Origin: Candidatus Latescibacterota bacterium
GTDB taxonomy: Bacteria > Latescibacterota > UBA2968 > GCA-2709665
Length of the DNA: 64,000 bases
NCBI GenBank assembly: GCA_965208835.1
Contig: OZ242358.1
Span: 3,328,001 to 3,392,000 of the forward strand
Direction of reading: 5' to 3'
Shown here: positions 1 to 64,000 of the stretch, piece by piece
Numbering within the stretch: the stretch's first letter is position 1
Layout: each line of letters begins with the position of its first letter
Notes under the pieces: model-generated
Database searches by the model: none
Seen by the model: the letters and a program-made list of their open reading frames with translations, nothing else
Told to the model about the DNA's origin: nothing
Made by a program: the position numbers and the translations under genes

Positions 1-747
1 AAAACCCGCGAGCAGGGCGAATACCACAACCCAGAGAACCTGCACGGAGAGGATGTGGACGACCTCTGCGGCAGTGACGCGACCGATGTAGATCTCCAGC
101 GGCGCCTGGAACATGTACTGAAAGGGCAGCCACCGCGAAACATTGGCGATGAAGTCGGGAAACAGCCACATGGGCACCAATCTTCCCGACAGGGCAAAGA
201 CAAGGCTGGTCTTCACCGCACTCACGTCCCCAAAGTCGGTGACCCAGAATGCCGTCATGCCCACCAGGACGCTGAGCAGCCACAGGAGCAGGAAGCTCAG
301 CGCACAGCTCGGCAGAAACAGCAGCCACGCGCCCACGCCCGCCGGCAGCGGTGGAGCCACAAAAAGCAGCGAGATGGCCAGCAGGGGCAGGGCGAACTGC
401 GTAACGGCAGTCAGCGAACGCCCCACATCTTCGGTCATCCAGTACCAGACGAGGTTCACCGGCCGGATCAGATCGAGCGCGATCTCGCCTGCGCGGATCT
501 TTGCAAAGAGCACGTCGTCGATGCTGACAGTGAAGCATGCATTCATCAGCACGGCGACGACGGCATACGTGACCATCTGCGCCTCGGTGACCCCGGCGAC
601 CTCGTCGATCCCGCGATACGCGGTGCGCCAGAGGAAGACGGAGCCAAGGAGGAAGAACAGGTTCCGCCCGATTGACGACAGATACTCGAAGCGGTAGGCC
701 AGCGCGTTGAGCAGCTGGAGCTTCAGCAGGTAGGTGTAAAGGTGCAT
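1..747 (-). CDS. ABC-2 family transporter permease (partial, runs off the left edge)
   Basis: Hand translation from ATG at 747: MHLYTYLLKLQLLNALAYRFEYL...GEIALDLIRPVN; hydrophobic, with the AYR and G.IA..L.RP motifs of this family. Absent from the ORF track because no stop lies in the window. Confidence 0.85.
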   Translation of the reverse strand, partial: MHLYTYLLKLQLLNALAYRFEYLSSIGRNLFFLLGSVFLWRTAYRGIDEVAGVTEAQMVTYAVVAVLMNACFTVSIDDVLFAKIRAGEIALDLIRPVNLVWYWMTEDVGRSLTAVTQFALPLLAISLLFVAPPLPAGVGAWLLFLPSCALSFLLLWLLSVLVGMTAFWVTDFGDVSAVKTSLVFALSGRLVPMWLFPDFIANVSRWLPFQYMFQAPLEIYIGRVTAAEVVHILSVQVLWVVVFALLAGF

Positions 748-781
748 GGATGGTTGGATCCGGAAGCGTGATTCTCGACGT

Positions 782-1759
782 TCAATCTATGCCTTCGATT
801 GCAGCCTCGCCCATACGAATCGCCACATGCGGGAGAGCGAGTATACGGTCATCCAGTTCCCAGGTTTTCCGATTGGGCGATCTCGGGCTCCATTTCCGGT
901 GGAGTTGGCAGAGTCGTCTGGCATACCAGGCCGCGAAGATGAGAGGGAGTGCGGTACGTTCATCTTCGGAGGGAGGCCGTACTGAGAAATACCCCGCCAC
1001 GAATCGCTGCATTTCCTCATCTGAAAGCTGTCGACCCACGGTCCCGATCAGCCATTGAATCCGGACCATCACCACGTCCACAAGCGCCGGAGCGAAGTGA
1101 GCCGAATTGAAGTCGGTGAACCGAATCTCACCAGACGGGGAAGTGATCGTATTCCAACTTCGCACGTCTCCGCGACACAAGAGCCAACGGACGTTCATCC
1201 TGTTCGGCGTGTTGTTCAACTGTGCTCGAAGCCGGGTGACCGCATCTGCCGCGTTCGAGGAGAACGTCGTCCTCTTGCAATACTCGAGAGCGTCAGAGAT
1301 GTACAGCCGCGCATCCTTGACTTCTGAACTGAAGATTGGAAAGTCTTCGCTCGCATCGTGAACCCGTGCGAGAGCCTCCCCCACGTTGCCGAGCGTATCG
1401 ACGCGGTCTACAACCTCTCCTTCCAGGAAGCTCTCGACCGAAATCACCAGGTCTCGGACGGATTTGTACAGCCGACCATCCGTGGTTGGACGGATGTCGG
1501 GACACGGCGCGCCGCGCTCGGCAAGGTGTCGAACGAATTCCACAATGGTTTTGGGATGGACCGAACCGTCCCAACCCGGATTCACGCGGAACACAACGCG
1601 TCCGTCCCGCAGACTGTCACAAAAGAAGACGCACTGTGAGTTCGCCCTGCAGACGTTGTTCACTTCCAGATCCCAGAATCGCTTGCAGAGATCCACAATC
1701 TCTCGCTGGTCGGGCAGCGGGCCCGTTTCGTCTCTGGATCTGGGATATATGGCTTCCAT
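782..1759 (-). CDS. APH/homoserine kinase type II-like phosphotransferase
   Basis: LARVH, RGDVRSWN (Brenner-like motif) and TDFN; probable start MEAIYPR at 1759. Confidence 0.8.
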   Translation of the reverse strand: MEAIYPRSRDETGPLPDQREIVDLCKRFWDLEVNNVCRANSQCVFFCDSLRDGRVVFRVNPGWDGSVHPKTIVEFVRHLAERGAPCPDIRPTTDGRLYKSVRDLVISVESFLEGEVVDRVDTLGNVGEALARVHDASEDFPIFSSEVKDARLYISDALEYCKRTTFSSNAADAVTRLRAQLNNTPNRMNVRWLLCRGDVRSWNTITSPSGEIRFTDFNSAHFAPALVDVVMVRIQWLIGTVGRQLSDEEMQRFVAGYFSVRPPSEDERTALPLIFAAWYARRLCQLHRKWSPRSPNRKTWELDDRILALPHVAIRMGEAAIEGID

Positions 1760-1867
1760 TGGTTTTCCGGGCCCCGAACCGGCCTTAGCGGTTACGCGAA
1801 GGGCGTAAGATCTAAGCCGTGGGCGGACGTGTCTGTTGAAGCTGTGCACCCTGCTTCCGCCCGGATT

Positions 1868-2506
1868 TCAGGGAACAGTGTACTTTGTCCACCAGCGATG
1901 GTCCATAGTGAACTCCATGTTTTCTACCAGATGACCGATTACGGATTCCACCTGGGCTTCATCCGGTAGATTGTCGATAAGCCTGTAACTTTTGCCATTG
2001 GAACACTCGCGATCTGAGTAGAAGTCGATCCCGTCGTCGCTCTCGGGTGCCCGGTATCGTTGGCCCCCCATGACAACCACAGCTCCTCGATTGAGTTTTC
2101 TATGGACGTTCTCCACCAGCCGGTGCCAATCAGAATACGGCACATGATTGATGAAGTTGAAGTGAAATGCAGCATCGAAACGCTCATCTAGCTGGCCTAA
2201 ATCGAATGCGTCAGATTGGACGAACTCAACGTTTGCCTCGTTCACTAAACTACGTCCGATTGCCAGGATCTGTTCCGACGTGTCCGTTGCTAATACCGAT
2301 TCAGCTGTTTGCGCGATGTGTTTCGTCCATCGTCCCCCTCCAGCTGCGAGTTCCAGCACCTTGCGACCGGAAAATGCCCGCTGGATTTGTTCTATTGTGC
2401 GTCTCTGTTCGACGCTCAAGTTGGCTTCATCGTCAATGTAGGATTGCCGCACGACGTCCCAGTCGTAAGAATATTTGGCGCCGTCGTAGTATTCGATCAT
2501 CTGCAT
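1868..2506 (-). CDS. Class I SAM-dependent methyltransferase
   Basis: VLELAAGGGRWT motif I, then FVQSDAF and FDAAF; start uncertain. Confidence 0.85.
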   Translation of the reverse strand: MQMIEYYDGAKYSYDWDVVRQSYIDDEANLSVEQRRTIEQIQRAFSGRKVLELAAGGGRWTKHIAQTAESVLATDTSEQILAIGRSLVNEANVEFVQSDAFDLGQLDERFDAAFHFNFINHVPYSDWHRLVENVHRKLNRGAVVVMGGQRYRAPESDDGIDFYSDRECSNGKSYRLIDNLPDEAQVESVIGHLVENMEFTMDHRWWTKYTVP

Positions 2507-2860
2507 GCGGTACGAATGCGAATTCAGATCTACCAAGAACACCTCCGATCTATCCTGTCCCGCTTGGGAAAAACACTCACTGCCTGGACCAGGTATCGCA
2601 ATTTCAACTGAATTCTTCACCGCTTGTGGCCCATTCGTGAGGGGTGACCGCAGGCGCCGGGTAGCGGACGCCGTACAGAATCCCCACCGGACAGCCTTCC
2701 CAGTGGGGATCCAATTTGGTATCGGTCGACATTAGAGACCAACATCATTGGGCCGACTGACGGCCTTCCATTCAGTATCTGCAGCGCCGGGGAATCTCGC
2801 GCATGCGATTCCGTCTGTTTGTGGATAACCTCTCCTGGCTTTCGCACGTGGAGGCATTGG

Positions 2861-3919
2861 TCAGAGCCGTACCCAGTCTTTGAGGTCTGCATGCTCGAAT
2901 ATCATCTCGCGCTGTATCTGCAGATCCTGTCCCAGGCCGGCTTCGAGGGCTCTCTCATACATGGCAATGGCGATCCCGACGTCAACGTAGGCCAGACCCA
3001 CTGCGTTAAAGTAGATTCTTTCGTCGTCGTTTTCCCTCCCCGGCTTCGTACCACGGACCAATTCCACGAGATTCGCGTACAAGTCGTCATCCGCCAGCAG
3101 GCCCTCCTTGTACATACGACTGAGCGTCTGTGTTCTATGTTTCACGGTCTCCCAGTCATCGCATACAATCTTATCGCACAGTTTCGCCACGTTGTATTCA
3201 TCCTCCCATCCACCAATGTGACTGTAGAAAGCACCGGGTTTCATCCAGTCCGCCTTAAGCAGCGGCGCCTGTGCACTGGTTGCCGTGACAATGATGTCCG
3301 CTCCGTCAACGGCACGTTCGAGGTCTGAATTCGCCATCGAAAAATCCATATCGGGAACGATTGCAGACATTTCCCTTGTAAACTGTTCTTCCTCGGCACC
3401 CAGCTTCGCGGCCACACGACATGTCGTCAGTGAAGGTATGGCAGTCTTCATCGCGATCAGATGCATCTTTGCCTGTTCACCGGCCCCGATGAATCCGATC
3501 GATGTTGCGTCCTGACGCGCCAGATATTTGGCGGCCAGTGCGCCGATGCTTCCAACCCGAATGTTGGAACACAGGGTGCCTTCCATGAACGCGATCGGGA
3601 ATCCATGGACAATCTCGGACAGGATGATCACTGCCGAGAGATTCTGAATCCCGTGTTTGACCGGATTCGGTGGAAAGACCGACACCCACTTCATGCCGCA
3701 AATTTCCTTATCCTTGAACGTCGCCGGCAGGCAGTTGATTCTCTCCTGGGTTTCATCGTTGAAGATCTGCACGATCTTGTCAGGAAACAGAACGTCTCCT
3801 TTGTCAAAGGCACGAATCGCCGATTCGGCAGCGTCCATCGCCATCCGGATATCCAGGCATCCGGCGGCAAGGAGGTCTTCCTGTGAAAAGAAACGGCAAT
3901 GAATGTCATGGCGAGGCAT
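2861..3919 (-). CDS. Ornithine cyclodeaminase/mu-crystallin family protein
   Basis: GMKWVSVFPPNP, GFIGAGEQAKMH, DIIVTATS and FNAVGLAYVD motifs. Confidence 0.92.
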   Translation of the reverse strand: MPRHDIHCRFFSQEDLLAAGCLDIRMAMDAAESAIRAFDKGDVLFPDKIVQIFNDETQERINCLPATFKDKEICGMKWVSVFPPNPVKHGIQNLSAVIILSEIVHGFPIAFMEGTLCSNIRVGSIGALAAKYLARQDATSIGFIGAGEQAKMHLIAMKTAIPSLTTCRVAAKLGAEEEQFTREMSAIVPDMDFSMANSDLERAVDGADIIVTATSAQAPLLKADWMKPGAFYSHIGGWEDEYNVAKLCDKIVCDDWETVKHRTQTLSRMYKEGLLADDDLYANLVELVRGTKPGRENDDERIYFNAVGLAYVDVGIAIAMYERALEAGLGQDLQIQREMIFEHADLKDWVRL

Positions 3920-3944
3920 CAGTGATCCTTCCGTTTAGAATTAG

Positions 3945-4135
3945 CCTTAATTTCACAAAAATCGCAACGTGGCATGGCGACGAAACTTTCCGAAACGGGC
4001 TGAAATGGTCGTTAGGAAGGACGCTTATTCAGTTCACGTCCAGCGACCTGGTGTATCCTGTAAATCCGCAGTTTAATCGCCTTTGTCTACGTGCATATTT
4101 CCGGTCTTACGTCCCCGAAAAATTTCGAATCAAGG
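3945..4135. mobile_element. MITE-A copy 1 (~190 bp, IS1380-like ends)
   Basis: CCTTAATT...GAATCAAGG imperfect TIRs, flanked by TTAG on both sides; homologous to five other copies. Confidence 0.85.
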
Positions 4136-4141
4136 TTAGAA

Positions 4142-4720
4142 TCAGATTTCCCAGTTCGACACGTATGATCGGCTCTTGAGTCGCTCCGCAAGCTCAATCA
4201 GTACAGATAGTGACTTGCTCAATCTGGCCGTCGTCGCGTCGTCGAGTTCGCCTCCCTCACCCCAATTGTCGCCGTGCGCATAGACATTGTAGGGGCTGAC
4301 AATGCACTTGAAATCCAGCATCAGGGAGGTTGCGAGAGAAGCAAACGCCATATAGCTGTGCGGATAGCTGGCCGAATTGACAAACATCACGACCTTGTCA
4401 TAGAAAGCGCCTCTGCGCGATCCGCCAGGTGGCGTCGAGCCCATATATTCGACGAATTTCTTGAGCTCCGCGCAACACGCCCAGTTGTAGACCGGACTGG
4501 CCAATATGACCGCATCGGCTGCCGTAATCATCTTGTGGCACGATTGGTAAACCTCGGATGAATAGATCTCGTCGTCGTCGAAATTCGGCGGATCAAGTTG
4601 CCGAAGATCGATGAAGTCAACAGAATGCCCCTTGTCCTCCAGGGCTATCCGACACAGGTCAGCAAGCACCCTGCTCCGACTGCGGGCATCGAGACTGCTG
4701 CTGACGACTGATATTTTCAT
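4142..4720 (-). CDS. NADPH-dependent FMN reductase
   Basis: MKISVVSSS...SRS and ADAVILASPVYNW...LKKFVE (flavodoxin fold). Confidence 0.88.
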   Translation of the reverse strand: MKISVVSSSLDARSRSRVLADLCRIALEDKGHSVDFIDLRQLDPPNFDDDEIYSSEVYQSCHKMITAADAVILASPVYNWACCAELKKFVEYMGSTPPGGSRRGAFYDKVVMFVNSASYPHSYMAFASLATSLMLDFKCIVSPYNVYAHGDNWGEGGELDDATTARLSKSLSVLIELAERLKSRSYVSNWEI

Positions 4721-4910
4721 CCAGGACTTCCTTCCTGATCGACCGGCATCGCCTGGCCTACGACATTCTTGCCACCGGCGAACCCACTTATCGTAGCGAA
4801 TGTGGGTTGCGCGAGGTCGCGGGAGCGAACGCGACCGGCGCTCAGGCGGATCCGTTATTCGGCGTGTTGTTCTACCTGAGCCAAACTCTTGGTGGGCAGG
4901 CTTCTTCCCC

Positions 4911-5702
4911 TTATGCAAAGGCCAGTTTGTACAGCCTCGCGGCTTGTTCGAAGGCCAGCCGCACGAATTCTTCCCTCTCCTTCACCCTCGAATGTTCTGT
5001 CAGAACTTCAAGTGTTACCGGCCCACCGTAGTCGGTGTTGCGGATACGCCCGCACAGATTCTCCCAGTCAATAAACCCATCGCCGGGAATGACATGGTCA
5101 ACATATTCCCGGACCCGGTCTGACAAGTGAAGTGCCAGAAGCCGATCTGACACATCCTCGAGCAATGTGAAGGGCCTGGGACCTCCCATTTGATCATGTG
5201 AAGAATCATAGCAAAACCCGAAAACATCACCTGGTAAATTGTCAAGAGCGCGTCGAACAAGATCCGTGGCGGGTCCGGGATGAACATTCTCCAGTGCTAA
5301 TCTAACTCCGTTGTCCCGAAGGATTGAAGTCAGAGCCTCGCAGGTGGCGAGCGCCGCCTCGAGGTGTTCATGCATTTCCCTGGACTCTAGGACGAATGGC
5401 CCGGCGTGCACCACAACCGTCGGTACATCGAGAAAGGCCGCGGATTCAACCGTGGCGGCCAGGGTCGAATGCGCCTGCGGAAGGTGAAGTGGTTTGCCGT
5501 GAATTGTGTCCATACGCAGGTTGCAGTCAAGCAGTAGATTCCGCAAACCGGATCTCCTCGCGTCTCCAAGGTAGCTCGAATGTGGCTCTTGTGCTCCAAG
5601 CGAAACATGCGTGAATCCTGCCTCAGCTATCAAGGGAAGCAAATCCTCAAGTGGACAGTCGTATGCAAAGGACGTAGCTATGGATGTCTTTGGTCGGCTC
5701 AT
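4911..5702 (-). CDS. Sugar phosphate isomerase/epimerase (AP endonuclease 2 TIM barrel)
   Basis: LALENV, CYDSSH, LHLSD, DHVIPGDGFIDW and TLEV motifs. Confidence 0.9.
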   Translation of the reverse strand: MSRPKTSIATSFAYDCPLEDLLPLIAEAGFTHVSLGAQEPHSSYLGDARRSGLRNLLLDCNLRMDTIHGKPLHLPQAHSTLAATVESAAFLDVPTVVVHAGPFVLESREMHEHLEAALATCEALTSILRDNGVRLALENVHPGPATDLVRRALDNLPGDVFGFCYDSSHDQMGGPRPFTLLEDVSDRLLALHLSDRVREYVDHVIPGDGFIDWENLCGRIRNTDYGGPVTLEVLTEHSRVKEREEFVRLAFEQAARLYKLAFA

Positions 5703-5874
5703 GTGCTCTCGCTACACACTGGCTCCGCTTACACTCCCGCAACGTGCCGGCTCCGGTCCCCACGATTCATCGCCCGTTCACCCGGGTTGAACCCAATCGC
5801 CAGGCAGCGCATGCTCCGAAACGCAAATATGAAGCTATAATTCTGATCCAGCCAACTCTCTCCCGGTATTCTAT

Positions 5875-6771
5875 TCAGCTCGGCGCTTGAGCAAAAGACG
5901 CAACAGAAGACGTGACCGCGTGGCCTCCCGCCAACCTTCGTCTCTCAAGACGACTCTGAAGTTCTTCGTACTCCCAGTTCCCGCTCTCGGCCTCCTCACG
6001 CCATTTCATGTTGTATGTCTCTCGCTTGCATACGTCCAGGTTTTTCGGGGCCAGCGTGAGCCACGTCTTCCCTGAGGTAACACTTCCGAAGCCGTTGAAG
6101 CAGGGGGAGTGCATGTAGAGCAGGTTCTTTGCCATGTACGTCAGATAGTCTTCCGAGCTATACCTGGCTCCGTTGTGACTCAATTCGTCGTTGCAGAAAA
6201 TCGTCCTGTGTCGGCATAGGCGGTCCCTGGTTTCCCATGGATTCATAATCAATCCGTCAGAGTCACGCAGATACGCATTGTACGAAGGGTCAACCATCAC
6301 CCACTTCGAGCGAGAAGTACACCAGACCACCGATACCACATGATTATCATAGTCGTACGGATTCAGCGGATTCAGAGATACCAATCTGCTCCGCAATCCA
6401 ATCGAAAGGCAGGCCTCTGTAAGCACGATAGACAGCATGTAGCAGTTGATACCACAGTCCTCACCCTTGCCGAACGAATACCTGAGAAGTCCCGAAGCGT
6501 TCATGGGCACCGATTCGCAGACTTCGGGCCGCGATTTGGTTATGTCGCCTCTGTGGCATACGCCTTCAGACATCCACTGCATCAAGTTCAGGACCTTTGA
6601 CCACTCGTCTCCTCCTCCCGCAACCTGATCAAGGCTATATTCTTCGCGCAGACTTTCGAGCTCAGGATGCGAGAGTTCATATTGGAAGCGAGGCGCCGAC
6701 TCATCCGGTGAGGAGTCAAACTCGTCAAACAAGCGTAAGAGCCCGCAGTTTAGCATGAACTGGTAATTCAT
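5875..6771 (-). CDS. Transglutaminase-like domain protein
   Basis: Putative C-H-D triad: GINCYM, NHVVSVVW, WVMVDPS. Confidence 0.82.
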   Translation of the reverse strand: MNYQFMLNCGLLRLFDEFDSSPDESAPRFQYELSHPELESLREEYSLDQVAGGGDEWSKVLNLMQWMSEGVCHRGDITKSRPEVCESVPMNASGLLRYSFGKGEDCGINCYMLSIVLTEACLSIGLRSRLVSLNPLNPYDYDNHVVSVVWCTSRSKWVMVDPSYNAYLRDSDGLIMNPWETRDRLCRHRTIFCNDELSHNGARYSSEDYLTYMAKNLLYMHSPCFNGFGSVTSGKTWLTLAPKNLDVCKRETYNMKWREEAESGNWEYEELQSRLERRRLAGGHAVTSSVASFAQAPS

Positions 6772-7026
6772 CGTTACTTCCTCAATTAATGTTGATTCTC
6801 TCTTCCCATCGCAGACATTGTCCTTGCGGGCTGCGAACCTGCGTCAGCAGGATTGGCGAAGTGGCGAAATCATCGAGCCACAGCCCGTCGTTTTGCACGT
6901 TTGCGACGCGCACCCTCAGGCCAAGCTCTAAGGTGGCTGAAATACAATGCACGCCCGAAGGGTTTCCGGCTCTCCGGCCATTGTACCCCGGGGACGCCTC
7001 TCAGTCATTTGGCCTTGCGCTACTTA

Positions 7027-7770
7027 CTATCGAACCTTGCAGATGACCACCTGCTTGCTCGCGTCACCGGAGAATGCCGCACCGTCGAAATTTCCAACTC
7101 GGGATTCAATGAGAAATCCATTGTAGTGAAGAAGAGCTTCAAGCTCGGCGGGGAACAGCATTCTCAGTCGCAATTCATGTCGAGAGACCTCCTGGTCGGC
7201 TTCGTCGAGAATCCGGTACGTGCCCGCATTTAACTGAAGCGCACGGTCGTACCGCCCCTGTAATTCAACGCGGAGCCGATGACCAGTTTGCGGATCTGAA
7301 ATGGTCTTGACCGGGGACCACCTGTCAGGATCGAGACTGCGCCATGACAGGCTCGGGTTGAACACATCAAACGCGAAGCATCCGCCTTCCGCCAGAGACT
7401 CGCGTACGCACCCAAGCGCGCGCTCAATGTCATCGCGGGTGTGCAGATGGAGGAACGAGTTGTTCGCTACGAAAATGAGGCTCTGTGGTATGGGCGGCCG
7501 ATATGAACGGAAATCGTCTTCAACCCAGTCAATCGTCAGACCTTCCTCCAAAGCCTTTTTCTTGCCGGTTTCGAGCATTGAATTTGATGGGTCCACAGCG
7601 GTTACCGAAGACCCGCGCTTCGCGAGCGGTATCGCTATCCGACCGGTGCCCGCGCCAAGTTCGAGAACGGGTCCAGGATACTGTGCAGCAAGACCCAGGT
7701 AGAAATCGATACCGTCATCGTGACCAAACAGGGCGTCGTAGAGGAAACCATCGTCGTAGATCGAAGACAC
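7027..7770 (-). CDS. Class I SAM-dependent methyltransferase
   Basis: GPVLELGAGTGRIA, AVDPS, NSFLHL. Confidence 0.92.
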   Translation of the reverse strand: MSSIYDDGFLYDALFGHDDGIDFYLGLAAQYPGPVLELGAGTGRIAIPLAKRGSSVTAVDPSNSMLETGKKKALEEGLTIDWVEDDFRSYRPPIPQSLIFVANNSFLHLHTRDDIERALGCVRESLAEGGCFAFDVFNPSLSWRSLDPDRWSPVKTISDPQTGHRLRVELQGRYDRALQLNAGTYRILDEADQEVSRHELRLRMLFPAELEALLHYNGFLIESRVGNFDGAAFSGDASKQVVICKVR

Positions 7771-7871
7771 GCAGACACCTCGTTGGAAGGGACTCGCTCT
7801 GGATGGGGTGATTGCCGGTTGTGTGCATGATTTTCCGAGATCGGGTGGTTGGGCAATCCATCGCCATTTGC

Positions 7872-7957
7872 GTGTAACATCCTCGCCGTGCGCGAACTGC
7901 CGCAGGCAGTTGCAGCGAAAGTGCCTGAGCAGCGACCCGCGCCCGGTCGTGTTAGCC
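7872..7957 (-). other. Complete attC-like site
   Basis: Minus strand GGCTAAC-A-CG(A)CCGGGCGCG...CGCGCACGGCG-AGGAT-GTTACAC; paired arms with one extra base, 28 bp after a stop codon. Confidence 0.7.
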
Positions 7958-7985
7958 GCCGAATCTATCTGTACACCAGCATGGT

Positions 7986-8579
7986 TCAGAAATGACTCGG
8001 ATTGTCGATGCGAAACGCAAGTTGTGTGATCTTGCCTTCCCCGAATACGCTCTCCTCAACTTTATCCAGCTGAGGAACTCTTGTGAAGCCGACCTTTGTG
8101 AATAGATTGATGCTGGGCTGATTATGTTCATATATACCTGCGACTATGTAATTCAATCCAAGTTCGCGGAAGATATAGTCCACGGAGAGACGAACGGCTT
8201 CCGTCCCGTATCCCTGGAATCTATATTGCTCGTAAATCCAAATCCCCAAGTCAGGCTCTCGGTGTGCAGGAGCTAGACTGGAACGACCAATGGGCGTTTG
8301 ATCCTGCAAATTGACAATCGTCGCATTGAACCGCTGTGGGGGTCTGTCAGGGTTCGTGAAATTTGCCAGGAAGTATTCGTACCCCTCATCCTCGTGTCTG
8401 GAGTTAAAGTTACGCTGTGTTTCCGAGTCCTTCCAAGTCTCGTAGAATGGCCTGTAGTCCTCATGTAAGAACTCCGCAAGGGCGACTTCCCTCCCTCGTC
8501 TGTAAAAGGATCGTGTCGAGACCGCTGAGCACATGGTCATCCTCAGCCCAGGAGCGTGTCGCAAAAGACGACGCTCCAC
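7986..8579 (-). CDS. GNAT N-acetyltransferase (RimJ/RimL-like)
   Basis: LGIWIYEQYRFQGYGTEA and HNQPSINLFTKVGF; true start probably downstream. Confidence 0.88.
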   Translation of the reverse strand: MERRLLRHAPGLRMTMCSAVSTRSFYRRGREVALAEFLHEDYRPFYETWKDSETQRNFNSRHEDEGYEYFLANFTNPDRPPQRFNATIVNLQDQTPIGRSSLAPAHREPDLGIWIYEQYRFQGYGTEAVRLSVDYIFRELGLNYIVAGIYEHNQPSINLFTKVGFTRVPQLDKVEESVFGEGKITQLAFRIDNPSHF

Positions 8580-8603
8580 GAATTTGCCCTGCTGACGATT
8601 GTT

Positions 8604-8732
8604 ACTTTCAGACCCCAGAATCGCTACAGAGATCCCTAATTTCTCGCTGGTCAGGCAGCGCGCCCGTTTCGTCTTTGGATCTGGGATATTGGGCTTTCAT
8701 TGATTCTCTCAGCCCGGAACCGGCCGTAACGG
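8604..8732 (-). pseudogene. 5' stump of a paralog of the 782-1759 phosphotransferase
   Basis: Nucleotide match to 1662-1791 (MKAQYPRSKDETGALPDQREIRDL vs MEAIYPRSRDETGPLPDQREIVDL), then frameshifted and cut off. Confidence 0.85.
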
Positions 8733-8740
8733 CGCATTGT

Positions 8741-8831
8741 AGGTAACGTTTTGTGGATTAATGAACCGGCTTAGCCGGTCGGCGAAACCCAGGCCGCGTG
8801 AAGGCGGCGCAGCATTAACCCACTGTAATCG
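8741..8831 (-). other. attC-like site with mutated R'' box
   Basis: Minus strand CGATTAC-A-GTGGGTTAATG...CATTAATCCAC-AAAAC-GTTACCT. Confidence 0.65.
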
Positions 8832-8976
8832 GTCGTGGAAACTCCGTGAACTGGGCGCCTACAATAGCAGTGTGATTCAGTGAAAAATATCGCCCCGTTT
8901 GATGACTGAGCAGCAACCCTTCGCTCCCAAATTCTTGAGAAACAAACCGATCGTCACATCGTCCATACGTCTTCAT
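8815..8976 (-). pseudogene. Truncated PqqD/RRE-family gene
   Basis: MKTYGRCDDRFVSQEFGSEGLLLSHQTGRYFSLNHTA matches the PqqD N-terminal G.Y..LN.TA pattern; upstream RBS AAAGGGG; runs into the attC and stops at 53 aa. Confidence 0.6.
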
Positions 8977-9035
8977 TTCATGTCCCCTTTATCAAAATCG
9001 AGTACGTCATTTCGATGAGCTTGCTTTACTCATAA

Positions 9036-10874
9036 CTATGCCTGATTGTCCGTGTAACGAATTGCTTGCCGCGTGAACATTGATGAGTACACGCCCTTGA
9101 TCGACATCAACTCCTCGTGCGTGCCCTCCTCCACGACTCTACCATCTTCAAGGACAACGATCCTGTCAGAAATTCTAGCAAGGGAAAGCCGATGTGTAAT
9201 AATCACGGAAGTTTTGTCCTTAGCAATGTCTGCCAGAAGGGAGTGTATTTCATGCTCCGATTTCGGATCCAGGGCCGCAGTAGGCTCGTCCAGGATTACC
9301 AAGCCGCATCGCGACAGCCTCAGGAAGGCTCGAGCAAGTGCTACCCGCTGCCACTCCCCCCCGGATAGTTCAATACCGTCATCGAGTTCCCTTGTTAAGT
9401 GCCTGTCCATAAATCCTGGCCGCGTCTTAAGAACTTCATGAAGTCCGGCACCGGTGGCTGCGGCTTCAATAGCATCCCTATCACACAGGTTGTCAATTGA
9501 CCCGATGCCAATGTTCTCTGCCCCCGAAAGCGGAAACCGGGCGAAGTCCTGCATCACCGTACCGATTCTTCGTCTTAGATCCACTAAGCCAATTTCCCTG
9601 ATATCCATACCATTCCAGGAAATTGATCCCTTCACAGGGTCGAAGAGCCGACATAGCAACTTTACAAGCGTGGTTTTTCCTGCTCCGTTCTCTCCAACAA
9701 TTGCAACTGTCTCCCCGTCTCGAATTCTCAGATTAATGTCTTTCAGTACAAGACGAGTCTCACCGGGATACGAGAAGGACAGTCCGTCAATGTCAATGAC
9801 TGACTCATCTCGTTCAACGATTTCTCCGCCTTGATCCTTCAGTTCCGGTTCAAGATTGAGAATGCGAAAGATAGGCCCGGTAGCTAACCCAACAGTCCGA
9901 AGCTCGGACGCATTGCTGACCACGATGAAGATGCCGCGCTGTACCTGGAACACAAGACCAGCGTAGAGCGCTAGATCGCCGACCGAAAAACGCCCATCCA
10001 AGACTGCGAGAACAACGTACACGAACGGCGCACCTACTCCGACAACGCTGAGTAGCGACCAAAATAGAATCTGATAAGTTCCACGCCTCGTCACCTCGTA
10101 GCTTTCTCTGAAGGCAGACCAAAACTTTTCCTTCCAGCGATCGAGTATCAACGACTGGATCCCGAACAACCGAAGCTCCTTTGCGAATTCCTTCGAAGTC
10201 AGGATCCTTTCGAAAATCCCGACCTGCCTTTGAAGACTTGCTTGTCGCGCCTCTACGTTCCACTCCTTTTGTTCGTAATAGAACTGAACACAAACGGACG
10301 GCACCATCAGGCCGAAAATCACGAGCGGAACCCACCACTCGATCGAAGCTGACAGAACCAATACAGGAATCACCACGAACGTTCCGATCAAGAGATTCCC
10401 AACTACGGCGGTAAGACTCCTTAGTCTGCCAACTCCGCGAAGCGCAAGCTCGAGTTCGTTCAATAGCTCGGGTGTCTCAAAAAGTGCTATATCGTTAAAC
10501 ATTGCGATCTTATGATATACCCTCTCCTTTATTCTGCCCTCAACAACCCGCCCAAAAATCCCCACTCGGAATCCCTGAATCGTCTCGATGGAGTCCATCA
10601 GAAGATTGCATGTAACAAAGGCAATCATCCCGACGATAAGAGCAACTGACAAAGATGCATCAACTGAATAGTCCTTGTGCTCCACGACTTCATCAATTAC
10701 TATCTTCTGAATGTACAGGATCGCAGCTGGTCCTGACCCGAGGCCTAGCGTTAGGACAACCAGGCGCACTGTCTGACTTGGGGCAGTACGGACAACCATT
10801 GCCACGCTGGCACAAACGTTTCGAAACTCTTTTGTCATTTCTCTGATTAGGAAATTCATTCGATGATCAGACAT
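9036..10874 (-). CDS. ABC exporter, fused permease/ATPase (peptide-exporter type)
   Basis: N-terminal TM domain, GENGAGKT, LSGGEWQRVALAR, ILDEPT. Confidence 0.93.
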   Translation of the reverse strand: MSDHRMNFLIREMTKEFRNVCASVAMVVRTAPSQTVRLVVLTLGLGSGPAAILYIQKIVIDEVVEHKDYSVDASLSVALIVGMIAFVTCNLLMDSIETIQGFRVGIFGRVVEGRIKERVYHKIAMFNDIALFETPELLNELELALRGVGRLRSLTAVVGNLLIGTFVVIPVLVLSASIEWWVPLVIFGLMVPSVCVQFYYEQKEWNVEARQASLQRQVGIFERILTSKEFAKELRLFGIQSLILDRWKEKFWSAFRESYEVTRRGTYQILFWSLLSVVGVGAPFVYVVLAVLDGRFSVGDLALYAGLVFQVQRGIFIVVSNASELRTVGLATGPIFRILNLEPELKDQGGEIVERDESVIDIDGLSFSYPGETRLVLKDINLRIRDGETVAIVGENGAGKTTLVKLLCRLFDPVKGSISWNGMDIREIGLVDLRRRIGTVMQDFARFPLSGAENIGIGSIDNLCDRDAIEAAATGAGLHEVLKTRPGFMDRHLTRELDDGIELSGGEWQRVALARAFLRLSRCGLVILDEPTAALDPKSEHEIHSLLADIAKDKTSVIITHRLSLARISDRIVVLEDGRVVEEGTHEELMSIKGVYSSMFTRQAIRYTDNQA

Positions 10875-10977
10875 TGTGCCCCGGAACGAGATATTGTCAG
10901 ATGATGTGGATGGCGTGGCGGCCGCTTTCGGGCGAAGCCCTAACGGGCAAACACAGTGGGCATAACATAGCAGATGT

Positions 10978-11943
10978 TTATTTAGAAGTGGCTCTTGAAG
11001 TCTCGGCGGAGTCCTCACTTCTTCCAATCGCGCCTATCGAACCAAGCATCGAGCCGATCATGACCAGAAGGGCTCCTGCCAGACTGAGGCTGTTGAGTTC
11101 TTCCGGCTTAAGGAGATCCGGAAGCATAGGAGCAAAAAGGGTCATACCTGCTACTGTGATAAGGGGTGTCGTGGCAAGGACAACGCCGACTCTGGATGCC
11201 TCGATGTGGTCAAGTGCTTCTGCAAAACTCAGATAGGAAATGAGTGTAATCAGCGCACAAAGTGTAAGCAATGCAGATTGGAGCCGACTCAATTGAAACA
11301 ACTCAGTGGGATGCGAAAACGGCAAAAAGATCAGTGAGCCCGCCAGATAGATGAGAAACATAATTGACTCAGAGGGAAGAGATTTCAGCAATTGCTTCTG
11401 AGATAAGGCGTATACGGCCCAGGATGCGGCGGCAGCAATCGTGATCAGAATCCCGGGTAACAGTGAACCGGCACCCGAGAGGATTTCTGAATACCGCTGA
11501 TTGAAAAACAGAACCAACCCGATGATCAATGTGATGAGTCCAAGACCTTGTAACGTACTGAAAGATTCCCGGAAGATGCCAAGACTGCCTATCAACAAGA
11601 ACATGGGCGCTGCTTGAATGACCACTTGAACGGTGCTGGGCGATACAAATTCCAATCCCCACAGGTAGAGTGCGAAATTTCCACACAATCCTGCAACTGC
11701 TAGGAATAATAGTAGAAGCTTGAAACCCCGGAGTCGAAAGGCTTGAGAAAGCCCATTTTTTCGGGCAACGACTATTGCCAATAATAGGGCAGCTACGCCG
11801 AAGCGGAACCATGTGATCGTAATCACATCCAGACTGCTCAACAAGCCTTTCAGGACAATGGGCAATATTCCGAATAGAAGTGCTGTCAAGATGGACAGCA
11901 TCAATCCATATTGCCAGTGACCGGTAGGTCTATGGATATTCAT
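10978..11943 (-). CDS. DMT/EamA family transporter
   Basis: Two EamA repeats: TITWFRF, STVQVVIQ, AEALDHIEASRV. Confidence 0.9.
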   Translation of the reverse strand: MNIHRPTGHWQYGLMLSILTALLFGILPIVLKGLLSSLDVITITWFRFGVAALLLAIVVARKNGLSQAFRLRGFKLLLLFLAVAGLCGNFALYLWGLEFVSPSTVQVVIQAAPMFLLIGSLGIFRESFSTLQGLGLITLIIGLVLFFNQRYSEILSGAGSLLPGILITIAAAASWAVYALSQKQLLKSLPSESIMFLIYLAGSLIFLPFSHPTELFQLSRLQSALLTLCALITLISYLSFAEALDHIEASRVGVVLATTPLITVAGMTLFAPMLPDLLKPEELNSLSLAGALLVMIGSMLGSIGAIGRSEDSAETSRATSK

Positions 11944-12108
11944 CCAACGGTTCCGATTTGCTGTTATCGAGTTCTGTGCCTGATTTGGCAATTGGGGTGG
12001 TTGTGTTCTTACGACACGTTCGTGTTATCGTCGTTACTGCTTTCGAACTCGCTAATCGAGTTGCCGATGGACAAGGTGGCGTAGCCCGCAGCCAGCCGTT
12101 GCTTTTTT

Positions 12109-12615
12109 TTACGAGATCGTCCCCTGAATCCGAATGGTTCCCTCCAACAGTATCTCCCCGTGCTCGTCCTTCCGCTCGGCCTGCCAGTATCTTCGCGCCC
12201 TCTCGAACATCGATGCAAGGGTTTCCGACGCTTCGAAGTAACTTATCAGGTTCATATCGGCAGTGAACGCGCGCGCGCATTCAAGAATCTCGACATCATA
12301 CAGTTCGCACGCTTCCCTGTGGGAGTCGAATCGTCTGGCCGCACTCGCTTCCGGCCAGAGAAAGAGGCATTCAAACCGACTTGGCCTATTTGGAAATTCC
12401 CGTTGCCGAACGGTCTCCCACGCGAGTTCCAACATCGCACGACCTGTCTCGGCGGCATTTGGAACCGTTACCGCAGGAGAGCCCGTTTGGACTTCGATCA
12501 GGACCTGACGCATCAGATAGTTCTTGAAGTCTCCGGGCCTTACAACGGTTCCGGAGCAAAGGCCGGACTTCGCCGACCAATACAGGTGAGTTCCCGGTCC
12601 GATTTCACGAGACAT
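12109..12615 (-). CDS. DUF2441-like protein
   Basis: E.VRQREFPNRPSRFECLFL...RYWQ...EILLEG pattern. Confidence 0.65.
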   Translation of the reverse strand: MSREIGPGTHLYWSAKSGLCSGTVVRPGDFKNYLMRQVLIEVQTGSPAVTVPNAAETGRAMLELAWETVRQREFPNRPSRFECLFLWPEASAARRFDSHREACELYDVEILECARAFTADMNLISYFEASETLASMFERARRYWQAERKDEHGEILLEGTIRIQGTIS

Positions 12616-12791
12616 TGAATAGGATCTCGCCCACGCGGTTACAGGTTGCAATATGGTTTTTCAGGGCTGCCACGGTATTGTCTTGCACCAATTCACGCCA
12701 GAGAGCCCTTGCGTGAAACGTCCGGAGAACTTGCCGCAGGCAAGCTGGAAAAGGGCTGGGACGCCAAGAGCCGCAAGCGCTGTCGGTTCGA

Positions 12792-12975
12792 TCATACACG
12801 GGCTTGAAGAACGCCATGGGCGTCAGAACCGTTGTCTGATTGATCGAATTGTATCGTACAGTCAGAAAAGCCAGCATCCAGAATCAGCCTGAGATTGGTT
12901 TCCACACTGAGTCTGATATCATAGTTCCATTCTCCCTGTCTGCCTCCCGGAAGCTTTGCAATCCACGCGGATATG
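12792..12975 (-). pseudogene. 3' stump of a SAM methyltransferase related to 50149-50898
   Basis: IAKLPGGRQGEWNYDIRLSVETNLRLILDAGF aligns with VARLPEADRARWNYDITLSPDTNMRLLREAGF. Confidence 0.8.
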
Positions 12976-12988
12976 GCGTGAAGGCATC

Positions 12989-14035
12989 TCAAGACGTTCG
13001 ATCATCGAGGAACCGGATTGCCTCGGCATCGAGCGTCGCACCGCAGTCCGCTAATGCGCGCAACGCCTCGAGCCTGTCTCGTTCGACGGCGAACTGTGCT
13101 GGTGAGCGACCGAAGTTGTCCAGGTCGTCAAGCGAAACACCCCGCATGTGCAGGTACTCGACCATCGCAGGGAGGTTCTCGTTTGCCGCAACGTGCATCA
13201 ACGTGCCTCGTTCTCCGTCAAAGTGGCCGATATTGCATCTCGCATGTAGATCCGCGTCCTCCAGCGCATCCAGGCGTTCGGTCATCTGCGCTTGGACGAG
13301 ATGCCTGGGTGTCAACGAGACGCCCGCCCCTGCGAAGATCTCCATGAGCTCGACGTGACCGTGGTCGGCGATGGTGCCGAGCGCGTCGAAGCCCCACTCG
13401 GTAGTCACGGTGGGGTCGGCGCCGCGTTCAAACAGATACCGGGCGAATCGTTTCATACCCAGCCAGCCAACGTAACCGAGTGGCGTCTCGCCGCCATCCC
13501 CGATCGTGTTTATTGGGGTACCGCGATCGATCAGGAGTGACGCCATCGCAATGTGCTGGTCGGTCGTCTGGTCACCGCCGTCCTTTGCCCATCGTGGCAT
13601 CGCCAGATGCAGAAGTGACGCCCCACGCTCGACGCCAAGCTCCTTTTTGTAGACCCGTGCCCTCGCCAGATAGGGAAACGCATCGAGGATCCCGGCGACA
13701 GTGTCGAAATCCAACGCCTTTACCGCTTCTTTAAGCGCTTCAAACGTCTCGCGGGGTGCGACAGGGATGTTCTCCGAAAAGCATCGACTAAGATGAAATG
13801 GCCCCTCAAACCCACGTTCACGGGCAAGAGCGATGGAACAGTTGTGCGGCGTCGCACCTTCTTGAATAGCCGCATCGCTGAAGGGCTCGAGGATCGGGAA
13901 CGCGTTACGGTAACGCGCAATTGCCTCGCGGTCACCGTTTTGAATTGCCGCATGCATTATCTTTCCATCGGTGCTCTCGTCCGGTCTTGCTTCTGCTGTC
14001 ATATATGTTCCTTTGGGGCTGGGCGGCAAACTCAC
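12989..14035 (-). CDS. Ankyrin-repeat protein
   Basis: GASLLHLA, GETPLG, GTLMHVAA, GRSPAQFA repeats. Confidence 0.85.
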   Translation of the reverse strand: MSLPPSPKGTYMTAEARPDESTDGKIMHAAIQNGDREAIARYRNAFPILEPFSDAAIQEGATPHNCSIALARERGFEGPFHLSRCFSENIPVAPRETFEALKEAVKALDFDTVAGILDAFPYLARARVYKKELGVERGASLLHLAMPRWAKDGGDQTTDQHIAMASLLIDRGTPINTIGDGGETPLGYVGWLGMKRFARYLFERGADPTVTTEWGFDALGTIADHGHVELMEIFAGAGVSLTPRHLVQAQMTERLDALEDADLHARCNIGHFDGERGTLMHVAANENLPAMVEYLHMRGVSLDDLDNFGRSPAQFAVERDRLEALRALADCGATLDAEAIRFLDDRTS

Positions 14036-14131
14036 TCAGCGCGCATTGGCATAGCCGCGGCATTACCGAACAGCCACGGAAATTCGTTTCTGGTTGGATG
14101 AACCAGGAAAATTGGGCAAACCCACCATACA

Positions 14132-15574
14132 TCACCTACCCTTCAATCCCGCCAGATATTCGGCGACTTCGTTTTGTCCCGCGTGCCGTGCCCAGTCTTC
14201 CGGCGTGGCGTTGTGTCGATGATCTCTGATGTTTATGTCGATTCCTTTGCCGACGAGATAGACCACCTGTTCCATTCGACCGGCGAAGGCGCATTCGTGC
14301 AGAATGCTGGCCGGCTCGTGGGTACTCCATCTGGTGTTGATATTCGCGCCGTGATCCAGGAGATAGTCCGCGACTTGATAATTGCCGTTCTGCACAGCCC
14401 ATGCCAATGCCCTGTCGACGATCTCCTGAACGCCGACCAATGGTGATTCCCCGGGTGGGCAGGAATACAGGGATGGATCGCCCAACCTCGGGAAGCCGTT
14501 GGTGAACCTCTTTGCGACAGCTTCCATGTTGCCCAGACCGGCAGCGTGGGGCAGATCGTCAGGCACGGGCCAGATCTGCGACAGGGCCGGAACATAGTCG
14601 GCATTCCCGTATTCGAGAGCATAGAGGATGGCGCGCGACGCCGGCGGTTCAGCCACCGTAGTTATGGCCGCGCCGCTCGTGATCACGGCTTTGATCACCG
14701 GGAGTTTTCCTTCGGAGCAGGCCGCGACTGCAAGCAGCATCTCCTGGGTCTCGAGATAGCGGGGACCGAGAAGAAAGGGTTCGGTCGAAAACAGATCGCG
14801 GATGGATTCCGAGTCTCCGTCGTCCAGGGCAGCGAGCAGGCGCAATTCCACGGCCCGACGCCAGATCAGGCCGGGTTCGCCGTCCGCCTCCCGGTACGAG
14901 CGCGCCTGTCTTCCCCCTTCCGGCCGCTGTTCCAGGAGGAAGTCGACAAAGTCCGTTCTCCCCTGCCATGCCTCCACCCTTGTCCGGAGATCGTCGTCGA
15001 GCTGAAGGCAACAGCCTATCAGGAAGTGCGCGATGTCGCGATGACCCAGCCGGCAGGCGTAGAGAAACGCGTCGGCAACGATCAACGGATCATCCGCGGG
15101 ATCGGGCCAGTCCGCCTCAGCACCGTTGTATCCGGTACGCAGTTCCGCCTCCGGGCGTCCGACGTCGGACAGGAAGCCGGCAGGGTCGAAACATCCCCGC
15201 ACGCTTTCGAGATCGCCCCTCGCGGTCAACGTTCGGAGGTTTTCCGGCAGTACGCCCTTCTCGTCAAACAGCGCCAGCATGCCGTGGGCGCCGGTGTCGA
15301 TTGCCCTCAAGTAGACACGGGGATCCATAACCGCGCCAGCGTCGAGCAGAAGGCGGGCACAGTCGGGCCGGTTGTAGACGCCTTCATTCTCGGCGCCGGG
15401 AAAGTTGGCATACGAAATGGTGGCGTAAAGCAGAACGCCGCACTCGTCGTCCGGATTGTACCACATGAGCAGGCCCGGGTGCTCCGCAACGAGACTCTCA
15501 AGGCGAGCGGTATCGTTGGCGTCGATGGCCTTCACGGCTGCTTCTACAGCCCAATTCAACTCAGGAGCGGGCAT
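14132..15574 (-). CDS. Ankyrin-repeat protein
   Basis: LLDAGA, YLLDHGANIN, SILHECA, ATPEDWA. Confidence 0.85.
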   Translation of the reverse strand: MPAPELNWAVEAAVKAIDANDTARLESLVAEHPGLLMWYNPDDECGVLLYATISYANFPGAENEGVYNRPDCARLLLDAGAVMDPRVYLRAIDTGAHGMLALFDEKGVLPENLRTLTARGDLESVRGCFDPAGFLSDVGRPEAELRTGYNGAEADWPDPADDPLIVADAFLYACRLGHRDIAHFLIGCCLQLDDDLRTRVEAWQGRTDFVDFLLEQRPEGGRQARSYREADGEPGLIWRRAVELRLLAALDDGDSESIRDLFSTEPFLLGPRYLETQEMLLAVAACSEGKLPVIKAVITSGAAITTVAEPPASRAILYALEYGNADYVPALSQIWPVPDDLPHAAGLGNMEAVAKRFTNGFPRLGDPSLYSCPPGESPLVGVQEIVDRALAWAVQNGNYQVADYLLDHGANINTRWSTHEPASILHECAFAGRMEQVVYLVGKGIDINIRDHRHNATPEDWARHAGQNEVAEYLAGLKGR

Positions 15575-15589
15575 CGGTATTTCTGTCTC

Positions 15590-16541
15590 CTACATGAGAT
15601 AGCGAAACGCATCCCTGGCACGCTGGAGCCTGGTTGTATCATCAACCAGACGGGCCAACCTGTGGAAACCATAGAGTGTTTTAATCCGATGAGTAAGCCT
15701 GGCGCGATCTCTCCTCAGGGCGCCGGATTCCCAATAGATCCGGGGTGCAGGGATCCTCTTCAGCCGGCGCTTCCGTCCCGAGTTCGTCCTCGACATACGG
15801 CAGCGATCTCCACAGGCGAACATGACGATGGTGAGCCTCAAGTCCTTCCTGCGCCAGGTCATGGTAGCCACACTCATAGAGATCGATCAGCGAAGCGGCA
15901 TGGTTGATAACGTGCCACAATCCCCCGTATCCCTGTCTCCGTTCGGCAGCTGTCTCAAGAAGCTCATCCAACACCGCTTCGATCATGCCCTCCAGATTGG
16001 AATACGGTGGAAAGTCTCGTTGTTCCGGCAACGTGATCATGTCTCCGTCGATCCGACCCTTTTCCCTCCCGTAGTAACCGCTGCCAGCCGATGCCCGGTC
16101 AAAGCCCCCGATCAATCTGCATAAGCCATCGATGATAGACGATGTTGCGTGCTGGGGGTACTCCTGAAGCGCCCGAATGGAAAGAGAGGCGAAGATCACG
16201 TTGTGACCTGAGGAGCGTGTTTCTCCGATGTTCCTGGAGAGGACCTGTGCGATGCGGTCAATCTGATCTACCTGCACGGCTTCGTCCGGATACGGCACAA
16301 ACAGTTCCGACGTTGTGATGGATCCGCCTTCGCCGGGGTCGAATACCGACTCTCCATTGAGGACACGATCCAGTTCTTTCTCTATACCCGCATGAACCTT
16401 CCTGTCCAATTCACCGTGTTCCTTACTGAAGAGATAGCCGGCGACCAGGGTAGCGCCCAAATGTCCGGTCATGGTATTCGCAAGGTGGGCTCGGCTCAGT
16501 CCCAACAGCCCCTTTTCCAGATACTCAGGTCTAACCGCCAT
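15590..16541 (-). pseudogene. Conserved hypothetical helical protein, apparently frameshifted near 15740
   Basis: ORF 15681-16541 ends in a nonsense-looking tail, while an overlapping frame continues YWESGALRRDRARLTHRIKTLYGF...RYLM to a stop 15 bp before the next gene. Confidence 0.6.
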
Positions 16542-16645
16542 ATATCATCTCCACGTCTTGACGGCGTCAGTCAGGCAACTCCCAAATGGATTTCCGTCGC
16601 ATTTTGCAACAGATTCTTATTGATAACGAGTCCGCGGGACGTCGG

Positions 16646-17398
16646 CTATTGCCTTTCGTAGAGGGATGCAATCGGGAGATAGCCGGAAGTAACCGGCAAC
16701 GCGCGCTCGACGATCCGGCCTCGCTGAACCTGGAGCGACCAGGCTCCGGATTCGGCATTGGCGGAGATGACCCTGTACCCGTCCGGCGTGAACGCGACGG
16801 CGCAGTCATTGTCGATGGCGAGGCCGTTTCCACCCTTTCGCTTCAGCATATCGTGGAAGTCCTGCCTTCTGGGTACGCCGGTGGTATCACTGTTGTAGTG
16901 AGGACACGCCAGCCCGCTCAGCAGTCCCATGCCGGTGACGGCTATGTAGCGCCAGTCGTCGGGGCTGTAGAAGGAAATCGAGTCGCTGTGCCCACGGTCG
17001 AACCAGCAGATCGCTCCTGCGCTCACGCCGCAGAGGACGGCGCCATTCGTATGAGCTGACCTGAGCAAGGTGTCGACGCCAAGCCGCCGCCATCGGCGCA
17101 TCATCTTGAGCGTGTTTCCACCACCGACGTAGATGATGTCGGCCCAGGCGATCTTCTCGGCGATAGACCCCGGCGATGGCGGTTGGCCAAGCAGGTAGAG
17201 CACGTCGGTGTCGCACCCGTAGCTCTCTCGATACGCTCTGTCGAATGCTTCCCAGTACTCGACCGAATCGCTGCTTGCCGTCGGGATGAACAGGGCGTTT
17301 GGGTTCGATGATCCCGACAGCTTGATGATTTCCACGTCGATGGGCCGGGTTGCCAGGGTGCTGATGTCTCCGCCACCTATTGCGACGATGCTTCCCAT
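16646..17398 (-). CDS. Peptidase E / S51 family
   Basis: IVAIGGG, FIPTAS, IYVGGGNT, GVSAGA, CPHY. Confidence 0.92.
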   Translation of the reverse strand: MGSIVAIGGGDISTLATRPIDVEIIKLSGSSNPNALFIPTASSDSVEYWEAFDRAYRESYGCDTDVLYLLGQPPSPGSIAEKIAWADIIYVGGGNTLKMMRRWRRLGVDTLLRSAHTNGAVLCGVSAGAICWFDRGHSDSISFYSPDDWRYIAVTGMGLLSGLACPHYNSDTTGVPRRQDFHDMLKRKGGNGLAIDNDCAVAFTPDGYRVISANAESGAWSLQVQRGRIVERALPVTSGYLPIASLYERQ

Positions 17399-17453
17399 CA
17401 CATGACCCCGTAGGTAGTCAATCTGTGAGCAGCGCGAGACCTGCGTACCGCAT

Positions 17454-18224
17454 TTATGCGGCAAGCGAATCGTAATTCTCTTTCAGCCACGTGTTTTCTT
17501 CTTTCAGTTCCGCAAGATCTCCACGTTGGTAGAAGATGGACCATGGGAGGAGTCCCTGGCTGCCCAGAGTCTCGGTCCTGCGGTACTCTTCCAATTGCAA
17601 ATCGCTCAAGGTGTCCAGGATTGCGCTGGTATCCGTGCCGTAAGTGTCAGAGAGTACTGCTAACCTGGACCTGAGATCCGGCTTATCGGAAAACCCGGCT
17701 TTACTCCAGTGCGCTTCGCTTCGGAGAGGCACCGCGTACCAGGCAAACTGACTGACATCGCAGAGGGGATCACCCGGCTCGGCAAAATCCCAGTCGATTA
17801 TTCCTTTCAGGTTTCGCCCTTCCCAGACCGTATTCCAGGGTCCAAGATCCCCGTGTCGGATGATCATCCCGGGTCGCCAGGCTACATTGGGAACATACCA
17901 TTCGGCATCCTCGGGCGGCTCGAAATCCCTCACTGCATTGTGATATCGGGACAGAAAAAGCGCGACCTCGGCAAGGCCCTTTTCCTCGAGCATCACCTCC
18001 GGCCATGGTCGCCGGACAACCTCTCCAGGGATAAACGAAAGCACCTCGCGCCCGAGTTCGTCGAATCCGAGGACACGAGGAACTCCTGAAAACCCGACCG
18101 CCTCCAGGTAGCGCAGCAGGGCGTGCACGGCCGGCGTCCACCTGTGGACAGGTCTGCGCACGGTGTCTCCAATCCGCACAACGGGATTGACGCTTCCCCG
18201 GGCGGACTCACCCTCTTGCAGCAT
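17454..18224 (-). CDS. APH-family phosphotransferase
   Basis: VVRIGDTVRRP, HGDLGPWN, IIDWDFA. Confidence 0.9.
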   Translation of the reverse strand: MLQEGESARGSVNPVVRIGDTVRRPVHRWTPAVHALLRYLEAVGFSGVPRVLGFDELGREVLSFIPGEVVRRPWPEVMLEEKGLAEVALFLSRYHNAVRDFEPPEDAEWYVPNVAWRPGMIIRHGDLGPWNTVWEGRNLKGIIDWDFAEPGDPLCDVSQFAWYAVPLRSEAHWSKAGFSDKPDLRSRLAVLSDTYGTDTSAILDTLSDLQLEEYRRTETLGSQGLLPWSIFYQRGDLAELKEENTWLKENYDSLAA

Positions 18225-18391
18225 CGTCAGATTCTCCCGAGCCTGATTCGTAATTGCCCTCTTGTCTGGCCGCATGTCTCGCCACGATATACAAGCTTGC
18301 GAACCGTGAAGGTGGCTGCCGACAACCTGAACGGCAACGGCGCCGCAGCACAAGACGTGCTGTTAGCGGACGTCGCCAGTAGCATTTATCG

Positions 18392-19264
18392 TCAGATCAG
18401 ATCCGGTTCAGGGAGTCCAAGTTCCTTGACCGTCCACTGAAGACCTGTAATGAGCTGCGCCTGCTGCAGTTTGCGAACCAACGGCGTGTGGGGCAGGTCC
18501 GGCAACCCCGCACGCGAAGCGAAATACCCCGTAACATACGACGCCAGATGACCGGCGTCCGCAAGAATGTCCTGTGGAGGCGGCCCACCCTCGTGACAGA
18601 GACCGGGCAGCCAGAAGGCAATGTCGAGATCGGGATTGCCGGAGCAGGCGTTGTTCCAGTCGATTAGAACGGCCCGGCTGGCACGAAAGCAGATGTTGTC
18701 GCTTCTCACGTCAAGGTGGACAAGCGCTTTGCCTTCAGGTACCACTCTATCGTGCGCCATCAGGAGGGCGGGCAGACACTTTGTCAACCACGATTCGCTT
18801 GCGACGCGTATTGACAGGAAGGCCTCCGGGTGCGCGGCAACTTCGTGCCAACCGCGATGCGTGAAGATCTCCTGATATTCGGGCACACTCACCTGGCTCC
18901 CATGTATCGTTGCCAGACTGTCAAGAACCAAATCGACGCGAGCAGGCGTCCAGGGCGGTGGCCACGCGTTCCCGGTCAGGTCCTCCAATATCAATAACGG
19001 AGGTTCCTCCTCATCATAGGCCAATACAGCCGCCATGAAATCGCCGGAAAGCTGGCGGTAGACCGAAATCTCGGAATGCAGCCACGCGCTGGTGCGCCGG
19101 TCCGCAGCGCACTTCGCAAATGCCGTGTTTCCGTCCCGGAATCTTACGATTCTCCGGCAGGCGTTTGTGTAACCTCCCTGAACCGGTAACAACTGGTACA
19201 CTTCTCGTCCGGTCAGGTCCGCTATTCGCGATTCAAGTCCGTCGCACCAGGTGTCCGGTCCCAT
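18392..19264 (-). CDS. APH-family phosphotransferase
   Basis: GGYT, AFAK, HLDVRSDN, LIDWN; start uncertain. Confidence 0.88.
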   Translation of the reverse strand: MGPDTWCDGLESRIADLTGREVYQLLPVQGGYTNACRRIVRFRDGNTAFAKCAADRRTSAWLHSEISVYRQLSGDFMAAVLAYDEEEPPLLILEDLTGNAWPPPWTPARVDLVLDSLATIHGSQVSVPEYQEIFTHRGWHEVAAHPEAFLSIRVASESWLTKCLPALLMAHDRVVPEGKALVHLDVRSDNICFRASRAVLIDWNNACSGNPDLDIAFWLPGLCHEGGPPPQDILADAGHLASYVTGYFASRAGLPDLPHTPLVRKLQQAQLITGLQWTVKELGLPEPDLI

Positions 19265-19349
19265 AAATAACTCGCCATTCTCCCACCGATTCATCACGTC
19301 CAGTTGAAACGTGGTCATTGCCTTTGCTGCCTGCACTGAGCCTGCGGTC

Positions 19350-19397
19350 CCTGAGCCTGCCGAAGGGCCGAAGTGGCTTGTCGAAATGTCGAAATGC
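19350..19397. repeat. REP-like palindromic repeat (CCTGAGCxTGTCGAAGGG family)
   Basis: The same motif recurs at 27045-27086, 30112-30188 and 61604-61615. Confidence 0.6.
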
Positions 19398-19404
19398 CCG
19401 CGCT

Positions 19405-20031
19405 TCACTTCGTCAGGAAATTCCTGCCGTACCGATATGCGATCTCGAGATTCCTCGCCGTGTTGCACGATGTTGCAAAATGATCCGCCATCCCAGAGAG
19501 AAGTGCAAACTCACAATGCTTCACACCCGCGTCAGGGCGGAGGCGATCATGGGTGTATAACCGCCTCATGGCTTCAGCAATTCCGGACTCTACCAATCCC
19601 TCTAAGGTATTTCCGACAGGACAGAGAACGAGCGCTCTTTCCATGGAGAGGCGTGGAAACGGATGGGTCTCCATGGCGAGTTGGTACTCGTAGGCGTATC
19701 CGCAGACCCAGACCCGGTCGAACCATCCCTTCAACTTCGCCGGACAGTCGCTCCACCAGACCGGAAAGACAAAGGCCAGACCGTCTGCCCTGCTGATCTT
19801 GCTGTGTTCGACTTCCACGTCCGACGGTATGGGGAGGGTGGGGCGATTGCCCTGGACGTTCATCTCGCGAGTGTACTCATCCGGAGTCATCTCGCATTTG
19901 AAGTCCATTTCGTACAAGTCCCCGATCTCGTAGGAATGTCCACCGTCGTCGAATCCTCGACACAATTCGGCCAATACCTCCCCGGTAAAAGACCTCCTCG
20001 TCGGATGCGCGAAGACAATGTATGCGTGCAT
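19405..20031 (-). CDS. NAD(P)H-dependent (quinone) oxidoreductase, flavodoxin-2 fold
   Basis: FAHP..RSF, DLYEMDF, FPVWWSDCPAKLKGWFDRV. Confidence 0.92.
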   Translation of the reverse strand: MHAYIVFAHPTRRSFTGEVLAELCRGFDDGGHSYEIGDLYEMDFKCEMTPDEYTREMNVQGNRPTLPIPSDVEVEHSKISRADGLAFVFPVWWSDCPAKLKGWFDRVWVCGYAYEYQLAMETHPFPRLSMERALVLCPVGNTLEGLVESGIAEAMRRLYTHDRLRPDAGVKHCEFALLSGMADHFATSCNTARNLEIAYRYGRNFLTK

Positions 20032-20105
20032 CAAGGGACCTCCGCCGGCAGCGGTGCAGGCCACGGCGCTGGACAACACGGCGCTGTTTTCGAAAGTAGT
20101 CTCAA

Positions 20106-20873
20106 TCAGGCATGCGCCGTAACGACCGGCTGAAAGTAACCTGACTGTTCAGGCGTATGCCAGGCGACTTTCGAGAATCCGGCGGACTCCAGGGCCAGAG
20201 TGAGCTCCTTGCGCCTGATTGCCCGGTAGCGGGTCCTTAGCTCTCTTACCTGCCATCCATTCGGTGCCCGGGTCATGATGAATTGCCGAATCAGACAGGT
20301 ATCTGAATTCTTCGACCAGTCCCAGACCTGAAACGTAATGACCTCGCGCTCCGAGGCACCCTGAACATTCGCACCCTCAAACGACGGTTTTTCCGCGAGC
20401 AACCGATCGTAATCTCGAATACTGGCAACAAACAGTCCATCAGCCTTCAGTGTGCGCCTGATGCTTCGGAGAGCGGAAGTCAGGTCTTCATCGGTCAGGA
20501 GATGAGGCAGTGAGTTATCGCAACTGATCACAACGTCGAACTTGCGGGCGAAGGCACGTTCCACTTCCCGAACATCGGAAACGGCGAACTCAATCTTCAG
20601 ACCCCGGTCGGCTGCTTCTGATTTCGCCCTGGCAATCGCCTTCGGGCTGAGATCTGACGCGAAGACTTCGTATCCCTGCTGCGCCAGGCCAATTGTCTGG
20701 GTGCCGATTCCACATGAACAGTCCAGGACAAGCGACGCACTTGCCGTCGATTCACGTTGAATCAACCGATCCAGTACGCACGACTGCCGTTCGATTGCCG
20801 ATTCCCACTCCGCGTAGACGTGATGGTAGTCAGCAGCCAGGTCATCGTAAAAACGTCTGACGTCTTCGCTCAA
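20106..20873 (-). CDS. Class I SAM methyltransferase (glycine/sarcosine N-methyltransferase-like)
   Basis: VLDCSCGIGTQ, CDNSLPHL, ASIRDYD. Confidence 0.9.
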   Translation of the reverse strand: MSEDVRRFYDDLAADYHHVYAEWESAIERQSCVLDRLIQRESTASASLVLDCSCGIGTQTIGLAQQGYEVFASDLSPKAIARAKSEAADRGLKIEFAVSDVREVERAFARKFDVVISCDNSLPHLLTDEDLTSALRSIRRTLKADGLFVASIRDYDRLLAEKPSFEGANVQGASEREVITFQVWDWSKNSDTCLIRQFIMTRAPNGWQVRELRTRYRAIRRKELTLALESAGFSKVAWHTPEQSGYFQPVVTAHA

Positions 20874-21039
20874 CGTCGGCGACTCCCTCGAATGAGTCTA
20901 TTCCCGAAAACGTCCCCACGGGCATTGAACTTGCTGAAGGCAAGTCAGATCGGAAACGCGAACGCGCCGGAGCCGCAGTCCGGCGTGTCAGCGGTAGCCG
21001 CTTCCTGCCGCCTTTATCGCTACGCGATGTTGGCGCGGA

Positions 21040-21855
21040 TCAAGTGCCTGCCGCAGCTGACTTTTCCTGCATTTGATCTTTGATCCATTCCATCCACTCA
21101 ACCAGTTGAGACAGATATTCGTCTACTTCGTTCTCACTCGGCTGTACGGGATGAACATAGATTTCAGAGGTTCTTCTCAGAAAACCTTGCCAATCCGGAG
21201 AGACCTCTTCCAGCAGCGGAAGAACCTCGGACCCCTTGAGGGAATACCTGCTTCCGCTTGCCATGAGGAGATAACCGCCACCCAGCACGGCCAGGCGTCC
21301 GAGCTTGCGGAGGCGCAAAGAGGTCTCTTCAGGAAGGGAGAAATCGGTCGTGTTCTCCTCCAGCAATCCCGCTGCAAATCGGACCAGTACCCTGGGGTCG
21401 CGGAACGCGCCAATGGGATCGGGGGGTGGGATTTCCATCCCTTTGATCAGATCCTCTCCCCAGACAAGTGTGGCATCGTGGCAAAGTCGCGTTGCGACCT
21501 CGGAAACCCTGTCTACAGATCGCGGTGTGACAAGCCCGTGAAGTGAGAGGAACTCTCTACGAAGGGATGCCTCGGATTCCCGTAGCCGGAACCTGTCCGC
21601 ATCGGTGACGGCGTCAATTACAAATGGATGCAAGTCAAGATCGGAGACTTCGGGTACCGCTTCGTTCCGATGAACACTTCCCCACACGTAGACTGAGACA
21701 AGCCGTTCATCGAATAGGTCGCAATACACCGAAACGTGGTCCACCACGGCGTCTCTGAAGAAGCCATCCGCGATGGAGTCGAGATTGACAAACCTGTCGA
21801 GATCTTTCCCCGCCACGACACCTCCTTCACGCTCGGGCGACACGGTGGCCTTCAC
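21040..21855 (-). CDS. Nucleotidyltransferase-domain protein
   Basis: VYVWGSVHRNEAVPEVSDLD (GS...DxD motif). Confidence 0.8.
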   Translation of the reverse strand: MKATVSPEREGGVVAGKDLDRFVNLDSIADGFFRDAVVDHVSVYCDLFDERLVSVYVWGSVHRNEAVPEVSDLDLHPFVIDAVTDADRFRLRESEASLRREFLSLHGLVTPRSVDRVSEVATRLCHDATLVWGEDLIKGMEIPPPDPIGAFRDPRVLVRFAAGLLEENTTDFSLPEETSLRLRKLGRLAVLGGGYLLMASGSRYSLKGSEVLPLLEEVSPDWQGFLRRTSEIYVHPVQPSENEVDEYLSQLVEWMEWIKDQMQEKSAAAGT

Positions 21856-21891
21856 ACGAAGATGATCACCGTCGATGCCAAATGGCGCCCT

Positions 21892-22659
21892 CTAATTTGG
21901 CCGCTCTTTTTGCGCTTCAATCAGGAATTTCCTTGCCGTGAACGCCAGCTCATTGCCGCTGTCAAGTCGGTGTTTCAGCCTCAATAGATGCTCCACGTGC
22001 GTTTCGACAGAAAACCCGGGTACAAGCCAGGGAACAGCCTTCAAGTAGTAGACCACGGCGCCCACGTCGGCGAAAGCCAGCCGGCCAGACCAGTCTTCGG
22101 CATTGAGCATAGTCAGGCCTTTCGTTCTCAATTGAGCCACGTTCCTTTCGAGGGTGGATCCGGGCGATTGCGGTTTCACGTCAAACGCTGCCAGCAAGTC
22201 ACAGGCCCATAACCCGTGAACCTGCTGGGTCAGGAATGTACCGCCCGGCGTGAGAATACGGGCAACTTCATTGGGATTGAATGCGGAATGGCGATTCAGA
22301 ACGAGATCGAACTCGCTATCGGAAAACGGCACTGGATCGCGATTGGATAATCGAACATCGACAACTCTCGCTCCCAATGGAACGAGACGCTCTGTTGCCA
22401 GCTTGCGGTTCGGTGCATATTCCTCCGTTGCCACAACCACTTCAGGCCAGAATTCCTGTAAGTTCAGGAACCGCTCACCCCCGCCTGTCCCCATGTCAAC
22501 GACAGATGAGCATCGGCGCATGAGGTCAGCGGCTCGAGAAGAAAAAGACCATGGAGCTTGCTCTTCAAACATCCTGCCATCCAGCCAGGAAAAATCCCAT
22601 CCCGAGAAGAGCTGTTCCTCTTCACATCTCCAACTATCGACAAGCTTGTCTAGACTCAT
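21892..22659 (-). CDS. Class I SAM methyltransferase
   Basis: FSGWDFS, DMGTGGGE, LTPGGTFLTQQV. Confidence 0.9.
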   Translation of the reverse strand: MSLDKLVDSWRCEEEQLFSGWDFSWLDGRMFEEQAPWSFSSRAADLMRRCSSVVDMGTGGGERFLNLQEFWPEVVVATEEYAPNRKLATERLVPLGARVVDVRLSNRDPVPFSDSEFDLVLNRHSAFNPNEVARILTPGGTFLTQQVHGLWACDLLAAFDVKPQSPGSTLERNVAQLRTKGLTMLNAEDWSGRLAFADVGAVVYYLKAVPWLVPGFSVETHVEHLLRLKHRLDSGNELAFTARKFLIEAQKERPN

Positions 22660-22816
22660 ATTGCGCGTTATCCGGAAACGGTGTCGGTTAATTGATTGAC
22701 CACGCCCTCATTTTTTGTTTGAAGTTATGCCCTGTTGCCTGACGGTCCGGAACTCACGAACCCGTCGAAGCCGGATTGGGCGGAGGCCGGGACGGCCGAA
22801 GCGGTGGGTACTCGTG

Positions 22817-23860
22817 TTATGCGAAAGCGAGTTCGCTGGATACGCTATCCGGTTCTTTCGAGACCACCTCGGCCCATATGGATGCTGTTTGATCCAGTAA
22901 CAACTTGAGTTGAGACTCTTGTAGATCCTCATTGAGGAGCCACGAACCCGTTTCACCACTTCGAACTGCATACCACGTATAGGCAAACAGGACATCGCGT
23001 TTGTCATCGAGCTCCGTGATCTCCTCGCCCACGGCCAGGCGGGATGGATACGACGTGACGTGCCGCTCTGCAACATCAGCGGGAGCCCTGGCAAACCTTG
23101 CTTCTACCTCATCCGCGGTAAGAGAAAGCAGTCGGATGAGGCGATTCGCAATTCCTTCTTCCTGGTGCTCGTGAGCCAGAACGGAAAAACGGGTGAAGAC
23201 TCTTCCGAAGGACCGATCTCCGTGCCCCCACCTTTCCATCAGATATGGGACTGTCACACGCGCGAGTTCCTGAATAGAGATCCCTGCCTCAATCAGACGA
23301 CCTGCGTCCAGATATGACTGAACCCGCTGAGCGAGAGCGGTTACACGTCTGACTCGCTCGATTTGGCGCGCATGGACAACCGTTGGGTTAAATCGACCAT
23401 CGGAGAGCAGCACAACAAATGCGGGAGTATCGCAATCCTCAGACCCGTGAACTGATTGACCGAGATGGCTCTTGTCAGTCGCATGGAAAGTTCTTTCATC
23501 GGCCATCAGTTCATCCAGGTGACGCTTGCCTTTGATCAGGTCGTCCGCCTCGTCGGCTGTAAAATGAAGTCGCCCAGCGTCAACAGACGTCGGCCACGTG
23601 TCTCGAGCCCATTCTCTCGTGATGGCTAACGCAAGCTCGTCCACTCTTTTTGGAAGACTGCTGTCCGCCTCCCTGGACGCAATGTAGATGAGGTCTATAT
23701 CAGATAAAGGCCACGCCACTCCTCGACCAATGCTACCCCCGAGAATTACACCCGCAACGCCAGGAGCAGATGCGATCCGTTCGATGGCTTCAACGGTTCG
23801 CTTCTGGAGAACAAGCTCCCAGTTTTCCAGGTGTGCCCGGAAGAGATCCGCCCTGAACAA
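22817..23860 (-). CDS. Nucleotidyltransferase-domain protein
   Basis: GGSIGRGVAWPLSDIDL; the stop codon overlaps an attC R'' box (GCATAAC). Confidence 0.8.
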   Translation of the reverse strand: MFRADLFRAHLENWELVLQKRTVEAIERIASAPGVAGVILGGSIGRGVAWPLSDIDLIYIASREADSSLPKRVDELALAITREWARDTWPTSVDAGRLHFTADEADDLIKGKRHLDELMADERTFHATDKSHLGQSVHGSEDCDTPAFVVLLSDGRFNPTVVHARQIERVRRVTALAQRVQSYLDAGRLIEAGISIQELARVTVPYLMERWGHGDRSFGRVFTRFSVLAHEHQEEGIANRLIRLLSLTADEVEARFARAPADVAERHVTSYPSRLAVGEEITELDDKRDVLFAYTWYAVRSGETGSWLLNEDLQESQLKLLLDQTASIWAEVVSKEPDSVSSELAFA

Positions 23861-24003
23861 ATCGAACTCACTTTCGCAAAACGTCTCGCCGGATTGCGAA
23901 CCCGACCAGCCGGTTGCCGAAGGCCAGCGCGGCGATGGCGCCGCAGCGCAAAACGTGTTGTTATCGGACGATGCATTTCGGCCGCGTCTGACTATGCAGT
24001 CCG

Positions 24004-24612
24004 CTAATCCGACAGGAACCCTTGCCAGCGATGACCTTCAGGATACAAGACTTCCAACCCGGCTCCCAACCATCTCTTTGACTCGGCGGACATCAGCGGC
24101 AGGCACGTTTCAAAGTCCAGATCATCTTTCGAACGAGGATTCCCGGCTTTGTACAGCAGTTGAACCTCGATCCGTATGCAGGGAACACTTCTGTATGCGA
24201 CGATCAAGTCTCCTCGTTGCCCGCCAATCAGTCTGCTGCGTTTGCTGAACCACCTGTCGCCTTGGCTCTCAGTTAACATGATCTGAAGCTGCCATGCCTT
24301 TATGCTGGTATGGCCCCATATGTCAAATATCCCGTAAGGCAAGTACTCTGATTCCGCCCAGGGTCGCAATGAACCAGCCGGATCAGCCGCGTACAGATGC
24401 CAATTCGAGAGCCAGCGCTGTACTTCGAGTTGCTGATCCCGGTACACGATGACGTCTATATCGCCGTGGCCCCTGACGCGCTTTCCCGCGAACTGCTCAA
24501 CCGCATAGCCGCCAGCGAGTCCCCACATGAAAGGAGCGCCAGCGAACAATTGCGTCAATTCCTGGACTGACAAGGGTTGCCACTGGCTTAGGGGAATCTC
24601 AGGAGTGGTCAT
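24004..24612 (-). CDS. Aminoglycoside-2''-adenylyltransferase-like nucleotidyltransferase
   Basis: AGGYAVE...R.HGDIDV, QLLYKA, KDDLDF. Confidence 0.82.
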   Translation of the reverse strand: MTTPEIPLSQWQPLSVQELTQLFAGAPFMWGLAGGYAVEQFAGKRVRGHGDIDVIVYRDQQLEVQRWLSNWHLYAADPAGSLRPWAESEYLPYGIFDIWGHTSIKAWQLQIMLTESQGDRWFSKRSRLIGGQRGDLIVAYRSVPCIRIEVQLLYKAGNPRSKDDLDFETCLPLMSAESKRWLGAGLEVLYPEGHRWQGFLSD

Positions 24613-24760
24613 ACAGTTCGCGTTCTGCGCTTAAATGACGTCCGCAAACGCGCAAGCATTGCAGAAGCGGCACTTCATCAAATAGTGTGAGGGGTTTCTG
24701 GCACTCTGTCAGTGACTCACGCAGGGCCGTTTGAGTGAAGCGACGAAGGAGCGGAGAAAT

Positions 24761-26575
24761 TTACAGATCTTCATTCGGCATCTGCGGATGTTGGGCAGGA
24801 AAGAGCGCATCCAGGAGCTCAGCCGCATCGCCAGTAAGCAACATATCCGACCGATCGGCAATCTCAATTGGCGCTTCTTTTCCAATGATGATTTGTGCAA
24901 ACTCATGACCACTTTCAACGCTGTTGTCTGCTTTGCCACCAGGTTGCGCAGAGACTTCACCGTTGTCGATGGATAGAATTACAGACTGATCCGGGATGGA
25001 GATCTGTAATGTGCCTATGAAATCTCTGAGATGCGACTTTCGTAATCGTCGAGATAACTCCGGTGCGATCTTGGTCAGCGTCGTCTCAAGGTTGATGATG
25101 CGAATCTGGTTCCCCGTCCGACCATTGTGGTTTCTGGCTGAATAAAGATGAGGCAACTGCCGCACGCGTCGTGCCAGCGCGCTGCGCCAGGGTAGTCGGA
25201 CGAATTGCACCCTGGGTCCCCGGTATTGCCGGGCAAGTTGCCCTAAAACGCGCAGGATCTGTTCCGGATCACCGGCTGAATCCGTATGACGCAGGTCGCG
25301 CCCCTCGTGATCTTTCTCTGTATTCGGGCCATCGTAGAGATAACCCACCGCACGTCCGGTTTTATCGTTGAAAATGTACGCCGTCCACGGATCGTCGTCT
25401 TCCGGCGGGCATTTGCCTCTTCGGTATGTTGGACGGACGGTCGTGCCGGTCAATCCGTCGTGCCATCGATTGTGAAGTTCAGCCAGGTCTCTGCGCCCGT
25501 GAATCACGTTGACATGTACTTCCCCCAGCTCTATTTCCGGGGCTGCTTCGGGCAGGTGCTCGGTGTCTATAAAATACGTCTCCTGATCCGGCCAGGCAAG
25601 CACGTAGCCGAAATTCGCAAAGCGATCGAGCGGTTCGGTACGTGTACACGACATATCATAACCATGGGCATACATGGCGTCCAGCGCCGCCTGAATTGTT
25701 GCCGCGTAGATCCCCTCATCCCGATAGTCGGGATGCACGGTCGGCAGATTGATGCCCCCGGTCCGAACCGTTGCGCTGCCGATACGCATCGAGAGATCAT
25801 AAATGCCCGCGTGTGTGACCACATCACCATCCAGCGTTCCGATCCGCGACGTCTGCCAGTCGTAGTGACTGTGCGCGATGCGTCCGGCGCGACACTGACG
25901 GCCGATGGCGTTCCAGCGCCTGTCCAGCAACTCATAGATACCTTCGCTATGGTTCGTTTGATCAGGCGCCAGGATTTCTCGCACACGGTCAATGAACCGA
26001 TCGTCCCGCGAAGGCCGGTTCTCATGCATATTGTCCTTCACCATATCGAATAGCCTTTCCTTGAGCCGTTTCCGCGCAGACCGCAGACGGTTCTTCACGA
26101 CGGCGACTGACACACCCAGAAAAGCGGCCACTTCCCGCTGTGAATAATCCGAGATGTAGAACAAAGACACGGCCTGACGCTCGTTTTCGTGCAACGTGTC
26201 GATCGCTTCTCGCACAAGGCACCGCATCTCGTTTTCTTCTGTTGTTCGATCCGGATGTTGCTCTTCCGATGCGATCTCGACGAGTTGCTCCATCGATACA
26301 ATCTCGACCTTCTTACCCCGGCGCGTCATCCGATCGCAATGTTTGAACACGATCTTGCGTAACAAAGCAGGAAAGGCGAAGACGTCGTACACCCGCTCCA
26401 GATTCACCCACGCCTCTGTAAACGCCTCCTGCGCCGCGTCCTGCGCCAGGTGAAAATCCCTCAACAATGCGTACCCGTATCCCACCGCGAGATCTTGAAA
26501 GTGTGCCACAATCTGCTCGTAGGCCTTCAGATCTCCTCGCTTTGCGCGTTCAAATATCGGCTTCAGTGTCTCCAT
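24761..26575 (-). CDS. ECF sigma-70 factor fused to an Eis-like GNAT/SCP2 region
   Basis: AQDAAQEAF (region 2), YSQREVAAFLG..VKNRLRSARKRL (region 4), then GGINLPTVHPDYR and a terminal LFP motif as in 32707-33930. Confidence 0.88.
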   Translation of the reverse strand: METLKPIFERAKRGDLKAYEQIVAHFQDLAVGYGYALLRDFHLAQDAAQEAFTEAWVNLERVYDVFAFPALLRKIVFKHCDRMTRRGKKVEIVSMEQLVEIASEEQHPDRTTEENEMRCLVREAIDTLHENERQAVSLFYISDYSQREVAAFLGVSVAVVKNRLRSARKRLKERLFDMVKDNMHENRPSRDDRFIDRVREILAPDQTNHSEGIYELLDRRWNAIGRQCRAGRIAHSHYDWQTSRIGTLDGDVVTHAGIYDLSMRIGSATVRTGGINLPTVHPDYRDEGIYAATIQAALDAMYAHGYDMSCTRTEPLDRFANFGYVLAWPDQETYFIDTEHLPEAAPEIELGEVHVNVIHGRRDLAELHNRWHDGLTGTTVRPTYRRGKCPPEDDDPWTAYIFNDKTGRAVGYLYDGPNTEKDHEGRDLRHTDSAGDPEQILRVLGQLARQYRGPRVQFVRLPWRSALARRVRQLPHLYSARNHNGRTGNQIRIINLETTLTKIAPELSRRLRKSHLRDFIGTLQISIPDQSVILSIDNGEVSAQPGGKADNSVESGHEFAQIIIGKEAPIEIADRSDMLLTGDAAELLDALFPAQHPQMPNEDL

Positions 26576-26779
26576 CTCGATCCTCTGATTGTGAAGGCCT
26601 TCACCGATAATATCCCATTTGGACTGCATTGGGTGTACTTATCCTGAGTTTTTCTCATACCTGTCCAAAAACGGATTTGATTAACTACGAAAATCGCGAA
26701 ATAAACGGCTGGAAAAATCGTCCAAGACCATTGGCGAAACGAGTCGATCCTACCTTTGCGAAGACTGTCATGTTGAGGA

Positions 26780-27090
26780 CTTGCCTCGAGCGTGTCGAAA
26801 GGCCATCAGGCAGTCGATGCGTCCGCGCACAAGCTCATCTACAAAGGGCATGTAGTACACGTACAATCGAGAATACGGGAGATTCTTCGCTGCGCTGTGA
26901 TTGACGCGCTTTGCGATTGCCCGTGGTGAAACGCTGAGCCCACACCTTCGCAGAGCATGTTATCCTGAGAAGGCCCGCGCGCTCAGAATGGCATGTTTAA
27001 AGATTGTCATGCACGTGGCTTCCCGTTGTCATCCATAGGACCTGCCCTGAGCGTGCTTGCATTGAGCTTGTCGAAATGTCGAAGGGTGCC
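26780..27090. repeat. Cluster of REP-like palindromes
   Basis: GAGCGTGTCGAAAGG, GAGATTCTTCGCTGCGCT, TCCTGAG...CTCAGAATG, CCTGAGC...TGTCGAAGGG. Confidence 0.55.
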
Positions 27091-27386
27091 CCCAGGCCGA
27101 CGAAGGATCTACTGCAGCATCGGTCCCTCCCCGTGTGATTTGCACGTGTCGATACCTGAGGGGCAGCACGTCCGCCTGCAGCGCGAGACCGAAGCGCCGA
27201 CAGATGCTTAACTCCGCTCGGAATGCCATGTATTGCAACAAACGCGAGAGTGCGAGACCGTGCCGTTCGATGGGATCCGAACTGCCTGTGGTGTATTCGA
27301 GACGAGTAGACGGAAAGGAATGGCGGGAGGACTTTGAGTGGCTGGTCTGTTGGGGTTTCTTGTCTTTGCCTTCTATATGCATCTGT

Positions 27387-27439
27387 CTATCGACAAGCTT
27401 GCCTAGACTCATATTGCACGTTATCTGGAGACGGTGTCA
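27387..27439 (-). pseudogene. 5' stump and leader of a paralog of methyltransferase 21892-22659
   Basis: Near-identical to 22634-22686 (MSLGKLVD vs MSLDKLVD). Confidence 0.8.
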
Positions 27440-28564
27440 GGCCGGGGTTCCGCGCCAGAAATCGTTGTACGCCGCCAGCGGCCCTTCACCGTGCGGCCCG
27501 GTAGCCAGGTCGAGCCCCCCGAAGAGATAGACGGCCCCGCCCCCCACTGCCATAACGGGGATTCGCTTCACACCGGGACGTTTGGCGGCGACAGAATAAT
27601 CCTTCGCGCCGTTGTGTGGATACAGACAGTCCCACCGGCCGGCTCGAAGATCGTACTGCCACAGATCGTTCAACTGGGGGTGCTCCCCTTCCCCTCCTGC
27701 AAATCCTCCGAACAGATACAGGTGATCTCCGATCACAGCGTATCCCAGCCCGTACCGGGGGGAAGGCCGTGCAACGTCATCCGGCCGGTTCTCCTCAATG
27801 CAGGTCCAGGCGCCTCCGCCGGGATCGTATTCCCACAGATCGTTGTAGAACTCCGGCGTTCGATCCTGGCTGTCCCGGCCGCCCCACAGGTAGAGCCTGC
27901 CGTTCCAGCCGACCAGCACGGGACAGTACCGTTTCGGCGGCCAACCGTTGCGCCCATTCGATGCAGGCCCCAGGTGCTCCCATTTCCCGGCCGGCGCCTT
28001 GTAGCTCCACAGCTGTGCATGCGTCATCGCGCCGTGTCCACCCATCACATACAGGCAATCGCCCAGAACGGCCGCGCCCCTACTCCCCGATCCGGCGGGA
28101 CGATGCCCATCCGCCATTATTCCCGATGTGCGCCCGTCGTCGGGCTCTATCAGCTCCCACGAGGCAGTCTTCGGATCGTAGGCCCAGAGATCGTTCAGCT
28201 TGATCTCCCCCTTGCCGGGGCCCCGCACTGAGGACCCGCCAAAAAGATAAAGCCTGCCGTTCAAGGGCACCCAGGTCGTGAGCTTCCGGGTACACGGTCT
28301 GGTATCGGACGGTTTGAACCCGATGCGCCCATCGTGGTCTTCCAGCCGCGTCCACCTGCCTCGACCCGGGTCGTAACGCCACAGGTCGTTCAGTGAACCC
28401 TGGACAGAGAGATCTCCAGGCCCTTTCGGCTGGCCGTACATCACTTTTATTCCCCCGAACAGATAGACGCAACCATCGCAGCTCAACATCCCGCCGAAGG
28501 CCGCCCGCCTGCAGGGTACATCCTCGGCCTGTTCCTGGTCGGGATGCAGCAGTTCCCACTTCAT
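27437..28564 (-). CDS. Kelch-repeat beta-propeller protein
   Basis: Repeated YLFGG...LNDLW.YD....W units. Confidence 0.93.
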   Translation of the reverse strand: MKWELLHPDQEQAEDVPCRRAAFGGMLSCDGCVYLFGGIKVMYGQPKGPGDLSVQGSLNDLWRYDPGRGRWTRLEDHDGRIGFKPSDTRPCTRKLTTWVPLNGRLYLFGGSSVRGPGKGEIKLNDLWAYDPKTASWELIEPDDGRTSGIMADGHRPAGSGSRGAAVLGDCLYVMGGHGAMTHAQLWSYKAPAGKWEHLGPASNGRNGWPPKRYCPVLVGWNGRLYLWGGRDSQDRTPEFYNDLWEYDPGGGAWTCIEENRPDDVARPSPRYGLGYAVIGDHLYLFGGFAGGEGEHPQLNDLWQYDLRAGRWDCLYPHNGAKDYSVAAKRPGVKRIPVMAVGGGAVYLFGGLDLATGPHGEGPLAAYNDFWRGTPA

Positions 28565-28608
28565 CGTGGACCTCCGCACGGCCTGACATGTGATTCTGCG
28601 AGATGGCT

Positions 28609-30066
28609 TCAGGACGCGTAAAGAGCAAACAGCCTGGCGCGGTCCAGGTACACTTTAACCTTGACCCCGCCGCGAGCCTGTGAGACCATCTTCTCTTCGA
28701 GTCCACCTTCGTTATCCCCGACTGCGCCTTGCGGATCGCTTTTCCATTGTACCCGGTATTCTGTTTCATTCGCCGAGAAGGGGATGCAGTCTTCTTTGCC
28801 GAAACCCGGCACGACCCGGTCAAACGGATCGACGACCTCCACTCGAATTGAACCGCCGGTCGCATCGGCGTTGATCCACAACGAAGTGGGCCGGATACCC
28901 AGCGGGACCGTGGTCACCACCCCCTGCGCCTCCGTCTTCAGACAGACCAGCCGGTCCTTTTCGATCTTTGCCAGATTGATTCCCCGCCGGGATTCTTCAT
29001 CGTAGCGCGTCCCCTCGCCGTGCAATTCATTTGAGCAGCTGTGATAGACCCAGATCTCGTCGCCGCGGACAAAGGGGGAATGAGACGGATAGACACTTCC
29101 GCTGTCGTGGCTGCCGCGGGGGCCGCATTCAAGAATGGGTTCGCGGTTGCCCGCCCGGTGCCAGGTCCGGCCGTTCTTCGAGTAGGTCAACTGAATGTCC
29201 ATCCGGTTCATCCATTCCGGCATCCAGTCTTCGATCCGGTTCCGGGCGATCCACCCCTCGTTGAGCGTGTGAAACACGGACAGGAAGCCGATGCGAAAGC
29301 CGCGATACGCCACCGAACTCATTCCGTAAAACTCCCGGTCCTGCGGGGGATCGAACTCATCGGGTGCGACGATGATCTTGCGCGGGGTCCAGTTTTCGAA
29401 ATCATCGCTTTCAGCCATGCAAATGATGCGCACGTTAGGCCGGCCCCGCAGAAAGACGACGTAGCGGTGGATTCTTGTATCCCAATAGGCGACCAGGTGG
29501 GTATCCGAGCCCTGTGGAATGACCGGATTGAGCCAGCGCCGGGGCACGTCCCAATGAATCCCGTCGGCAGAATACGCCACACAGACCGGCTGGACGATAC
29601 CGGCGAATATCATGTCTCCGCTCTGGAACATAAAGAGCATCTTGTAGCGTTTGGCGGGGTCTGTTTCGATGGGGTCTTTCATGACTCCTGTCCCGGCCCC
29701 CCATCTCAGGAAGGGAAAGACCAGGTTGTTCTCTTTGCTGCCGGCGTCCTCGACGAGGTTGAGGACGGGTTTTTCCCAGTGGATCCCGTCCTTCGACACG
29801 GCGTAGGCCAGTCCGTCCGCACTTTCGCCACGCGCATCGCTCAATCTCCGGCTCACGCCGTACCACATCTTGAAGATATTTTCGTCTTCGTCGTACAGGA
29901 CGTTGACGTAGCCGCCGATCAGCCACTCCTCCTCCCAGGCCCGATCCTTCTCAATCAGAGGCTGGTGCGAAACTTTCTTTGCGGGTACGACCCCTTGCAC
30001 GACGCCGTCGAGATTCTCTACATACGTATTGTCAATGAACAGAAAGGCCGATTTCTCGTCCGTCAT
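28609..30066 (-). CDS. Five-bladed beta-propeller (GH32/43-like) protein
   Basis: KMWY, Asp-box repeats SKDGIHW / SADGIHW / SDDFENW / SKNGRTW, and a C-terminal INADA..G.IRVE domain. Confidence 0.7.
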   Translation of the reverse strand: MTDEKSAFLFIDNTYVENLDGVVQGVVPAKKVSHQPLIEKDRAWEEEWLIGGYVNVLYDEDENIFKMWYGVSRRLSDARGESADGLAYAVSKDGIHWEKPVLNLVEDAGSKENNLVFPFLRWGAGTGVMKDPIETDPAKRYKMLFMFQSGDMIFAGIVQPVCVAYSADGIHWDVPRRWLNPVIPQGSDTHLVAYWDTRIHRYVVFLRGRPNVRIICMAESDDFENWTPRKIIVAPDEFDPPQDREFYGMSSVAYRGFRIGFLSVFHTLNEGWIARNRIEDWMPEWMNRMDIQLTYSKNGRTWHRAGNREPILECGPRGSHDSGSVYPSHSPFVRGDEIWVYHSCSNELHGEGTRYDEESRRGINLAKIEKDRLVCLKTEAQGVVTTVPLGIRPTSLWINADATGGSIRVEVVDPFDRVVPGFGKEDCIPFSANETEYRVQWKSDPQGAVGDNEGGLEEKMVSQARGGVKVKVYLDRARLFALYAS

Positions 30067-30311
30067 TGGTTTCTCCAGGTATTGAATTGCTCGATGATCA
30101 TCAAACGAACTCACAGGGCTTGTCGAAGCGCCCGCGTTTCGGCACCCTTTTCCTTCGCCGACCCTTCGACCCTTCGACAGGCTCAGGGAGCGGCTAAGGG
30201 CGCCCGGTCAATGTAGTGGAAAAAGAGGTAGACTTTCGGGTGCTGCCCGTAATGTGTGTCAGTGCGGCCGGGGTGGTGGTTGGGGCTTCCTGGACGCAAG
30301 CCTGGAGCGTT

Positions 30312-31175
30312 CTACTTCAAAGTCTCCACAGCTCTCAAGAGGGATTCAGATGTTACCGAGTAGCCCAGGCGGGCTTCAAAATTGAGAATTGCGACTCGCG
30401 TTTTCCACAGTCCATCCAGAGTCTCAGCCGCTTCATATGTTGTGGTACAGTCGGTTACAACGATAGGCATGTAACCCAGGCGACTCATATTTCTTATGCC
30501 ATGGGGCTTATTCATCAGACATTCATCAGTCTCAAAGCCCATATAGAACAGAGTCTTGATACGCTTTTCAGCAAGGAGCCGATGAAACTGGTCTCCGGAA
30601 TACACCAGCAAATCGCCGTCCTGGGGTTCAACGGGTTCAGGTATCGATATTTCGTCATAGAGTCTCCCCTGAATATTCGCCCAATCCTCCATCCGCCATA
30701 TCAATTCGCTATGCTGACTCTTCCAATTGTCCACCCACTCTTGAGGAGGCCATTGGCCGTTTCGATTCTCTTTTGAGTTTTCGGAAGATGCAGAATTCTC
30801 AGATAGGCTCTGGCGCTCTTCATCGGTTGTCGACAGATTCCATTGAGGGTATTTTTTCAGAAAATCCGATTGATTGCAGTGAAAAATCTGGAAGTCCATA
30901 TCGCGAAGCGTATTTACCAGTGGCCCGACTGTTGTCTCAGTAATTCGGCGTTTTCGTTCAGCGTGGGAGCGACCTCGTTCAAAACTGCGATCACCAAGTT
31001 CTTCGTCATAGGGGCCATCATCCCAGCCAAAATTCCAAAAATCAACCAGCGCAATCCCAACTTCCTTGACGTCAAAAGTAAACGGGACACGACGCCGACA
31101 GAATGTCTCCTCCGTGAATGCCAATCCATCCTGGGGACTGCGTGGCGTATATTCAAGATCAACCGTGAAACCCAT
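30312..31175 (-). CDS. Isochorismatase-like cysteine hydrolase
   Basis: LVDFWN, YMGFETDEC, VVTDCT. Confidence 0.75.
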   Translation of the reverse strand: MGFTVDLEYTPRSPQDGLAFTEETFCRRRVPFTFDVKEVGIALVDFWNFGWDDGPYDEELGDRSFERGRSHAERKRRITETTVGPLVNTLRDMDFQIFHCNQSDFLKKYPQWNLSTTDEERQSLSENSASSENSKENRNGQWPPQEWVDNWKSQHSELIWRMEDWANIQGRLYDEISIPEPVEPQDGDLLVYSGDQFHRLLAEKRIKTLFYMGFETDECLMNKPHGIRNMSRLGYMPIVVTDCTTTYEAAETLDGLWKTRVAILNFEARLGYSVTSESLLRAVETLK

Positions 31176-31286
31176 AGGATGGCCTCGCTTTTGGACGCAG
31201 GACGCGCCGTCAGGTCTCTGGGCCGCATTGCACATATCGTTCCGCCGCGTCCAGGAGCTGGCTGCCGGGATGTTGTTGAAACAGTA

Positions 31287-31937
31287 CTAAGTTTGCATAA
31301 GCTCATGGATCAGCGGCGGAACCTGGCGTATATCGGTCAGTTGCCGCAGGGCGCCGGTGAAGTCCAGGCCGCGCGTCAGGCCCTGCGGTATGACGATGCA
31401 GCGCAGCCCGGCCGCAAGAGCGGCGCGCAGCCCCCGGTCCGAGTCTTCAATGGCGACGCATTCGGCGGCGCTGAGGCCGTTTTTCCGCATGGCCGTGAGG
31501 TAGGGCTCGGGGTCGGGCTTGGAATGCAGGTAGTCTTCACGCATGAGCGTGAAATCAATGTAGTCCAGCATGCCGGTAGCGGCGTGGATGATCTCAAAGT
31601 GCTCCCGCCGCGAACTGGTGACGATGCCCATACGCACCGTACCGTGGAGTTGGCGCAGCACCTGGCGCGCGCCGCCGATGACGGGCACGCCGGCCCTCAC
31701 GAGTTCGGTGAAGCGGGCGTTGCGCCGGATGCGGGCGGTCTCCAGCGTCTGTTCGTCTATGCCGTGTTCGGCCGCAATCCTCCTGAGGCCGTCGCTGGAC
31801 TTGAGGAAGAACTCGATGAAACGGGCTTCGCTCAGGCCGACGTCGAGGGTTTCCAGGATTTCGCGGCAGGCCTGGAAGTACAGGCCTTCGGTGTCGACCA
31901 GGACGCCGTCGTTGTCCCAAAGAATGGCTTTCAGCAT
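31287..31937 (-). CDS. HAD-family phosphatase
   Basis: WDNDGVLVDTE, VTSS, KPDPEPY, IEDS. Confidence 0.93.
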   Translation of the reverse strand: MLKAILWDNDGVLVDTEGLYFQACREILETLDVGLSEARFIEFFLKSSDGLRRIAAEHGIDEQTLETARIRRNARFTELVRAGVPVIGGARQVLRQLHGTVRMGIVTSSRREHFEIIHAATGMLDYIDFTLMREDYLHSKPDPEPYLTAMRKNGLSAAECVAIEDSDRGLRAALAAGLRCIVIPQGLTRGLDFTGALRQLTDIRQVPPLIHELMQT

Positions 31938-31985
31938 GGTGCTTTAATTCCTTTCCGCCGACCTGCCGGTCTGCGAACCTGTGAA

Positions 31986-32678
31986 TCAGGTTGTCGAAGG
32001 CCAGGCCGCCTTAGGCCTGGCGCCGGAAGCCGATGTATTATGCGAGGGTTCGGCCAATAAAGTCTCTATTTGAGACGAATCGAATCTGAGCACATCACAA
32101 AAACCGAACGCCCGATTCGCACACACTTCGCCGTAATCCTCGCCAAAAACCAGCGAAGTTAGCGCCTGTAGTACGCCTGCGTGTGTAACCACCAGGACAC
32201 TCCCAGATTCGACGAATCTTCCAATCTCATGCAGGCCAGCCGTCACCCTGTCCAGAAATTCGGCCGTACGCTCCACGCCCGGTATCAAATCAGGAATCAC
32301 TCGGTCTGTCTTTCTGTCGAAGCATTCGGGAAACCGCGCGGTCTGTTGGGCGCGGGTAAGGCCCTGAAACGCTCCCTCGCCTCTTTCAGCTAGGTTATCC
32401 GATTGAAGGCCATTTTCGACGTCCAATTGGCGTGACAAGAGTTCGGCCGTCTGAATGGCCCGACCAAGTGAAGAGGTCACGACTGTGCCGAAATTCTCGG
32501 ACTTCAGTCTTTCACCAAGCTCGCGTACTTGACTCACGCCGACGTCGGTTAGCGGCGAATCCAGGCAGCCTTGCGTTCGGCCCTCGACCTTCCAGACTGT
32601 CTCTCCATGCCTGACGCAAGCGATGGTTCTCTTCGATGCCGCTACGGTAGGTTGAAGCCCACATGCGGACTTTGTCAT
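31986..32678 (-). CDS. Histidine phosphatase family protein
   Basis: RHGET, SSLGRAIQTA, VVTHAG. Confidence 0.92.
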   Translation of the reverse strand: MTKSACGLQPTVAASKRTIACVRHGETVWKVEGRTQGCLDSPLTDVGVSQVRELGERLKSENFGTVVTSSLGRAIQTAELLSRQLDVENGLQSDNLAERGEGAFQGLTRAQQTARFPECFDRKTDRVIPDLIPGVERTAEFLDRVTAGLHEIGRFVESGSVLVVTHAGVLQALTSLVFGEDYGEVCANRAFGFCDVLRFDSSQIETLLAEPSHNTSASGARPKAAWPSTT

Positions 32679-32706
32679 TTTTTTTCGTTTTCCTTGGAGC
32701 GACTCC

Positions 32707-33930
32707 CTAGAATGCGCAGTCAAAATCCCACATGCAGAGTTGACCTCTTGGAAACAGAGTACTCAATAGATTCGCTTCCGTTTTCTTTAGTTCTAAATTG
32801 TTGGAGAATACGATATGTTCGATCCCCATATCCCCAAAAAGCAGTTTTATCAACTGTTCCTGGTTGAGGTGGAGAGTTATGTCCGGCATGACCGATTCTG
32901 TCAAAATGGACAATACCCCTTCATTGATATTCAAGATCTGAATACCAGCTTCATATTGAATGGCGATAAAGCCCTTCCATTGATTGAAATCAGATTCTGC
33001 AAGCCGCAGCGTCAATAGAGGTGTGATCTTTCGCAAGATAGATTCAAAGTTGATAATCCGAACCATCATATTATTGGATTCGAGCCGGTTAACTTTGCAC
33101 CCTGCATCTTCAAACAAGCTTTGGAATTTCAATGGAACAAGAGCATCCATCGTCTCTACGCCTTCAGCCTTGGCACAAACAAATACGTGCTTGAGTAGAT
33201 TGACCAGTTCTCGATCCTGGCCTTGGGAGAACCCAATTTCGACGATATCCCAATCGACGGATCTCAGGTAAGCTGACAACTCGCCATTTCCTCTTGCCTT
33301 CCAATAGAGGGCAGGTTCATCTTTGAGATATTCTATCTGATGATCCCAATAGGTAGAATTCCTTACCACTGAACCTGAATGTAATGAGTTAAATTGATCA
33401 TAGGTTGCGATTATTCCGTTCGGATCATTTTTAAAAGAACCACAATCTATATGCGATTCATCTGGCGCTCGCAATCCGCCGTCCCTCGGAAGATCCAATC
33501 TCATGCTGAATGTCGGGTAAACGACCCAACCAACTTTCGCATAATGAGAAGGAATTCGAGTCGTTAAGAATGAAATGTCATATCCGCTTTTTTTCATGTA
33601 AGAAGCGCTAACCTTCATCAATTGCGAGGAATAGCCTCTGTGCCGATAGTCTGGCAAAGTATACACACTTCCAATACCACCCATTTGTATGACACAGTTG
33701 CCAATATGAATTGGGCGACGAAAAATCTGAACCAGGCTCACAACTTTCCCGTCCAAGAAACATGCAAGTGTGTCATCTCTTGTAATCCATGGATCTTCCT
33801 GGAGATACTTGGCTTCGCGCTTGACCTGCCTGTCGTATTCCGTCTGATCGTCAACAGACTTATGAAAAAAGCAATGCACCGTGTCCATGAATTCAGACTG
33901 ATTGCCTGGAGAACGAAACTCGACTTTCAA
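32707..33930 (-). CDS. Eis-like GNAT acetyltransferase
   Basis: GGIGSVYTLPDYRHRGY, tandem GNAT domains and an SCP2-like C-terminus; visibly AT-rich. Confidence 0.88.
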   Translation of the reverse strand: MKVEFRSPGNQSEFMDTVHCFFHKSVDDQTEYDRQVKREAKYLQEDPWITRDDTLACFLDGKVVSLVQIFRRPIHIGNCVIQMGGIGSVYTLPDYRHRGYSSQLMKVSASYMKKSGYDISFLTTRIPSHYAKVGWVVYPTFSMRLDLPRDGGLRAPDESHIDCGSFKNDPNGIIATYDQFNSLHSGSVVRNSTYWDHQIEYLKDEPALYWKARGNGELSAYLRSVDWDIVEIGFSQGQDRELVNLLKHVFVCAKAEGVETMDALVPLKFQSLFEDAGCKVNRLESNNMMVRIINFESILRKITPLLTLRLAESDFNQWKGFIAIQYEAGIQILNINEGVLSILTESVMPDITLHLNQEQLIKLLFGDMGIEHIVFSNNLELKKTEANLLSTLFPRGQLCMWDFDCAF

Positions 33931-34126
33931 ATATCGCCACCGATCTATTAAATACCTTCCCGTTGCGGGCAGTAGGGCAATCGGTTTGTGGTTTTGACCC
34001 TATAATTCTCGAGATCTGGCATTCAAACCGGCATTTTGCAGAACGCTTCGTTAACCCTCAGCAGCCCCACTCAGAACCTAGCAAGTCGCGGGCCGACGTA
34101 CAGTGCGCACCATCAGGCTTCAGATT

Positions 34127-34882
34127 CTACATGACCGGCCTGAACCTGGCTTGAAGGATCCTGTGGGCTGACAACCCACCAAAAGGGGCGCCACAACGCC
34201 TGAGGTCCTCCGCAACCTTGCGGAAATCGTAACTCAATCTGTGATTCTCCACGTGCCACTCCTGCCCATCCCACCACACGCCGGCATATCCGGCTCGATG
34301 ATCTCCGTCATACGGAAACCCGATTGAATCAATGATGCTGTATCGCTGACCGCACGGAACGCCACAGGACGCGTAGTGAAGGTGTCCAGCCACGATCAGA
34401 TTGGCCCTCGCATCCCCCAGCAGTGTCCTGGCCTCGGCTTCCGGAGTAACCGGCCGCTGACTGAACGGAACAGGTTGAAGAACCAACATACCGTTCACGT
34501 CAGCAGGCGTTGCGTGCACAATGAGAAGATCGTCCTCCGGAGACCGCCCTCCCGGCGGCGTTATCCTGTGTTCAAATGGCAGTCCCTTCAGATAGCTCAG
34601 GCCATCCGTTCCCAGCTTCTCTCTCACCCAGTCCAGTCTTTCCCCGGAATGCCGTTCATCGAAGACCAACTGGTCTGTGTTCCCGTAGATCGTGGGGACC
34701 CCCAGACTTCGAATCGCGTCAAGACTCTCGGCCGGGCGGGGTCCGCTCAGCACCAGGTCGCCGGCGACCACCAGACGATCACAGGATTGGCGTTGCAGAT
34801 CCTCGAGAACAGCGTTGAGTGCAGCCACGTTGCCGTGAATGTCTGAAATGACCGCAACTGAGTATGGCAGGGTATCATTCAT
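34127..34882 (-). CDS. Metallophosphoesterase
   Basis: SDIHGN, GDLV, GNTD, VHA, GHLH. Confidence 0.92.
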   Translation of the reverse strand: MNDTLPYSVAVISDIHGNVAALNAVLEDLQRQSCDRLVVAGDLVLSGPRPAESLDAIRSLGVPTIYGNTDQLVFDERHSGERLDWVREKLGTDGLSYLKGLPFEHRITPPGGRSPEDDLLIVHATPADVNGMLVLQPVPFSQRPVTPEAEARTLLGDARANLIVAGHLHYASCGVPCGQRYSIIDSIGFPYDGDHRAGYAGVWWDGQEWHVENHRLSYDFRKVAEDLRRCGAPFGGLSAHRILQARFRPVM

Positions 34883-34979
34883 TTCACATCTCAAGAATCT
34901 GGCTGTGGCGGTGAACGGTAGAATGTCGAAAATCAATCATCTGCGCCGGGTCGACGTCGATTCCTCCCACCTGAACAAC

Positions 34980-35855
34980 CTATATCTCAATCGTCGTAAG
35001 CTCGTCAGGATACACGATACAGCCGCTGTATCCATTCCCATGGTAGCCTCGACGCAGCCTGCCGACGACCTCGTCACTGTGCGGAGAACCGCAGTGGATG
35101 ACCACGACCCTCGATATGCCGGCTTCATTAGCGATGTCAACAACCTCTGAGATGTCCGCGCTGACGCCCCGGATCGGATGCGAAGCATCTTCGTCATTCT
35201 CTTTGAAATTGCGCATAGAGAGCCCCGTAACGAACGTATCGACCCCCCTGGCCAATGGCCTCAGTTCGGGACAGTCCGCTGCATCGCACAGGAAGAGCAC
35301 GCTGCCGCTATCCGTATCGATCCGGTACGCCAACTCGGTCAGGTAGGGGTCGACATGAGGAACCTGTACAGCCGTCGTCTTCCAACCCTTCCCCTCGACA
35401 ACGGCTCCTGAACTGATGTCGGATACGTCGACCTTCATGCCCGGGCGGGGAAGTCTTCCGCCTCTCCCCACGTGCCCGTGGTGGCTGATGTGGTGTTCTC
35501 GACGCGCAACGATATCAGGAAGGAAGGCGCCGTCCTTGCCAAAGAGGCGATCCACGAATTCCACCGTCGGAGGCGGACCAAAGACTCTGAGGGGACGAAG
35601 ATCGCCGGGATCGAGATCGAACCGCAGCAGGGCAAAGCACGGGAAATCAACGATATGATCCGAGTGATGGTGAGTCAGGAAAACCGAATTCACCTGTGCA
35701 GGGCTCATTCCCATGCGTGCCATCTTGTAGGTTGTGCCGGGGCCGCAATCAACCATGATTCGATCGTCGCCGATCTCGAGAATGCAGGAACACCCGTAGC
35801 GTTCACCCATACGGCTGGGACGCGGACCACCGTTACCGAGAATGTGTAGCTTCAT
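34980..35855 (-). CDS. MBL-fold hydrolase (RNase Z-like)
   Basis: VDCGPG, THHHSDH, AYRID. Confidence 0.9.
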   Translation of the reverse strand: MKLHILGNGGPRPSRMGERYGCSCILEIGDDRIMVDCGPGTTYKMARMGMSPAQVNSVFLTHHHSDHIVDFPCFALLRFDLDPGDLRPLRVFGPPPTVEFVDRLFGKDGAFLPDIVARREHHISHHGHVGRGGRLPRPGMKVDVSDISSGAVVEGKGWKTTAVQVPHVDPYLTELAYRIDTDSGSVLFLCDAADCPELRPLARGVDTFVTGLSMRNFKENDEDASHPIRGVSADISEVVDIANEAGISRVVVIHCGSPHSDEVVGRLRRGYHGNGYSGCIVYPDELTTIEI

Positions 35856-36058
35856 TTGACAGTCACCGGACAGCCTTTCACGTATTATGCGCTCATGTTG
35901 GTCTTTTCGCCGCCAACTCTCGATTGTGCGGAAGAATCCGTTCGAAAAACCCCGTATGGCTCATTCGCTTTAGTGCAGTTCCATCAAACAAAGTAAGTGG
36001 TTCAGAGGTTTTCCGGGCGGCCAGGACGGGATAACAAAACGACGTGTTATACGACGGC

Positions 36059-36505
36059 CTATTCCGCGTCCGGATTCACGGTTCCACAATAGAACTTGTA
36101 GTATCTGTGCTGCCGCAGTCCGAGCTCCTGGTAGAACGCGGCTGCTGGCGTAGCCTCATTGGCAATCAGGGACACAGACGCGTCTGATTCCCCAAGCGTG
36201 TCGAGCAGATGACGCACCAGGCTTCGACCATGGCCTGATCGACGTCGATCAGGTTCAACAAAGAGCTCCTGCATGTAGTAGTTGATTCGGTCCTGCCACG
36301 GATAACTGTATCCGAACATCGCTCCGACGACGTTATCGTTTTCGACGGCGACGAGACAGTGCCCGGGATCGAACCTCCAGAATCGACCGAGGTAGTGGTG
36401 GGCCTGGGCGACGCTCCACGATTCCTCGTACGGCCATTCGGAGAAGACCTTTACGAATAGACGTGCACAAGCTCCCAAGTCCTCCGACGTGACTGTGCGT
36501 ATCAT
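36059..36505 (-). CDS. GNAT acetyltransferase (AAC(6')-like size)
   Basis: ELFVEPDRRRSGHG, AAAFYQELG. Confidence 0.85.
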   Translation of the reverse strand: MIRTVTSEDLGACARLFVKVFSEWPYEESWSVAQAHHYLGRFWRFDPGHCLVAVENDNVVGAMFGYSYPWQDRINYYMQELFVEPDRRRSGHGRSLVRHLLDTLGESDASVSLIANEATPAAAFYQELGLRQHRYYKFYCGTVNPDAE

Positions 36506-36663
36506 ACCTGATTTCTCCTCGGATCCCGAATGCAAAAACAGTCCTGCTGCCGGTCGTAAGACGTTCCCACGGTTGGCGAAGGCCGGGTTTGACGAGGCGA
36601 TGTCGAAGCAAGTCATCGTTCTCGCCCGCGGCGAACACTCCCGCAACGAGGCAAGGATCCTGC

Positions 36664-37977
36664 TCAAATCCGGCCCTCTTCGGGTACCTCGCGCCCGCCG
36701 TCCCAGAACCCTGGCTTGTCGGTCTCCGTCGGCCAGTACCCGCCGGCGTCTTCATTCCATTGGTTTCCGCACATCGACGAGATGATGGTCCATTCCGCCG
36801 CCCCGAAATCCGGCTCGGGATGGTACAGGAAGCGCTTCAAACCCGCCTCCCGCGAAGCAGTCAGGATACCGTAGAGATCCCGTGCCTGCATCGGGTCGCC
36901 TCCGTGGGGGCGGCGACCCGTGGACACCCAGGCGATGACCTTGTCCGGATCGCCTATGGCCTCAAGTGCCCGCCGGGTCTCGTTGTAGACCACCCTGGAG
37001 AAGAATTCGTCGGGGAAACCCATCTCCATGTCCATAAGCGAGTTGACGCCGGGCAGATCGATGCCCAATAGCGCCTTCACGACGGCGAAACACTCCGCCT
37101 CGCTCAGGGACGGATTCCACTTTCGCAACCGTCTTACCCAGCGGGATATGGTCCCGTACATGCCGTCCATGCCGCGGTGCCAGAAATAGTGTTTCGGAAA
37201 GATATAGTCGAAATACTCCGCCATCTGACAGTAGTTCTGTCCGGTGAGCGATGACCACGCCGCGGCTCGCGGGATTCCGCCCAGCTCCACCCTGCGATCG
37301 ACGGCGTCGACCTGTTCCCGCAAATACTGCCAGTCGAAGCGAGAAAGCTCCTGCCGCTTGCGCAGCCAGTAGAGCACGTCCTCGTTGACGTCGAACAGGA
37401 GCATTGCCCCCAGCATCCCCCCGTCGGCGTGGAACCGCACCAATTCCGGTGTCAGATTATGCAAACGATCCCGCATGTGGTTGATGCCGCGTTGTATTCG
37501 ATCAATCTCGGCGCCGACCTGGGCGAAGCGGGCCTCCTCACCGGGTCGGACCTCCAGGAGCTCGCCCCCGTGGTGGAAGGCCAGCTCGTAGTGGTTTTCG
37601 CCCGGACCGTCGACAATGACGCCGTGTACCTGCGGAAAGGCGTTCATCTGGTCCTGCACGTGGGCGGTCGGGCCGCCACCTGCGAAAATCAGCAGTCGCC
37701 AGCCCCGCTTTGCGGCGTTGTCCAGCATTGCGTGCAGCTTCTTCTCTTTTGTGAGGTCGCGCGGACGCTGTTCCGGGACTTCCGCCCCCAGGGCCTCGTA
37801 CACCTTCGGGTCGGGAGCCCACGCCGGAATGGTGGTGCCGTCGTCCTGGAGGAATGTCATGCGGCCCACGGCCAGACCACGCACGCCGCCGTCCTCCCAG
37901 GCGTCGAACCGCTCCTCGAACCCGTCGAGCCAGTGTTCGAACGGGCTGTCACTGCAGGTGAATACCCAGAGTTTCAT
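36664..37977 (-). CDS. Hypothetical protein, paralog of 39257-40633
   Basis: Strong coding bias, RBS GGAGG, extensive identity with the paralog. Confidence 0.85.
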   Translation of the reverse strand: MKLWVFTCSDSPFEHWLDGFEERFDAWEDGGVRGLAVGRMTFLQDDGTTIPAWAPDPKVYEALGAEVPEQRPRDLTKEKKLHAMLDNAAKRGWRLLIFAGGGPTAHVQDQMNAFPQVHGVIVDGPGENHYELAFHHGGELLEVRPGEEARFAQVGAEIDRIQRGINHMRDRLHNLTPELVRFHADGGMLGAMLLFDVNEDVLYWLRKRQELSRFDWQYLREQVDAVDRRVELGGIPRAAAWSSLTGQNYCQMAEYFDYIFPKHYFWHRGMDGMYGTISRWVRRLRKWNPSLSEAECFAVVKALLGIDLPGVNSLMDMEMGFPDEFFSRVVYNETRRALEAIGDPDKVIAWVSTGRRPHGGDPMQARDLYGILTASREAGLKRFLYHPEPDFGAAEWTIISSMCGNQWNEDAGGYWPTETDKPGFWDGGREVPEEGRI

Positions 37978-38150
37978 TTTCCCCTCCTTTTGGCCTGCCA
38001 GGAGCGATTTCCGTCAACGGCCTTGCGATACCCGACGTTTCAGGAGCGTAGCGGAGGTATTGTGCCCGGAGGGCCGAAAAGCCGGATCCGCAGCTCGACG
38101 TGGTATATGATTTGCCAGCCGGTATGGTCTGGGGTTCCCAACGACCAGCA

Positions 38151-38993
38151 TCAGACCCTGGTTTTGAAATGCGCACCTGCATCGTCGTCACCGAATAGCC
38201 AGCCAGTGTCATCGTTGCCAAATCGTTCATTTATCTCACTGGCATTGGGTAACAACGCGTAGGATTCAGGAGTGTTTATCTTTGAGGTTCGAGGATCGAG
38301 GTGGTAGTCCAGCTCATCACATCTGGGTAACTCGAGTCCCAGGAATCCGAAGATCTCCCTGGCTGCAGCGCGATTCGTTCCGAGGTCCCCGGTGTATAGA
38401 CTCTCGTAGTTGACCTTCATGTAAGTACCGATTGCGCGCCGTTCAATCACACTGTTGTAGCAGCCCCTGAGCTCTTTCGCGTATTCGAGACCGTCTTCGA
38501 TTTTCTTCAGGGAAACTGGCTTCAGATTCCGGTAGATGTGCCTGGTTTCCTCATTTAAGTCCGAGATCTGCCAGACTTTCGTTTGTTCGGCTATGCATCC
38601 GGAGACTTCGGCTCGCAGCAGATTCGCCCTTTGCAGGAAGATGACGGTGACCTCAGGAGAAAGCAACAGATGGGTGTATAGCTCTTTTGGAAGTTGGTAG
38701 CTGAGGATCTTTATCCCGTTGTACCTGGCGAAGAGATCGTCAAGGGCTTTCTCAAGCGACGGAACGTCCTCAATGAAGTCTACGTAGTTCCTCTCTCCCG
38801 GGTTTTCCTTTGCGTATCCGTGCCAGAACGGTTCAAGCGCGACGTTCATCAGCGGATGCAGCTGCAAAATGCGGTAGAGCGTCGTACTTCCGCTTCGCGC
38901 ATGTGCAAAGATGACGGTTCTTTCCGGAGGACTTGCCATCTCGTAATTCAAGAGTGCATCTATTTCCTGGGTACTCTGAATCCGCTTCTTCAC
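38151..38993 (-). CDS. Sulfotransferase (Stf0-like)
   Basis: ARSGST PAPS loop, IFLQRANLL...S, VNYESL. Confidence 0.8.
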   Translation of the reverse strand: MKKRIQSTQEIDALLNYEMASPPERTVIFAHARSGSTTLYRILQLHPLMNVALEPFWHGYAKENPGERNYVDFIEDVPSLEKALDDLFARYNGIKILSYQLPKELYTHLLLSPEVTVIFLQRANLLRAEVSGCIAEQTKVWQISDLNEETRHIYRNLKPVSLKKIEDGLEYAKELRGCYNSVIERRAIGTYMKVNYESLYTGDLGTNRAAAREIFGFLGLELPRCDELDYHLDPRTSKINTPESYALLPNASEINERFGNDDTGWLFGDDDAGAHFKTRV

Positions 38994-39025
38994 GAACTAC
39001 GCCATTCAACTTAGTGGGAGGCCAG

Positions 39026-39085
39026 ATGTCCGAGGACGATCAGAGGAGTCAAGTAGAAGCTCGATGGGAACAAATCGGCGAGGAA
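39026..39085 (+). pseudogene. 5' stump of methyltransferase 50149-50898
   Basis: MSEDDQRSQVEARWEQIGEE vs MSEEDQRSQVEARWEQIGKE. Confidence 0.85.
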
Positions 39086-39256
39086 ACGCCGGCCGGGGAT
39101 CAGGGCCTGTGGCGTCCGTTGCCAGGGGTCGCGGCGGATCGGGCCTTCCGGCGCATTGGGTGAATCACGTTGTGATTAGCCGGTTTCTGGGGACGTCGAT
39201 TCCCCGAGTCGGCGAAGCGACGAATCCCGCAGATAAGTCCCGCAACGGGCGCATGC

Positions 39257-40633
39257 CTACCTGCTGAACGCGTCGGGCCTGCCGGAGTCCGAGGGCCAGT
39301 ACGCGTCGCGGCTCGGGTGCCAGCGCTTGCCGCACAGGTCGGAGATCACGCTCCATTCGGGGGCGCTCAGATCAGGGTCCGGCTGGAACAGGAAGCGCTG
39401 CAGGCCGGCCCGCTCGGAGGCGGTCAGGATGCCGTGCAGGTCGCGGGCGGTCATGGGCTCGCCCCCATGCGGACGGCGCCCCGTCGACACCCAGGCGATC
39501 ACCTTGTTCACATCCCCGATGGCCTCCAGCGCTCGGCGCGTCTCGTTGTACACCAGCTCCGAGAAGAACTCCTCGGGGAACCCCAGTTCCATGTCCGCCA
39601 GGGTCTGCACCCCGGGAAGCTCCAGCCCCAGAAAGGCCTTGACCACGGCGAAGCCGTCTGCCTCCAACAGGGTCGGGTTCCAGTCCAGGACCTGCTGCAC
39701 CCAGCGGGCCATGGTGCCGTAGAGGCCGTCATTCCCGCGGTGCCAGAAGTAGTGCTTGGGGCAGACGTAGTCGAAGTACTCCGCCATCTCGCCAAATTCG
39801 TGCCCGGTCAGTGACGAGAAAGCAGCGGTGCGCGGAATGCCCCCCAGCTCCACCTTCCCTCCCAATCTCTGCATCTGCGTGTGCACGGCGCGCATGAACC
39901 CCCGCGCCGCTTCGCGGCGGGCGCGCAGCCAGTACAGGGCATCCTCGTTCAGGTCGAACAGGTTCAGTGCCCCCAGCATGCCGCCGGACGCGTGGTAGCG
40001 CACCAGATCCGGAGTCAGGTTGTGGAAACGCTCGTTCAGGTGCGCCATGCCGCGGGCGACGCGCTCCACATCGGCGCCGATGGCTTCCAGGCGGTGCCGC
40101 ATGCGACCGTCCAGTTCCAGTAGGGCCTGACCCCGATGGAAGGCAAGTTCGTAGAAGGTCTCACCGGGCTGGTCCAGGATGACGCCGTGGGCCTGGGGAT
40201 AGGCACTGGCCAGGTCGTGCACCCCGGCGGCCACCTCGATGGCCCCAAAAGGGTCCTCCTCCTCGGCTAGGCCGCTGGTGGTACCCTGGCCCCGCTGGTA
40301 GAGCAGCCGGAGCCCGTCTCTGGAGTCGAAGATCATGATGTGCCAGCCCCGGGAGGCGGCGTTGTCGAGGAGCGCGTGGAGCTGCTTCTCCCTCTCGGGG
40401 GTGCGGGCCGTTTCCGGGGGCGGCTTTATGCCGAACGCGGCGTACACCTTTGGGTCCGCCGCAAACGAGGGGGTGAGGGTGTCCCCCCACAACGGCATGC
40501 CGGCCTCGTTCCTGAGCCACATCCGTCCCACCACGATGCCGCCCACCCCTCCCGCCTCCCACGCGTCGAAGATGCGCGGGTAGTCGTCCAGCCAGCGCTC
40601 CAGGGGATTGTGCACGAAGATCCAGGGTACCAT
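39257..40633 (-). CDS. Hypothetical protein, paralog of 36664-37977
   Basis: Shared YELAFH, PKHYFWHRG.DG.YGT and IAWVSTGRRPHGG blocks. Confidence 0.85.
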   Translation of the reverse strand: MVPWIFVHNPLERWLDDYPRIFDAWEAGGVGGIVVGRMWLRNEAGMPLWGDTLTPSFAADPKVYAAFGIKPPPETARTPEREKQLHALLDNAASRGWHIMIFDSRDGLRLLYQRGQGTTSGLAEEEDPFGAIEVAAGVHDLASAYPQAHGVILDQPGETFYELAFHRGQALLELDGRMRHRLEAIGADVERVARGMAHLNERFHNLTPDLVRYHASGGMLGALNLFDLNEDALYWLRARREAARGFMRAVHTQMQRLGGKVELGGIPRTAAFSSLTGHEFGEMAEYFDYVCPKHYFWHRGNDGLYGTMARWVQQVLDWNPTLLEADGFAVVKAFLGLELPGVQTLADMELGFPEEFFSELVYNETRRALEAIGDVNKVIAWVSTGRRPHGGEPMTARDLHGILTASERAGLQRFLFQPDPDLSAPEWSVISDLCGKRWHPSRDAYWPSDSGRPDAFSR

Positions 40634-40659
40634 CGCGTCACCTCTCTCTCTGCATGATG

Positions 40660-40760
40660 GTCGGTTCCTTAACTGCACATTCAATGAGCATCCACAGCTA
40701 GAAACCCATCATGCCCAAGAGGAGGACAAGCAGGATTTCCCAAAGACCTATGCCGAACAT
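40660..40760 (-). pseudogene. 5' stump of a small membrane protein (PLDc_N-like)
   Basis: RBS GGGAGG, then MFGIGLWEILLVLLLGMMGF*LWMLIECAVKEP with an internal TAG; cut off by the next gene. Confidence 0.55.
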
Positions 40761-41001
40761 TCTCGCCTCCCTTGTTTTCGGTCAATCGAATAGTTGATAA
40801 TTATCTCGGGCTTTGGATTTGGAGTGAATATTCTGGACTCGTTGCACGACATTGTCATTGCTGACACCCAGGCGTGTTGCCGGAGGCCGATGGAACGAAC
40901 GCGACCGGCGCGCACGCGGACCTGTTATGCGTCTGCACAGGTTTTCGGAGTTGCAGGGGCAAACGGGGCACCTTAAACTGAGTCTTTCCGGGTCTTGTTT
41001 T

Positions 41002-41580
41002 TCAGTCTTGTTCACCCGTGTGAGCCAAGTACTGCAGCGCCAATGAAACGGCCGCAGCCCAGGACAAGACCTTGAACTCCCCAGTCCTGAGCGCATCCTC
41101 CAGCTCTTCACGAGCAAGATGCAGAAGCTCCTGGTCCTCGATGTCATCACTCGAAGGTTCTGCTACCGGTACAGCATCGCGGGCCAGGAATAAATACCGA
41201 ATACCGACGCCGCGATTGGGATCGACTTTGTAGCTGCCGAGGTCAATCCATTCGGTCGATTGAAATCCGGTCTCCTCCAGCAGTTCACGCTTGGCGGCGT
41301 CTAGAGGATCTTCCCCAGGTTCGATCATTCCTCCTACCGGAGCCAGGGATGTTCCCTCCACTGCATACTTCGTCTGACGAAAACAGAGGAACCTGCCATC
41401 GCAAGTGATGGCGAGGACAATCGCAGCGTCAGGACCAACAATCCATGGCCAGTCAGAGATAACCTGCCCATCCGGCCATTCCACTGTATGACTCTCAACG
41501 GTCAGGTACGGACCCTGATCTATGATCGTGCGACGGGAGAGGGTCTTGAACGGCCGCAGCTCCATACCTTCGGGTTCCAT
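41002..41580 (-). CDS. NUDIX hydrolase (ADP-ribose pyrophosphatase-like)
   Basis: Nudix box GMIEPGEDPLDAAKRELLEETG. Confidence 0.93.
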   Translation of the reverse strand: MEPEGMELRPFKTLSRRTIIDQGPYLTVESHTVEWPDGQVISDWPWIVGPDAAIVLAITCDGRFLCFRQTKYAVEGTSLAPVGGMIEPGEDPLDAAKRELLEETGFQSTEWIDLGSYKVDPNRGVGIRYLFLARDAVPVAEPSSDDIEDQELLHLAREELEDALRTGEFKVLSWAAAVSLALQYLAHTGEQD

Positions 41581-41641
41581 CTGTCCTCCGACGTTTACGC
41601 CCTGTTTCGGGAGGTTTTATTACGACGCCCGGTTGCCGTTT

Positions 41642-42091
41642 TTATCGTATTGGGGCTATCTCTTTGAACAGGAAAAGCTCCCCCCGGTCGTCCTCAAACG
41701 GGAAACCTGCCAGAAACCCGCACTCGGAAAACCCCATGTGTCTATGCCATGTCTGCGGCTCGTATTCATCTACAACGCACGAACTCAACAGGATCCTGTG
41801 GCCTCGGCGCCGCAGATCGGCTTCTACGAACGCCAACATAGCCTTCCCAACACCCTTTCGCTGGTGCTCACACAATACTTTTATCAGGCTGATGAATGCG
41901 GTGCCGCCATCATGTCCTGGCCACAAAAAGCACAGGTGAAGCATTCCCACGAGTTCACCCTGCAACTCCGCGACGATCACTTCGTTCATGCCGGAGATCT
42001 GCTCGGCAAATCGATTCGAGTCCAATGTGGCAGTCTTTACACACCACTCGACGTCTGCCTTGCCAGCAAGTCTCACCAGTATGTCTGTCAT
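41642..42091 (-). CDS. GNAT acetyltransferase
   Basis: HQRKGVGKAML, WHRHMGF. Confidence 0.85.
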   Translation of the reverse strand: MTDILVRLAGKADVEWCVKTATLDSNRFAEQISGMNEVIVAELQGELVGMLHLCFLWPGHDGGTAFISLIKVLCEHQRKGVGKAMLAFVEADLRRRGHRILLSSCVVDEYEPQTWHRHMGFSECGFLAGFPFEDDRGELFLFKEIAPIR

Positions 42092-42119
42092 GGTCCACCG
42101 TATATCGCAGGACAATTAA

Positions 42120-42307
42120 CCTCAATGGGAAAAACAGCAACGCGGCTACGCGACAAAACCCTCCGAACCGGGGCGTTATCGACGTATAGAAGGACGTTTT
42201 TTCCTACACGTCGAGTGACCTGGTGTATCCTGGTAATCCGCCTTCTAATCGCCTTTATAAACTGGCACATATTCGAATTAACGTCCGCGAAAAATGACGA
42301 ATCAAGG
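42120..42307. mobile_element. MITE-A copy 2
   Basis: CCTCAAT...GAATCAAGG, flanked by TTAA and TCAA. Confidence 0.85.
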
Positions 42308-42324
42308 TCAAATCTCTGCCTGGT

Positions 42325-44460
42325 TCAGTCTCCCGCGTCCGCCCACTGGTACACGTGGACCTCCAGCGGCAGGAACAGATCGATGAACTCTCGGGACTCG
42401 CTCTGCGCCATGCGATCCTCGAACAGCACCCTGGGCTGAACTGGTCGGTCGAACCGCCACGTGCCCAGGACCAGGGCCGGTTCCACGTTGACGGCGATCA
42501 GGGTGTGGACGCCGTCGTGCAGCCGCTCGATGAAGTGAATGGCGTCTCCCTCCTGCTCGAGCCGCACGCCTTGTACCTGGGTGCCCGCCGCCAGTATGGG
42601 GGCCAGATGTCGCACCTCGCTGGCGACCTTGAGCACCTCGGTCCATTGCCGCGGATAGATGGCCACGTCGTCGGTGTACTCCGTGCCGGGAATCTCGCCC
42701 CCGGGCGCGTAGAACAGCAGCCCTTTGACACCCCTCGTCAGGGCGAGGTAGTTCATGGACCGAATCTCCTCGCGACTGGGCCGGAAACCCCCTTCGAGGG
42801 TAACGACCTCGCCGCGCTTGCTGTCGAGACGATAGTCGAAGGCCTGGGAGATGAACCAAACATGCTTGCCCTTGCCCTCCACCCGCGCAGCCTCGAAGGC
42901 ATCGTCGAGGACCAACTCGTAGATCGAGGTGATCGAGTCGTCGGGCAGCAGCGGGTTCAGAATTGGGTAGCCGTAAACGAAGTAAGCGTCGCTGAGTCTC
43001 CCACCCCATGTGAGCATGAAGATGACCGGGTGGTCCGTGTCGTGCTGCCGGATGAGCTCGTAGGTCTCGGTCGCCAGGGGAGACTGGTTGTCGCTGGCGT
43101 ACTCGTTCCACCACCCCAGCATGGCCGGGTGGTCCTTCGCCTGCTGCACCACCTCCGTGAGTTGCCCGGGCTCGCCTCTGCCCAGGGCCAGCGAGGCGTA
43201 GTACACGTGCACCAGCCCCTTCATCCCGAGATCCAGCAGATCGTCCAGCATCTCCCCGGCGCCTTCGCCGATCAGCTTGTAGTTGATCCCGGCCTCGGCC
43301 GCCTGGGCGATATAGGGCATCCTGCTCGTGGGTGAGACGTTCGACGAGTAGATTCCCACCGGAAAAAAGGGCTCGCCGTTGACGCGAAACACGTCCCCGT
43401 CGAAACGCGACTCCAATGAAACCGGCTCGTTGACGCCGAAGCGCCAGCGCAGTCGATTGCCGGCGTTGCCGGCGCGGTCGTTGACGACCACCTCCACCTG
43501 GTGGATGCCGTCCTCCAGGGCTCCGATCTCCGAGAAGGTGAATCCGCCCTCCGCTACGGCGGCGCCGGCGGTGACGTCCTCGCCGTCCAGCAGGACCCGC
43601 ACGGAGGCGACGTCGATGCCCGAGCCCTCGTCATCGAAGACAGCCGATATAACCGGCGAACCGTCGACCCTCGTGTCCGGCGCGGGGCTGGGGAGCACGA
43701 GCGCCGGCGGCCTGGTGTCCCTCTCCACCACCGGCGTGGTCTGCGCCATCAGGCGATCCCGCATCGATATCCTCAGGTCCTTTTCCGCCACGTATTGAGT
43801 GACGATCTCCCGGTCTGACAGGGCGCGGTTGTACACCCGGACGTCGTCGATCTGACCCGTGAAGTGGCCGCCCAGGCCGGAGCCGTAGAAGCTGGCGCCG
43901 ATGTACATCGGCGCCTCCAGGGTGCCGGTCGCGAAGGGCTCACCGTACCGCCCTCTCAGGCCGCCGTTCACGTAAACCCTGATCCCGTCGCCGTCGTACC
44001 TGCCGGCCAGGTGAAACCAGCTGTCCTGCCGGACGCCTCCGCCGGCGGCGCTCTTGCCGTGCTCGGGACACTCCACCAGGGAGAACCGGACCGCGTTCTG
44101 GCCGAGGCTGAGCCGGTAGTTCTGGCGCAGCGTACTGCAGCCGTTCTTCGACAGTACGGTCTGCCCGGATCTGACGGACGTGTTCACCCAGCAGGTCACC
44201 GTGACCGCATCGGAGAGTCTCAGCATCTCCGAGTCCGGGATCTCCACGTAGTCATCCACCCCGTCGAAGCGGAGGGCGTAGCCCTGATCCAGTTCCACGT
44301 ACTCGGCCCCGTGAATGGCGCCCTGGAGGCCGTGGCCCGAGGCATCGCCGGCCACGGAGCCGGCCCCCTCATCGAACATGTAGTGCGCCACGAGGCCCTC
44401 CTCCGCCGCCGCGGCGCCGACGGCGAGGGAGAGGAGGATCAGCCCTATCTTCGTTCCCAT
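42325..44460 (-). CDS. Secreted LamG-domain protein with Ig-like and glycoside-hydrolase-like regions
   Basis: Signal peptide, FDGVDDYV...GQIDDVRVYNRAL, VNGEPFFPVGIY, HPAMLGWWNE. Confidence 0.82.
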   Translation of the reverse strand: MGTKIGLILLSLAVGAAAAEEGLVAHYMFDEGAGSVAGDASGHGLQGAIHGAEYVELDQGYALRFDGVDDYVEIPDSEMLRLSDAVTVTCWVNTSVRSGQTVLSKNGCSTLRQNYRLSLGQNAVRFSLVECPEHGKSAAGGGVRQDSWFHLAGRYDGDGIRVYVNGGLRGRYGEPFATGTLEAPMYIGASFYGSGLGGHFTGQIDDVRVYNRALSDREIVTQYVAEKDLRISMRDRLMAQTTPVVERDTRPPALVLPSPAPDTRVDGSPVISAVFDDEGSGIDVASVRVLLDGEDVTAGAAVAEGGFTFSEIGALEDGIHQVEVVVNDRAGNAGNRLRWRFGVNEPVSLESRFDGDVFRVNGEPFFPVGIYSSNVSPTSRMPYIAQAAEAGINYKLIGEGAGEMLDDLLDLGMKGLVHVYYASLALGRGEPGQLTEVVQQAKDHPAMLGWWNEYASDNQSPLATETYELIRQHDTDHPVIFMLTWGGRLSDAYFVYGYPILNPLLPDDSITSIYELVLDDAFEAARVEGKGKHVWFISQAFDYRLDSKRGEVVTLEGGFRPSREEIRSMNYLALTRGVKGLLFYAPGGEIPGTEYTDDVAIYPRQWTEVLKVASEVRHLAPILAAGTQVQGVRLEQEGDAIHFIERLHDGVHTLIAVNVEPALVLGTWRFDRPVQPRVLFEDRMAQSESREFIDLFLPLEVHVYQWADAGD

Positions 44461-44687
44461 ATTGACACTCGTATCTCCGAAAGGTCTGACTTGCGTTCCG
44501 CAGAACGTCCGGGCTGTTTCTGCTCCGTCCAACGCAGCGGGGCTTACGTCGCACGACGTAAGCCCCGTTCGTTTCACCTCCTCGATGAGGTCCAACCCAC
44601 GCCACCTTCACCGGCCTTACCCCTTCCGGCACGCCATCACCCGGAAGGTCGAGGAGAAGGGCAGTGTCGACCTGCGCCCGTTTCGGT

Positions 44688-45740
44688 CTATAGCAGATGG
44701 TCCAGAATGAGATTGGTCGATTCAACGATGCGTTGATCGCGAGGCCGCAGATCCGGCTCGAATGCCTCGCTCGTTAGATGCTGCAGACCCTGAATGTAGC
44801 GGACAGCGATTTCTCCCGCCTGCTCTTCCGTGAACTGCTGGTCCTTCTCCGTAACCATTCCTCGCGCGAATTCCTTCGAAAACGAAACCGGTTTGCCATT
44901 CCGCGTCAGCGGCTGTCCGCCGCCGTCCATACGCCAGAAGCGGCTCGAGTCCATCGTGTACAATTCGTCTGCCGCCACGATCCGACCTTCTGTGTTGACC
45001 CCGTGTTCCGTCTTCGTGTCCACGAGGATCATTCCGCGCTCGGCGAGATACTGGGAGACCATCCCGAAAGCCATGATGGATGCGTTGCGGAGCTCGTTGT
45101 ATTGGCCGGGCGTGCAGACATTGTTGTCAAAGAGATACTGTGGATCGATCGTACGATCCACCTTGTCCTTGGTGCTCGGCGTATCCATCAGGTATGGCAG
45201 CACGCCATTGGCGGACAACTGATCCACGTCGATCTGATGGCCCGCATAGTCGAGCGTCGCCTCACCCGCCTCCCTGGCCTGCAGCCAGTGTTGAAAGAGG
45301 GACGTCGAGGTGCTGCTCTCGGCGTTATACATCCGAAGGACGTTCTCCACCATGATCAGCTTCAGATTCTCTGACGGAATCACCGTCGAACTGGCCTGAA
45401 GACCAGGCACCTTGAACTGAGAACTGCCCAATACGTGTTCCACCAGACGCAACATGTGGTCATGATTGGCAGCCAGCACCTGATCTTTGAACGGGATGGC
45501 CCCGCGATTCACATCGTGCGTCGATATCCGGTTGTTCCGGAACATCAGCCGGATCGGCTGGCCTTCGTTGGTCGCGAGGTTCTCGCCAAACACCGAGTCC
45601 GATACCTTCCCCTCCAGGATGGTGCAGCCATCGAGTCGCGGAAGATCACCATCGGCGATAATCTGCTTGATCGGACGCCCCTCATTGACGCGTGCCCCGC
45701 TGTCGGCCACCAGTTCTCTGATCTGGGATTCATTTAGCAT
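44688..45740 (-). CDS. purC: SAICAR synthetase (divergent)
   Basis: GKV.D, RISTHD, IPFK.QVL, TPSTK, ILVDTK.E.G, DE..T.DSSRFW. Confidence 0.85.
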   Translation of the reverse strand: MLNESQIRELVADSGARVNEGRPIKQIIADGDLPRLDGCTILEGKVSDSVFGENLATNEGQPIRLMFRNNRISTHDVNRGAIPFKDQVLAANHDHMLRLVEHVLGSSQFKVPGLQASSTVIPSENLKLIMVENVLRMYNAESSTSTSLFQHWLQAREAGEATLDYAGHQIDVDQLSANGVLPYLMDTPSTKDKVDRTIDPQYLFDNNVCTPGQYNELRNASIMAFGMVSQYLAERGMILVDTKTEHGVNTEGRIVAADELYTMDSSRFWRMDGGGQPLTRNGKPVSFSKEFARGMVTEKDQQFTEEQAGEIAVRYIQGLQHLTSEAFEPDLRPRDQRIVESTNLILDHLL

Positions 45741-45969
45741 GGGTATGGTCCTGTTCAGGTGAAGGCCTCTGGGGGGAAACACTCAAGGGAACAGCGATCG
45801 TCGTAGAGGCTGGCTTTCGGAAGTGGATCGTCGTCAGGTCGGGGATACCATGTGGGGGGAGTACATGGGCGTAGCAAAAACCAGTCGGCTTGTTACTGTG
45901 TTTAAGATACATTGTGTGTCCGCTCAGAGCAAGGAAAACCGGCTCGGATCCTCCCGGATATACATTGAT

Positions 45970-46929
45970 CTACCCCGCAAACTCAGTCCTCAACAGCGGT
46001 TGAACACGATACCTCCATTGGCTCTCAATCAAGGAATGGTCTGGTGATTTTGCGGCTGCTTCCAGGATATTCGCAGCTGCTCGACTGGCCATGAGGGTAG
46101 GTATGTACGCTTCCAAGTCCCTGCTGAGTGAACGAACTTCACGATACCCGTTCAAAAACGCATCAGACCTCTCCTGGAAATCGGGACGACCGTAGGGGCC
46201 GGCCAGGATAACAGCGATGTCATACAGATAGTAGCCGAATCCGCAGTCGCCGAAATCAATCGCGATGGCGTGATCCGGTCGAAAGAGGACATTTCCGAAA
46301 CTGAGGTCTGCGTGAATGAGGCCGAACGTCTCTGTGTCGTCGCCCATCTGGTGTTCCGCTTCTGTTAGCCGACCATAGACCGTTTCCAGATCGCGGCGAA
46401 CAGGAGCCGGTCCAATCTCATCTAAAGGAAACTTCGAACGGGATCCGATAAGTCCCTCAGCGTCATACGTGGGTCGATCAAAACCCGTGGGTAGGGACCA
46501 AGCTTCAGAGTGATTGTGCAACTCACCCGCAACGCGGCCAAGCAATTCGAAGTGCCGAGGCGATCGGTGGTCCTGATCCAGGATGCGTCCGCTGAGCCAG
46601 GAAGTAACGGATACCGGGAATGGTCCGGGTACGCCTGGAACATCTGTCACGATAACTCTTTTGCCGTCAGGCGATTTATAGGGCCGTGGAACGGAGAGCG
46701 TGGTATCGTGGCAGAGAGCCTCCAGCCAATCCAATTCCGATTCAATTATCCGGGGCGCCTTCTTGTCACGGTGAATCCGCACTCGATACTCGCCTGAATC
46801 GCAGGTCCACTTCAACTTGCGACAACGGCATTTTCCGAAACCCAGTTCGCGGAGCGCGGCTTCTTCCACCTTGCGTAACCGGCGGATTCGTCCCTGGTGA
46901 GTTAGCTCGTCGAAGCTCCGTATGGCCAT
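45970..46929 (-). CDS. APH/homoserine kinase II-like phosphotransferase
   Basis: SELDWL, IHADLSFGN, IDFGDCGFG. Confidence 0.9.
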   Translation of the reverse strand: MAIRSFDELTHQGRIRRLRKVEEAALRELGFGKCRCRKLKWTCDSGEYRVRIHRDKKAPRIIESELDWLEALCHDTTLSVPRPYKSPDGKRVIVTDVPGVPGPFPVSVTSWLSGRILDQDHRSPRHFELLGRVAGELHNHSEAWSLPTGFDRPTYDAEGLIGSRSKFPLDEIGPAPVRRDLETVYGRLTEAEHQMGDDTETFGLIHADLSFGNVLFRPDHAIAIDFGDCGFGYYLYDIAVILAGPYGRPDFQERSDAFLNGYREVRSLSRDLEAYIPTLMASRAAANILEAAAKSPDHSLIESQWRYRVQPLLRTEFAG

Positions 46930-46955
46930 TCCGACCTCCACAAATGCACCGTCAA

Positions 46956-47075
46956 CATCCGTTGAAGACAGACCGCAAGGGACAACACGCTATCGCCATC
47001 AACGAACAATGGCGCATCTGTTTTCGGTTTGTCGACGGGGACGCTTACGACGTTGAAATCACGGACTATCACTGA
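46956..47075 (+). pseudogene. higB: higB (RelE-like toxin), C-terminal half only
   Basis: HPLKTDRKGQHAIAINEQWRICFRF..GDAYDVEITDYH; N-terminus missing. Confidence 0.85.
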
Positions 47076-47087
47076 AAGGAACATTCC

Positions 47088-47402
47088 ATGGCCATCACAA
47101 ATACACAAGAACGCGCCATCCCGCCGACTCATCCAGGTGAGATGCTGCGTGAGGATTTCCTGCCGGAATATGCGCAAACAGTGACGTCCCTGGCGGCGGC
47201 ATTGGGTGTATCCCGTCAGACGATAAATGAGCTTCTGCGGGAGCGGCGCGCCATCTCACCCATCATGGCATTGAAACTTGCCCGCTTGTTCGGGAACTCT
47301 CCAGAATTTTGGATGAGGGCCCAACACAAAAGAGATCTTTGGGAATCAGAGCAGCGACATCAAGGCGAACTGGCGAATATCGCACCGCTCGCGATTACGT
47401 AG
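47088..47402 (+). CDS. higA: HigA antitoxin (HTH)
   Basis: PTHPGEMLREDFL, LGVSRQTIN, GNSPEFW. Confidence 0.93.
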   Translation: MAITNTQERAIPPTHPGEMLREDFLPEYAQTVTSLAAALGVSRQTINELLRERRAISPIMALKLARLFGNSPEFWMRAQHKRDLWESEQRHQGELANIAPLAIT

Positions 47403-47494
47403 ACGACGTTTCCCTGCGCAAAACCCTTCCCCCTTTTTCTCGTAACGTCTTCCGCGCCCCCGAACCGCGCTACGGTTGGGCAAGGAGCCGAATG

Positions 47495-47644
47495 GCCGGA
47501 TCCGCAGCCCGACGTGTTATTTGATTTGCCAGCCGGGGTGGTGTGGGGTTCTCAGCGCCCGGCATCAGACCGTGGTCTTAACAAGCACACCTGGGTAGCT
47601 CGAGTCCCAGGAATTCGAAGATCTCCCTGGCGGCAGCACGATTC
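47495..47644 (-). pseudogene. 3' stump of a second sulfotransferase copy with its attC half-site
   Basis: Matches 38081-38179 joined to ~38323-38377 (internal deletion). Confidence 0.85.
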
Positions 47645-47661
47645 ATCCCAGATTGTGTCTT

Positions 47662-49950
47662 TTATTGAGTCGCTCCGTGGGCAAGTAGCAGAGCGCGGAT
47701 CTTCTCCGCCTCTGCTCTGGTCCACCCGTCTTCCCTGAACCACCCACTCATCTTCAGGGGGGTGTAGCCGTATTGCGCCTTTAAATTGACCTTGGCCCTT
47801 CGGGCGACCAGCATTTCAACGGCGTTCACCGACTGTCTGCCGACCGCTTCATGCAAGGCGGTCCAACCATCGGGTCGCTGTGCGTCGACGTTGGCCCCTC
47901 GATCCAGCAACAATTCCAAGACCGCCACCTGGTCATTTGCGGCCGCGGCGATGAGCGGCTCAGCGCTCTGGAGGAGCACGGGATCCGCGGCCAGGAGCAC
48001 CTCGACTTGCTCCACGCGTCCCAAGGCCGCTGCCGCGACTACAGTCCAAGGCGCGCCGCCCTCGACCAGGGCATCGGCGACGGCGTGCTGGCCGTTGTAG
48101 GCAACTTGACGCAACAGATCTACTTGGGTGAGTTCTTGATCCATCAGCGCTGGTTCCTCCTGCAGCAACTGGCGCACCGTGTCAGCGTCGCCGTCGATGA
48201 CCGCATTGATGAAGTCAGCCCGATAGCGGAGAATCCGGGCGCGCTCGGCCGCAGGCCGGTGCTGAAGGTCGATAAACTCCTGGATCAGCCGGGCGGTACC
48301 AGGATGCTTGCGCCGGGCTCGAGAGAGAGGCGTTGTTTCCTTTGCATCCGGACTCCCCAATTTGCAGGCCGCTTCTACATCGGCCCCATGCGTGGCGAGG
48401 AGCTCTACGATGAGGGATAGGCCTTTCTCCGCGGCGTGCGCCAGGGCCTTGCGGCTGCCCCGCGTGTGCATGGCGGCGCCTCGATCCATCAGCAGCTTGG
48501 TTGCGACTAGATCGCCCTGATTGGCAGGCCAGCCCAGCGCGAACCATGGGTTGTCCGGGTTGTTCTCAGAGGGGCTGTCCTGGTTGGGATCAGCGCCGGC
48601 ATCCAGTAGTATGGTAGCCGCAGATAGGGTGCCAAAGCGAAGGGCATGGGTGAGTGGATACGCCCACGCGGTATCCTTGGGGTCCGGGTCGGCGCCGGCG
48701 TCGAGCAGGCACCGCACCAATTCATCGTTGTGCGACCGAATGGCCAGCAAGAGTGGACTACTGTCACAGTATTCATCGGGTCGCCGAATCTCCAGCTCTA
48801 CCTGCTGCTCAAGCAGCAACTCAATGATGGGGATCGAGCCCGAGCGCACTGCCCACATTATGGGGGCCGGTCCCTTGCCTACCGGATGGGCGAGTGTCGG
48901 ATCGTCGCGCAGCAAGGCGGCGACCTGCGCTTCGTCCCTATTCGCAATGGCGCCGAAGATATCGTTGGGCACGCCGCACTGGAGCAGTTCCTGCACAGCT
49001 TTTTCGTTGTCGGCTTCTCGGGCGGCCATCAGGGCCGTGTAGCCGCGCCCGTCCTTGGCTTGCACATCGGCGCCCCGGCGCAACAGCAGCTTGAAGATCC
49101 CCTGCTTGCCGGCGGCTAAGTGCAACGGCCAATCTCCGCTGGGCAACGGTTGGTTGACCCTAGCCGGGTCCGCATCGAGTAACGCGCGGGTTTCTTTCAG
49201 CATCCCCACTTTGATGGTATGCTCCAGGCCATAGGCGGCACCGGCCTCGATCAATGCCGCAACGATGTTTCGGTGACCGTGCTCGGCGGCCTCATCGATG
49301 GGCCGACGCTGATCTATGGCATTCTCCTGGTCGGGATTGGCCCCGACGTCCAGGAGCAGTCGGATCATCTCTAGCTGCCCCAGCCAGGCGGCCTTTTCCA
49401 AGGCCGAACTCCCGGCACTGTCGCCGATCCCGCCGTTGGCGTCGATATCAGCGCCGGCCTCGACCAGCCGACGAACAACCTGCAGGTGGTCCGGTGTCGG
49501 CCGCCCTACGGGAATGGCGTGATGCAGCAAGTTATCGGTCTCGGGGCCGTCGCCCTTGACGCGGACGTGGGCCAAGCCTGGGTTCTTTTGCAAGAGGGCG
49601 TCTACGGTCTCGGCGTCACCGGCTTTGACGGCCCTGCAGAGGGTTTCAACTTCCTCAGAATTTCCCACCTCTTCAGTCGGACTGCCCGCTTGTGCCAACG
49701 CTTCGACGTGGCGTTTGAGGTCCGTCCATTCCTCGAAGCCATAGTCATGGGCAATGGCGCGTCGAGTATCCTTGAGGGCAAGTTTGGCCTGGAAGATTTC
49801 GTGATCCGACAAACCAGCCAGCTCGGGAAGCGCCCGTCGGAGCCGATTGGCCGCCTCAGAATCTCTGGCCTGGTGGGCATTGAGCAACGCCTTGGCCTGG
49901 TTTCTGAGGTGCTTGAAGTTGGGATTGGGGGATAAAGCAGAGGTAGACAT
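47662..49950 (-). CDS. Large ankyrin-repeat protein with an LxxxPxxxHLRxQAK N-terminal domain
   Basis: More than 12 ankyrin repeats (GYTALMAA, GWTALHEA and others). Confidence 0.93.
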   Translation of the reverse strand: MSTSALSPNPNFKHLRNQAKALLNAHQARDSEAANRLRRALPELAGLSDHEIFQAKLALKDTRRAIAHDYGFEEWTDLKRHVEALAQAGSPTEEVGNSEEVETLCRAVKAGDAETVDALLQKNPGLAHVRVKGDGPETDNLLHHAIPVGRPTPDHLQVVRRLVEAGADIDANGGIGDSAGSSALEKAAWLGQLEMIRLLLDVGANPDQENAIDQRRPIDEAAEHGHRNIVAALIEAGAAYGLEHTIKVGMLKETRALLDADPARVNQPLPSGDWPLHLAAGKQGIFKLLLRRGADVQAKDGRGYTALMAAREADNEKAVQELLQCGVPNDIFGAIANRDEAQVAALLRDDPTLAHPVGKGPAPIMWAVRSGSIPIIELLLEQQVELEIRRPDEYCDSSPLLLAIRSHNDELVRCLLDAGADPDPKDTAWAYPLTHALRFGTLSAATILLDAGADPNQDSPSENNPDNPWFALGWPANQGDLVATKLLMDRGAAMHTRGSRKALAHAAEKGLSLIVELLATHGADVEAACKLGSPDAKETTPLSRARRKHPGTARLIQEFIDLQHRPAAERARILRYRADFINAVIDGDADTVRQLLQEEPALMDQELTQVDLLRQVAYNGQHAVADALVEGGAPWTVVAAAALGRVEQVEVLLAADPVLLQSAEPLIAAAANDQVAVLELLLDRGANVDAQRPDGWTALHEAVGRQSVNAVEMLVARRAKVNLKAQYGYTPLKMSGWFREDGWTRAEAEKIRALLLAHGATQ

Positions 49951-49972
49951 AAGACACTCTTTCGTAGGGCCT

Positions 49973-50063
49973 GAGGTCCGCGTGCATCATGCAGTAAGAG
50001 TGATGGGCCTGCTTGGGCAGTTCGCTGTGCAACAGAGGCAACCTAAGGTCTTCTCGCGGACTC
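49973..50063 (-). promoter_or_regulatory. Candidate structured 5' leader RNA
   Basis: Closing stem GAGUCCGCG/CGCGGAC(C)UC enclosing small hairpins, ending 22 nt before the ATG. Confidence 0.45.
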
Positions 50064-50075
50064 GGGGGCTCCCTC

Positions 50076-50119
50076 AGTGCATCCACTTCCTGGGTACTCT
50101 GAATCCGCTTCATCACCAA
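50076..50119 (-). pseudogene. 5' stump of the second sulfotransferase copy
   Basis: MKRIQSTQEVDAL vs KKRIQSTQEIDAL; 50076-50208 matches 38953-39085. Confidence 0.85.
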
Positions 50120-50148
50120 CTACGCCGTTCAACTGAGAAGGATGCCAG

Positions 50149-50898
50149 ATGTCCGAGGAAGATCAGAGGAGTCAAGTAGAAGCCCGATGGGAACAAATCG
50201 GCAAGGAAGTCTCAAGAGCACCTGGGTACACAAATGAGATGGAAGACCTGCACGATTTCTTCGACATGGCTGCTGATATATGGGACGAGAAATTCGGACC
50301 CGGTTCAGCCCAAGTCTATGTCGAAATGGCTGGTCAGATTTCCCCCACGGAAGGGCAAATTCGAATCCTTGATCTCGGGTGTGGGACTGGCTTGGAGCTG
50401 GACCAGGTATTCCTGAGAGCACCAGACGCAAGCATCACCGGCATCGATCTTGCCGCCGGGATGCTTAATCGCCTTAGAGAGAAATATCGCTCAAGGGCCG
50501 ATCAGATCCAGCTAATCGAAGGGAACTACCTTGATGTTCCATTCGGAGAAGGCGAATACGACTACGCAATATCGAGTCTCACGACACATCACCTGCCGCC
50601 GGAAAACAAGGTCATTGTGTATCGTAAGATATTCAAAGCCTTGAAGCCGTGTGGATCCTATATCGAGGGCGATCAAACAACCTCGCAAGAAGGTGAGCGA
50701 GATGGCCTTGGTCGATTCCGACGTGAGGTTGCCAGACTTCCAGAGGCTGATCGTGCTCGATGGAACTATGACATCACACTTAGCCCAGACACCAACATGC
50801 GCTTGCTCAGGGAAGCCGGTTTCAAAGTGGTGAACCTGATACGAGACGATAAACCTGGTAGGTGTGCAGTGATCGCGGCCAGGAAGACAGCCGACTGA
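50149..50898 (+). CDS. Class I SAM methyltransferase
   Basis: ILDLGCGTGLE, GIDLAAGML, LKPCG.YIEGD. Confidence 0.92.
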   Translation: MSEEDQRSQVEARWEQIGKEVSRAPGYTNEMEDLHDFFDMAADIWDEKFGPGSAQVYVEMAGQISPTEGQIRILDLGCGTGLELDQVFLRAPDASITGIDLAAGMLNRLREKYRSRADQIQLIEGNYLDVPFGEGEYDYAISSLTTHHLPPENKVIVYRKIFKALKPCGSYIEGDQTTSQEGERDGLGRFRREVARLPEADRARWNYDITLSPDTNMRLLREAGFKVVNLIRDDKPGRCAVIAARKTAD

Positions 50899-51068
50899 AG
50901 TGAATTGCCTCCAATGATCGCTCAGGGCTCTTTGGGCCGAGCGTAGCGAGCCGGGGGCCATGTGTTACACGATTGCGGCGGCGCCCCCTTCACGGCGAAG
51001 CCTTTAGCGGAGCGGAAGGACAGTGTACGCCATCGATAATCGATTTCTCCCCCTTCTTACGTTTCAGC

Positions 51069-51758
51069 TCAACTCTTCGCACCTTTATGCAGTACGTAAT
51101 TCCATTTCTCCTTAAGGAATAAAACAACATTGGCCTGTTTTTTATAGGGCTCCACAAATTGCTTGTATTTCTCAAACTCTGAATCGGCATGGGCTCTTGA
51201 AAACTCGATTGTCTGGTGTCTCTTAGTGATGTCTGCTTGATGTCTTATTTGTTTTAGCTGGTCATCGCTGGTGCATATAAAAACGGAGAAGTCCAAATAT
51301 GGAGTCAATTGTTCATTCATTGAGTGCAAACCATCGACAATGAGAATGGGGCTTGGGGCGATGACATCTTTGCTCGTCGCTTTTTCCCCAATAGAATGCT
51401 CATAAGGGTAATATTCTATAGACTGGCCTTTTTTGAACCGCTTTAAGTCATTTTTCACCAGGGGTAAATCATGTGACCCTGGCTGATAGCCACTAATTCC
51501 TCCATTAATTCTATCGGTCCTTTTCATCAAATATGAATCAAGAGTCAGGTGGTTTGCTTCGATACCCTTCTGTTTAAGTTTGAAGACCAATTGTATAGAT
51601 AAATTTGTTTTGCCCAAGTCGGCTGCGCCACATATGGCAACAAGAACTCGATCATCTCTTCGTTTTAGAGACGCGATTGTATTCGCTACTTCCTTTAGTA
51701 TTTCCATCGATAATTGTGTCCCACGATAAAACATACCTTGCGACTCTGCAGAGAACAT
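51069..51758 (-). CDS. Uridine kinase/phosphoribulokinase-like P-loop kinase
   Basis: GAADLGKT, LDSY, IVDGLH; AT-rich; may start at 51707. Confidence 0.8.
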   Translation of the reverse strand: MFSAESQGMFYRGTQLSMEILKEVANTIASLKRRDDRVLVAICGAADLGKTNLSIQLVFKLKQKGIEANHLTLDSYLMKRTDRINGGISGYQPGSHDLPLVKNDLKRFKKGQSIEYYPYEHSIGEKATSKDVIAPSPILIVDGLHSMNEQLTPYLDFSVFICTSDDQLKQIRHQADITKRHQTIEFSRAHADSEFEKYKQFVEPYKKQANVVLFLKEKWNYVLHKGAKS

Positions 51759-51839
51759 CCGGGATATCTCAGTCGGGGTAAAACAAATTCAGCCGCAGGA
51801 TCACTCATCCGTTGTCGGTGGAGTAATTTCTGCTTTTAG

Positions 51840-52030
51840 CCTCAATCCGAAAAAAACAGCAACGCGGCGACGCGATAAAACCCTCCGAAACGGGACAATA
51901 TCGACGTATAGAATGACGTTTTTTCCCTTCACGTCCAGTGACCTGGTGTATCCTGGTAATCCGCCGTTTAATCGCCTTTATTTACAAGCACATATTTGAA
52001 TTAACGTCCCCGAAGACTTACGAATCAAGG
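51840..52030. mobile_element. MITE-A copy 3
   Basis: TTAG duplication on both sides. Confidence 0.9.
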
Positions 52031-52198
52031 TTAGGTTTCGTGCACGGTTTGTCGGGGTGGTGTTGGCGGGTTTTGCTTTTGCGCCGCTTTCGCCTGGCGT
52101 TTTCGCCGTGCCCGAACCGCGAAGCGCTTGCGCGAAGGCGCGTCAGCGCCCAAGCCGGGGACGGACATGTCATGTAAAGTGCGCTATTTCCCTCTTAG

Positions 52199-52358
52199 CA
52201 GTCCGTTGATAAAGTCGCTCTGCAGGCGAGGCCGAGCCATTGTGGCCGAAGACAAGGCGCGCGACCGAGTCCCATCCTGCGATTCGGCGAGGGAGCGCAA
52301 CGCAGTATTTCGACCGCAAGGGCCGGCCGTAGCCCGGATGGACTTTTCCAACGGGCTG
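52199..52358. mobile_element. MITE-C (160 bp)
   Basis: TIRs CAGTCCGTTGATAAAGTC / GACTTTTCCAACGGGCTG with TTAG duplication; inserted at the stop codon of the APH gene. Confidence 0.85.
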
Positions 52359-53153
52359 TTAGTCTACGAAGTCATGGATCCTTTGATACACGCTCAACTT
52401 GGCCGGATCCAATTCTTGTCCATACTCCCGAAAAAATAACGAAACCCACTCGCCACCCAGATTTCTGCGAATGGTATTGTACGCGGCGACAAAGTCGAGA
52501 TATCGATCTCCTATCCCTGCATAGCCCCAATCAATGTAGCCACTCAGGTGGCCATTGAGGACTATGATGTTGGGAAGGCAAAAATCCCCGTGGGTGAACA
52601 CCACGTCTTCTGGCGGCAGGTCGGCCCGTATGCTTGCCAGTTCATCCCGCAGGACACTTCTAGTGCCGCCTTTGGGGATCTGACCATCCAGCACGCCTGA
52701 ATCAATCAGGTCTGTTGCCCACGCAAAATAGCGTTCAAAGCGCCAATCCAATGGGCACGAATCGACTGGAACGGCATGAATCTCGCGAAGTCCATGAGCG
52801 AACAGACGTATCAGACCAGGGATATCCGTCCTGGCCTCTTCGTGGACGCCAGAGACGCCAGCGATTCGCGTCATCAGCAGATACTGAGTATTGTCTTCCT
52901 CGTGAAAGCAGACCATGCCAGGCACACTCAGTTTGTCGTGCAACCACGACATGGCCGCTTTTTCGGCACGAAGATCAGATTCTTGTGGCGCAGCGAGCGC
53001 ATCTCTGATCTTGAGGATCAAACCCTGCTTGCCCGGGTGAGCAAATGCAAATACATCGGCGCACGATTCAGTCTTGAGATTGTCGCCAATTGAGACGAAG
53101 CCCTTCAGACGGGCTTGGACCGGGTCTGGTAGATCCTGGACTATCAACGTCAA
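52359..53153 (-). CDS. Aminoglycoside 3'-phosphotransferase family protein
   Basis: SCADVF, WLHDKLSVP, HGDFCLPN, IDWGYAGIGDRYLD. Confidence 0.9.
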   Translation of the reverse strand: MTLIVQDLPDPVQARLKGFVSIGDNLKTESCADVFAFAHPGKQGLILKIRDALAAPQESDLRAEKAAMSWLHDKLSVPGMVCFHEEDNTQYLLMTRIAGVSGVHEEARTDIPGLIRLFAHGLREIHAVPVDSCPLDWRFERYFAWATDLIDSGVLDGQIPKGGTRSVLRDELASIRADLPPEDVVFTHGDFCLPNIIVLNGHLSGYIDWGYAGIGDRYLDFVAAYNTIRRNLGGEWVSLFFREYGQELDPAKLSVYQRIHDFVD

Positions 53154-53185
53154 CCTGCGTTCGAGAATTGCCTAAATTGCATTTT

Positions 53186-53247
53186 ACATAACGTGGGAGT
53201 GCGGGGCCGGAGCGACCGAAGGATGCGAAGCTGCAACCCGTTGTTAA
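53186..53247 (-). other. attC site whose R'' box is interrupted by MITE-A
   Basis: Removing the MITE restores GCTTAAC-AACGG-GTTGCAGC...CCGCACT-CCCAC-GTTATGT; the APH gene starts 33 bp later. Confidence 0.75.
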
Positions 53248-53436
53248 CCTCAATCCGAAAAAACAGCAACGCGGCGACGCGATAAAACCCTCCGAAACGG
53301 GGCAATATCGACGTATAGAATGACGTTTTTCCCTTCACATCCAGTGACCTGGTGTATCCTGGTAATCCGCGTTTTAATCGCCTTTATTTACAAGCACATA
53401 TTTGAATTTACGTCCCCGAAGACTTACGAATCAAGG
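53248..53436. mobile_element. MITE-A copy 4
   Basis: TTAA duplication on both sides. Confidence 0.9.
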
Positions 53437-53516
53437 TTAAGCGCAGGCGGCTCAGTAGAGGCGAAGCCACACATAGGCGACCCCAGAACGCACGGTTACC
53501 CGATTCAGCTTCTCGT

Positions 53517-54329
53517 TCAGGTTGGCTTCCTGCCCATGTAAAGGATGTGGCCCGCGCCATCCACCACGGAGGCGTCCGAGGCAGTCTCTATCACGAGGCT
53601 GAGCCATCGATCCCAGGCTTCTTTGTTTTGGGCAAGCGCGTTCGTTTCTTCCTCATATCCTGTGGAAAGGCCTTCGCATCCTGCCATCTCCACGGTTTCC
53701 AAACCGGCGGCTTCGGCAAGCTCACGGATTTCGTCCGAGCGGAAGAAATGGACAGGCACGCCATTTACCGGTGCGTTTCCGGTCCTCAACAGATCAGTGA
53801 ACAAAGGCCTACCGAGATCATCTTGAAAATGCCTCAGAAGGTGACGCAGGACGGCCAGATAGCCGCGAACTGAAACGCAAACCAATCCTCCTGGAGTAGC
53901 GGCATTCATCAGCTCTGTCAGTCCCTTCGCCCTTTCAGCAGGCTCATCCAGGTTTGAGAGCGGGTCAAGACACAGGACAGCATCGAATGAGTCGCTATCA
54001 ATTGCAGACAGATCCCTGACGTCGCCAACGACTGTGTCCAACAGTCTTTCTCTGACCTCCGCAGGTTCCGCCCGAATTTTCTCTACGGCGAGATCCAGAC
54101 ATCCCCTTGAGACATCCAGTAAGACGACCTGATACCCCCTTCGACACAGCTCTACGGTATAGCGTCCCGGACCTCCTCCCACATCCAGCACTCTGCCTTT
54201 CCCTGGGAGATGCCTGGCAAGCCGATCCATCGTGACGCTGAACTCCAGGCTCTGGTACGGGGCCTTCTCAAGGCGCTTCCATTCGCGTTCCGGGTTCTCG
54301 TCATAGATACTGGCTACTGATCTCATCAT
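53517..54329 (-). CDS. Class I SAM methyltransferase
   Basis: EWKRL, VLDVGGGPGRY, FDAVLCL. Confidence 0.92.
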   Translation of the reverse strand: MMRSVASIYDENPEREWKRLEKAPYQSLEFSVTMDRLARHLPGKGRVLDVGGGPGRYTVELCRRGYQVVLLDVSRGCLDLAVEKIRAEPAEVRERLLDTVVGDVRDLSAIDSDSFDAVLCLDPLSNLDEPAERAKGLTELMNAATPGGLVCVSVRGYLAVLRHLLRHFQDDLGRPLFTDLLRTGNAPVNGVPVHFFRSDEIRELAEAAGLETVEMAGCEGLSTGYEEETNALAQNKEAWDRWLSLVIETASDASVVDGAGHILYMGRKPT

Positions 54330-54407
54330 TGATCCGTAAAAATCAGGTGAACCGAGTGACCGAGTGGTTTCAGTGTCGCTTGCGCACTCGCCAACTTCCT
54401 ATCCGTT

Positions 54408-55382
54408 TCATTCCTCCCACGGCAGGAAACAGACTTTGACGGCCTGAAGGTTCTCCAGCAGGTCTATGCCTTCAGCGTAACGTTCGAGCGGCAGCTTGTG
54501 TGTGACCAGCGCGGCCAGGTCGAGCTTGCCGCGGAGAATGAGGTCGAGCGCATATTCGGCCGATTCGCGCGAGTGGCCCTTGTATCCGCACAGCCGCAGC
54601 CCGCGGTAATGCCGCGGGCTGAACGTGTAGTCTTCGCGCTGCACGCCGAACAGGGCCAGGACATCCTGAGTCCGGTCCATGAGAAACTCCACCGACGCCC
54701 TGGCGCCGACACAGTCCACGGCCGACTCGAGTTTTGGCCATTCCGGCCGCGCCGGGAATTTGCCCGACAAGTCGGCCCGCGGGTCGTAGCAACCGGCCGC
54801 GCCGAGACGCTCGGCCATGGCGCGGCGGTCGGATACGAAGTCGAACCCGTACACTTCACCGGCGCCCTCGGCTCTGGCCATCTGTAACGCCACCAGCCCC
54901 GCCGGACCCAGGCCGCAGACGCCGAAACAACGGCCCAGGATTGCGTCCATATCGCGCAGCATCCGGAAGCAGGCGCCTACGCACATAGCCAGCTCGAGTG
55001 GCGCCAGCGCCTCGTCGGGCAATTCTCCGGGGACGCGTATGACTCTTGCCGCGTCAATCGCGATGTATTGCGCGTAGCAACCCTGATGCCCCTCGCCGCT
55101 ATCGCGCCAGGCGCACACGCGGTCGCCTGCCTTCAAACCAGCCACACCTTCGCCAACAGCCTCGATGCGGCCGACGGCTTCGTGGCCGGGCCTGCCCGGC
55201 GTGAAGGGGTAGTGGAATGCATGGCCGACAAACATCGGTTCGTTGTGACGCAGGTGCAGGTCCCACTGCGGGCAAGTCGTGACCGCAGTGATACGAATCA
55301 GCACCTCGTCCGGACCGGGCTCGGGAACGGGGACATCGAGAATCTCGAACTCGCGCGGCGATGTGACCTGCAGGATCTTCAT
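54408..55382 (-). CDS. Zn-binding (MDR) dehydrogenase
   Basis: TCPQWD, PGHEAVG, GLGPAG. Confidence 0.9.
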   Translation of the reverse strand: MKILQVTSPREFEILDVPVPEPGPDEVLIRITAVTTCPQWDLHLRHNEPMFVGHAFHYPFTPGRPGHEAVGRIEAVGEGVAGLKAGDRVCAWRDSGEGHQGCYAQYIAIDAARVIRVPGELPDEALAPLELAMCVGACFRMLRDMDAILGRCFGVCGLGPAGLVALQMARAEGAGEVYGFDFVSDRRAMAERLGAAGCYDPRADLSGKFPARPEWPKLESAVDCVGARASVEFLMDRTQDVLALFGVQREDYTFSPRHYRGLRLCGYKGHSRESAEYALDLILRGKLDLAALVTHKLPLERYAEGIDLLENLQAVKVCFLPWEE

Positions 55383-55434
55383 TGTCCGCGCTCCCGGCAT
55401 GCCCATGAAGGTGCAGAAGCCTTCATCATTCCGC

Positions 55435-56382
55435 CTATCTTACGTGACCCTGAATTCGTCCGAAAAGTTCGCGCAGCTTCTCCACCCGCGGTGTATCGAG
55501 GTGCGGCGGGTCAACCACCGGCAGGTTCTCGCGAAACCGTTCCGGCCTGCGCGTCCCGACACAGCAAGTGCTCACGTCCTGCGCGAGCACGAAACGTAAC
55601 GCCGCCGCGGGCACACTGTAAGGCTTCAGGAAATCAAACAGGTCCGGATCCGTGTACGGCGGCTGGGACGGCAGATAGCCGGCCGCGACATGCCGCCGCA
55701 CGCACTCCAGCGCCGCCGGCACACTGACCAGACCGGACTCCCGGCTCGCCTGGTTCAGCGGCATCATCACCGCCGTGCCGACGTCGTGCCGGGCACACAG
55801 CGGCAGTACCGATTCCACCGCGTTTTGCAGCAGAAAATTGATCGTGAGCATGACCACGTCCAGGGCGCCGGTGGGAACCGCGCGCTTCAGGATCTCGTGT
55901 GTTCCGTCAACCGTGGAGAGCTCGCTGATACCGATGAAACGGACCTTGCCCTGCTCACGAAGCCTGGACATGGCCTCGTAGCAGCCATCGTTCATAAAAC
56001 GGTCCAGAGATTCGAGCGTGCGTATGCCGTGGCCGAGAAAAATATCGAGACGATCACGGCGCAAGCGGCGCAGGCTCTCCTCGGCAGAGGAGGTCAATGC
56101 CGCCGCTGAACCCGTGTATGCCGCATCGCCGCCCCAGCCATCGTAAGGCTGATACTTGGTCTCCACAATGATATGGTCGTGGCCCCGCAACGCTTCGCCC
56201 AAGGCGCTCTCGCTGTCACCGTTGCCGTAGCCGGCGGCGGTGTCGACGAAGTTGACGCCGCTCTCGATTGCTGCGTGTACTGTGGCAATGAACTTCGCCC
56301 GGTCCTGCGACGCGCCCCACGCTGCACCGTAACTGAGTTCCGAGACCTGCAGTTCTGTTCTTCCCAGACGGCGATACCGCAT
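55435..56382 (-). CDS. Aldo/keto reductase
   Basis: MRYRRLGRT, DTAAGYG, SLRRL, GKVRFIGIS. Confidence 0.93.
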   Translation of the reverse strand: MRYRRLGRTELQVSELSYGAAWGASQDRAKFIATVHAAIESGVNFVDTAAGYGNGDSESALGEALRGHDHIIVETKYQPYDGWGGDAAYTGSAAALTSSAEESLRRLRRDRLDIFLGHGIRTLESLDRFMNDGCYEAMSRLREQGKVRFIGISELSTVDGTHEILKRAVPTGALDVVMLTINFLLQNAVESVLPLCARHDVGTAVMMPLNQASRESGLVSVPAALECVRRHVAAGYLPSQPPYTDPDLFDFLKPYSVPAAALRFVLAQDVSTCCVGTRRPERFRENLPVVDPPHLDTPRVEKLRELFGRIQGHVR

Positions 56383-56447
56383 GATCAGTTCCTTTGTTCC
56401 GCTTCTGGTTGGCGGGATCGGGGTCGCCGCAGCCAGGTCCCCCGGCC

Positions 56448-57431
56448 TCATTCCCGTTCGAATTGACCCGAACGAACCATCGCATGGATCAGGTTCAGGA
56501 TCAGCCGGCCGGCCGTATGTCCGCCCAGGCCGTGCAGATCGTGTTGCGGAACGAACTCAACCATGTCCATTCCCACCACGCGCCCCTTCTGCGGCAGGCC
56601 GCGGAGCAGGTCCGCTGCCTCGGCAAATGTCAGACCACCCGGCTCCGGGTGGCTCACCGCTGGACTGATGGACGGGTCCAGCCCATCAAAATCCAGCGTA
56701 ATAAAATAGTTCGCGTCGTCCGGAATCCGCTCCAGCACCGCCGCAATCCCCTGCTCGTGCACCTCCCGCTCGGAAATCAGCACATTGCCTGTTGCCAGCG
56801 CATCCTCTACGTCGTCAATGCGGCCGCTACCCGTCCCGCGCAGCCCCACCTGGACAATCTTCGCTACCCAATCCATCTCCGAAACCCGTCGCATCGGACT
56901 GCTGTACCCTTCCCGCACCCCGTCCACCTCGTCTCTGAAGTCCAGATGCTGGTCAATCTGTACGACAACAATCGGCCCGAACTCGCGGTACGCCCGAATC
57001 ACGGGAATGGGAACCGCGTCGTCTCCGCCAAACACAATCGGCACCGCGCCCCGGGAGAGGATCGTCTGTACCGCCTCCGTGGCCCGATCCACTGCGCCCT
57101 TCAGATCCATCGGATCGCCCGGTACATCGCCGCAGTCCACAATCCGGATCGCCCGACCGTCCAGCAGTGGTCCGCCAAAATCGAAACTGTAAAACGGCCC
57201 CATTGCATTGCGGTACCGCAACGACTTCTCGCGCAAATATCCGGGCGCGTCGAATGTCCACGACTGTCCCATCTCGTACGGAATGCCGTAAGGCACACCC
57301 AGAATCGCAATCTCCGCCTCCAGCGCCGACACATTCGTCTCCACCGGCGCCTGGATAAAGGAGATGAACCCGCCGCTCGCCGGTTTCCCGAGGGTCCGGT
57401 ACGACGGAATCGCGGTCAAAGGCAACGCCAT
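56448..57431 (-). CDS. Agmatinase/ureohydrolase family protein
   Basis: GGDD, DQHLD, SSPMRR, DFDGLDP, PGGL. Confidence 0.9.
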   Translation of the reverse strand: MALPLTAIPSYRTLGKPASGGFISFIQAPVETNVSALEAEIAILGVPYGIPYEMGQSWTFDAPGYLREKSLRYRNAMGPFYSFDFGGPLLDGRAIRIVDCGDVPGDPMDLKGAVDRATEAVQTILSRGAVPIVFGGDDAVPIPVIRAYREFGPIVVVQIDQHLDFRDEVDGVREGYSSPMRRVSEMDWVAKIVQVGLRGTGSGRIDDVEDALATGNVLISEREVHEQGIAAVLERIPDDANYFITLDFDGLDPSISPAVSHPEPGGLTFAEAADLLRGLPQKGRVVGMDMVEFVPQHDLHGLGGHTAGRLILNLIHAMVRSGQFERE

Positions 57432-57641
57432 CGCGTTATCCTCCTGAACATAAGGTATAGTTTCAAGTAGCCATGCATGCGTTTTCTGATATTTCAGCTA
57501 AATAACGTATTAGCCTGGAAAATCGATAAGTCGTAGCTTATATGGGTCTGTGCCTCCCCCTTTCGTGAAGCAACGAACGTGCAGAGATTCCGCGTAAGCC
57601 TTCAGATTTTCCCCCGATGTCTCGATCTATTGAGCAATCAT

Positions 57642-57832
57642 CCTCAATCCGAAAAAAACAGCAACGCGGCGACGCGATAAAACCCTCCGGAACGGGGTGT
57701 TATGGACGTATAGAAGGACGTTTCTTCCCTACACGTCCAGTGACCTGGTGTATCCTGGTAATCCGCCGTCTAATCACCTTTATTTACAAGCATATATTCG
57801 TATTTTCGTCCCCGAAGGCATACGAATCAAGG
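57642..57832. mobile_element. MITE-A copy 5 (tandem, left)
   Basis: Homology to the other copies; shares TTAG with copy 6; left duplication lost. Confidence 0.88.
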
Positions 57833-57836
57833 TTAG

Positions 57837-58025
57837 CCGCAATTCCGCAAAAGCCGCAACGCGGCACCGCGACAAAACCCTTCGAAACAGGCCGAAATCG
57901 TCGTCATAAAGGACATTTTTTAATTCACGTACAGTGTCCTGGTGTATCCCGGTAATCAGTAGTCTAATCGCCTTTTTAACCGACACATATTCGAATTAAC
58001 GTCCTCGAAAAATGAGGAATCAAGG
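57837..58025. mobile_element. MITE-A copy 6 (tandem, right)
   Basis: TTAG on both sides; the right TTAG includes the stop codon of the adjacent gene (minus strand GCCTAA|C). Confidence 0.85.
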
Positions 58026-58709
58026 TTAGGCTTTGGTTGCAACGATCGCCAGCAGAGATGGGAGCGCGTCACCATCCAATTCGGCAACTGATTCGAGCCG
58101 CAAGTCAGCAGCGAGCAATTTGTTGAAGAGTTCGGCAAGAGGAACGTGCCGGACACCCACCTTCGACCGAATGCCCTCACCCAATCCAGGACCTTCGAAA
58201 ACTCGTGCTGTTTCCCGGTAACCCGGATGGATCCTGGCAATTCCCGTGTCTCTCTCGATGGTCGCAAATGGTCCCAGAAAACAGGGATGTGTGCCCAGGA
58301 TAACGAAACGCCCGTGACGATCCAGGACGCGGTGTGCTTCCGAGAAGAATGGCCCTACATCATCGAAATCAGTAAGTGTCAATACCGACACGACGCGTCG
58401 AAACGTGGCTGACGAGAAAGGCAGACTAAACGCATTGGCTTGGACAATCCTCGGAGAGCGATCACTTGCCAGTCGAAGCTGGTCCGCTGAAAGGTCGACT
58501 CCGATTACGGACCAGCCAAGCGATTGCAGTAGCTGGAGATGCACACCTGTTCCGCAACCAATGTCCACACAGAGTCCGGAGCCGGGTCCAACCAAACGCG
58601 ATAGATGAGCCGGGATGTTCTCGTAGAAAGGCATCTTGAGATATTCATCGTACCACGTCGCCCAGCCGTCGTATCGGGCACCATCTTGGTTGGAATTCAA
58701 GGAAGGCAT
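58026..58709 (-). CDS. Class I SAM methyltransferase
   Basis: DIGCGTG, GVDLSADQL, HPCF. Confidence 0.92.
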   Translation of the reverse strand: MPSLNSNQDGARYDGWATWYDEYLKMPFYENIPAHLSRLVGPGSGLCVDIGCGTGVHLQLLQSLGWSVIGVDLSADQLRLASDRSPRIVQANAFSLPFSSATFRRVVSVLTLTDFDDVGPFFSEAHRVLDRHGRFVILGTHPCFLGPFATIERDTGIARIHPGYRETARVFEGPGLGEGIRSKVGVRHVPLAELFNKLLAADLRLESVAELDGDALPSLLAIVATKA

Positions 58710-58772
58710 AGTCTCCTGCTGATTCTGGAAGGCTTCCGGTGTTTCGCACCCTTCTGAAAGCTTCTATCCCGT

Positions 58773-58886
58773 AACTACGGTATTACCGAACAGTTACGGC
58801 AATGGGTTCCCGATCCGAAGATCTGCGAACGTTAGGGAACACTCCACGATGAAGCTTGCAGCCCGAGCATGTTCATGAATGCTTCC
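58773..58886. repeat. 114-bp direct repeat, copy 1
   Basis: Matches 60261-60374; begins AACTACGGTATTACCGAACAG. Confidence 0.9.
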
Positions 58887-58904
58887 TGCAGTCCCAGCAA
58901 TGCC

Positions 58905-59010
58905 GCCTAACGGTTCTTGGCTTTACGACCTGGGCCAGTCCCAAAGGCCCATGGGCCCGAAGGGCCGAGCGGCAGATGCCCCGAGACGTAAAGCCAGTGT
59001 CGTGTTAGCC
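58905..59010 (-). other. Complete attC site
   Basis: Minus strand GGCTAAC-ACGACAC-TGGCTTTACG...CGTAAAGCCA-AGAACC-GTTAGGC; perfect GTTRRRY. Confidence 0.82.
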
Positions 59011-59089
59011 GTCGTTTTTAATTCGTATCCGTCTATTGTCGGGGCCTTGTGTATCGTAATGTAGCCGCTAAATCATTCAGACAAACTTC

Positions 59090-60010
59090 TCACTCACCAA
59101 AGAACGGGTACGGTTCGCCGGCTTCCACCAGCCTTTGTACCAGACTCGAGTACTTCAACACCTCCGTCAGCCGGGCACGCCAATGCGGTGCGTAGAAGGC
59201 AACGAATTCCTGGAAGAACGCTCGCGCATCCTCACTGACGCCATCGAAGTATTGCGGCAGCAAAAACCAAGGCTGGTCACTGGCGTAGTTCAGCCCCCGC
59301 TGGCGCATCGTGAACTCTGCCGCGGCCCGTTTCTTTACCGAGATCATCAACGAGCGCCTGAGCTTGTCGGTGTGATAGCGGCCCCGATGAATGCACAACT
59401 GGGTAAACAGCACCGCGTCACCGGGTTCCTGGTGGAGACGAACGGCGCCTGGCATATCGTTCGAGCGGTTGTGGATCCCATCATCGGCGACGCAGATCGC
59501 GTGCTCTTCGGGGGAGTAGTCACGAAGGTGAGACCCCGGCACCACTTCGAGATCGTCCGTAGGGACCAATGCGATTTGCATCTGCAACCCTGCTCCGGTC
59601 TCCGGTATCCGGGATACGTCTGCTTCTGCACCGATCTTGTCCTTGTGCCAAAATCCGTCCTGGCTTTCTCCGGTCGGATTAAAGTAGAGACTGCTCAAGG
59701 CGAAGAGGAATTCTTCATCCAGGGCTGCGCTAAGCGATTCGACAACTTGGGGCGACCCCATGGCATTGAGCAGAAAGGCAAGATCGTCGGGGTGATCGCG
59801 GTGATATTCCGGGTCGTTCAGGTGCCTCATGTAATTGGCCTGGGGCCCCACCGGTGGATTGTCACAGCGAGGAGCGCGCCGCCACTGTTCCAGCACTCGC
59901 TCACAGATCTCGCGCAGCCTTTCTGTCGTCGCTGCGTCGAACAAACCGCGCACCACGGCGTAAGAGTGTTGGCGTAGCTGCCCAGGGCACGGTTCAGTAG
60001 AAATGTCCAT
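59090..60010 (-). CDS. Phytanoyl-CoA dioxygenase (PhyH) family Fe/2OG enzyme
   Basis: WHKD, VVPGSH, PGDAVLF, IHRG. Confidence 0.88.
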   Translation of the reverse strand: MDISTEPCPGQLRQHSYAVVRGLFDAATTERLREICERVLEQWRRAPRCDNPPVGPQANYMRHLNDPEYHRDHPDDLAFLLNAMGSPQVVESLSAALDEEFLFALSSLYFNPTGESQDGFWHKDKIGAEADVSRIPETGAGLQMQIALVPTDDLEVVPGSHLRDYSPEEHAICVADDGIHNRSNDMPGAVRLHQEPGDAVLFTQLCIHRGRYHTDKLRRSLMISVKKRAAAEFTMRQRGLNYASDQPWFLLPQYFDGVSEDARAFFQEFVAFYAPHWRARLTEVLKYSSLVQRLVEAGEPYPFFGE

Positions 60011-60089
60011 TATATCCTCTTGTGTTGCTGTAAGAATTGCGTCGTAATTGGACATTAAAAGTACGGACAGGCTGTCTCGTACTGTCTAA

Positions 60090-60220
60090 CCCTGATTCCT
60101 CAGAAATATACGGTCCAGATCATAGCTAAGTCGGGTGAAAACAGATATTTCTACTATCAAAATGCCCGTGTTCTTGCGTATATTTCCAGGTTAACGTAGC
60201 TCAGATATGCTAAATCAAGG
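60090..60220. mobile_element. MITE-B (131 bp, IS1380-like ends)
   Basis: CCCTGATT...AATCAAGG with CTAA duplication; the empty site reads GTCTAAC. Confidence 0.75.
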
Positions 60221-60260
60221 CTAACTACGTATGGAAATCTATGCTCTATTAATTGCGGCC

Positions 60261-60374
60261 AACTACGGTATTACCGAACAGTTACGGAAATGGGTACCTG
60301 ATCCGAAGATCTGCGAACGATCGGGAACATTCCACACTGAAGCTTGTAGCCCGAGCATGTTCAGGAATGCTTCC
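60261..60374. repeat. 114-bp direct repeat, copy 2
   Basis: Matches 58773-58886. Confidence 0.9.
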
Positions 60375-60594
60375 CATTCTATATCATCCGAACAAGCAGC
60401 GATGTTCCTGACTCTTGTAGACTGTGGATTATCCGCTTCAAAATTGAAACTTCCGTACTCATTTCCGAAATATCTGACATCTCTGGCGCTGTAAATTCGA
60501 CTACAAACTGTCGTCCCTAAGCCTCAATAGACAGTATTCTTAGAGTGGCCGAAACACAAAGCACCCACAATCGGAACTCTGTCTTCCTTCGGAA

Positions 60595-61551
60595 CTAACC
60601 AGATACGACTCGATAGGTCGAGTCGAAATGACTGCTGCATCTTCCGTGTTTCAATGACTGTTCAAAGATTCTATGAAACGCTCCTCGAATACATCTTGAC
60701 CGCTCGTTTTCCGTTTCAGCGTTGCCCCACCTGAACTCAATGGATATGCTTGGATCCAAATTGGCTTTGTACCTATGAATTGCGTCAACAGTATTCTCAT
60801 GACCATTCTCCTGGACGTATTTCAAACAACCGTGGAAATCCAGGACATCGCGCATTCCTGAGCCTCCAGGTTCTTGATTGAGTTCTACCAGTGTTTGCGC
60901 GGAAACGCTGCCTCTCGTGGCTCCGGTATCGTTGTTTATGAAGTCAGCGAATTCCTCCAATTTTTGAGATGACCAACCTCTTGAAAAATGTGGCACACTG
61001 ATGATTTCATGACAATTGCCCTGTATTGCGACCGTTTCTATCGCAAAATTACCGAACTCTTGAACTTCACGAGAAAAGTAATCCGCAGAATCCTTCCCGT
61101 GGGTAATGATTAAAGTGGGCTTGATTTCAGTCAGAAGGAAATGGAAGACTTCCGTAACCTTTTCTTCGATCTGAAGGTCGGTGTAATGTTCGGTGGGTAC
61201 CGAGTAGATATTCGTCTCCAATATTACATAATCTCCGACTAAATCAGCAAGTTTGTTCAAATTGCGTCGAGTAGCACCAACACTGAGACGTCTCTTTTTC
61301 CCTGGTCTTGGCGGTCGATTCTTTCTTTCATTCCTGTAAGCTTCAAACCAGGAGACTTTGTCAAATCCTGAACAGTCACTCCAATACCTCCAGAAGCCGT
61401 TCTCCATCACGGTGGCTGGATTTAGACCTACAACGAAAATCTTGCAATCGTAGGGTGAGCCCTGACACACAAAGGGTCTACAATTCTCAGGTAGAATCGC
61501 GCTAAGCTTTCTCCGAAATTCAGCATGCTTAGTCATTTGAGATGCCGCCAC
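60595..61551 (-). CDS. Uracil-DNA-glycosylase-superfamily protein with a C-terminal extension
   Basis: VVGLNPA, ETNI, PTLIITHG, PHFS; AT-rich. Confidence 0.65.
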   Translation of the reverse strand: MAASQMTKHAEFRRKLSAILPENCRPFVCQGSPYDCKIFVVGLNPATVMENGFWRYWSDCSGFDKVSWFEAYRNERKNRPPRPGKKRRLSVGATRRNLNKLADLVGDYVILETNIYSVPTEHYTDLQIEEKVTEVFHFLLTEIKPTLIITHGKDSADYFSREVQEFGNFAIETVAIQGNCHEIISVPHFSRGWSSQKLEEFADFINNDTGATRGSVSAQTLVELNQEPGGSGMRDVLDFHGCLKYVQENGHENTVDAIHRYKANLDPSISIEFRWGNAETENERSRCIRGAFHRIFEQSLKHGRCSSHFDSTYRVVSG

Positions 61552-61648
61552 CTATTTCCTCGCATTTTGATTTGCCAGTTCCGTCCCTCACGCGAATGTA
61601 AGGCGACAAGCTCAGGATAAACTCCGCGACGCAGCGCAAGTGGGCGCG

Positions 61649-62557
61649 TTACCCGCCGTTTCTCTCAAGCTTGCTTGCAAGAGCTTCAAGCTCATTACTG
61701 GCATCGTACAGCGAATGTGGGTGGCCAGATCGTTTTCCCGTGATGAGCTTACTTTTCAAGAGCCTTGAGTGCAAATCATCACAGATGAAATCCACGAGGG
61801 CCTCCTGTTCCCTCCTGCTCTTACTCTTGGTAAGCTCCTCCAGTGCTTCTACAACCTCTCCAGTATCTGGCAACTTTCTAAATTCCGCTGACAGCCACTT
61901 CCAATAAGGAGCATAGTCTTTCGAGAGTAGCAAATACACCGTCATTGTCCGTTCAATTAAGTTGCCCAGGCACGCCGCAATAGCGATTGGGTCCTTTCGC
62001 TTCGCCGTTCTAGAGAAGTTGTACTGTCCATGGTGCCACACTTGGAACGTCTCATCCCTTATCCGGTTGACCCATGCGTCCGTCGGGTAGTACCAGAATG
62101 CCTTCCTGCGAGCTGAAAACTCCCCGAGCGGATCGTGAAAGATCGTCATGTGCCGTAGCATGTATAGATGAACTGCCTTTGTTCGTTTTAGCCATTCCTT
62201 GCCTGACTTTGGCGGCGTGGCGCATCCAATCTCCCGAGAGAACCACCGGTTTATCGAGTCCACAGAGTAGACGTTCGGCGCCGGATGCCAGCGCACACCA
62301 AGCCAGGTTCTGGGAGCATCTGCTTGAATCGAGCGTCGAAGCTTCCTGCCAAAACGTCGCATATCCTCCCCAGTCAGAACAATCTCGAAGCCCGGTCCCC
62401 ACTCGTGGTCTCGAGAAAGCTCGTCATCGTTTCCGAGACTTTGGGAGCGTCCAAACATGAATGCGGCGACGCGTTCGGAGAGCTGCGGAAACTCCGACCG
62501 TAGGTAGGGAAGGCCCCATTGGTTGAAGTACCGGTGAGCAATCTGTAGACCGTTCAA
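61649..62557 (-). CDS. DUF4037-domain protein
   Basis: DDELSRDHEWGPG, FHDPLG, YYP, APYWKW; probable TTG start at 62557. Confidence 0.85.
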   Translation of the reverse strand: MNGLQIAHRYFNQWGLPYLRSEFPQLSERVAAFMFGRSQSLGNDDELSRDHEWGPGFEIVLTGEDMRRFGRKLRRSIQADAPRTWLGVRWHPAPNVYSVDSINRWFSREIGCATPPKSGKEWLKRTKAVHLYMLRHMTIFHDPLGEFSARRKAFWYYPTDAWVNRIRDETFQVWHHGQYNFSRTAKRKDPIAIAACLGNLIERTMTVYLLLSKDYAPYWKWLSAEFRKLPDTGEVVEALEELTKSKSRREQEALVDFICDDLHSRLLKSKLITGKRSGHPHSLYDASNELEALASKLERNGG

Positions 62558-62590
62558 AGCAAGACTCCGGCTATCCTTAGGAGAAATGGC

Positions 62591-62749
62591 GAGTGACGTT
62601 CTCGGGCCTTGCGAACCTTGCGGGCCCGTCAGGGCTGGCGCGCCGGGTGCCGTCATGCTTTCCCAACCAGAGCAACCGGTGTGACAGAGGCAAGGATGCC
62701 GAAGGCCGAGGGAGCGTAAGCGACGGTAGCGCAAGGCCGCGTGTTACAT
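62591..62749 (-). other. Long attC-like site with R' mutated (GTC)
   Basis: Minus strand ATGTAAC-ACGC-GGCCTTGCG...CGCAAGGCC-CGAGAAC-GTCACTC. Confidence 0.65.
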
Positions 62750-62863
62750 GCTGGCGGCGCCCCCTTCACGCCGAAGCCTTTCAGGAGGCAGACGTAAAGT
62801 GCACACCATAAACAATGGCTTGCTGGTTTCGATTCGTTTCTCAGGTAAACTCGCCTCCGCCAT

Positions 62864-63463
62864 TTAGAGAGGGTTCGCTTTAATGAGTTGGAACAGGTCA
62901 CCTTTCCTGATGCGCTCCGATGTCAAGATTTGAATCAACTTTGCCAAAACGTCAGTCCGGTCGAAGCGTTTGAATTCCGGGTAAAGGTCGATGCGCCAAC
63001 GGAGATAGCCCTCCAGTTGTTTCAGATCTGGGAAGATCTGTTTGGCCGTAAGGAACTCTGCCTGTAAGGCGCGGCGATGTGCGTAGGCATGCGAGCGCGA
63101 GGCCAACTTGTGCTGGATTTCCACATGCTCGTGCACTGCACACAAATGCGCGTACTGCCTGTTGAATTCGATCAGGTCTGACGGGACATAAATCGTCCCT
63201 TCCTCGTCGTAGAAGACAAAATCGGGTGTCTCGCCTTCATACCGAAACACCGCATAGGAGAGGGGAATATCAGCCACGACTGCCTGCTCGGTCCGAATGA
63301 CCTTCTGCTTAATCGCGTCGAGCGTCTTCGTAGCTTCAGGATGTGGCAGTCGAAGCAATTGGTTCGCCTCTTGGGTGAGGTTAGCCCAAGCTCTTGGGTT
63401 TTGTACACAATCAGCGGGGGTTGGGTGGCTGGATATCCTCCGCTGCTCGCGTGGAACGTTCAA
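62864..63463 (-). CDS. Hypothetical protein with an HExxE...AH motif
   Basis: AVHEHVE...HAYAHRRALQAE. Confidence 0.7.
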   Translation of the reverse strand: MNVPREQRRISSHPTPADCVQNPRAWANLTQEANQLLRLPHPEATKTLDAIKQKVIRTEQAVVADIPLSYAVFRYEGETPDFVFYDEEGTIYVPSDLIEFNRQYAHLCAVHEHVEIQHKLASRSHAYAHRRALQAEFLTAKQIFPDLKQLEGYLRWRIDLYPEFKRFDRTDVLAKLIQILTSERIRKGDLFQLIKANPL

Positions 63464-63676
63464 GCACCCCCAAACCTGCTGCTAGCGCTGCGCTTGCCCC
63501 TGGCGGTTTTGGTCAAGCAATCGCCGTGACAGCAAAGTACAGGTATCGCGGAGGCGCGGAGGCGCGGAAACGCCGGAGCCGGTGGTGTCGTTGTTAGCCG
63601 CCATTACCGGGGGGTACGCCTCCCCTTGGATTCTCGCTCCCAGCGAGACTATAGCACGCACCCCCACACTCGGAAC

Positions 63677-64000
63677 TCAATCCGCTCTTACCAGAACGCG
63701 GTTCTCAAATCCACCCATCGTGCTTCCACCAACGGTCACCCTTTCCAGTGATCCGCTTCCGTCTGGCTCGAAAATGAGATCGCAGCAACTTGCTTCAATG
63801 GAGAATGCGTTCTGACCCTTTGGGATGAGCTTGGACTTACGTAGCCAGAGATTGTAGACAAAAAGGCTGCCATCCTCCAGCTTGACTTCGTGCTTCGTGG
63901 TGCCATATCTAGGCGCGCCCTCCACGGTCTCATAAGTCCCCACAAACGACCGAAGATAGCTTTCAGGCTTCGGATCATCCCCTTTGAAAGGCACCGATAG
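63677..64000 (-). CDS. C-terminus of a protein running off the right edge (DUF3471-like)
   Basis: LRSFVGTYE...V.LEDGSL...KLIP...NAF pattern. Confidence 0.5.
   Translation of the reverse strand, partial: LSVPFKGDDPKPESYLRSFVGTYETVEGAPRYGTTKHEVKLEDGSLFVYNLWLRKSKLIPKGQNAFSIEASCCDLIFEPDGSGSLERVTVGGSTMGGFENRVLVRAD

Follow-up and report, generated by a model that had tools for sequence, protein, structure and literature searches.

The window (the whole 64-kb stretch of DNA analysed here) is likely to come from the interior of a chromosomal cassette array of the integron type, covering at least 64 kb of it. As far as it is visible the array may be called CALIN-like, or it may be a sedentary array whose integrase lies elsewhere. 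An earlier, sequence-only reading had proposed a very large sedentary integron or CALIN; the integron-type array and its CALIN-like character stand, but no integrase is found at the predicted place. The host is an uncultured bacterium, probably sponge-associated. A greedy ORF call over the 64 kb gave 58 genes on the minus strand and three on the plus strand, the latter being a methyltransferase gene, higA and a higB stump, and the GC content per gene runs from 0.41 to 0.67, with neighbours differing by up to ~0.2; both the one-directional array and the abrupt composition shifts of the sequence-only reading are therefore confirmed. The GC skew of the plus strand is negative in 53 of the 64 one-kb windows, so the strand that carries the genes is the G-rich one, of leading type. 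The array genes are small accessory enzymes, among them five APH-family kinases, seven SAM-methyltransferases and five GNAT acetyltransferases, and the products further include NUDIX, HAD, MBL-fold, ankyrin and Kelch proteins. At 20 junctions the gap is below 60 nt or the genes overlap, which resembles ordinary operons.

Across related genomes, the same cassettes adjoin different neighbours exactly at a G|TT step, and the G|TT of the 3' box is the crossover point in integrons. The closest public relatives are two MAGs, OZ220733.1 (labelled Candidatus Latescibacterota) and JAPPNU010000041.1 (labelled Gemmatimonadota), whose loci (L001 and L002) hold the same cassettes in altered order: the NUDIX cassette occurs at 41 kb of the window but ~10 kb into the array of L002, and at the origin-proximal end L001 has two cassettes more than L002. 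The attC at L001:16752-16851 is the same as that at L002:9474-9573 up to ...AAGACG, after which different cassettes follow. In the window the APH(3') cassette begins at ACG|TTATG, and its start is the same in both L001 and L002; the G|TT in question, at 53192, marks the 5' limit of the cassette and falls within the shortened attC at 53186..53249. The right arms at L001:8204 and L002:13430 likewise part ways directly past AACG|TTA.

The sites at which this happens belong to a lineage-specific attC-like family marked 5' by an xxxTAAC-A box and 3' by a conserved RAGAAC-G|TTAC end; the stem arms covary, and the elements follow the order R''-spacer-L''...L'-spacer-R'. The repeats are located 3' of ORFs, exclusively on the sense strand. 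An nhmmer search with arm profiles over 102.9 kb (window plus L001 plus L002, each on both strands) returned 19 matches to the left arm and 18 to the right arm at E<=1, all on the gene-sense strand and none antisense; seven left and seven right matches were sites absent from profile building, and the family was unchanged by iteration. The stem arms covary while their sequences vary between sites: when arms were paired with their own partner, 13 two-armed sites had a mean duplex energy of -12.4 kcal/mol, compared with -8.7 for between-site swaps; the own-arm mean was reached by none of 20,000 permutations, and the own partner ranked first in 6 of the 13. As a group, TAACA sites had only a modest pairing advantage over AAC controls (Mann-Whitney p 0.0046, 18 vs 786), the empirical pairing p being <0.05 in only 4 of the 18. 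A structural scan anchored on TAAC and GTY gave three matches in the non-coding 15% of the window against ~0.6 expected, the expectation coming from shuffles with ~3.85 matches over the whole window. A strict generic attC-geometry scan of both strands showed no enrichment (3 minus and 4 plus matches, against 0-4 in 10 shuffles), and RNAalifold found no consensus pairs on a MAFFT alignment of 12 sites. The expected excess of TAAC-arm motifs was seen for TAACA (18 minus vs 3 plus) and TAACAC (9 vs 0) in the 9371 nt of non-coding sequence, but YTAACAC (2 matches vs 6.0 expected) and GTTAGVC (13 vs 12.1) were not enriched. Strand choice in canonical attCs is set by extrahelical bases; none was clearly identifiable in the attC-like sites.

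A cassette here comprises one or a few ORFs and then an attC-like site of 83-159 nt, in which an R'' box (xxxTAAC, then A) near or overlapping the stop codon leads through a short unpaired spacer to the L'' arm, a variable GC-rich middle and the complementary L' arm, and then through the spacer RAGAAC to the R' box G|TTACAC. By analogy with the integron paradigm, such a site would fold as a single-stranded hairpin, an IntI-type tyrosine recombinase would cut between G and TT, and cassettes would be excised as circles and then reinserted.

Features of the window (whole-stretch coordinates; minus-strand boxes are given in the gene sense)
Feature	Position	Strand	Details
Whole array segment	1..64000	-	58 co-oriented genes, 57 junctions
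attC-like site, two-armed, 86 nt	7872..7957	-	R'' GGCTAAC, L stem CCGGGCGCG/CGCGCACGG 8/9 pairs, R' GTTACAC
attC-like site	8741..8838	-	degenerate R'' CCACGAC, L stem GTGGGTTAA/TTAATCCAC, R' GTTACCT
attC remnant, left arm only	18300..18368	-	repeat family D15; related to 23966-23876
Weak two-armed site	22737..22822	-	left arm E 0.043, right arm E 0.45; R' GTC
attC-like site, 91 nt	23876..23966	-	profiles match both arms; left out of profile building
Degenerate copy of 47522 left arm	38073..38179	-	family D8, 83% identity; AAC -> ACC
HigB-like toxin gene stump	46935..47075	+	PF05015 positions 46-91 of 91, E 1.1e-4, below Pfam's cut-off
higA-like antitoxin gene, inverted	47088..47402	+	HTH_3, E 1.2e-9
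attC-like site, 83 nt	47440..47522	-	R'' AAATAAC, R' GTTACGA; directly 3' of 762-aa ankyrin-repeat gene
SAM-methyltransferase gene, inverted	50149..50898	+	sole full-length plus-strand enzyme gene
MITE E4, 160 nt	52198..52362	-	TIR CAGYCCGTTG, TSD CTAA; inserted at APH(3') stop codon
APH(3')-like cassette	52359..53192	-	G|TT to stop codon; in all 3 genomes, 3 unrelated upstream sequences
Shortened attC, 64 nt	53186..53249	-	left arm and R' GTTATGT present, L' gone
MITE E1, ~195 nt, two tandem copies	57642..58033	-	
Best attC-like hairpin, 106 nt	58905..59010	-	R'' GGCTAAC, L stem 10 bp, R' GTTAGGC
MITE E3, 131 nt	60089..60224	-	TIR CCTTGATT, TSD TTAG
E2 leader repeat	60221..60377	-	family D7; second copy 58772-58886; core G|TTCCCGAAC
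attC-like site, two-armed, 159 nt	62591..62749	-	R'' ATGTAAC, L stem GGCCTTGCG/CGCAAGGCC 9/9 pairs, R' GTCACTC
attC-like site, two-armed, 149 nt	63451..63599	-	R'' GGCTAAC, L'' CACCACC / L' GGGGGTG, R' GTTCCAC

A census of the 57 junctions found 8 two-armed sites, 2 left arms only, 7 short TAAC(A) words only, 5 small transposons (MITEs) only and 35 junctions with no trace. Most sites are decayed or deleted, with an intact hairpin at about one junction in seven, and the array is therefore probably mostly frozen into multi-gene blocks. The sequence-only reading had described the sites as mostly broken, which understated a real decay. Four of its five supposedly complete sites are two-armed (7957-7872, 8838-8741, 59010-58905 and 62749-62591), the second with GAC in place of AAC in R'' and the last with GTC in place of GTT in R', but the fifth, 53249-53186, keeps both boxes and has lost the L' arm; its 95-nt homologue at L001:6292-6386 has one. 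The TAAC word is present at all eleven positions that had been listed as half-sites, but several are something else: those at 63593, 47516 and 23960 are actually two-armed and that at 22816 weakly so, those at 4854 and 40924 belong to another repeat, 56 nt long (family D16), and 12024, 36046, 50964 and 61648 have only the short word, leaving 18362 with a left arm alone. ORF coordinates bear out that the TAA is the stop codon itself at 22817 and 61649, the former being the R'' TAA of the site at 22737..22822 and the stop of gene 22817-23860. A homologue of the site at 63451..63599 follows a different gene in L001 (2946-3091), and the best hairpin, 58905..59010, is missing at the equivalent junction in L001 and L002. 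The inverted toxin-antitoxin cassette of the earlier reading is indeed there: higA and a 5'-truncated higB lie on the plus strand directly after the attC-like site 47522-47440. The match of the HigB-like stump to its family model is restricted to the C-terminal half, and the stump has neither its 5' part nor the attC that belongs to the cassette.

The right-end gene of the window is common to L001 and L002 at 95-96% amino-acid identity, and the array starts ~8 kb upstream of it in L001 and 2.3 kb in L002. In both relatives the array origin adjoins a gene for a peptidoglycan-binding-domain protein and a divergent family-B DNA polymerase gene (polB). The expectation of an attI and intI beyond the right edge found no support: none of 40 flank and array ORFs scanned at the relatives' array origins matched a recombinase family, tyrosine recombinases included, and the best tblastn hit to IntI1 in the window, L001 and L002 had an E of 0.75; the absence is judged from the two relatives' origins and the window itself. 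An origin of this kind implies that the recombinase is encoded elsewhere or lost.

Sedentary chromosomal integrons, such as the Vibrio cholerae super-integron, carry intI and attI at the array head and highly uniform attCs at nearly every junction. The present array is like them in being long and co-oriented, with tens of genes that are small, unrelated and for the most part accessory. It too has a fixed place in the chromosome but varies between close relatives, and it too has cassettes that end in an imperfect palindrome with AAC...GTT boxes and an inverted toxin-antitoxin cassette. Unlike them, it has a head without integrase in two relatives, a two-armed site at only 8 of the 57 junctions, sites of heterogeneous length (83-159 nt) and many cassette-sized units that are multi-gene blocks. 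According to the passages of Cury et al. 2016 (PMC4889954) that deal with CALINs, these have at least 2 attC sites on one strand, within 4 kb, without a nearby intI or intI pseudogene; their attC similarity is particularly low; they average 5 attC sites, some holding several tens; and they are suggested to be a possible step between gene acquisition and stabilisation. Compared with the typical CALIN of those passages, the present array is long, spanning >64 kb, and their 4-kb rule, applied to the sites identified here, would split it into three small clusters (63.6/62.7/59.0, 23.9/22.8 and 8.8/7.9 kb) and leave the 47.5-kb site on its own. The aadA1 attC of a class 1 integron (plasmid R100, NC_002134.1) reads R''-5 nt-L''...L'-6 nt-R' with a stop codon 3 nt upstream. 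Our sites share its order, R''(xxCTAAC)-A-rich spacer-L''...L'-spacer-R'(GTTAxxx), with the stop codon a few nt before R'', and have a similar pre-R' spacer (TCAAGC|GTTAGAT in aadA1, CAAGAAC|GTTACAC here), but aadA1 is 60 nt long against 83-159 nt, its extra L'' base (an extrahelical G) is not evident in our sites, and the arm profiles gave no match to it. Judged by such sequence comparison, our sites are akin to known attCs in their architecture but not in their sequence.

MITEs with 4-bp target duplications have invaded the array. E1, E3 and E4, which we take to be IS5-like MITEs with 4-bp YTAR target duplications, resemble these in having terminal inverted repeats, no ORF, a length of 131-195 nt and 4-bp duplications (CTAA, TTAA, TTAG), and empty sites in L001 and L002 confirm the duplication for E3 and E4. 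Unlike such MITEs, all 11 E1 copies share the gene orientation; copies outside the tandem pair lie in the window at 3945-4143, 42117-42315, 51840-52038 and 53246-53444. Neither the window nor the L001/L002 loci showed a parent transposase gene.

Could the window be an ordinary leading-strand accessory-gene island, with REP-like or terminator-like intergenic repeats, varied by homologous recombination and MITEs and never by integron-type site-specific recombination? The negative GC skew, the 35 junctions without a site, the three MITE families with their proven target duplications and the missing nearby integrase all agree with it, as do the L001/L002 indels of APH+GNAT and of a 543-aa gene, flanked by E2 and E1 direct repeats. 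We nevertheless regard it as unlikely: homologous recombination would not place three independent homology breaks on the same G|TT step, the arms covary while sequences differ between sites, the box order, the position after the stop codon and the inverted toxin-antitoxin cassette fit integrons, and a simple terminator scan marked none of the attC-like sites in 51000-64000. Quite improbable, in our judgement, is a new cassette system that integrates at E2 (core G|TTCCCGAAC) at a fixed locus by polB through a recombinase that is not of the IntI type or is encoded far away. It would accommodate the lack of intI at the origin and the position of E2 as the first element past the conserved flank in both relatives, and also the L001 junction ...GCG|TCCCGAACG between E2 and the truncated 3' element of a cassette, at the place where full-length E2 copies read GTG|TTCCCGAACG. 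However, E2 is not unique to the origin, since the array of the window has full copies as well (60377-60221 and 58886-58772); its right part is duplicated before several cassettes, an arrangement not predicted by a simple attI model; the sites resemble ordinary attCs; and nothing ties polB or the peptidoglycan-binding-domain gene to recombination.

A further proposal, that all TAAC boxes are target duplications of IS5-like MITEs and the hairpins MITE ends, seems to us very improbable indeed. It accounts for the TAAC at 52361, 58028, 53444 and 4143, which are explained as such duplications, and it fits the CTAA, TTAA or TTAG flanks of E1, E3 and E4 and the identical 4-nt flanks of 7 of the 11 E1 copies. 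The two-armed sites, however, are bounded by inverted boxes (TAAC...GTTA), not direct ones, none of them yielded an empty/filled-site pair with a duplication, and their downstream partner switches at G|TT. Within the integron-type cassette array that we prefer, several indel differences between the relatives are bounded by the long direct repeats E1 and E2 rather than by attCs, which points to homologous recombination as a further, present-day source of reshuffling.

The window is probably an integron-type cassette array, as judged from its comparison with relatives and from the anatomy of its attC-like sites. A single genome scan with the window's right-end ORF as query found two relatives, both metagenome-assembled: the locus L001 in OZ220733.1 (labelled Candidatus Latescibacterota; 96% amino-acid identity to the query) and the locus L002 in JAPPNU010000041.1 (labelled Gemmatimonadota; 95%). 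By blastn, both loci are co-oriented arrays that hold cassettes of the window in another order and among other content. Those in common with the window are a PhyH gene, a methyltransferase, a 327-aa AAA/STAND-like protein, an APH(3')-like gene present in all three loci, a NUDIX gene, and a block of arginase, aldo-keto reductase and alcohol dehydrogenase that lacks the arginase in L002. Behind a 169-aa gene, L001 and L002 share their attC-like site as far as ...GGCAAGACG, past which one relative continues with TTTCACGAAAAC... and the other has the APH(3') cassette. In the window this cassette starts at ACG|TTATG; its start lies at that point in L001 and L002 too, the three upstream sequences being unrelated. 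The homologous right arms at L001:8204 and L002:13430 diverge directly after AACG|TTA. In three independent genome comparisons, the cassette boundary lay at the G|TT of the R' box, where homology breaks; this is the point at which integron cassettes cross over (PMC4889954 outlines the mechanism in its introduction). The phylum labels of L001 and L002 differ, yet the two share 89% nucleotide identity in the flank and 94-96% in the cassettes; either one label or bin is wrong, or the region has been transferred.

The one-directional, composition-varied gene set described in the sequence-only reading was recovered: a greedy ORF call placed 58 genes on the minus strand of the window and very few on the plus strand, with a GC content per gene from 0.41 to 0.67, and plus-strand GC skew was below zero in 53 of the 64 one-kb windows. 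The TAAC motif proposed there held in its loose form, since the minus strand of the 9371 non-coding nt has 18 occurrences of TAACA and nine of TAACAC, versus three and none on the plus strand, but the leading pyrimidine did not, YTAACAC and GTTAGVC being at chance level in the window, with no enrichment. The sites run from an R'' box through a spacer, the L'' arm, a variable middle, the L' arm and a second spacer to the R' box. In 12 aligned sites, the 5' part of the consensus is ACGGCGGnTAAC-A, followed by the variable GC-rich middle, and the 3' part is GGTTCG, then L', then RAGAAC-G|TTACACGCAA. Among the 13 sites of the window and L001 in which both the left (R''-L'') and the right (L'-R') arm are present, 12 carry TAAC, and the R' triplet is GTT in 11 and GTC in 2; the boxes form an inverted AAC...GTT pair 3' of an ORF, as in integron attC sites. 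The aadA1 attC of R100 has the same box order and a similar spacer before R', but is 60 nt long and was not matched by our arm profiles. A scan with strict textbook attC geometry (spacers of 4-8 nt, 8/8 pairs) performed no better than on shuffled sequence, and missed real sites because their 5' spacers measure 1-7 nt and two R' boxes are GTC. An anchored scan (TAAC and GTY, 9-bp stem, at most one mismatch) gave non-coding minus-strand matches at 59007, 62746 and 7954; shuffles yielded about 3.85 matches per whole window, so that about 0.6 would be expected in the non-coding 15%.

The family search used sequence profiles of each arm in place of a covariance model. At E ≤ 1 these profiles gave 19 left and 18 right matches in the window, L001 and L002, all on the gene-sense strand, with seven left and seven right matches outside the building set; iteration did not enlarge the family. 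The arms of the same site formed duplexes with a mean energy of -12.4 kcal/mol, compared with -8.7 kcal/mol when arms were swapped between sites, and none of 20000 permutations reached the observed mean. Complementarity was kept by eight different L sequences. By this own-arm versus swapped-arm test, it is the L''/L' pairing rather than the sequence that is conserved, as in attC sites. The 18 TAACA sites paired only modestly better than 786 control AAC sites (p 0.0046). RNAalifold found 0 consensus pairs on a MAFFT alignment of the sites, and the MAFFT alignments A12 and A13 did not bring the site arms into register. Minimum-free-energy folds with enforced AAC/GTT pairing favoured over-long partners and were dropped, the arm-duplex tests being used instead. 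Extrahelical bases on the R''-L'' arm direct the choice of the bottom strand in attC sites. In the duplex folds, extra unpaired bases in the 5' arm were seen in some sites, for example 7957-7872, while the sites at 59010-58905 and 62749-62591 paired perfectly and had none. Rfam gave 0 matches across the whole window at gathering thresholds and 0 in 51700-58200 at E ≤ 1. A second hairpin family was also considered and discarded: among the 25 inverted-repeat pairs listed of 79, the only non-coding one was the 59010 site.

Most junctions between genes have lost these structures. At 57 junctions, we recognised a two-armed site in 8, a left arm only in 2, the word TAAC(A) only in 7, MITEs (small transposons) only in 5 and nothing in 35, the gap being shorter than 60 nt in 20 of these last. 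Two remnants stand outside this census, one at 4854 inside an over-long ORF call (4142-4918) and one at 38105, where the copy has mutated to ACC. Two-armed sites are densest towards the head, with five in the 20-kb L001 and three in the window's last 5 kb, and occur about once per 10 kb deeper in the array; this gradient of intact sites is a natural picture of array decay. In four different cassettes, the stretch from the stop codon to the TAACAC box holds a conserved module whose similarity stops right at TAACAC.

Coordinates of features in the window and, where named, in the relatives' loci L001 and L002
Feature	Position	Strand	Description
MITE E1, window	3945-4143, 42117-42315, 51840-52038, 53246-53444, 57642-57840, 57837-58033		about 195 nt; 6 copies; identical 4-nt flanks in 7 of the 11 copies of window and relatives
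MITE E1, relatives	L001 5998, 8903, 14839; L002 7132, 13123		5 copies
MITE E3			131 nt; flanks TTAG; empty sites in L001 and L002
MITE E4	exactly at the APH(3') stop codon		160 nt; flanks CTAA; empty sites in L001 and L002
Leader repeat E2, window	60221-60377, 58772-58886		partial copy at 14058-14101
Leader repeat E2, relatives	L001 1826-1952, 4116-4221; L002 5193-5350		
Module before TAACAC	50977-51048, 62753-62824; L001 11129-11228, 13033-13109		about 100 nt
Common 5' region	1601-1791, 8543-8732		about 190 nt; 75-84% identity
Two-copy repeat, first pair	22634-22685, 27387-27438		91-92% identity (both pairs)
Two-copy repeat, second pair	38953-39085, 50076-50208		
APH(3')-like gene	52359-53153		187.8 bits, slightly below the NCBIfam family cut-off of 205
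Methyltransferase	50149-50898	+	real plus-strand gene
higA-like HTH gene	47088-47402	+	real plus-strand gene
HigB-like toxin stump	in front of higA	+	only the C-terminal half of the model matched
Ankyrin-repeat gene	47662-49950		762 aa; attC-like site 47522-47440 directly 3'
Sigma-70/GNAT fusion ORF	24761-26629		622 aa
Paralogous genes	36664-37977, 39257-40684		437 and 475 aa; GC 0.63 and 0.67

Three MITE families (E1, E3 and E4) overlie the array. All three have terminal inverted repeats, one of which is common to E1 and E3. Target-site duplications are backed by empty sites in L001 and L002 for E3 and E4, and for E1 by the identical 4-nt flanks of 7 of its 11 copies. Their target duplications at stop codons can pass for an attC R'' box, which calls for caution in reading such boxes: TAAC at 52361, 58028, 53444 and 4143 was rejected as R'' because it consists of the target duplication and the first base of the terminal repeat. 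One E1 copy seems to have inserted into an R'' box, at its TTAA (53444/53249). We also considered E1 itself as a long attC site and rejected it: its flanks are direct and not inverted, and behave as target duplications. All 11 copies lie in the orientation of the genes. E1 is predicted to fold into several stems, with G-U pairs specific to this strand but almost no covariation (1 of 42 pairs). Two E1 copies stand in tandem with one flank in common. E1 had no Rfam match, and its hairpin CCCCG...CGGAGGG with a T run was not flagged as an intrinsic terminator by a simple scan. Beside E1, one methyltransferase gene has the stop codon TAA in the window (58026-58033) and TGA in L001 (near 5998), and the E1 flanks follow the stop of each genome, being CTAA/CTAA versus CTGA/CTGA. 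A single ancestral insertion with later point mutation does not account for this pattern.

Direct repeats of E1 or of the leader repeat E2 bound several of the insertions or deletions by which L001 and L002 differ, and this points to homologous recombination as a probable second shuffling route next to cassette exchange. Other repeats were seen at gene starts. The common 5' region precedes two genes that are unrelated, one for an APH-family kinase and one for a GNAT acetyltransferase, and possibly contains a short upstream ORF. Both pairs of two-copy repeats lie over gene starts, the genes again being unrelated, and in the second pair one copy adjoins the inverted methyltransferase.

A conserved flank (L001 1-1942 versus L002 3368-5310, 89% identity) directly precedes the array in both relatives; it contains a gene for a divergent family-B DNA polymerase and a PG_binding_1-domain gene, and E2 follows it. 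No recombinase family was found among 64 window ORFs and 20 further small ORFs, and no tyrosine-recombinase family in 40 ORFs from L001 and L002, a set that takes in 1.9 kb and 5.3 kb of sequence upstream of the array heads; across the window and both loci, the lowest tblastn E value for IntI1 from plasmid R100 was 0.75. The expectation in the sequence-only reading of attI and intI beyond the right edge was therefore not borne out for intI at the relatives' array heads, and the ORFs of the window, L001 and L002 lack the intI that stands next to the array head in a complete integron. As defined in PMC4889954, a CALIN has two or more attC sites on one strand, spaced by less than 4 kb, and no intI nearby. 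Our own site calls provide three such clusters (63599, 62749 and 59010; 23966 and 22822; 8838 and 7957), the 4-kb rule dividing the window into these small clusters and one lone site, and on these calls the visible state is a CALIN by that definition.

E2 (115-160 nt) stands in front of several cassettes and is at the head of the array in L001 and L002. That position, together with one L001 junction that maps to its G|TTCCCGAAC core, makes E2 an attI candidate; full E2 copies inside the window's array argue against a simple attI role, and E2 may serve as an attI, as a promoter or as an RNA leader. Within it, a GATC-TTCG-GATC hairpin is enclosed by a GTTCCC...GGGAAC stem, and there is a second hairpin, CCGTAACT...AGTTACGG.

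Pfam and NCBIfam name the window genes as mixed small accessory enzymes: five APH-family kinases (one APH(3')-like), seven SAM-methyltransferases, five GNAT acetyltransferases, and NUDIX, HAD, MBL-fold, arginase, aldo-keto reductase and alcohol dehydrogenase enzymes. Three ankyrin-repeat proteins and one Kelch propeller are also present, and several ORFs had no family match. PADLOC on 32 proteins returned ankyrin-repeat matches and weak ones only. The attC-like site directly after an ankyrin-repeat gene suggests that eukaryote-like repeat proteins could be swapped as cassettes.

Taken as a whole, the array is long, old, mostly decayed and invaded by MITEs, and in the relatives its head carries no integrase. 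One could go further and see a giant array, served in trans or without an integrase, anchored beside polB in sponge-associated Latescibacterota, with its own attC family and host-interaction candidates (ankyrin, Kelch) as cassettes, and reshuffled mainly by MITEs and repeat-mediated recombination; we offer this joint reading tentatively and think it rather unlikely to hold in every part. If the array is what it seems, integron-type arrays reach an uncultured, probably sponge-associated lineage, and this one would have the length of large sedentary integrons, yet a head that, in the relatives, has no integrase. Excerpts of a 2021 review (PMC8618304) include Gemmatimonadota, and not Latescibacterota, among the phyla with integrons. 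Full-text literature searches for integrons in sponge symbionts or in Latescibacterota turned up nothing on the subject.

Two further observations concern single genes. The paralogous genes, which had no match in Pfam, NCBIfam or PADLOC, are about 72-75% identical in nucleotide blocks, and their GC content is well above that of their neighbours. In the fusion ORF, a GNAT domain is combined with an ECF-type sigma-70 domain (regions 2 and 4).

Follow-up and report, generated by a model that had tools for sequence, protein, structure and literature searches.

Within a stretch of 64,000 nucleotides, hereafter the window, an intact ankyrin-repeat gene lies between a methyltransferase gene and the 3' stump of a sulfotransferase gene, which raises the question of how it came to occupy that place. 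An earlier note on this DNA had proposed that the ankyrin gene and its leader overwrote the middle of the sulfotransferase, within a duplicated two-gene unit that had decayed reciprocally. We compared the window with the corresponding loci of nine close relatives (L001 to L009, giving ten genomes in all) and with a wider set of 27 loci.

The array and its attC-like repeats

The window is a stretch of a large array, similar to an integron cassette array, whose genes are co-oriented and accompanied by attC-like repeats; the minus strand holds 54 of 58 working ORFs, and the accessory genes (GNAT, methyltransferase, APH-type kinase, NUDIX and a toxin-antitoxin remnant, among others) are mostly unrelated. 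In the nine close relatives the gene order of the corresponding region is shuffled, and gene blocks are present or absent from one relative to the next. When the ten genomes are compared, the difference met most often is a deletion with its end at an ORF border: a Laminin_G_3-domain gene (42325-44595 in the window) is fused to the sulfotransferase ATG in L006 to L008, and sulfotransferase 5' stumps precede the gene at 39257-40684 in L004 and L009, each of which carries one truncated and one full sulfotransferase copy with other genes in between. While deletions are many, the ten genomes contain no other example of foreign DNA inside a gene, a 195-nt repeat (51840-52034 and its copies) aside.

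The attC sites of integrons carry R'' and R' boxes (RYYYAAC...GTTRRRY) in one orientation and form an imperfect hairpin in single-stranded DNA. The attC-like family of this array was recognised through the motif TAACACG and by comparison with relatives; all seven occurrences of the motif are on the minus strand, right after ORF ends, where 3.9 would be expected on both strands. An nhmmer profile was built from 11 seed repeats, most of which end in TAAC and GTTA, and after iteration 31 of 31 matches (E<=0.01) were in the cassette sense, nine of them in the window (four seeds and five non-seeds). These matches support the integron-like setting that the earlier note had assumed.

The repeats differ in how well they fold. 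Relative to shuffled sequences, four copies gave z-scores of -3.2 to -1.7 (58905-59010, -3.2; 7872-7957, -2.2; L001, -3.1; L004, -1.7), one of these being a relative's sulfotransferase site, and eight gave -0.96 to +0.67 (the copies called B and A below, +0.67 and +0.45; L009, -0.65; L002, -0.76; four others, -0.96 to +0.59). RNAalifold on a MAFFT alignment of the 11 seeds returned no consensus pairs, and 58905-59010 alone stands out in a listing of inverted repeats. A strict attC search (regular expression RYYYAAC...GTTRRRY plus folding) found one site only, which is inside a gene, and duplex scans with looser settings gave too much noise to be of use. The 195-nt repeat was rejected as an attC, as it folds worse than shuffles (z +1.7); it behaves like a small insertion element, and no copy is near the junctions of the ankyrin segment. 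Also dropped was the motif CGCTACGCTC, common to 38044 and 50939, whose frequency is not above chance.

The two cassette borders examined at base level both fall at G|TT of an R'-like box: the higA block starts TTACGAG after G 47446, with L006 homology from 47454, and the block at 12718 starts TTTCAC, with L006 homology from GGACG|TTTCAC. Many other borders, such as that of the GNAT block (35988-36661), have no such site. There is no Phage_integrase-type match in the 58 window ORFs, nor in the 32 ORFs of L001 to L009 that have no window homologue, although the array may run on past the stretches compared. Rfam at gathering scores gave no match across the whole window. A Pfam scan of 132 intergenic reading-frame pieces, insensitive in that known stumps go undetected, recovered only a higB remnant and an arginase-family ORF. 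Nothing on integrons in Latescibacteria, or on exchange of the ORF within a cassette, turned up in the portions of the literature available to us.

Two copies of a methyltransferase/sulfotransferase pair

The divergent pair occurs twice in the window, as the earlier note had stated. Comparison of 37900-39400 with 47300-51000 by blastn, together with a repeat search, showed that copy A (38070-39085) and copy B (47483-47649 plus 50076-50208) share three colinear blocks of 83-92% identity. The features of the two copies are:

38025-38108, minus strand: attC-like repeat of copy A (nhmmer E 1e-7)
38151-38993, minus strand: intact sulfotransferase of copy A, 280-codon ORF, probable start ATG 38939
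39026-39085 (to 39088), plus strand: methyltransferase stub of copy A, 20-21 codons, 85.7% amino-acid identity
46944-47402, plus strand, opposite to the sulfotransferase stump: higA (47088-47402) and the last ~40 codons of higB (46944-47072)
47440-47522, minus strand: attC-like repeat of the sulfotransferase cassette, copy B (nhmmer E 4e-15)
47565-47650, minus strand: sulfotransferase 3' stump of copy B, comprising codons 205-225 (47586-47650) and the last 9 codons with the stop (47565-47593)
47651-47661, minus strand: 11-nt gap from the ankyrin stop codon to the stump, from the alignment
47662-49950, minus strand: intact ankyrin-repeat gene, 762 codons (Pfam Ank_2)
49951-50075, minus strand: 125-nt ankyrin leader, no match in the window or the 27 loci
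50076-50148, no strand assigned: 73 nt of methyltransferase-sulfotransferase spacer kept in copy B, from alignments
50149-50898, plus strand: intact class I SAM-dependent methyltransferase of copy B, 249 aa (Methyltransf_25)
Block 1, A 38070-38179 and B 47483-47593: 83% over 111 nt, E 9e-24
Block 2, A 38318-38376(81) and B 47586-47644(49): 92% over 59 nt, E 9e-19
Block 3, A 38953-39085 and B 50076-50208: 91% over 133 nt, E 3e-48

The sulfotransferase of the window scores 19.5 bits against Pfam Sulfotransfer_3, below the cut-off of 27 (E 1.3e-3). When its homologues were aligned (alignment A2), 17 of 17 members matched PF13469 at E<=0.01 (best 3.5e-8), and the profile of this alignment matched the NodH LPS sulfotransferase 9vki (E 1.5e-5). 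R33, G35 and S36 of the motif HARSGST are invariant in all 17 sequences; we take this motif, near the N-terminus, to be the putative PAPS-binding loop. As for the start codon, in 6 of the 12 sulfotransferase copies compared the DNA is unrelated from 0-10 nt before ATG 38939, more distant homologues likewise begin at the methionine of this ATG, and the N-terminal extension (50076-50119 in B) is confined to copies with an upstream methyltransferase. These comparisons suggest that the true start is probably ATG 38939, and B therefore probably retains spacer and not sulfotransferase coding sequence at its right flank. What the earlier note took for the first ~14 codons of the gene (50076-50119) is thus most likely spacer; in B this spacer ends at 50076, and another 14 nt would separate it from the site of the probable ATG. 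The spacer is present with every methyltransferase copy seen, and its homology to A, L001, L003 and L004 breaks off at 50075|50076.

At the other flank, the 3' end that the earlier note described is indeed present as a stump with its stop codon (47565-47567), although it is broken by an extra 146-bp deletion relative to A and four relatives. This deletion is flanked by imperfect CAG(A/G)TG repeats, with its junction at 47586-47593, and the 59-nt piece of the stump is 98% identical to L001. Beyond the stump, the supposed attC half-site proved to be a complete repeat, with an R''-like AAATAAC at 47522-47516 and an R'-like GTTACGA whose G is at 47446, colinear with L009, L001 and L002; the part shared with A is its left half, as A/B homology stops inside the repeat and the right halves differ. 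The adjoining HigBA module is incomplete. HigA is intact (NCBIfam TIGR02607, 98.3 bits against a cut-off of 47.7) and HigB covers only positions 53-91 of 91 of the Pfam HigB-like_toxin profile, with truncation points that differ between the window and L007/L008. As in B, higA lies beside the sulfotransferase site in three of the nine close loci (L001, L002 and L009).

The methyltransferase of B is intact, as previously read (Methyltransf_25, E 3e-19, 69.9 bits against a cut-off of 27), and is 92-94% identical in amino acids to the intact copies of L004 and L009. Beside a sulfotransferase, the methyltransferase is intact in two, a remnant in three and absent in four of the nine close loci. The intact pair of L009 is at the position of A, and that of L004 sits upstream of the SAICAR-synthetase gene, like B. 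Both flanks of B are closest to L009 (methyltransferase side, 92.6% over 768 nt; higA side, 90.1% over 514 nt), where their counterparts form one contiguous block of methyltransferase, sulfotransferase and higA, in that order. Copy B thus derives from a contiguous block of methyltransferase (reverse strand), an 86-nt spacer, sulfotransferase, attC-like site and higA/higB remnant.

The reciprocal decay proposed earlier is borne out, since L009 and L004 show the undecayed pair: A, whose sulfotransferase is intact, has lost the methyltransferase but for the stub of ~20 codons already noticed, and B has lost the sulfotransferase. The loss in A is the older, its junction being common to L001, L002 and L003. 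Because A lost the methyltransferase instead, one intact copy of each gene is still in the genome. The outcome resembles reciprocal loss of duplicated genes, in that one copy retains only the first gene and the other only the second. Unlike the products of duplication in place followed by loss, however, A and B have diverged by 8-17% and stand at positions that are singly occupied in different relatives (L004 as against L001 to L003 and L009), and recombination between strains, rather than duplication in place, may have brought them together. Promoter and terminator scans around both copies gave nothing exceeding shuffle expectation.

The ankyrin gene and the origin of the arrangement

Alignment of A with B and inspection of the junctions, as the earlier note had suggested, placed the borders of the B-only segment at 47650/47651 and 50075/50076. 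This segment (47651-50075, 2425 bp) consists of 11 nt, the ankyrin ORF and the 125-nt leader; it has no match elsewhere in the window and no attC-like match at E<=0.01, and it occupies the place of ~570 bp of sulfotransferase (A 38383-38952). The encoded protein matches Ank_2 in eight stretches (E 2e-72, 240 bits, cut-off 27.3) and Ank at 157 bits. Its full-length relatives (754-788 aa) comprise one that is 99% identical and a next at 59%, and the best named ones are MAG proteins labelled Latescibacteria, Chloroflexota and Dehalococcoidia. The gene has a G+C content of 0.62-0.63, against 0.53-0.54 for the flanking unit, and is absent from all 27 loci. Judged by its composition, by this absence and by the distance of its protein relatives after the single 99% match, the ankyrin gene looks foreign.

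Against the NCBIfam equivalogs for Legionella Dot/Icm Ank effectors, the best score was that of AnkY/LegA9, 99 bits with a cut-off of 600, which reflects the repeats only, and no signal peptide was noticed on reading the protein by eye. Insofar as the accessible parts of the publications on ankyrin-repeat proteins of sponge-associated bacteria describe them (PMC12993501, PMC7081726, PMC8163846), the protein is like these in being large and in coming from a Latescibacterota-type genome.

Ahead of the attC-like site of the sulfotransferase, the ankyrin gene is the sole intact ORF in cassette sense; the old divergent spacer is immediately upstream of it, and transcription of the gene may start there. 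A simple consensus scan found no promoter-like site in the spacer or in the leader. The leader folds like its shuffles (z -0.32) and has no match to the attC profile; its AAGACCTTAGGT stretch was rejected as an attC remnant, the profile finding no match even at E 1000.

We tentatively favour, with somewhat less than an even chance of being right, a reading in which the ankyrin piece entered the contiguous B block by illegitimate recombination and replaced most of the sulfotransferase. A 2.4-kb piece that brought in the ankyrin gene with the 125 nt natively upstream of it would have taken over the stretch that runs from 14 nt ahead of the sulfotransferase start codon through codon 204, either in one step, as an insertion with deletion, or by insertion followed by deletion. 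Entry would have been illegitimate and not site-specific, and no site-specific signature is seen at the junctions of the segment. The stump was worn down further by the separate deletion of 146 bp, which lies between short imperfect repeats. Deletions of the stump would halt where a selected ORF begins, which could explain why the junction is merely 11 nt past the ankyrin stop codon. Against this reading, the right flank holds no demonstrable sulfotransferase coding sequence, so that of the two flanks the earlier note invoked as parts of one gene, the 3' stump is the only sign of a sulfotransferase having adjoined the ankyrin gene. Moreover, no relative carries the ankyrin gene, which leaves no empty-versus-filled comparison, no donor and no test of junction microhomology. 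Also weighing against it are the lack of a second foreign insertion within a gene where deletions are many, the poor folding of the attC-like site of B, and the negative searches for an integrase and for promoter-like sites described above. The arrangement that the earlier note named as refuting its view, two sulfotransferase copies on either side of a normal ankyrin cassette, is seen in none of the nine relatives, a result of little weight given that all nine lack the ankyrin gene.

A real though lesser chance attaches to deletions around an ankyrin gene that was an ordinary array member between a methyltransferase-sulfotransferase unit and a sulfotransferase-higA unit, so that the two stumps come from different gene copies. 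One deletion would have begun 14 nt ahead of the ATG of the first sulfotransferase, taken out that gene and stopped 125 nt short of the ankyrin start; another would have cost the ankyrin gene the site downstream of it, and the second sulfotransferase its initial two-thirds. The prevalence of ORF-border deletions among the ten genomes favours this history, as do the truncated and full sulfotransferases with genes between them in L004 and L009 and the stepwise erosion that the 146-bp deletion records; and, the right flank being spacer only, a single-gene origin of both flanks is not required. It would, however, need a third sulfotransferase copy in the ancestor, where relatives show at most two; the second attC-like site and other cassette DNA left no trace on either side of the ankyrin gene; and both flanks are nearest to L009, where they are contiguous. 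Overwriting of one sulfotransferase and a pair of deletions on either side of an ankyrin gene between two copies could not be told apart: the 2425-bp segment does stand in the place of the sulfotransferase middle, as the earlier note held, and that it came there by overwriting is not established.

An integrase could have put an ankyrin cassette into a secondary site of the methyltransferase-sulfotransferase cassette, the cassette's own attC being lost later. We consider this very unlikely, despite the attC-like repeats of the array, the G|TT of the R'-like box at the borders of the higA block and the block from 12718, and a CTTAGGT in the leader that is one base off the consensus GTTRRRY: neither junction has G|TT, the right junction is 29 nt from TTAGGT, the leader lacks an attC profile match, and neither the window nor the flanks of the relatives yielded an integrase. 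Misassembly across similar copies, joining the ankyrin segment to sulfotransferase fragments, is hardly credible. Both copies, with stretches 83-92% identical, do lie in one window of what is probably a metagenome assembly, judging by the MAG relatives; but the junctions do not coincide with ends of shared repeats, each has unique sequence on its ankyrin side, the flanks of B are 8-17% off A and closer to other genomes, as expected of a separate copy, and the stump of B has its own 146-bp deletion.

Known systems and the second ankyrin gene

Sedentary chromosomal integrons carry long cassette arrays, and attC clusters without an integrase are called CALIN in IntegronFinder usage. The array resembles these in its many consecutive accessory genes, co-oriented and for the most part unrelated, in its oriented repeat family with TAAC...GTTA ends after ORFs, and in gene blocks that vary between close relatives, with G|TT borders in two cases. 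It differs in that no integrase was seen in the window or in the relatives' 32 ORFs, in having nine repeat matches for 58 ORFs, in that most repeats fold no better than shuffles, and in its many junctions at ORF borders without any repeat. Insertion with deletion, by illegitimate or homology-facilitated illegitimate recombination, is likewise a known concept. Copy B is similar to its products in that foreign DNA replaces resident DNA while the flanks keep order and orientation, and in junctions that have neither target duplication nor terminal repeats; the homologous anchor and junction microhomology are not demonstrable at B, the donor not being in the compared genomes. As an instance of gene decay and rearrangement, the locus is neat yet fairly ordinary.

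A second ankyrin gene in the window has a similar layout:

12716-14035, minus strand: ankyrin gene (12989-14035), then ~56 codons from the 3' end of a methyltransferase-family gene, left as a stump (12795-12962), and next the right arm of an attC-like site, whose R' G is at 12719

Both ankyrin ORFs are intact and look foreign, and in both cases the ankyrin stop codon is 11-27 nt from the 3' stump of a different resident gene, which is followed by an attC-like site. To our knowledge, the origin of cassettes, or cassette genesis, is still an open question in integron biology. Genes might become mobile cassettes by taking the place of the ORF in an existing cassette whose 3' end and attC are retained; we regard this as unlikely, and raise it because both ankyrin genes in the window show the scar that it predicts.

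If ORF replacement were general, it would offer a simple, testable route of cassette genesis. If the in-place replacement at B is true, cassette content changes without an integrase, and a foreign gene acquires an existing expression context and recombination site; if the arrangement instead reflects two deletions, the locus is one of ordinary deletional erosion. The ten related genomes hold a dense record of array shuffling and erosion in a poorly known phylum, one that covers ORF-border deletions, insertions of the 195-nt repeat and stepwise pseudogene decay.

Two decaying copies of a methyltransferase/sulfotransferase unit

The sulfotransferase region (copy A, ~38070-39085) and the methyltransferase/ankyrin region (copy B, ~47483-50208) were found by blastn, in agreement with a repeat search, to share three colinear homology blocks.

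38151-38993, minus: copy A sulfotransferase ORF, 280 codons (ORF scan)
50149-50898, plus: copy B methyltransferase, 249 codons (ORF scan and Pfam)
47662-49950, minus: ankyrin gene in copy B, 762 codons (ORF scan and Pfam)
A 38070-38179 = B 47483-47593: block 1, 83% over 111 nt, E 9e-24 (blastn)
A 38318-38376 = B 47586-47644: block 2, 92% over 59 nt, E 9e-19 (blastn)
A 38953-39085 = B 50076-50208: block 3, 91% over 133 nt, E 3e-48 (blastn)

These blocks are far beyond chance and bear out the earlier note's claim that a divergent pair occurs twice; reciprocal decay of a duplicated two-gene unit is supported. Copy A retains only the first 20-21 codons of its methyltransferase (39026-39088). Copy B alone carries 47651-50075 (2425 bp), made up of the ankyrin ORF with its 125-nt leader and a further 11 nt; this segment occupies the position of ~570 bp of copy A's ORF and has no match elsewhere within the window.

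The methyltransferase is class I SAM-dependent (Methyltransf_25, 69.9 bits). The large ankyrin protein has eight Ank_2 stretches (Pfam) and is full length compared with relatives of 754-788 aa, one of which, encoded on a 17.7-kb contig, is 99% identical and the next at most 59%. The name sulfotransferase is weakly supported for the window protein taken alone, which scores 19.5 bits against PF13469 (cut-off 27). Judged on the family as a whole, profile comparison supports this identity: PF13469 is matched by all 17 aligned members (E≤0.01), and the family profile finds the NodH sulfotransferase structure 9vki (E 1.5e-5).

A genome scan with the sulfotransferase alignment gave 27 loci, of which the closest nine (L001-L009) show 79-91% protein identity and 87-99% DNA identity to the window across many kilobases; the other 18 entered the tblastn and blastn tables only, with tblastn rows shown at ≥40% identity. 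Complete chromosomes are available among the relatives (OZ242180.1, OZ220733.1, OZ241917.1). The genes recur among the nine loci, but their order differs.

L009: gene 39257-40684, intact methyltransferase (reverse), intact sulfotransferase, higA (reverse), gene 36664-37977
L004: intact pair placed as copy B is in the window, upstream of the SAICAR-synthetase gene
L001: 20-codon methyltransferase stub plus a decayed 3' part (9462-9827) that is lost from the window, L002 and L003
L002, L003: stub junction identical to the window's
L005-L008: sulfotransferase present, methyltransferase absent

The presence of the intact pair, or of stub or partial copies, at these loci establishes that the two-gene unit is real for the window's lineage, and the state of the methyltransferase (a stub in L001, a junction common to L002 and L003) that its decay in copy A predates the window's strain. 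By sequence comparison, L001 represents an intermediate of this stepwise decay.

Copy A is flanked by paralogues of 437 and 475 aa (36664-37977 and 39257-40684; ~54% identical), which have no Pfam or NCBIfam match and are 93-99% conserved in all nine relatives at varying positions. Record titles of the nine name Candidatus Latescibacterota (five), Gemmatimonadota (three) and uncultured bacterium (one), although the loci are 96-99% identical in DNA to the window and one another, so at least one phylum label is wrong.

An integron-like array

The minus strand holds 54 of the window's 58 working ORFs, G+C per kilobase ranges from 0.43 to 0.67, and accessory families include GNAT, methyltransferase, APH-type kinase, NUDIX and Kelch-repeat genes. 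All seven occurrences of the heptamer TAACACG are on the minus strand, immediately 3' of an ORF. An initial strict attC search did not pick up the attC-like family of oriented repeats to the 3' side of ORFs; with a profile built from eleven aligned seeds and then iterated, all 31 matches at E≤0.01 lie in the cassette sense.

56454-57497, minus: arginase-family ORF (Pfam Arginase, E 7e-54), overlapped by a longer plus-strand ORF
59007, 52172, 47519, 38105, 23959, 20990, 7954, 6891, 1832: nine attC-like matches in the window (profile search), four of them profile seeds

The G|TT of the R'-like end box forms the border of two gene blocks. Compared with shuffles, four copies fold into clearly better hairpins and eight do not, and no integrase was found among the window ORFs or 32 further ORFs of relatives; we therefore call the window an integron-like array with attC-like repeats, a candidate rather than an established integron. 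In L001, L004, L005 and L009 the same two neighbours stand without the GNAT gene block 35988-36661, which has borders a few bases past the upstream stop codon and no recognised attC-like site. The stretch 8543-8787 duplicates 1601-1832 (75-84% identity), including an attC-like match and the first ~40 codons of APH-type gene 782-1849; in the first stretch only this APH-type 5' stump is left (8626-8742), and it lies directly ahead of GNAT gene 7986-8579.

A separate 195-nt repeat was rejected as an attC on account of its terminal inverted repeats, target duplication, and filled versus empty sites.

3945-4139, 42117-42311, 51840-52034, 53246-53440, 57642-57836, 57849-58033: 195-nt repeats, window
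L009 9784-9983, L009 10840-11032, L002 9785-9983: 195-nt repeats, relatives

The inverted repeats are imperfect (CCTTGATTCG / CGGATTGAGG), the duplication is CTAA/CTRA, and sites filled in L009 and L002 are empty in L004 and L001. L009 has one copy between methyltransferase and sulfotransferase; a second lies precisely at the stop codon of the sulfotransferase, for which it provides a new TAA. The repeat behaves like a miniature insertion element.

Junctions and history of the ankyrin segment

To the left of the ankyrin gene, the earlier claim that copy B keeps the sulfotransferase 3' end stands in that a stump is there, but alignment shows it broken by a further 146-bp deletion: sequence present in A, L001, L002, L004 and L005 is missing between two imperfect CAG(A/G)TG repeats, leaving codons 205-225, the final nine codons and the stop. 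Likewise, the homology between A and B covers no more than the left half of the attC-like repeat, as the term "attC half-site" implied, but B's repeat is complete (47440-47522), and from it the sequence stays colinear with that of L009, L001 and L002 as far as higA and into it.

left of the B stump, opposite strand to it: higA, intact (NCBIfam)
46944-47072, left of the B stump, opposite strand: higB remnant, last ~40 codons (Pfam)

The APH-type gene 45970-46941 abuts the cut end of higB in the window. The higB gene is cut at other points in L007 (14390-14520) and L008 (7170-7300) and continues further in L002 (11415-11545) and L006 (7330-7460); these truncations beside an intact antitoxin are independent events.

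On the right, the first ~14 sulfotransferase codons that the earlier note assigned to B are probably spacer rather than coding sequence. When upstream DNA of twelve sulfotransferase copies was compared, six with a methyltransferase or stub upstream (A, L001-L004, L009) had the N-terminal extension in common, while in the other six (L005-L008 and the truncated L009 and L004 copies) unrelated DNA begins 0-10 nt before ATG 38939, the same methionine at which distant homologues start. This comparison, together with the homologues' start, places junction 50075|50076 inside the 86-nt spacer that separates methyltransferase and sulfotransferase, 14 nt upstream of the latter's probable start. Alignment to relatives revealed no target duplication, terminal repeats or G|TT at 47650/47651 or 50075/50076, and a profile search found no attC-like match in the 125-nt leader, which argues that the ankyrin event was not site-specific.

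Two histories can account for this arrangement. The ankyrin piece could well have entered a single L009-type methyltransferase-sulfotransferase-higA block, at the expense of the sulfotransferase stretch between position -14 and codon 204, a reading we hold just short of probable. Copy B's flanks match a block that elsewhere is contiguous, as it is in relatives; the nearest relative of both flanks is L009; and both its composition and its distribution give the ankyrin gene a foreign look. It is also possible, if somewhat doubtful, that the gene originally lay between two sulfotransferase-bearing units and that two deletions trimmed either side: these genomes differ from one another most often by deletions that end at an ORF border, a truncated sulfotransferase copy stands beside a full one in L004 and L009, and the right flank has no sulfotransferase coding sequence. 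Overwriting of a single sulfotransferase, as first proposed, is plausible but is not separated from two deletions. In either history, subsequent deletions would account for the gap of 146 bp and for the tight junction, 11 nt past the ankyrin stop.

Of the checks proposed earlier, the junction alignment yielded the three blocks, but none of the 27 loci holds the ankyrin gene: the whole window, compared with them by blastn, gave no match in 47650-50075. The second sulfotransferase copies in L009 (6652-7010, codons 19-137) and L004 (5271-5369, codons 17-50) are 5' parts with differing cut points, each directly ahead of the 39257-40684 homologue. L004 also has, in the interval from its intact sulfotransferase to the SAICAR-synthetase gene, an oppositely oriented 322-aa ankyrin-repeat gene (11072-12040, minus strand of the locus; N-terminal type of the 762-aa protein, 24% identity); at the DNA level it shows no similarity to the ankyrin gene of the window.

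A second ankyrin gene with a foreign 3' stump

The layout of copy B's ankyrin gene recurs in a second unit at 12716-14035.

12989-14035: second ankyrin gene, sharing 31% identity with the N-terminal 330 residues of the large ankyrin protein
≤27 nt from its stop: 3' stump of a methyltransferase-family gene, ~56 codons

The stump is 40-51% identical to the methyltransferase C-terminus and is followed by an attC-like right arm with its R' G at 12719, exactly where L006 homology begins. With this stump, the APH-type 5' stump and the higB stump, gene stumps are common in the window.

Among the listings and abstract openings returned by a literature search, we found no description of such processes in the window's phylum. 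The copy B locus is a fresh example of processes already known, a cassette-type array being altered by illegitimate recombination and eroded by deletions. The most interesting lead is the recurring order of ankyrin ORF, foreign 3' stump and attC-like site; ORF replacement inside a cassette may conceivably, if improbably, be a route by which genes acquire an attC site.
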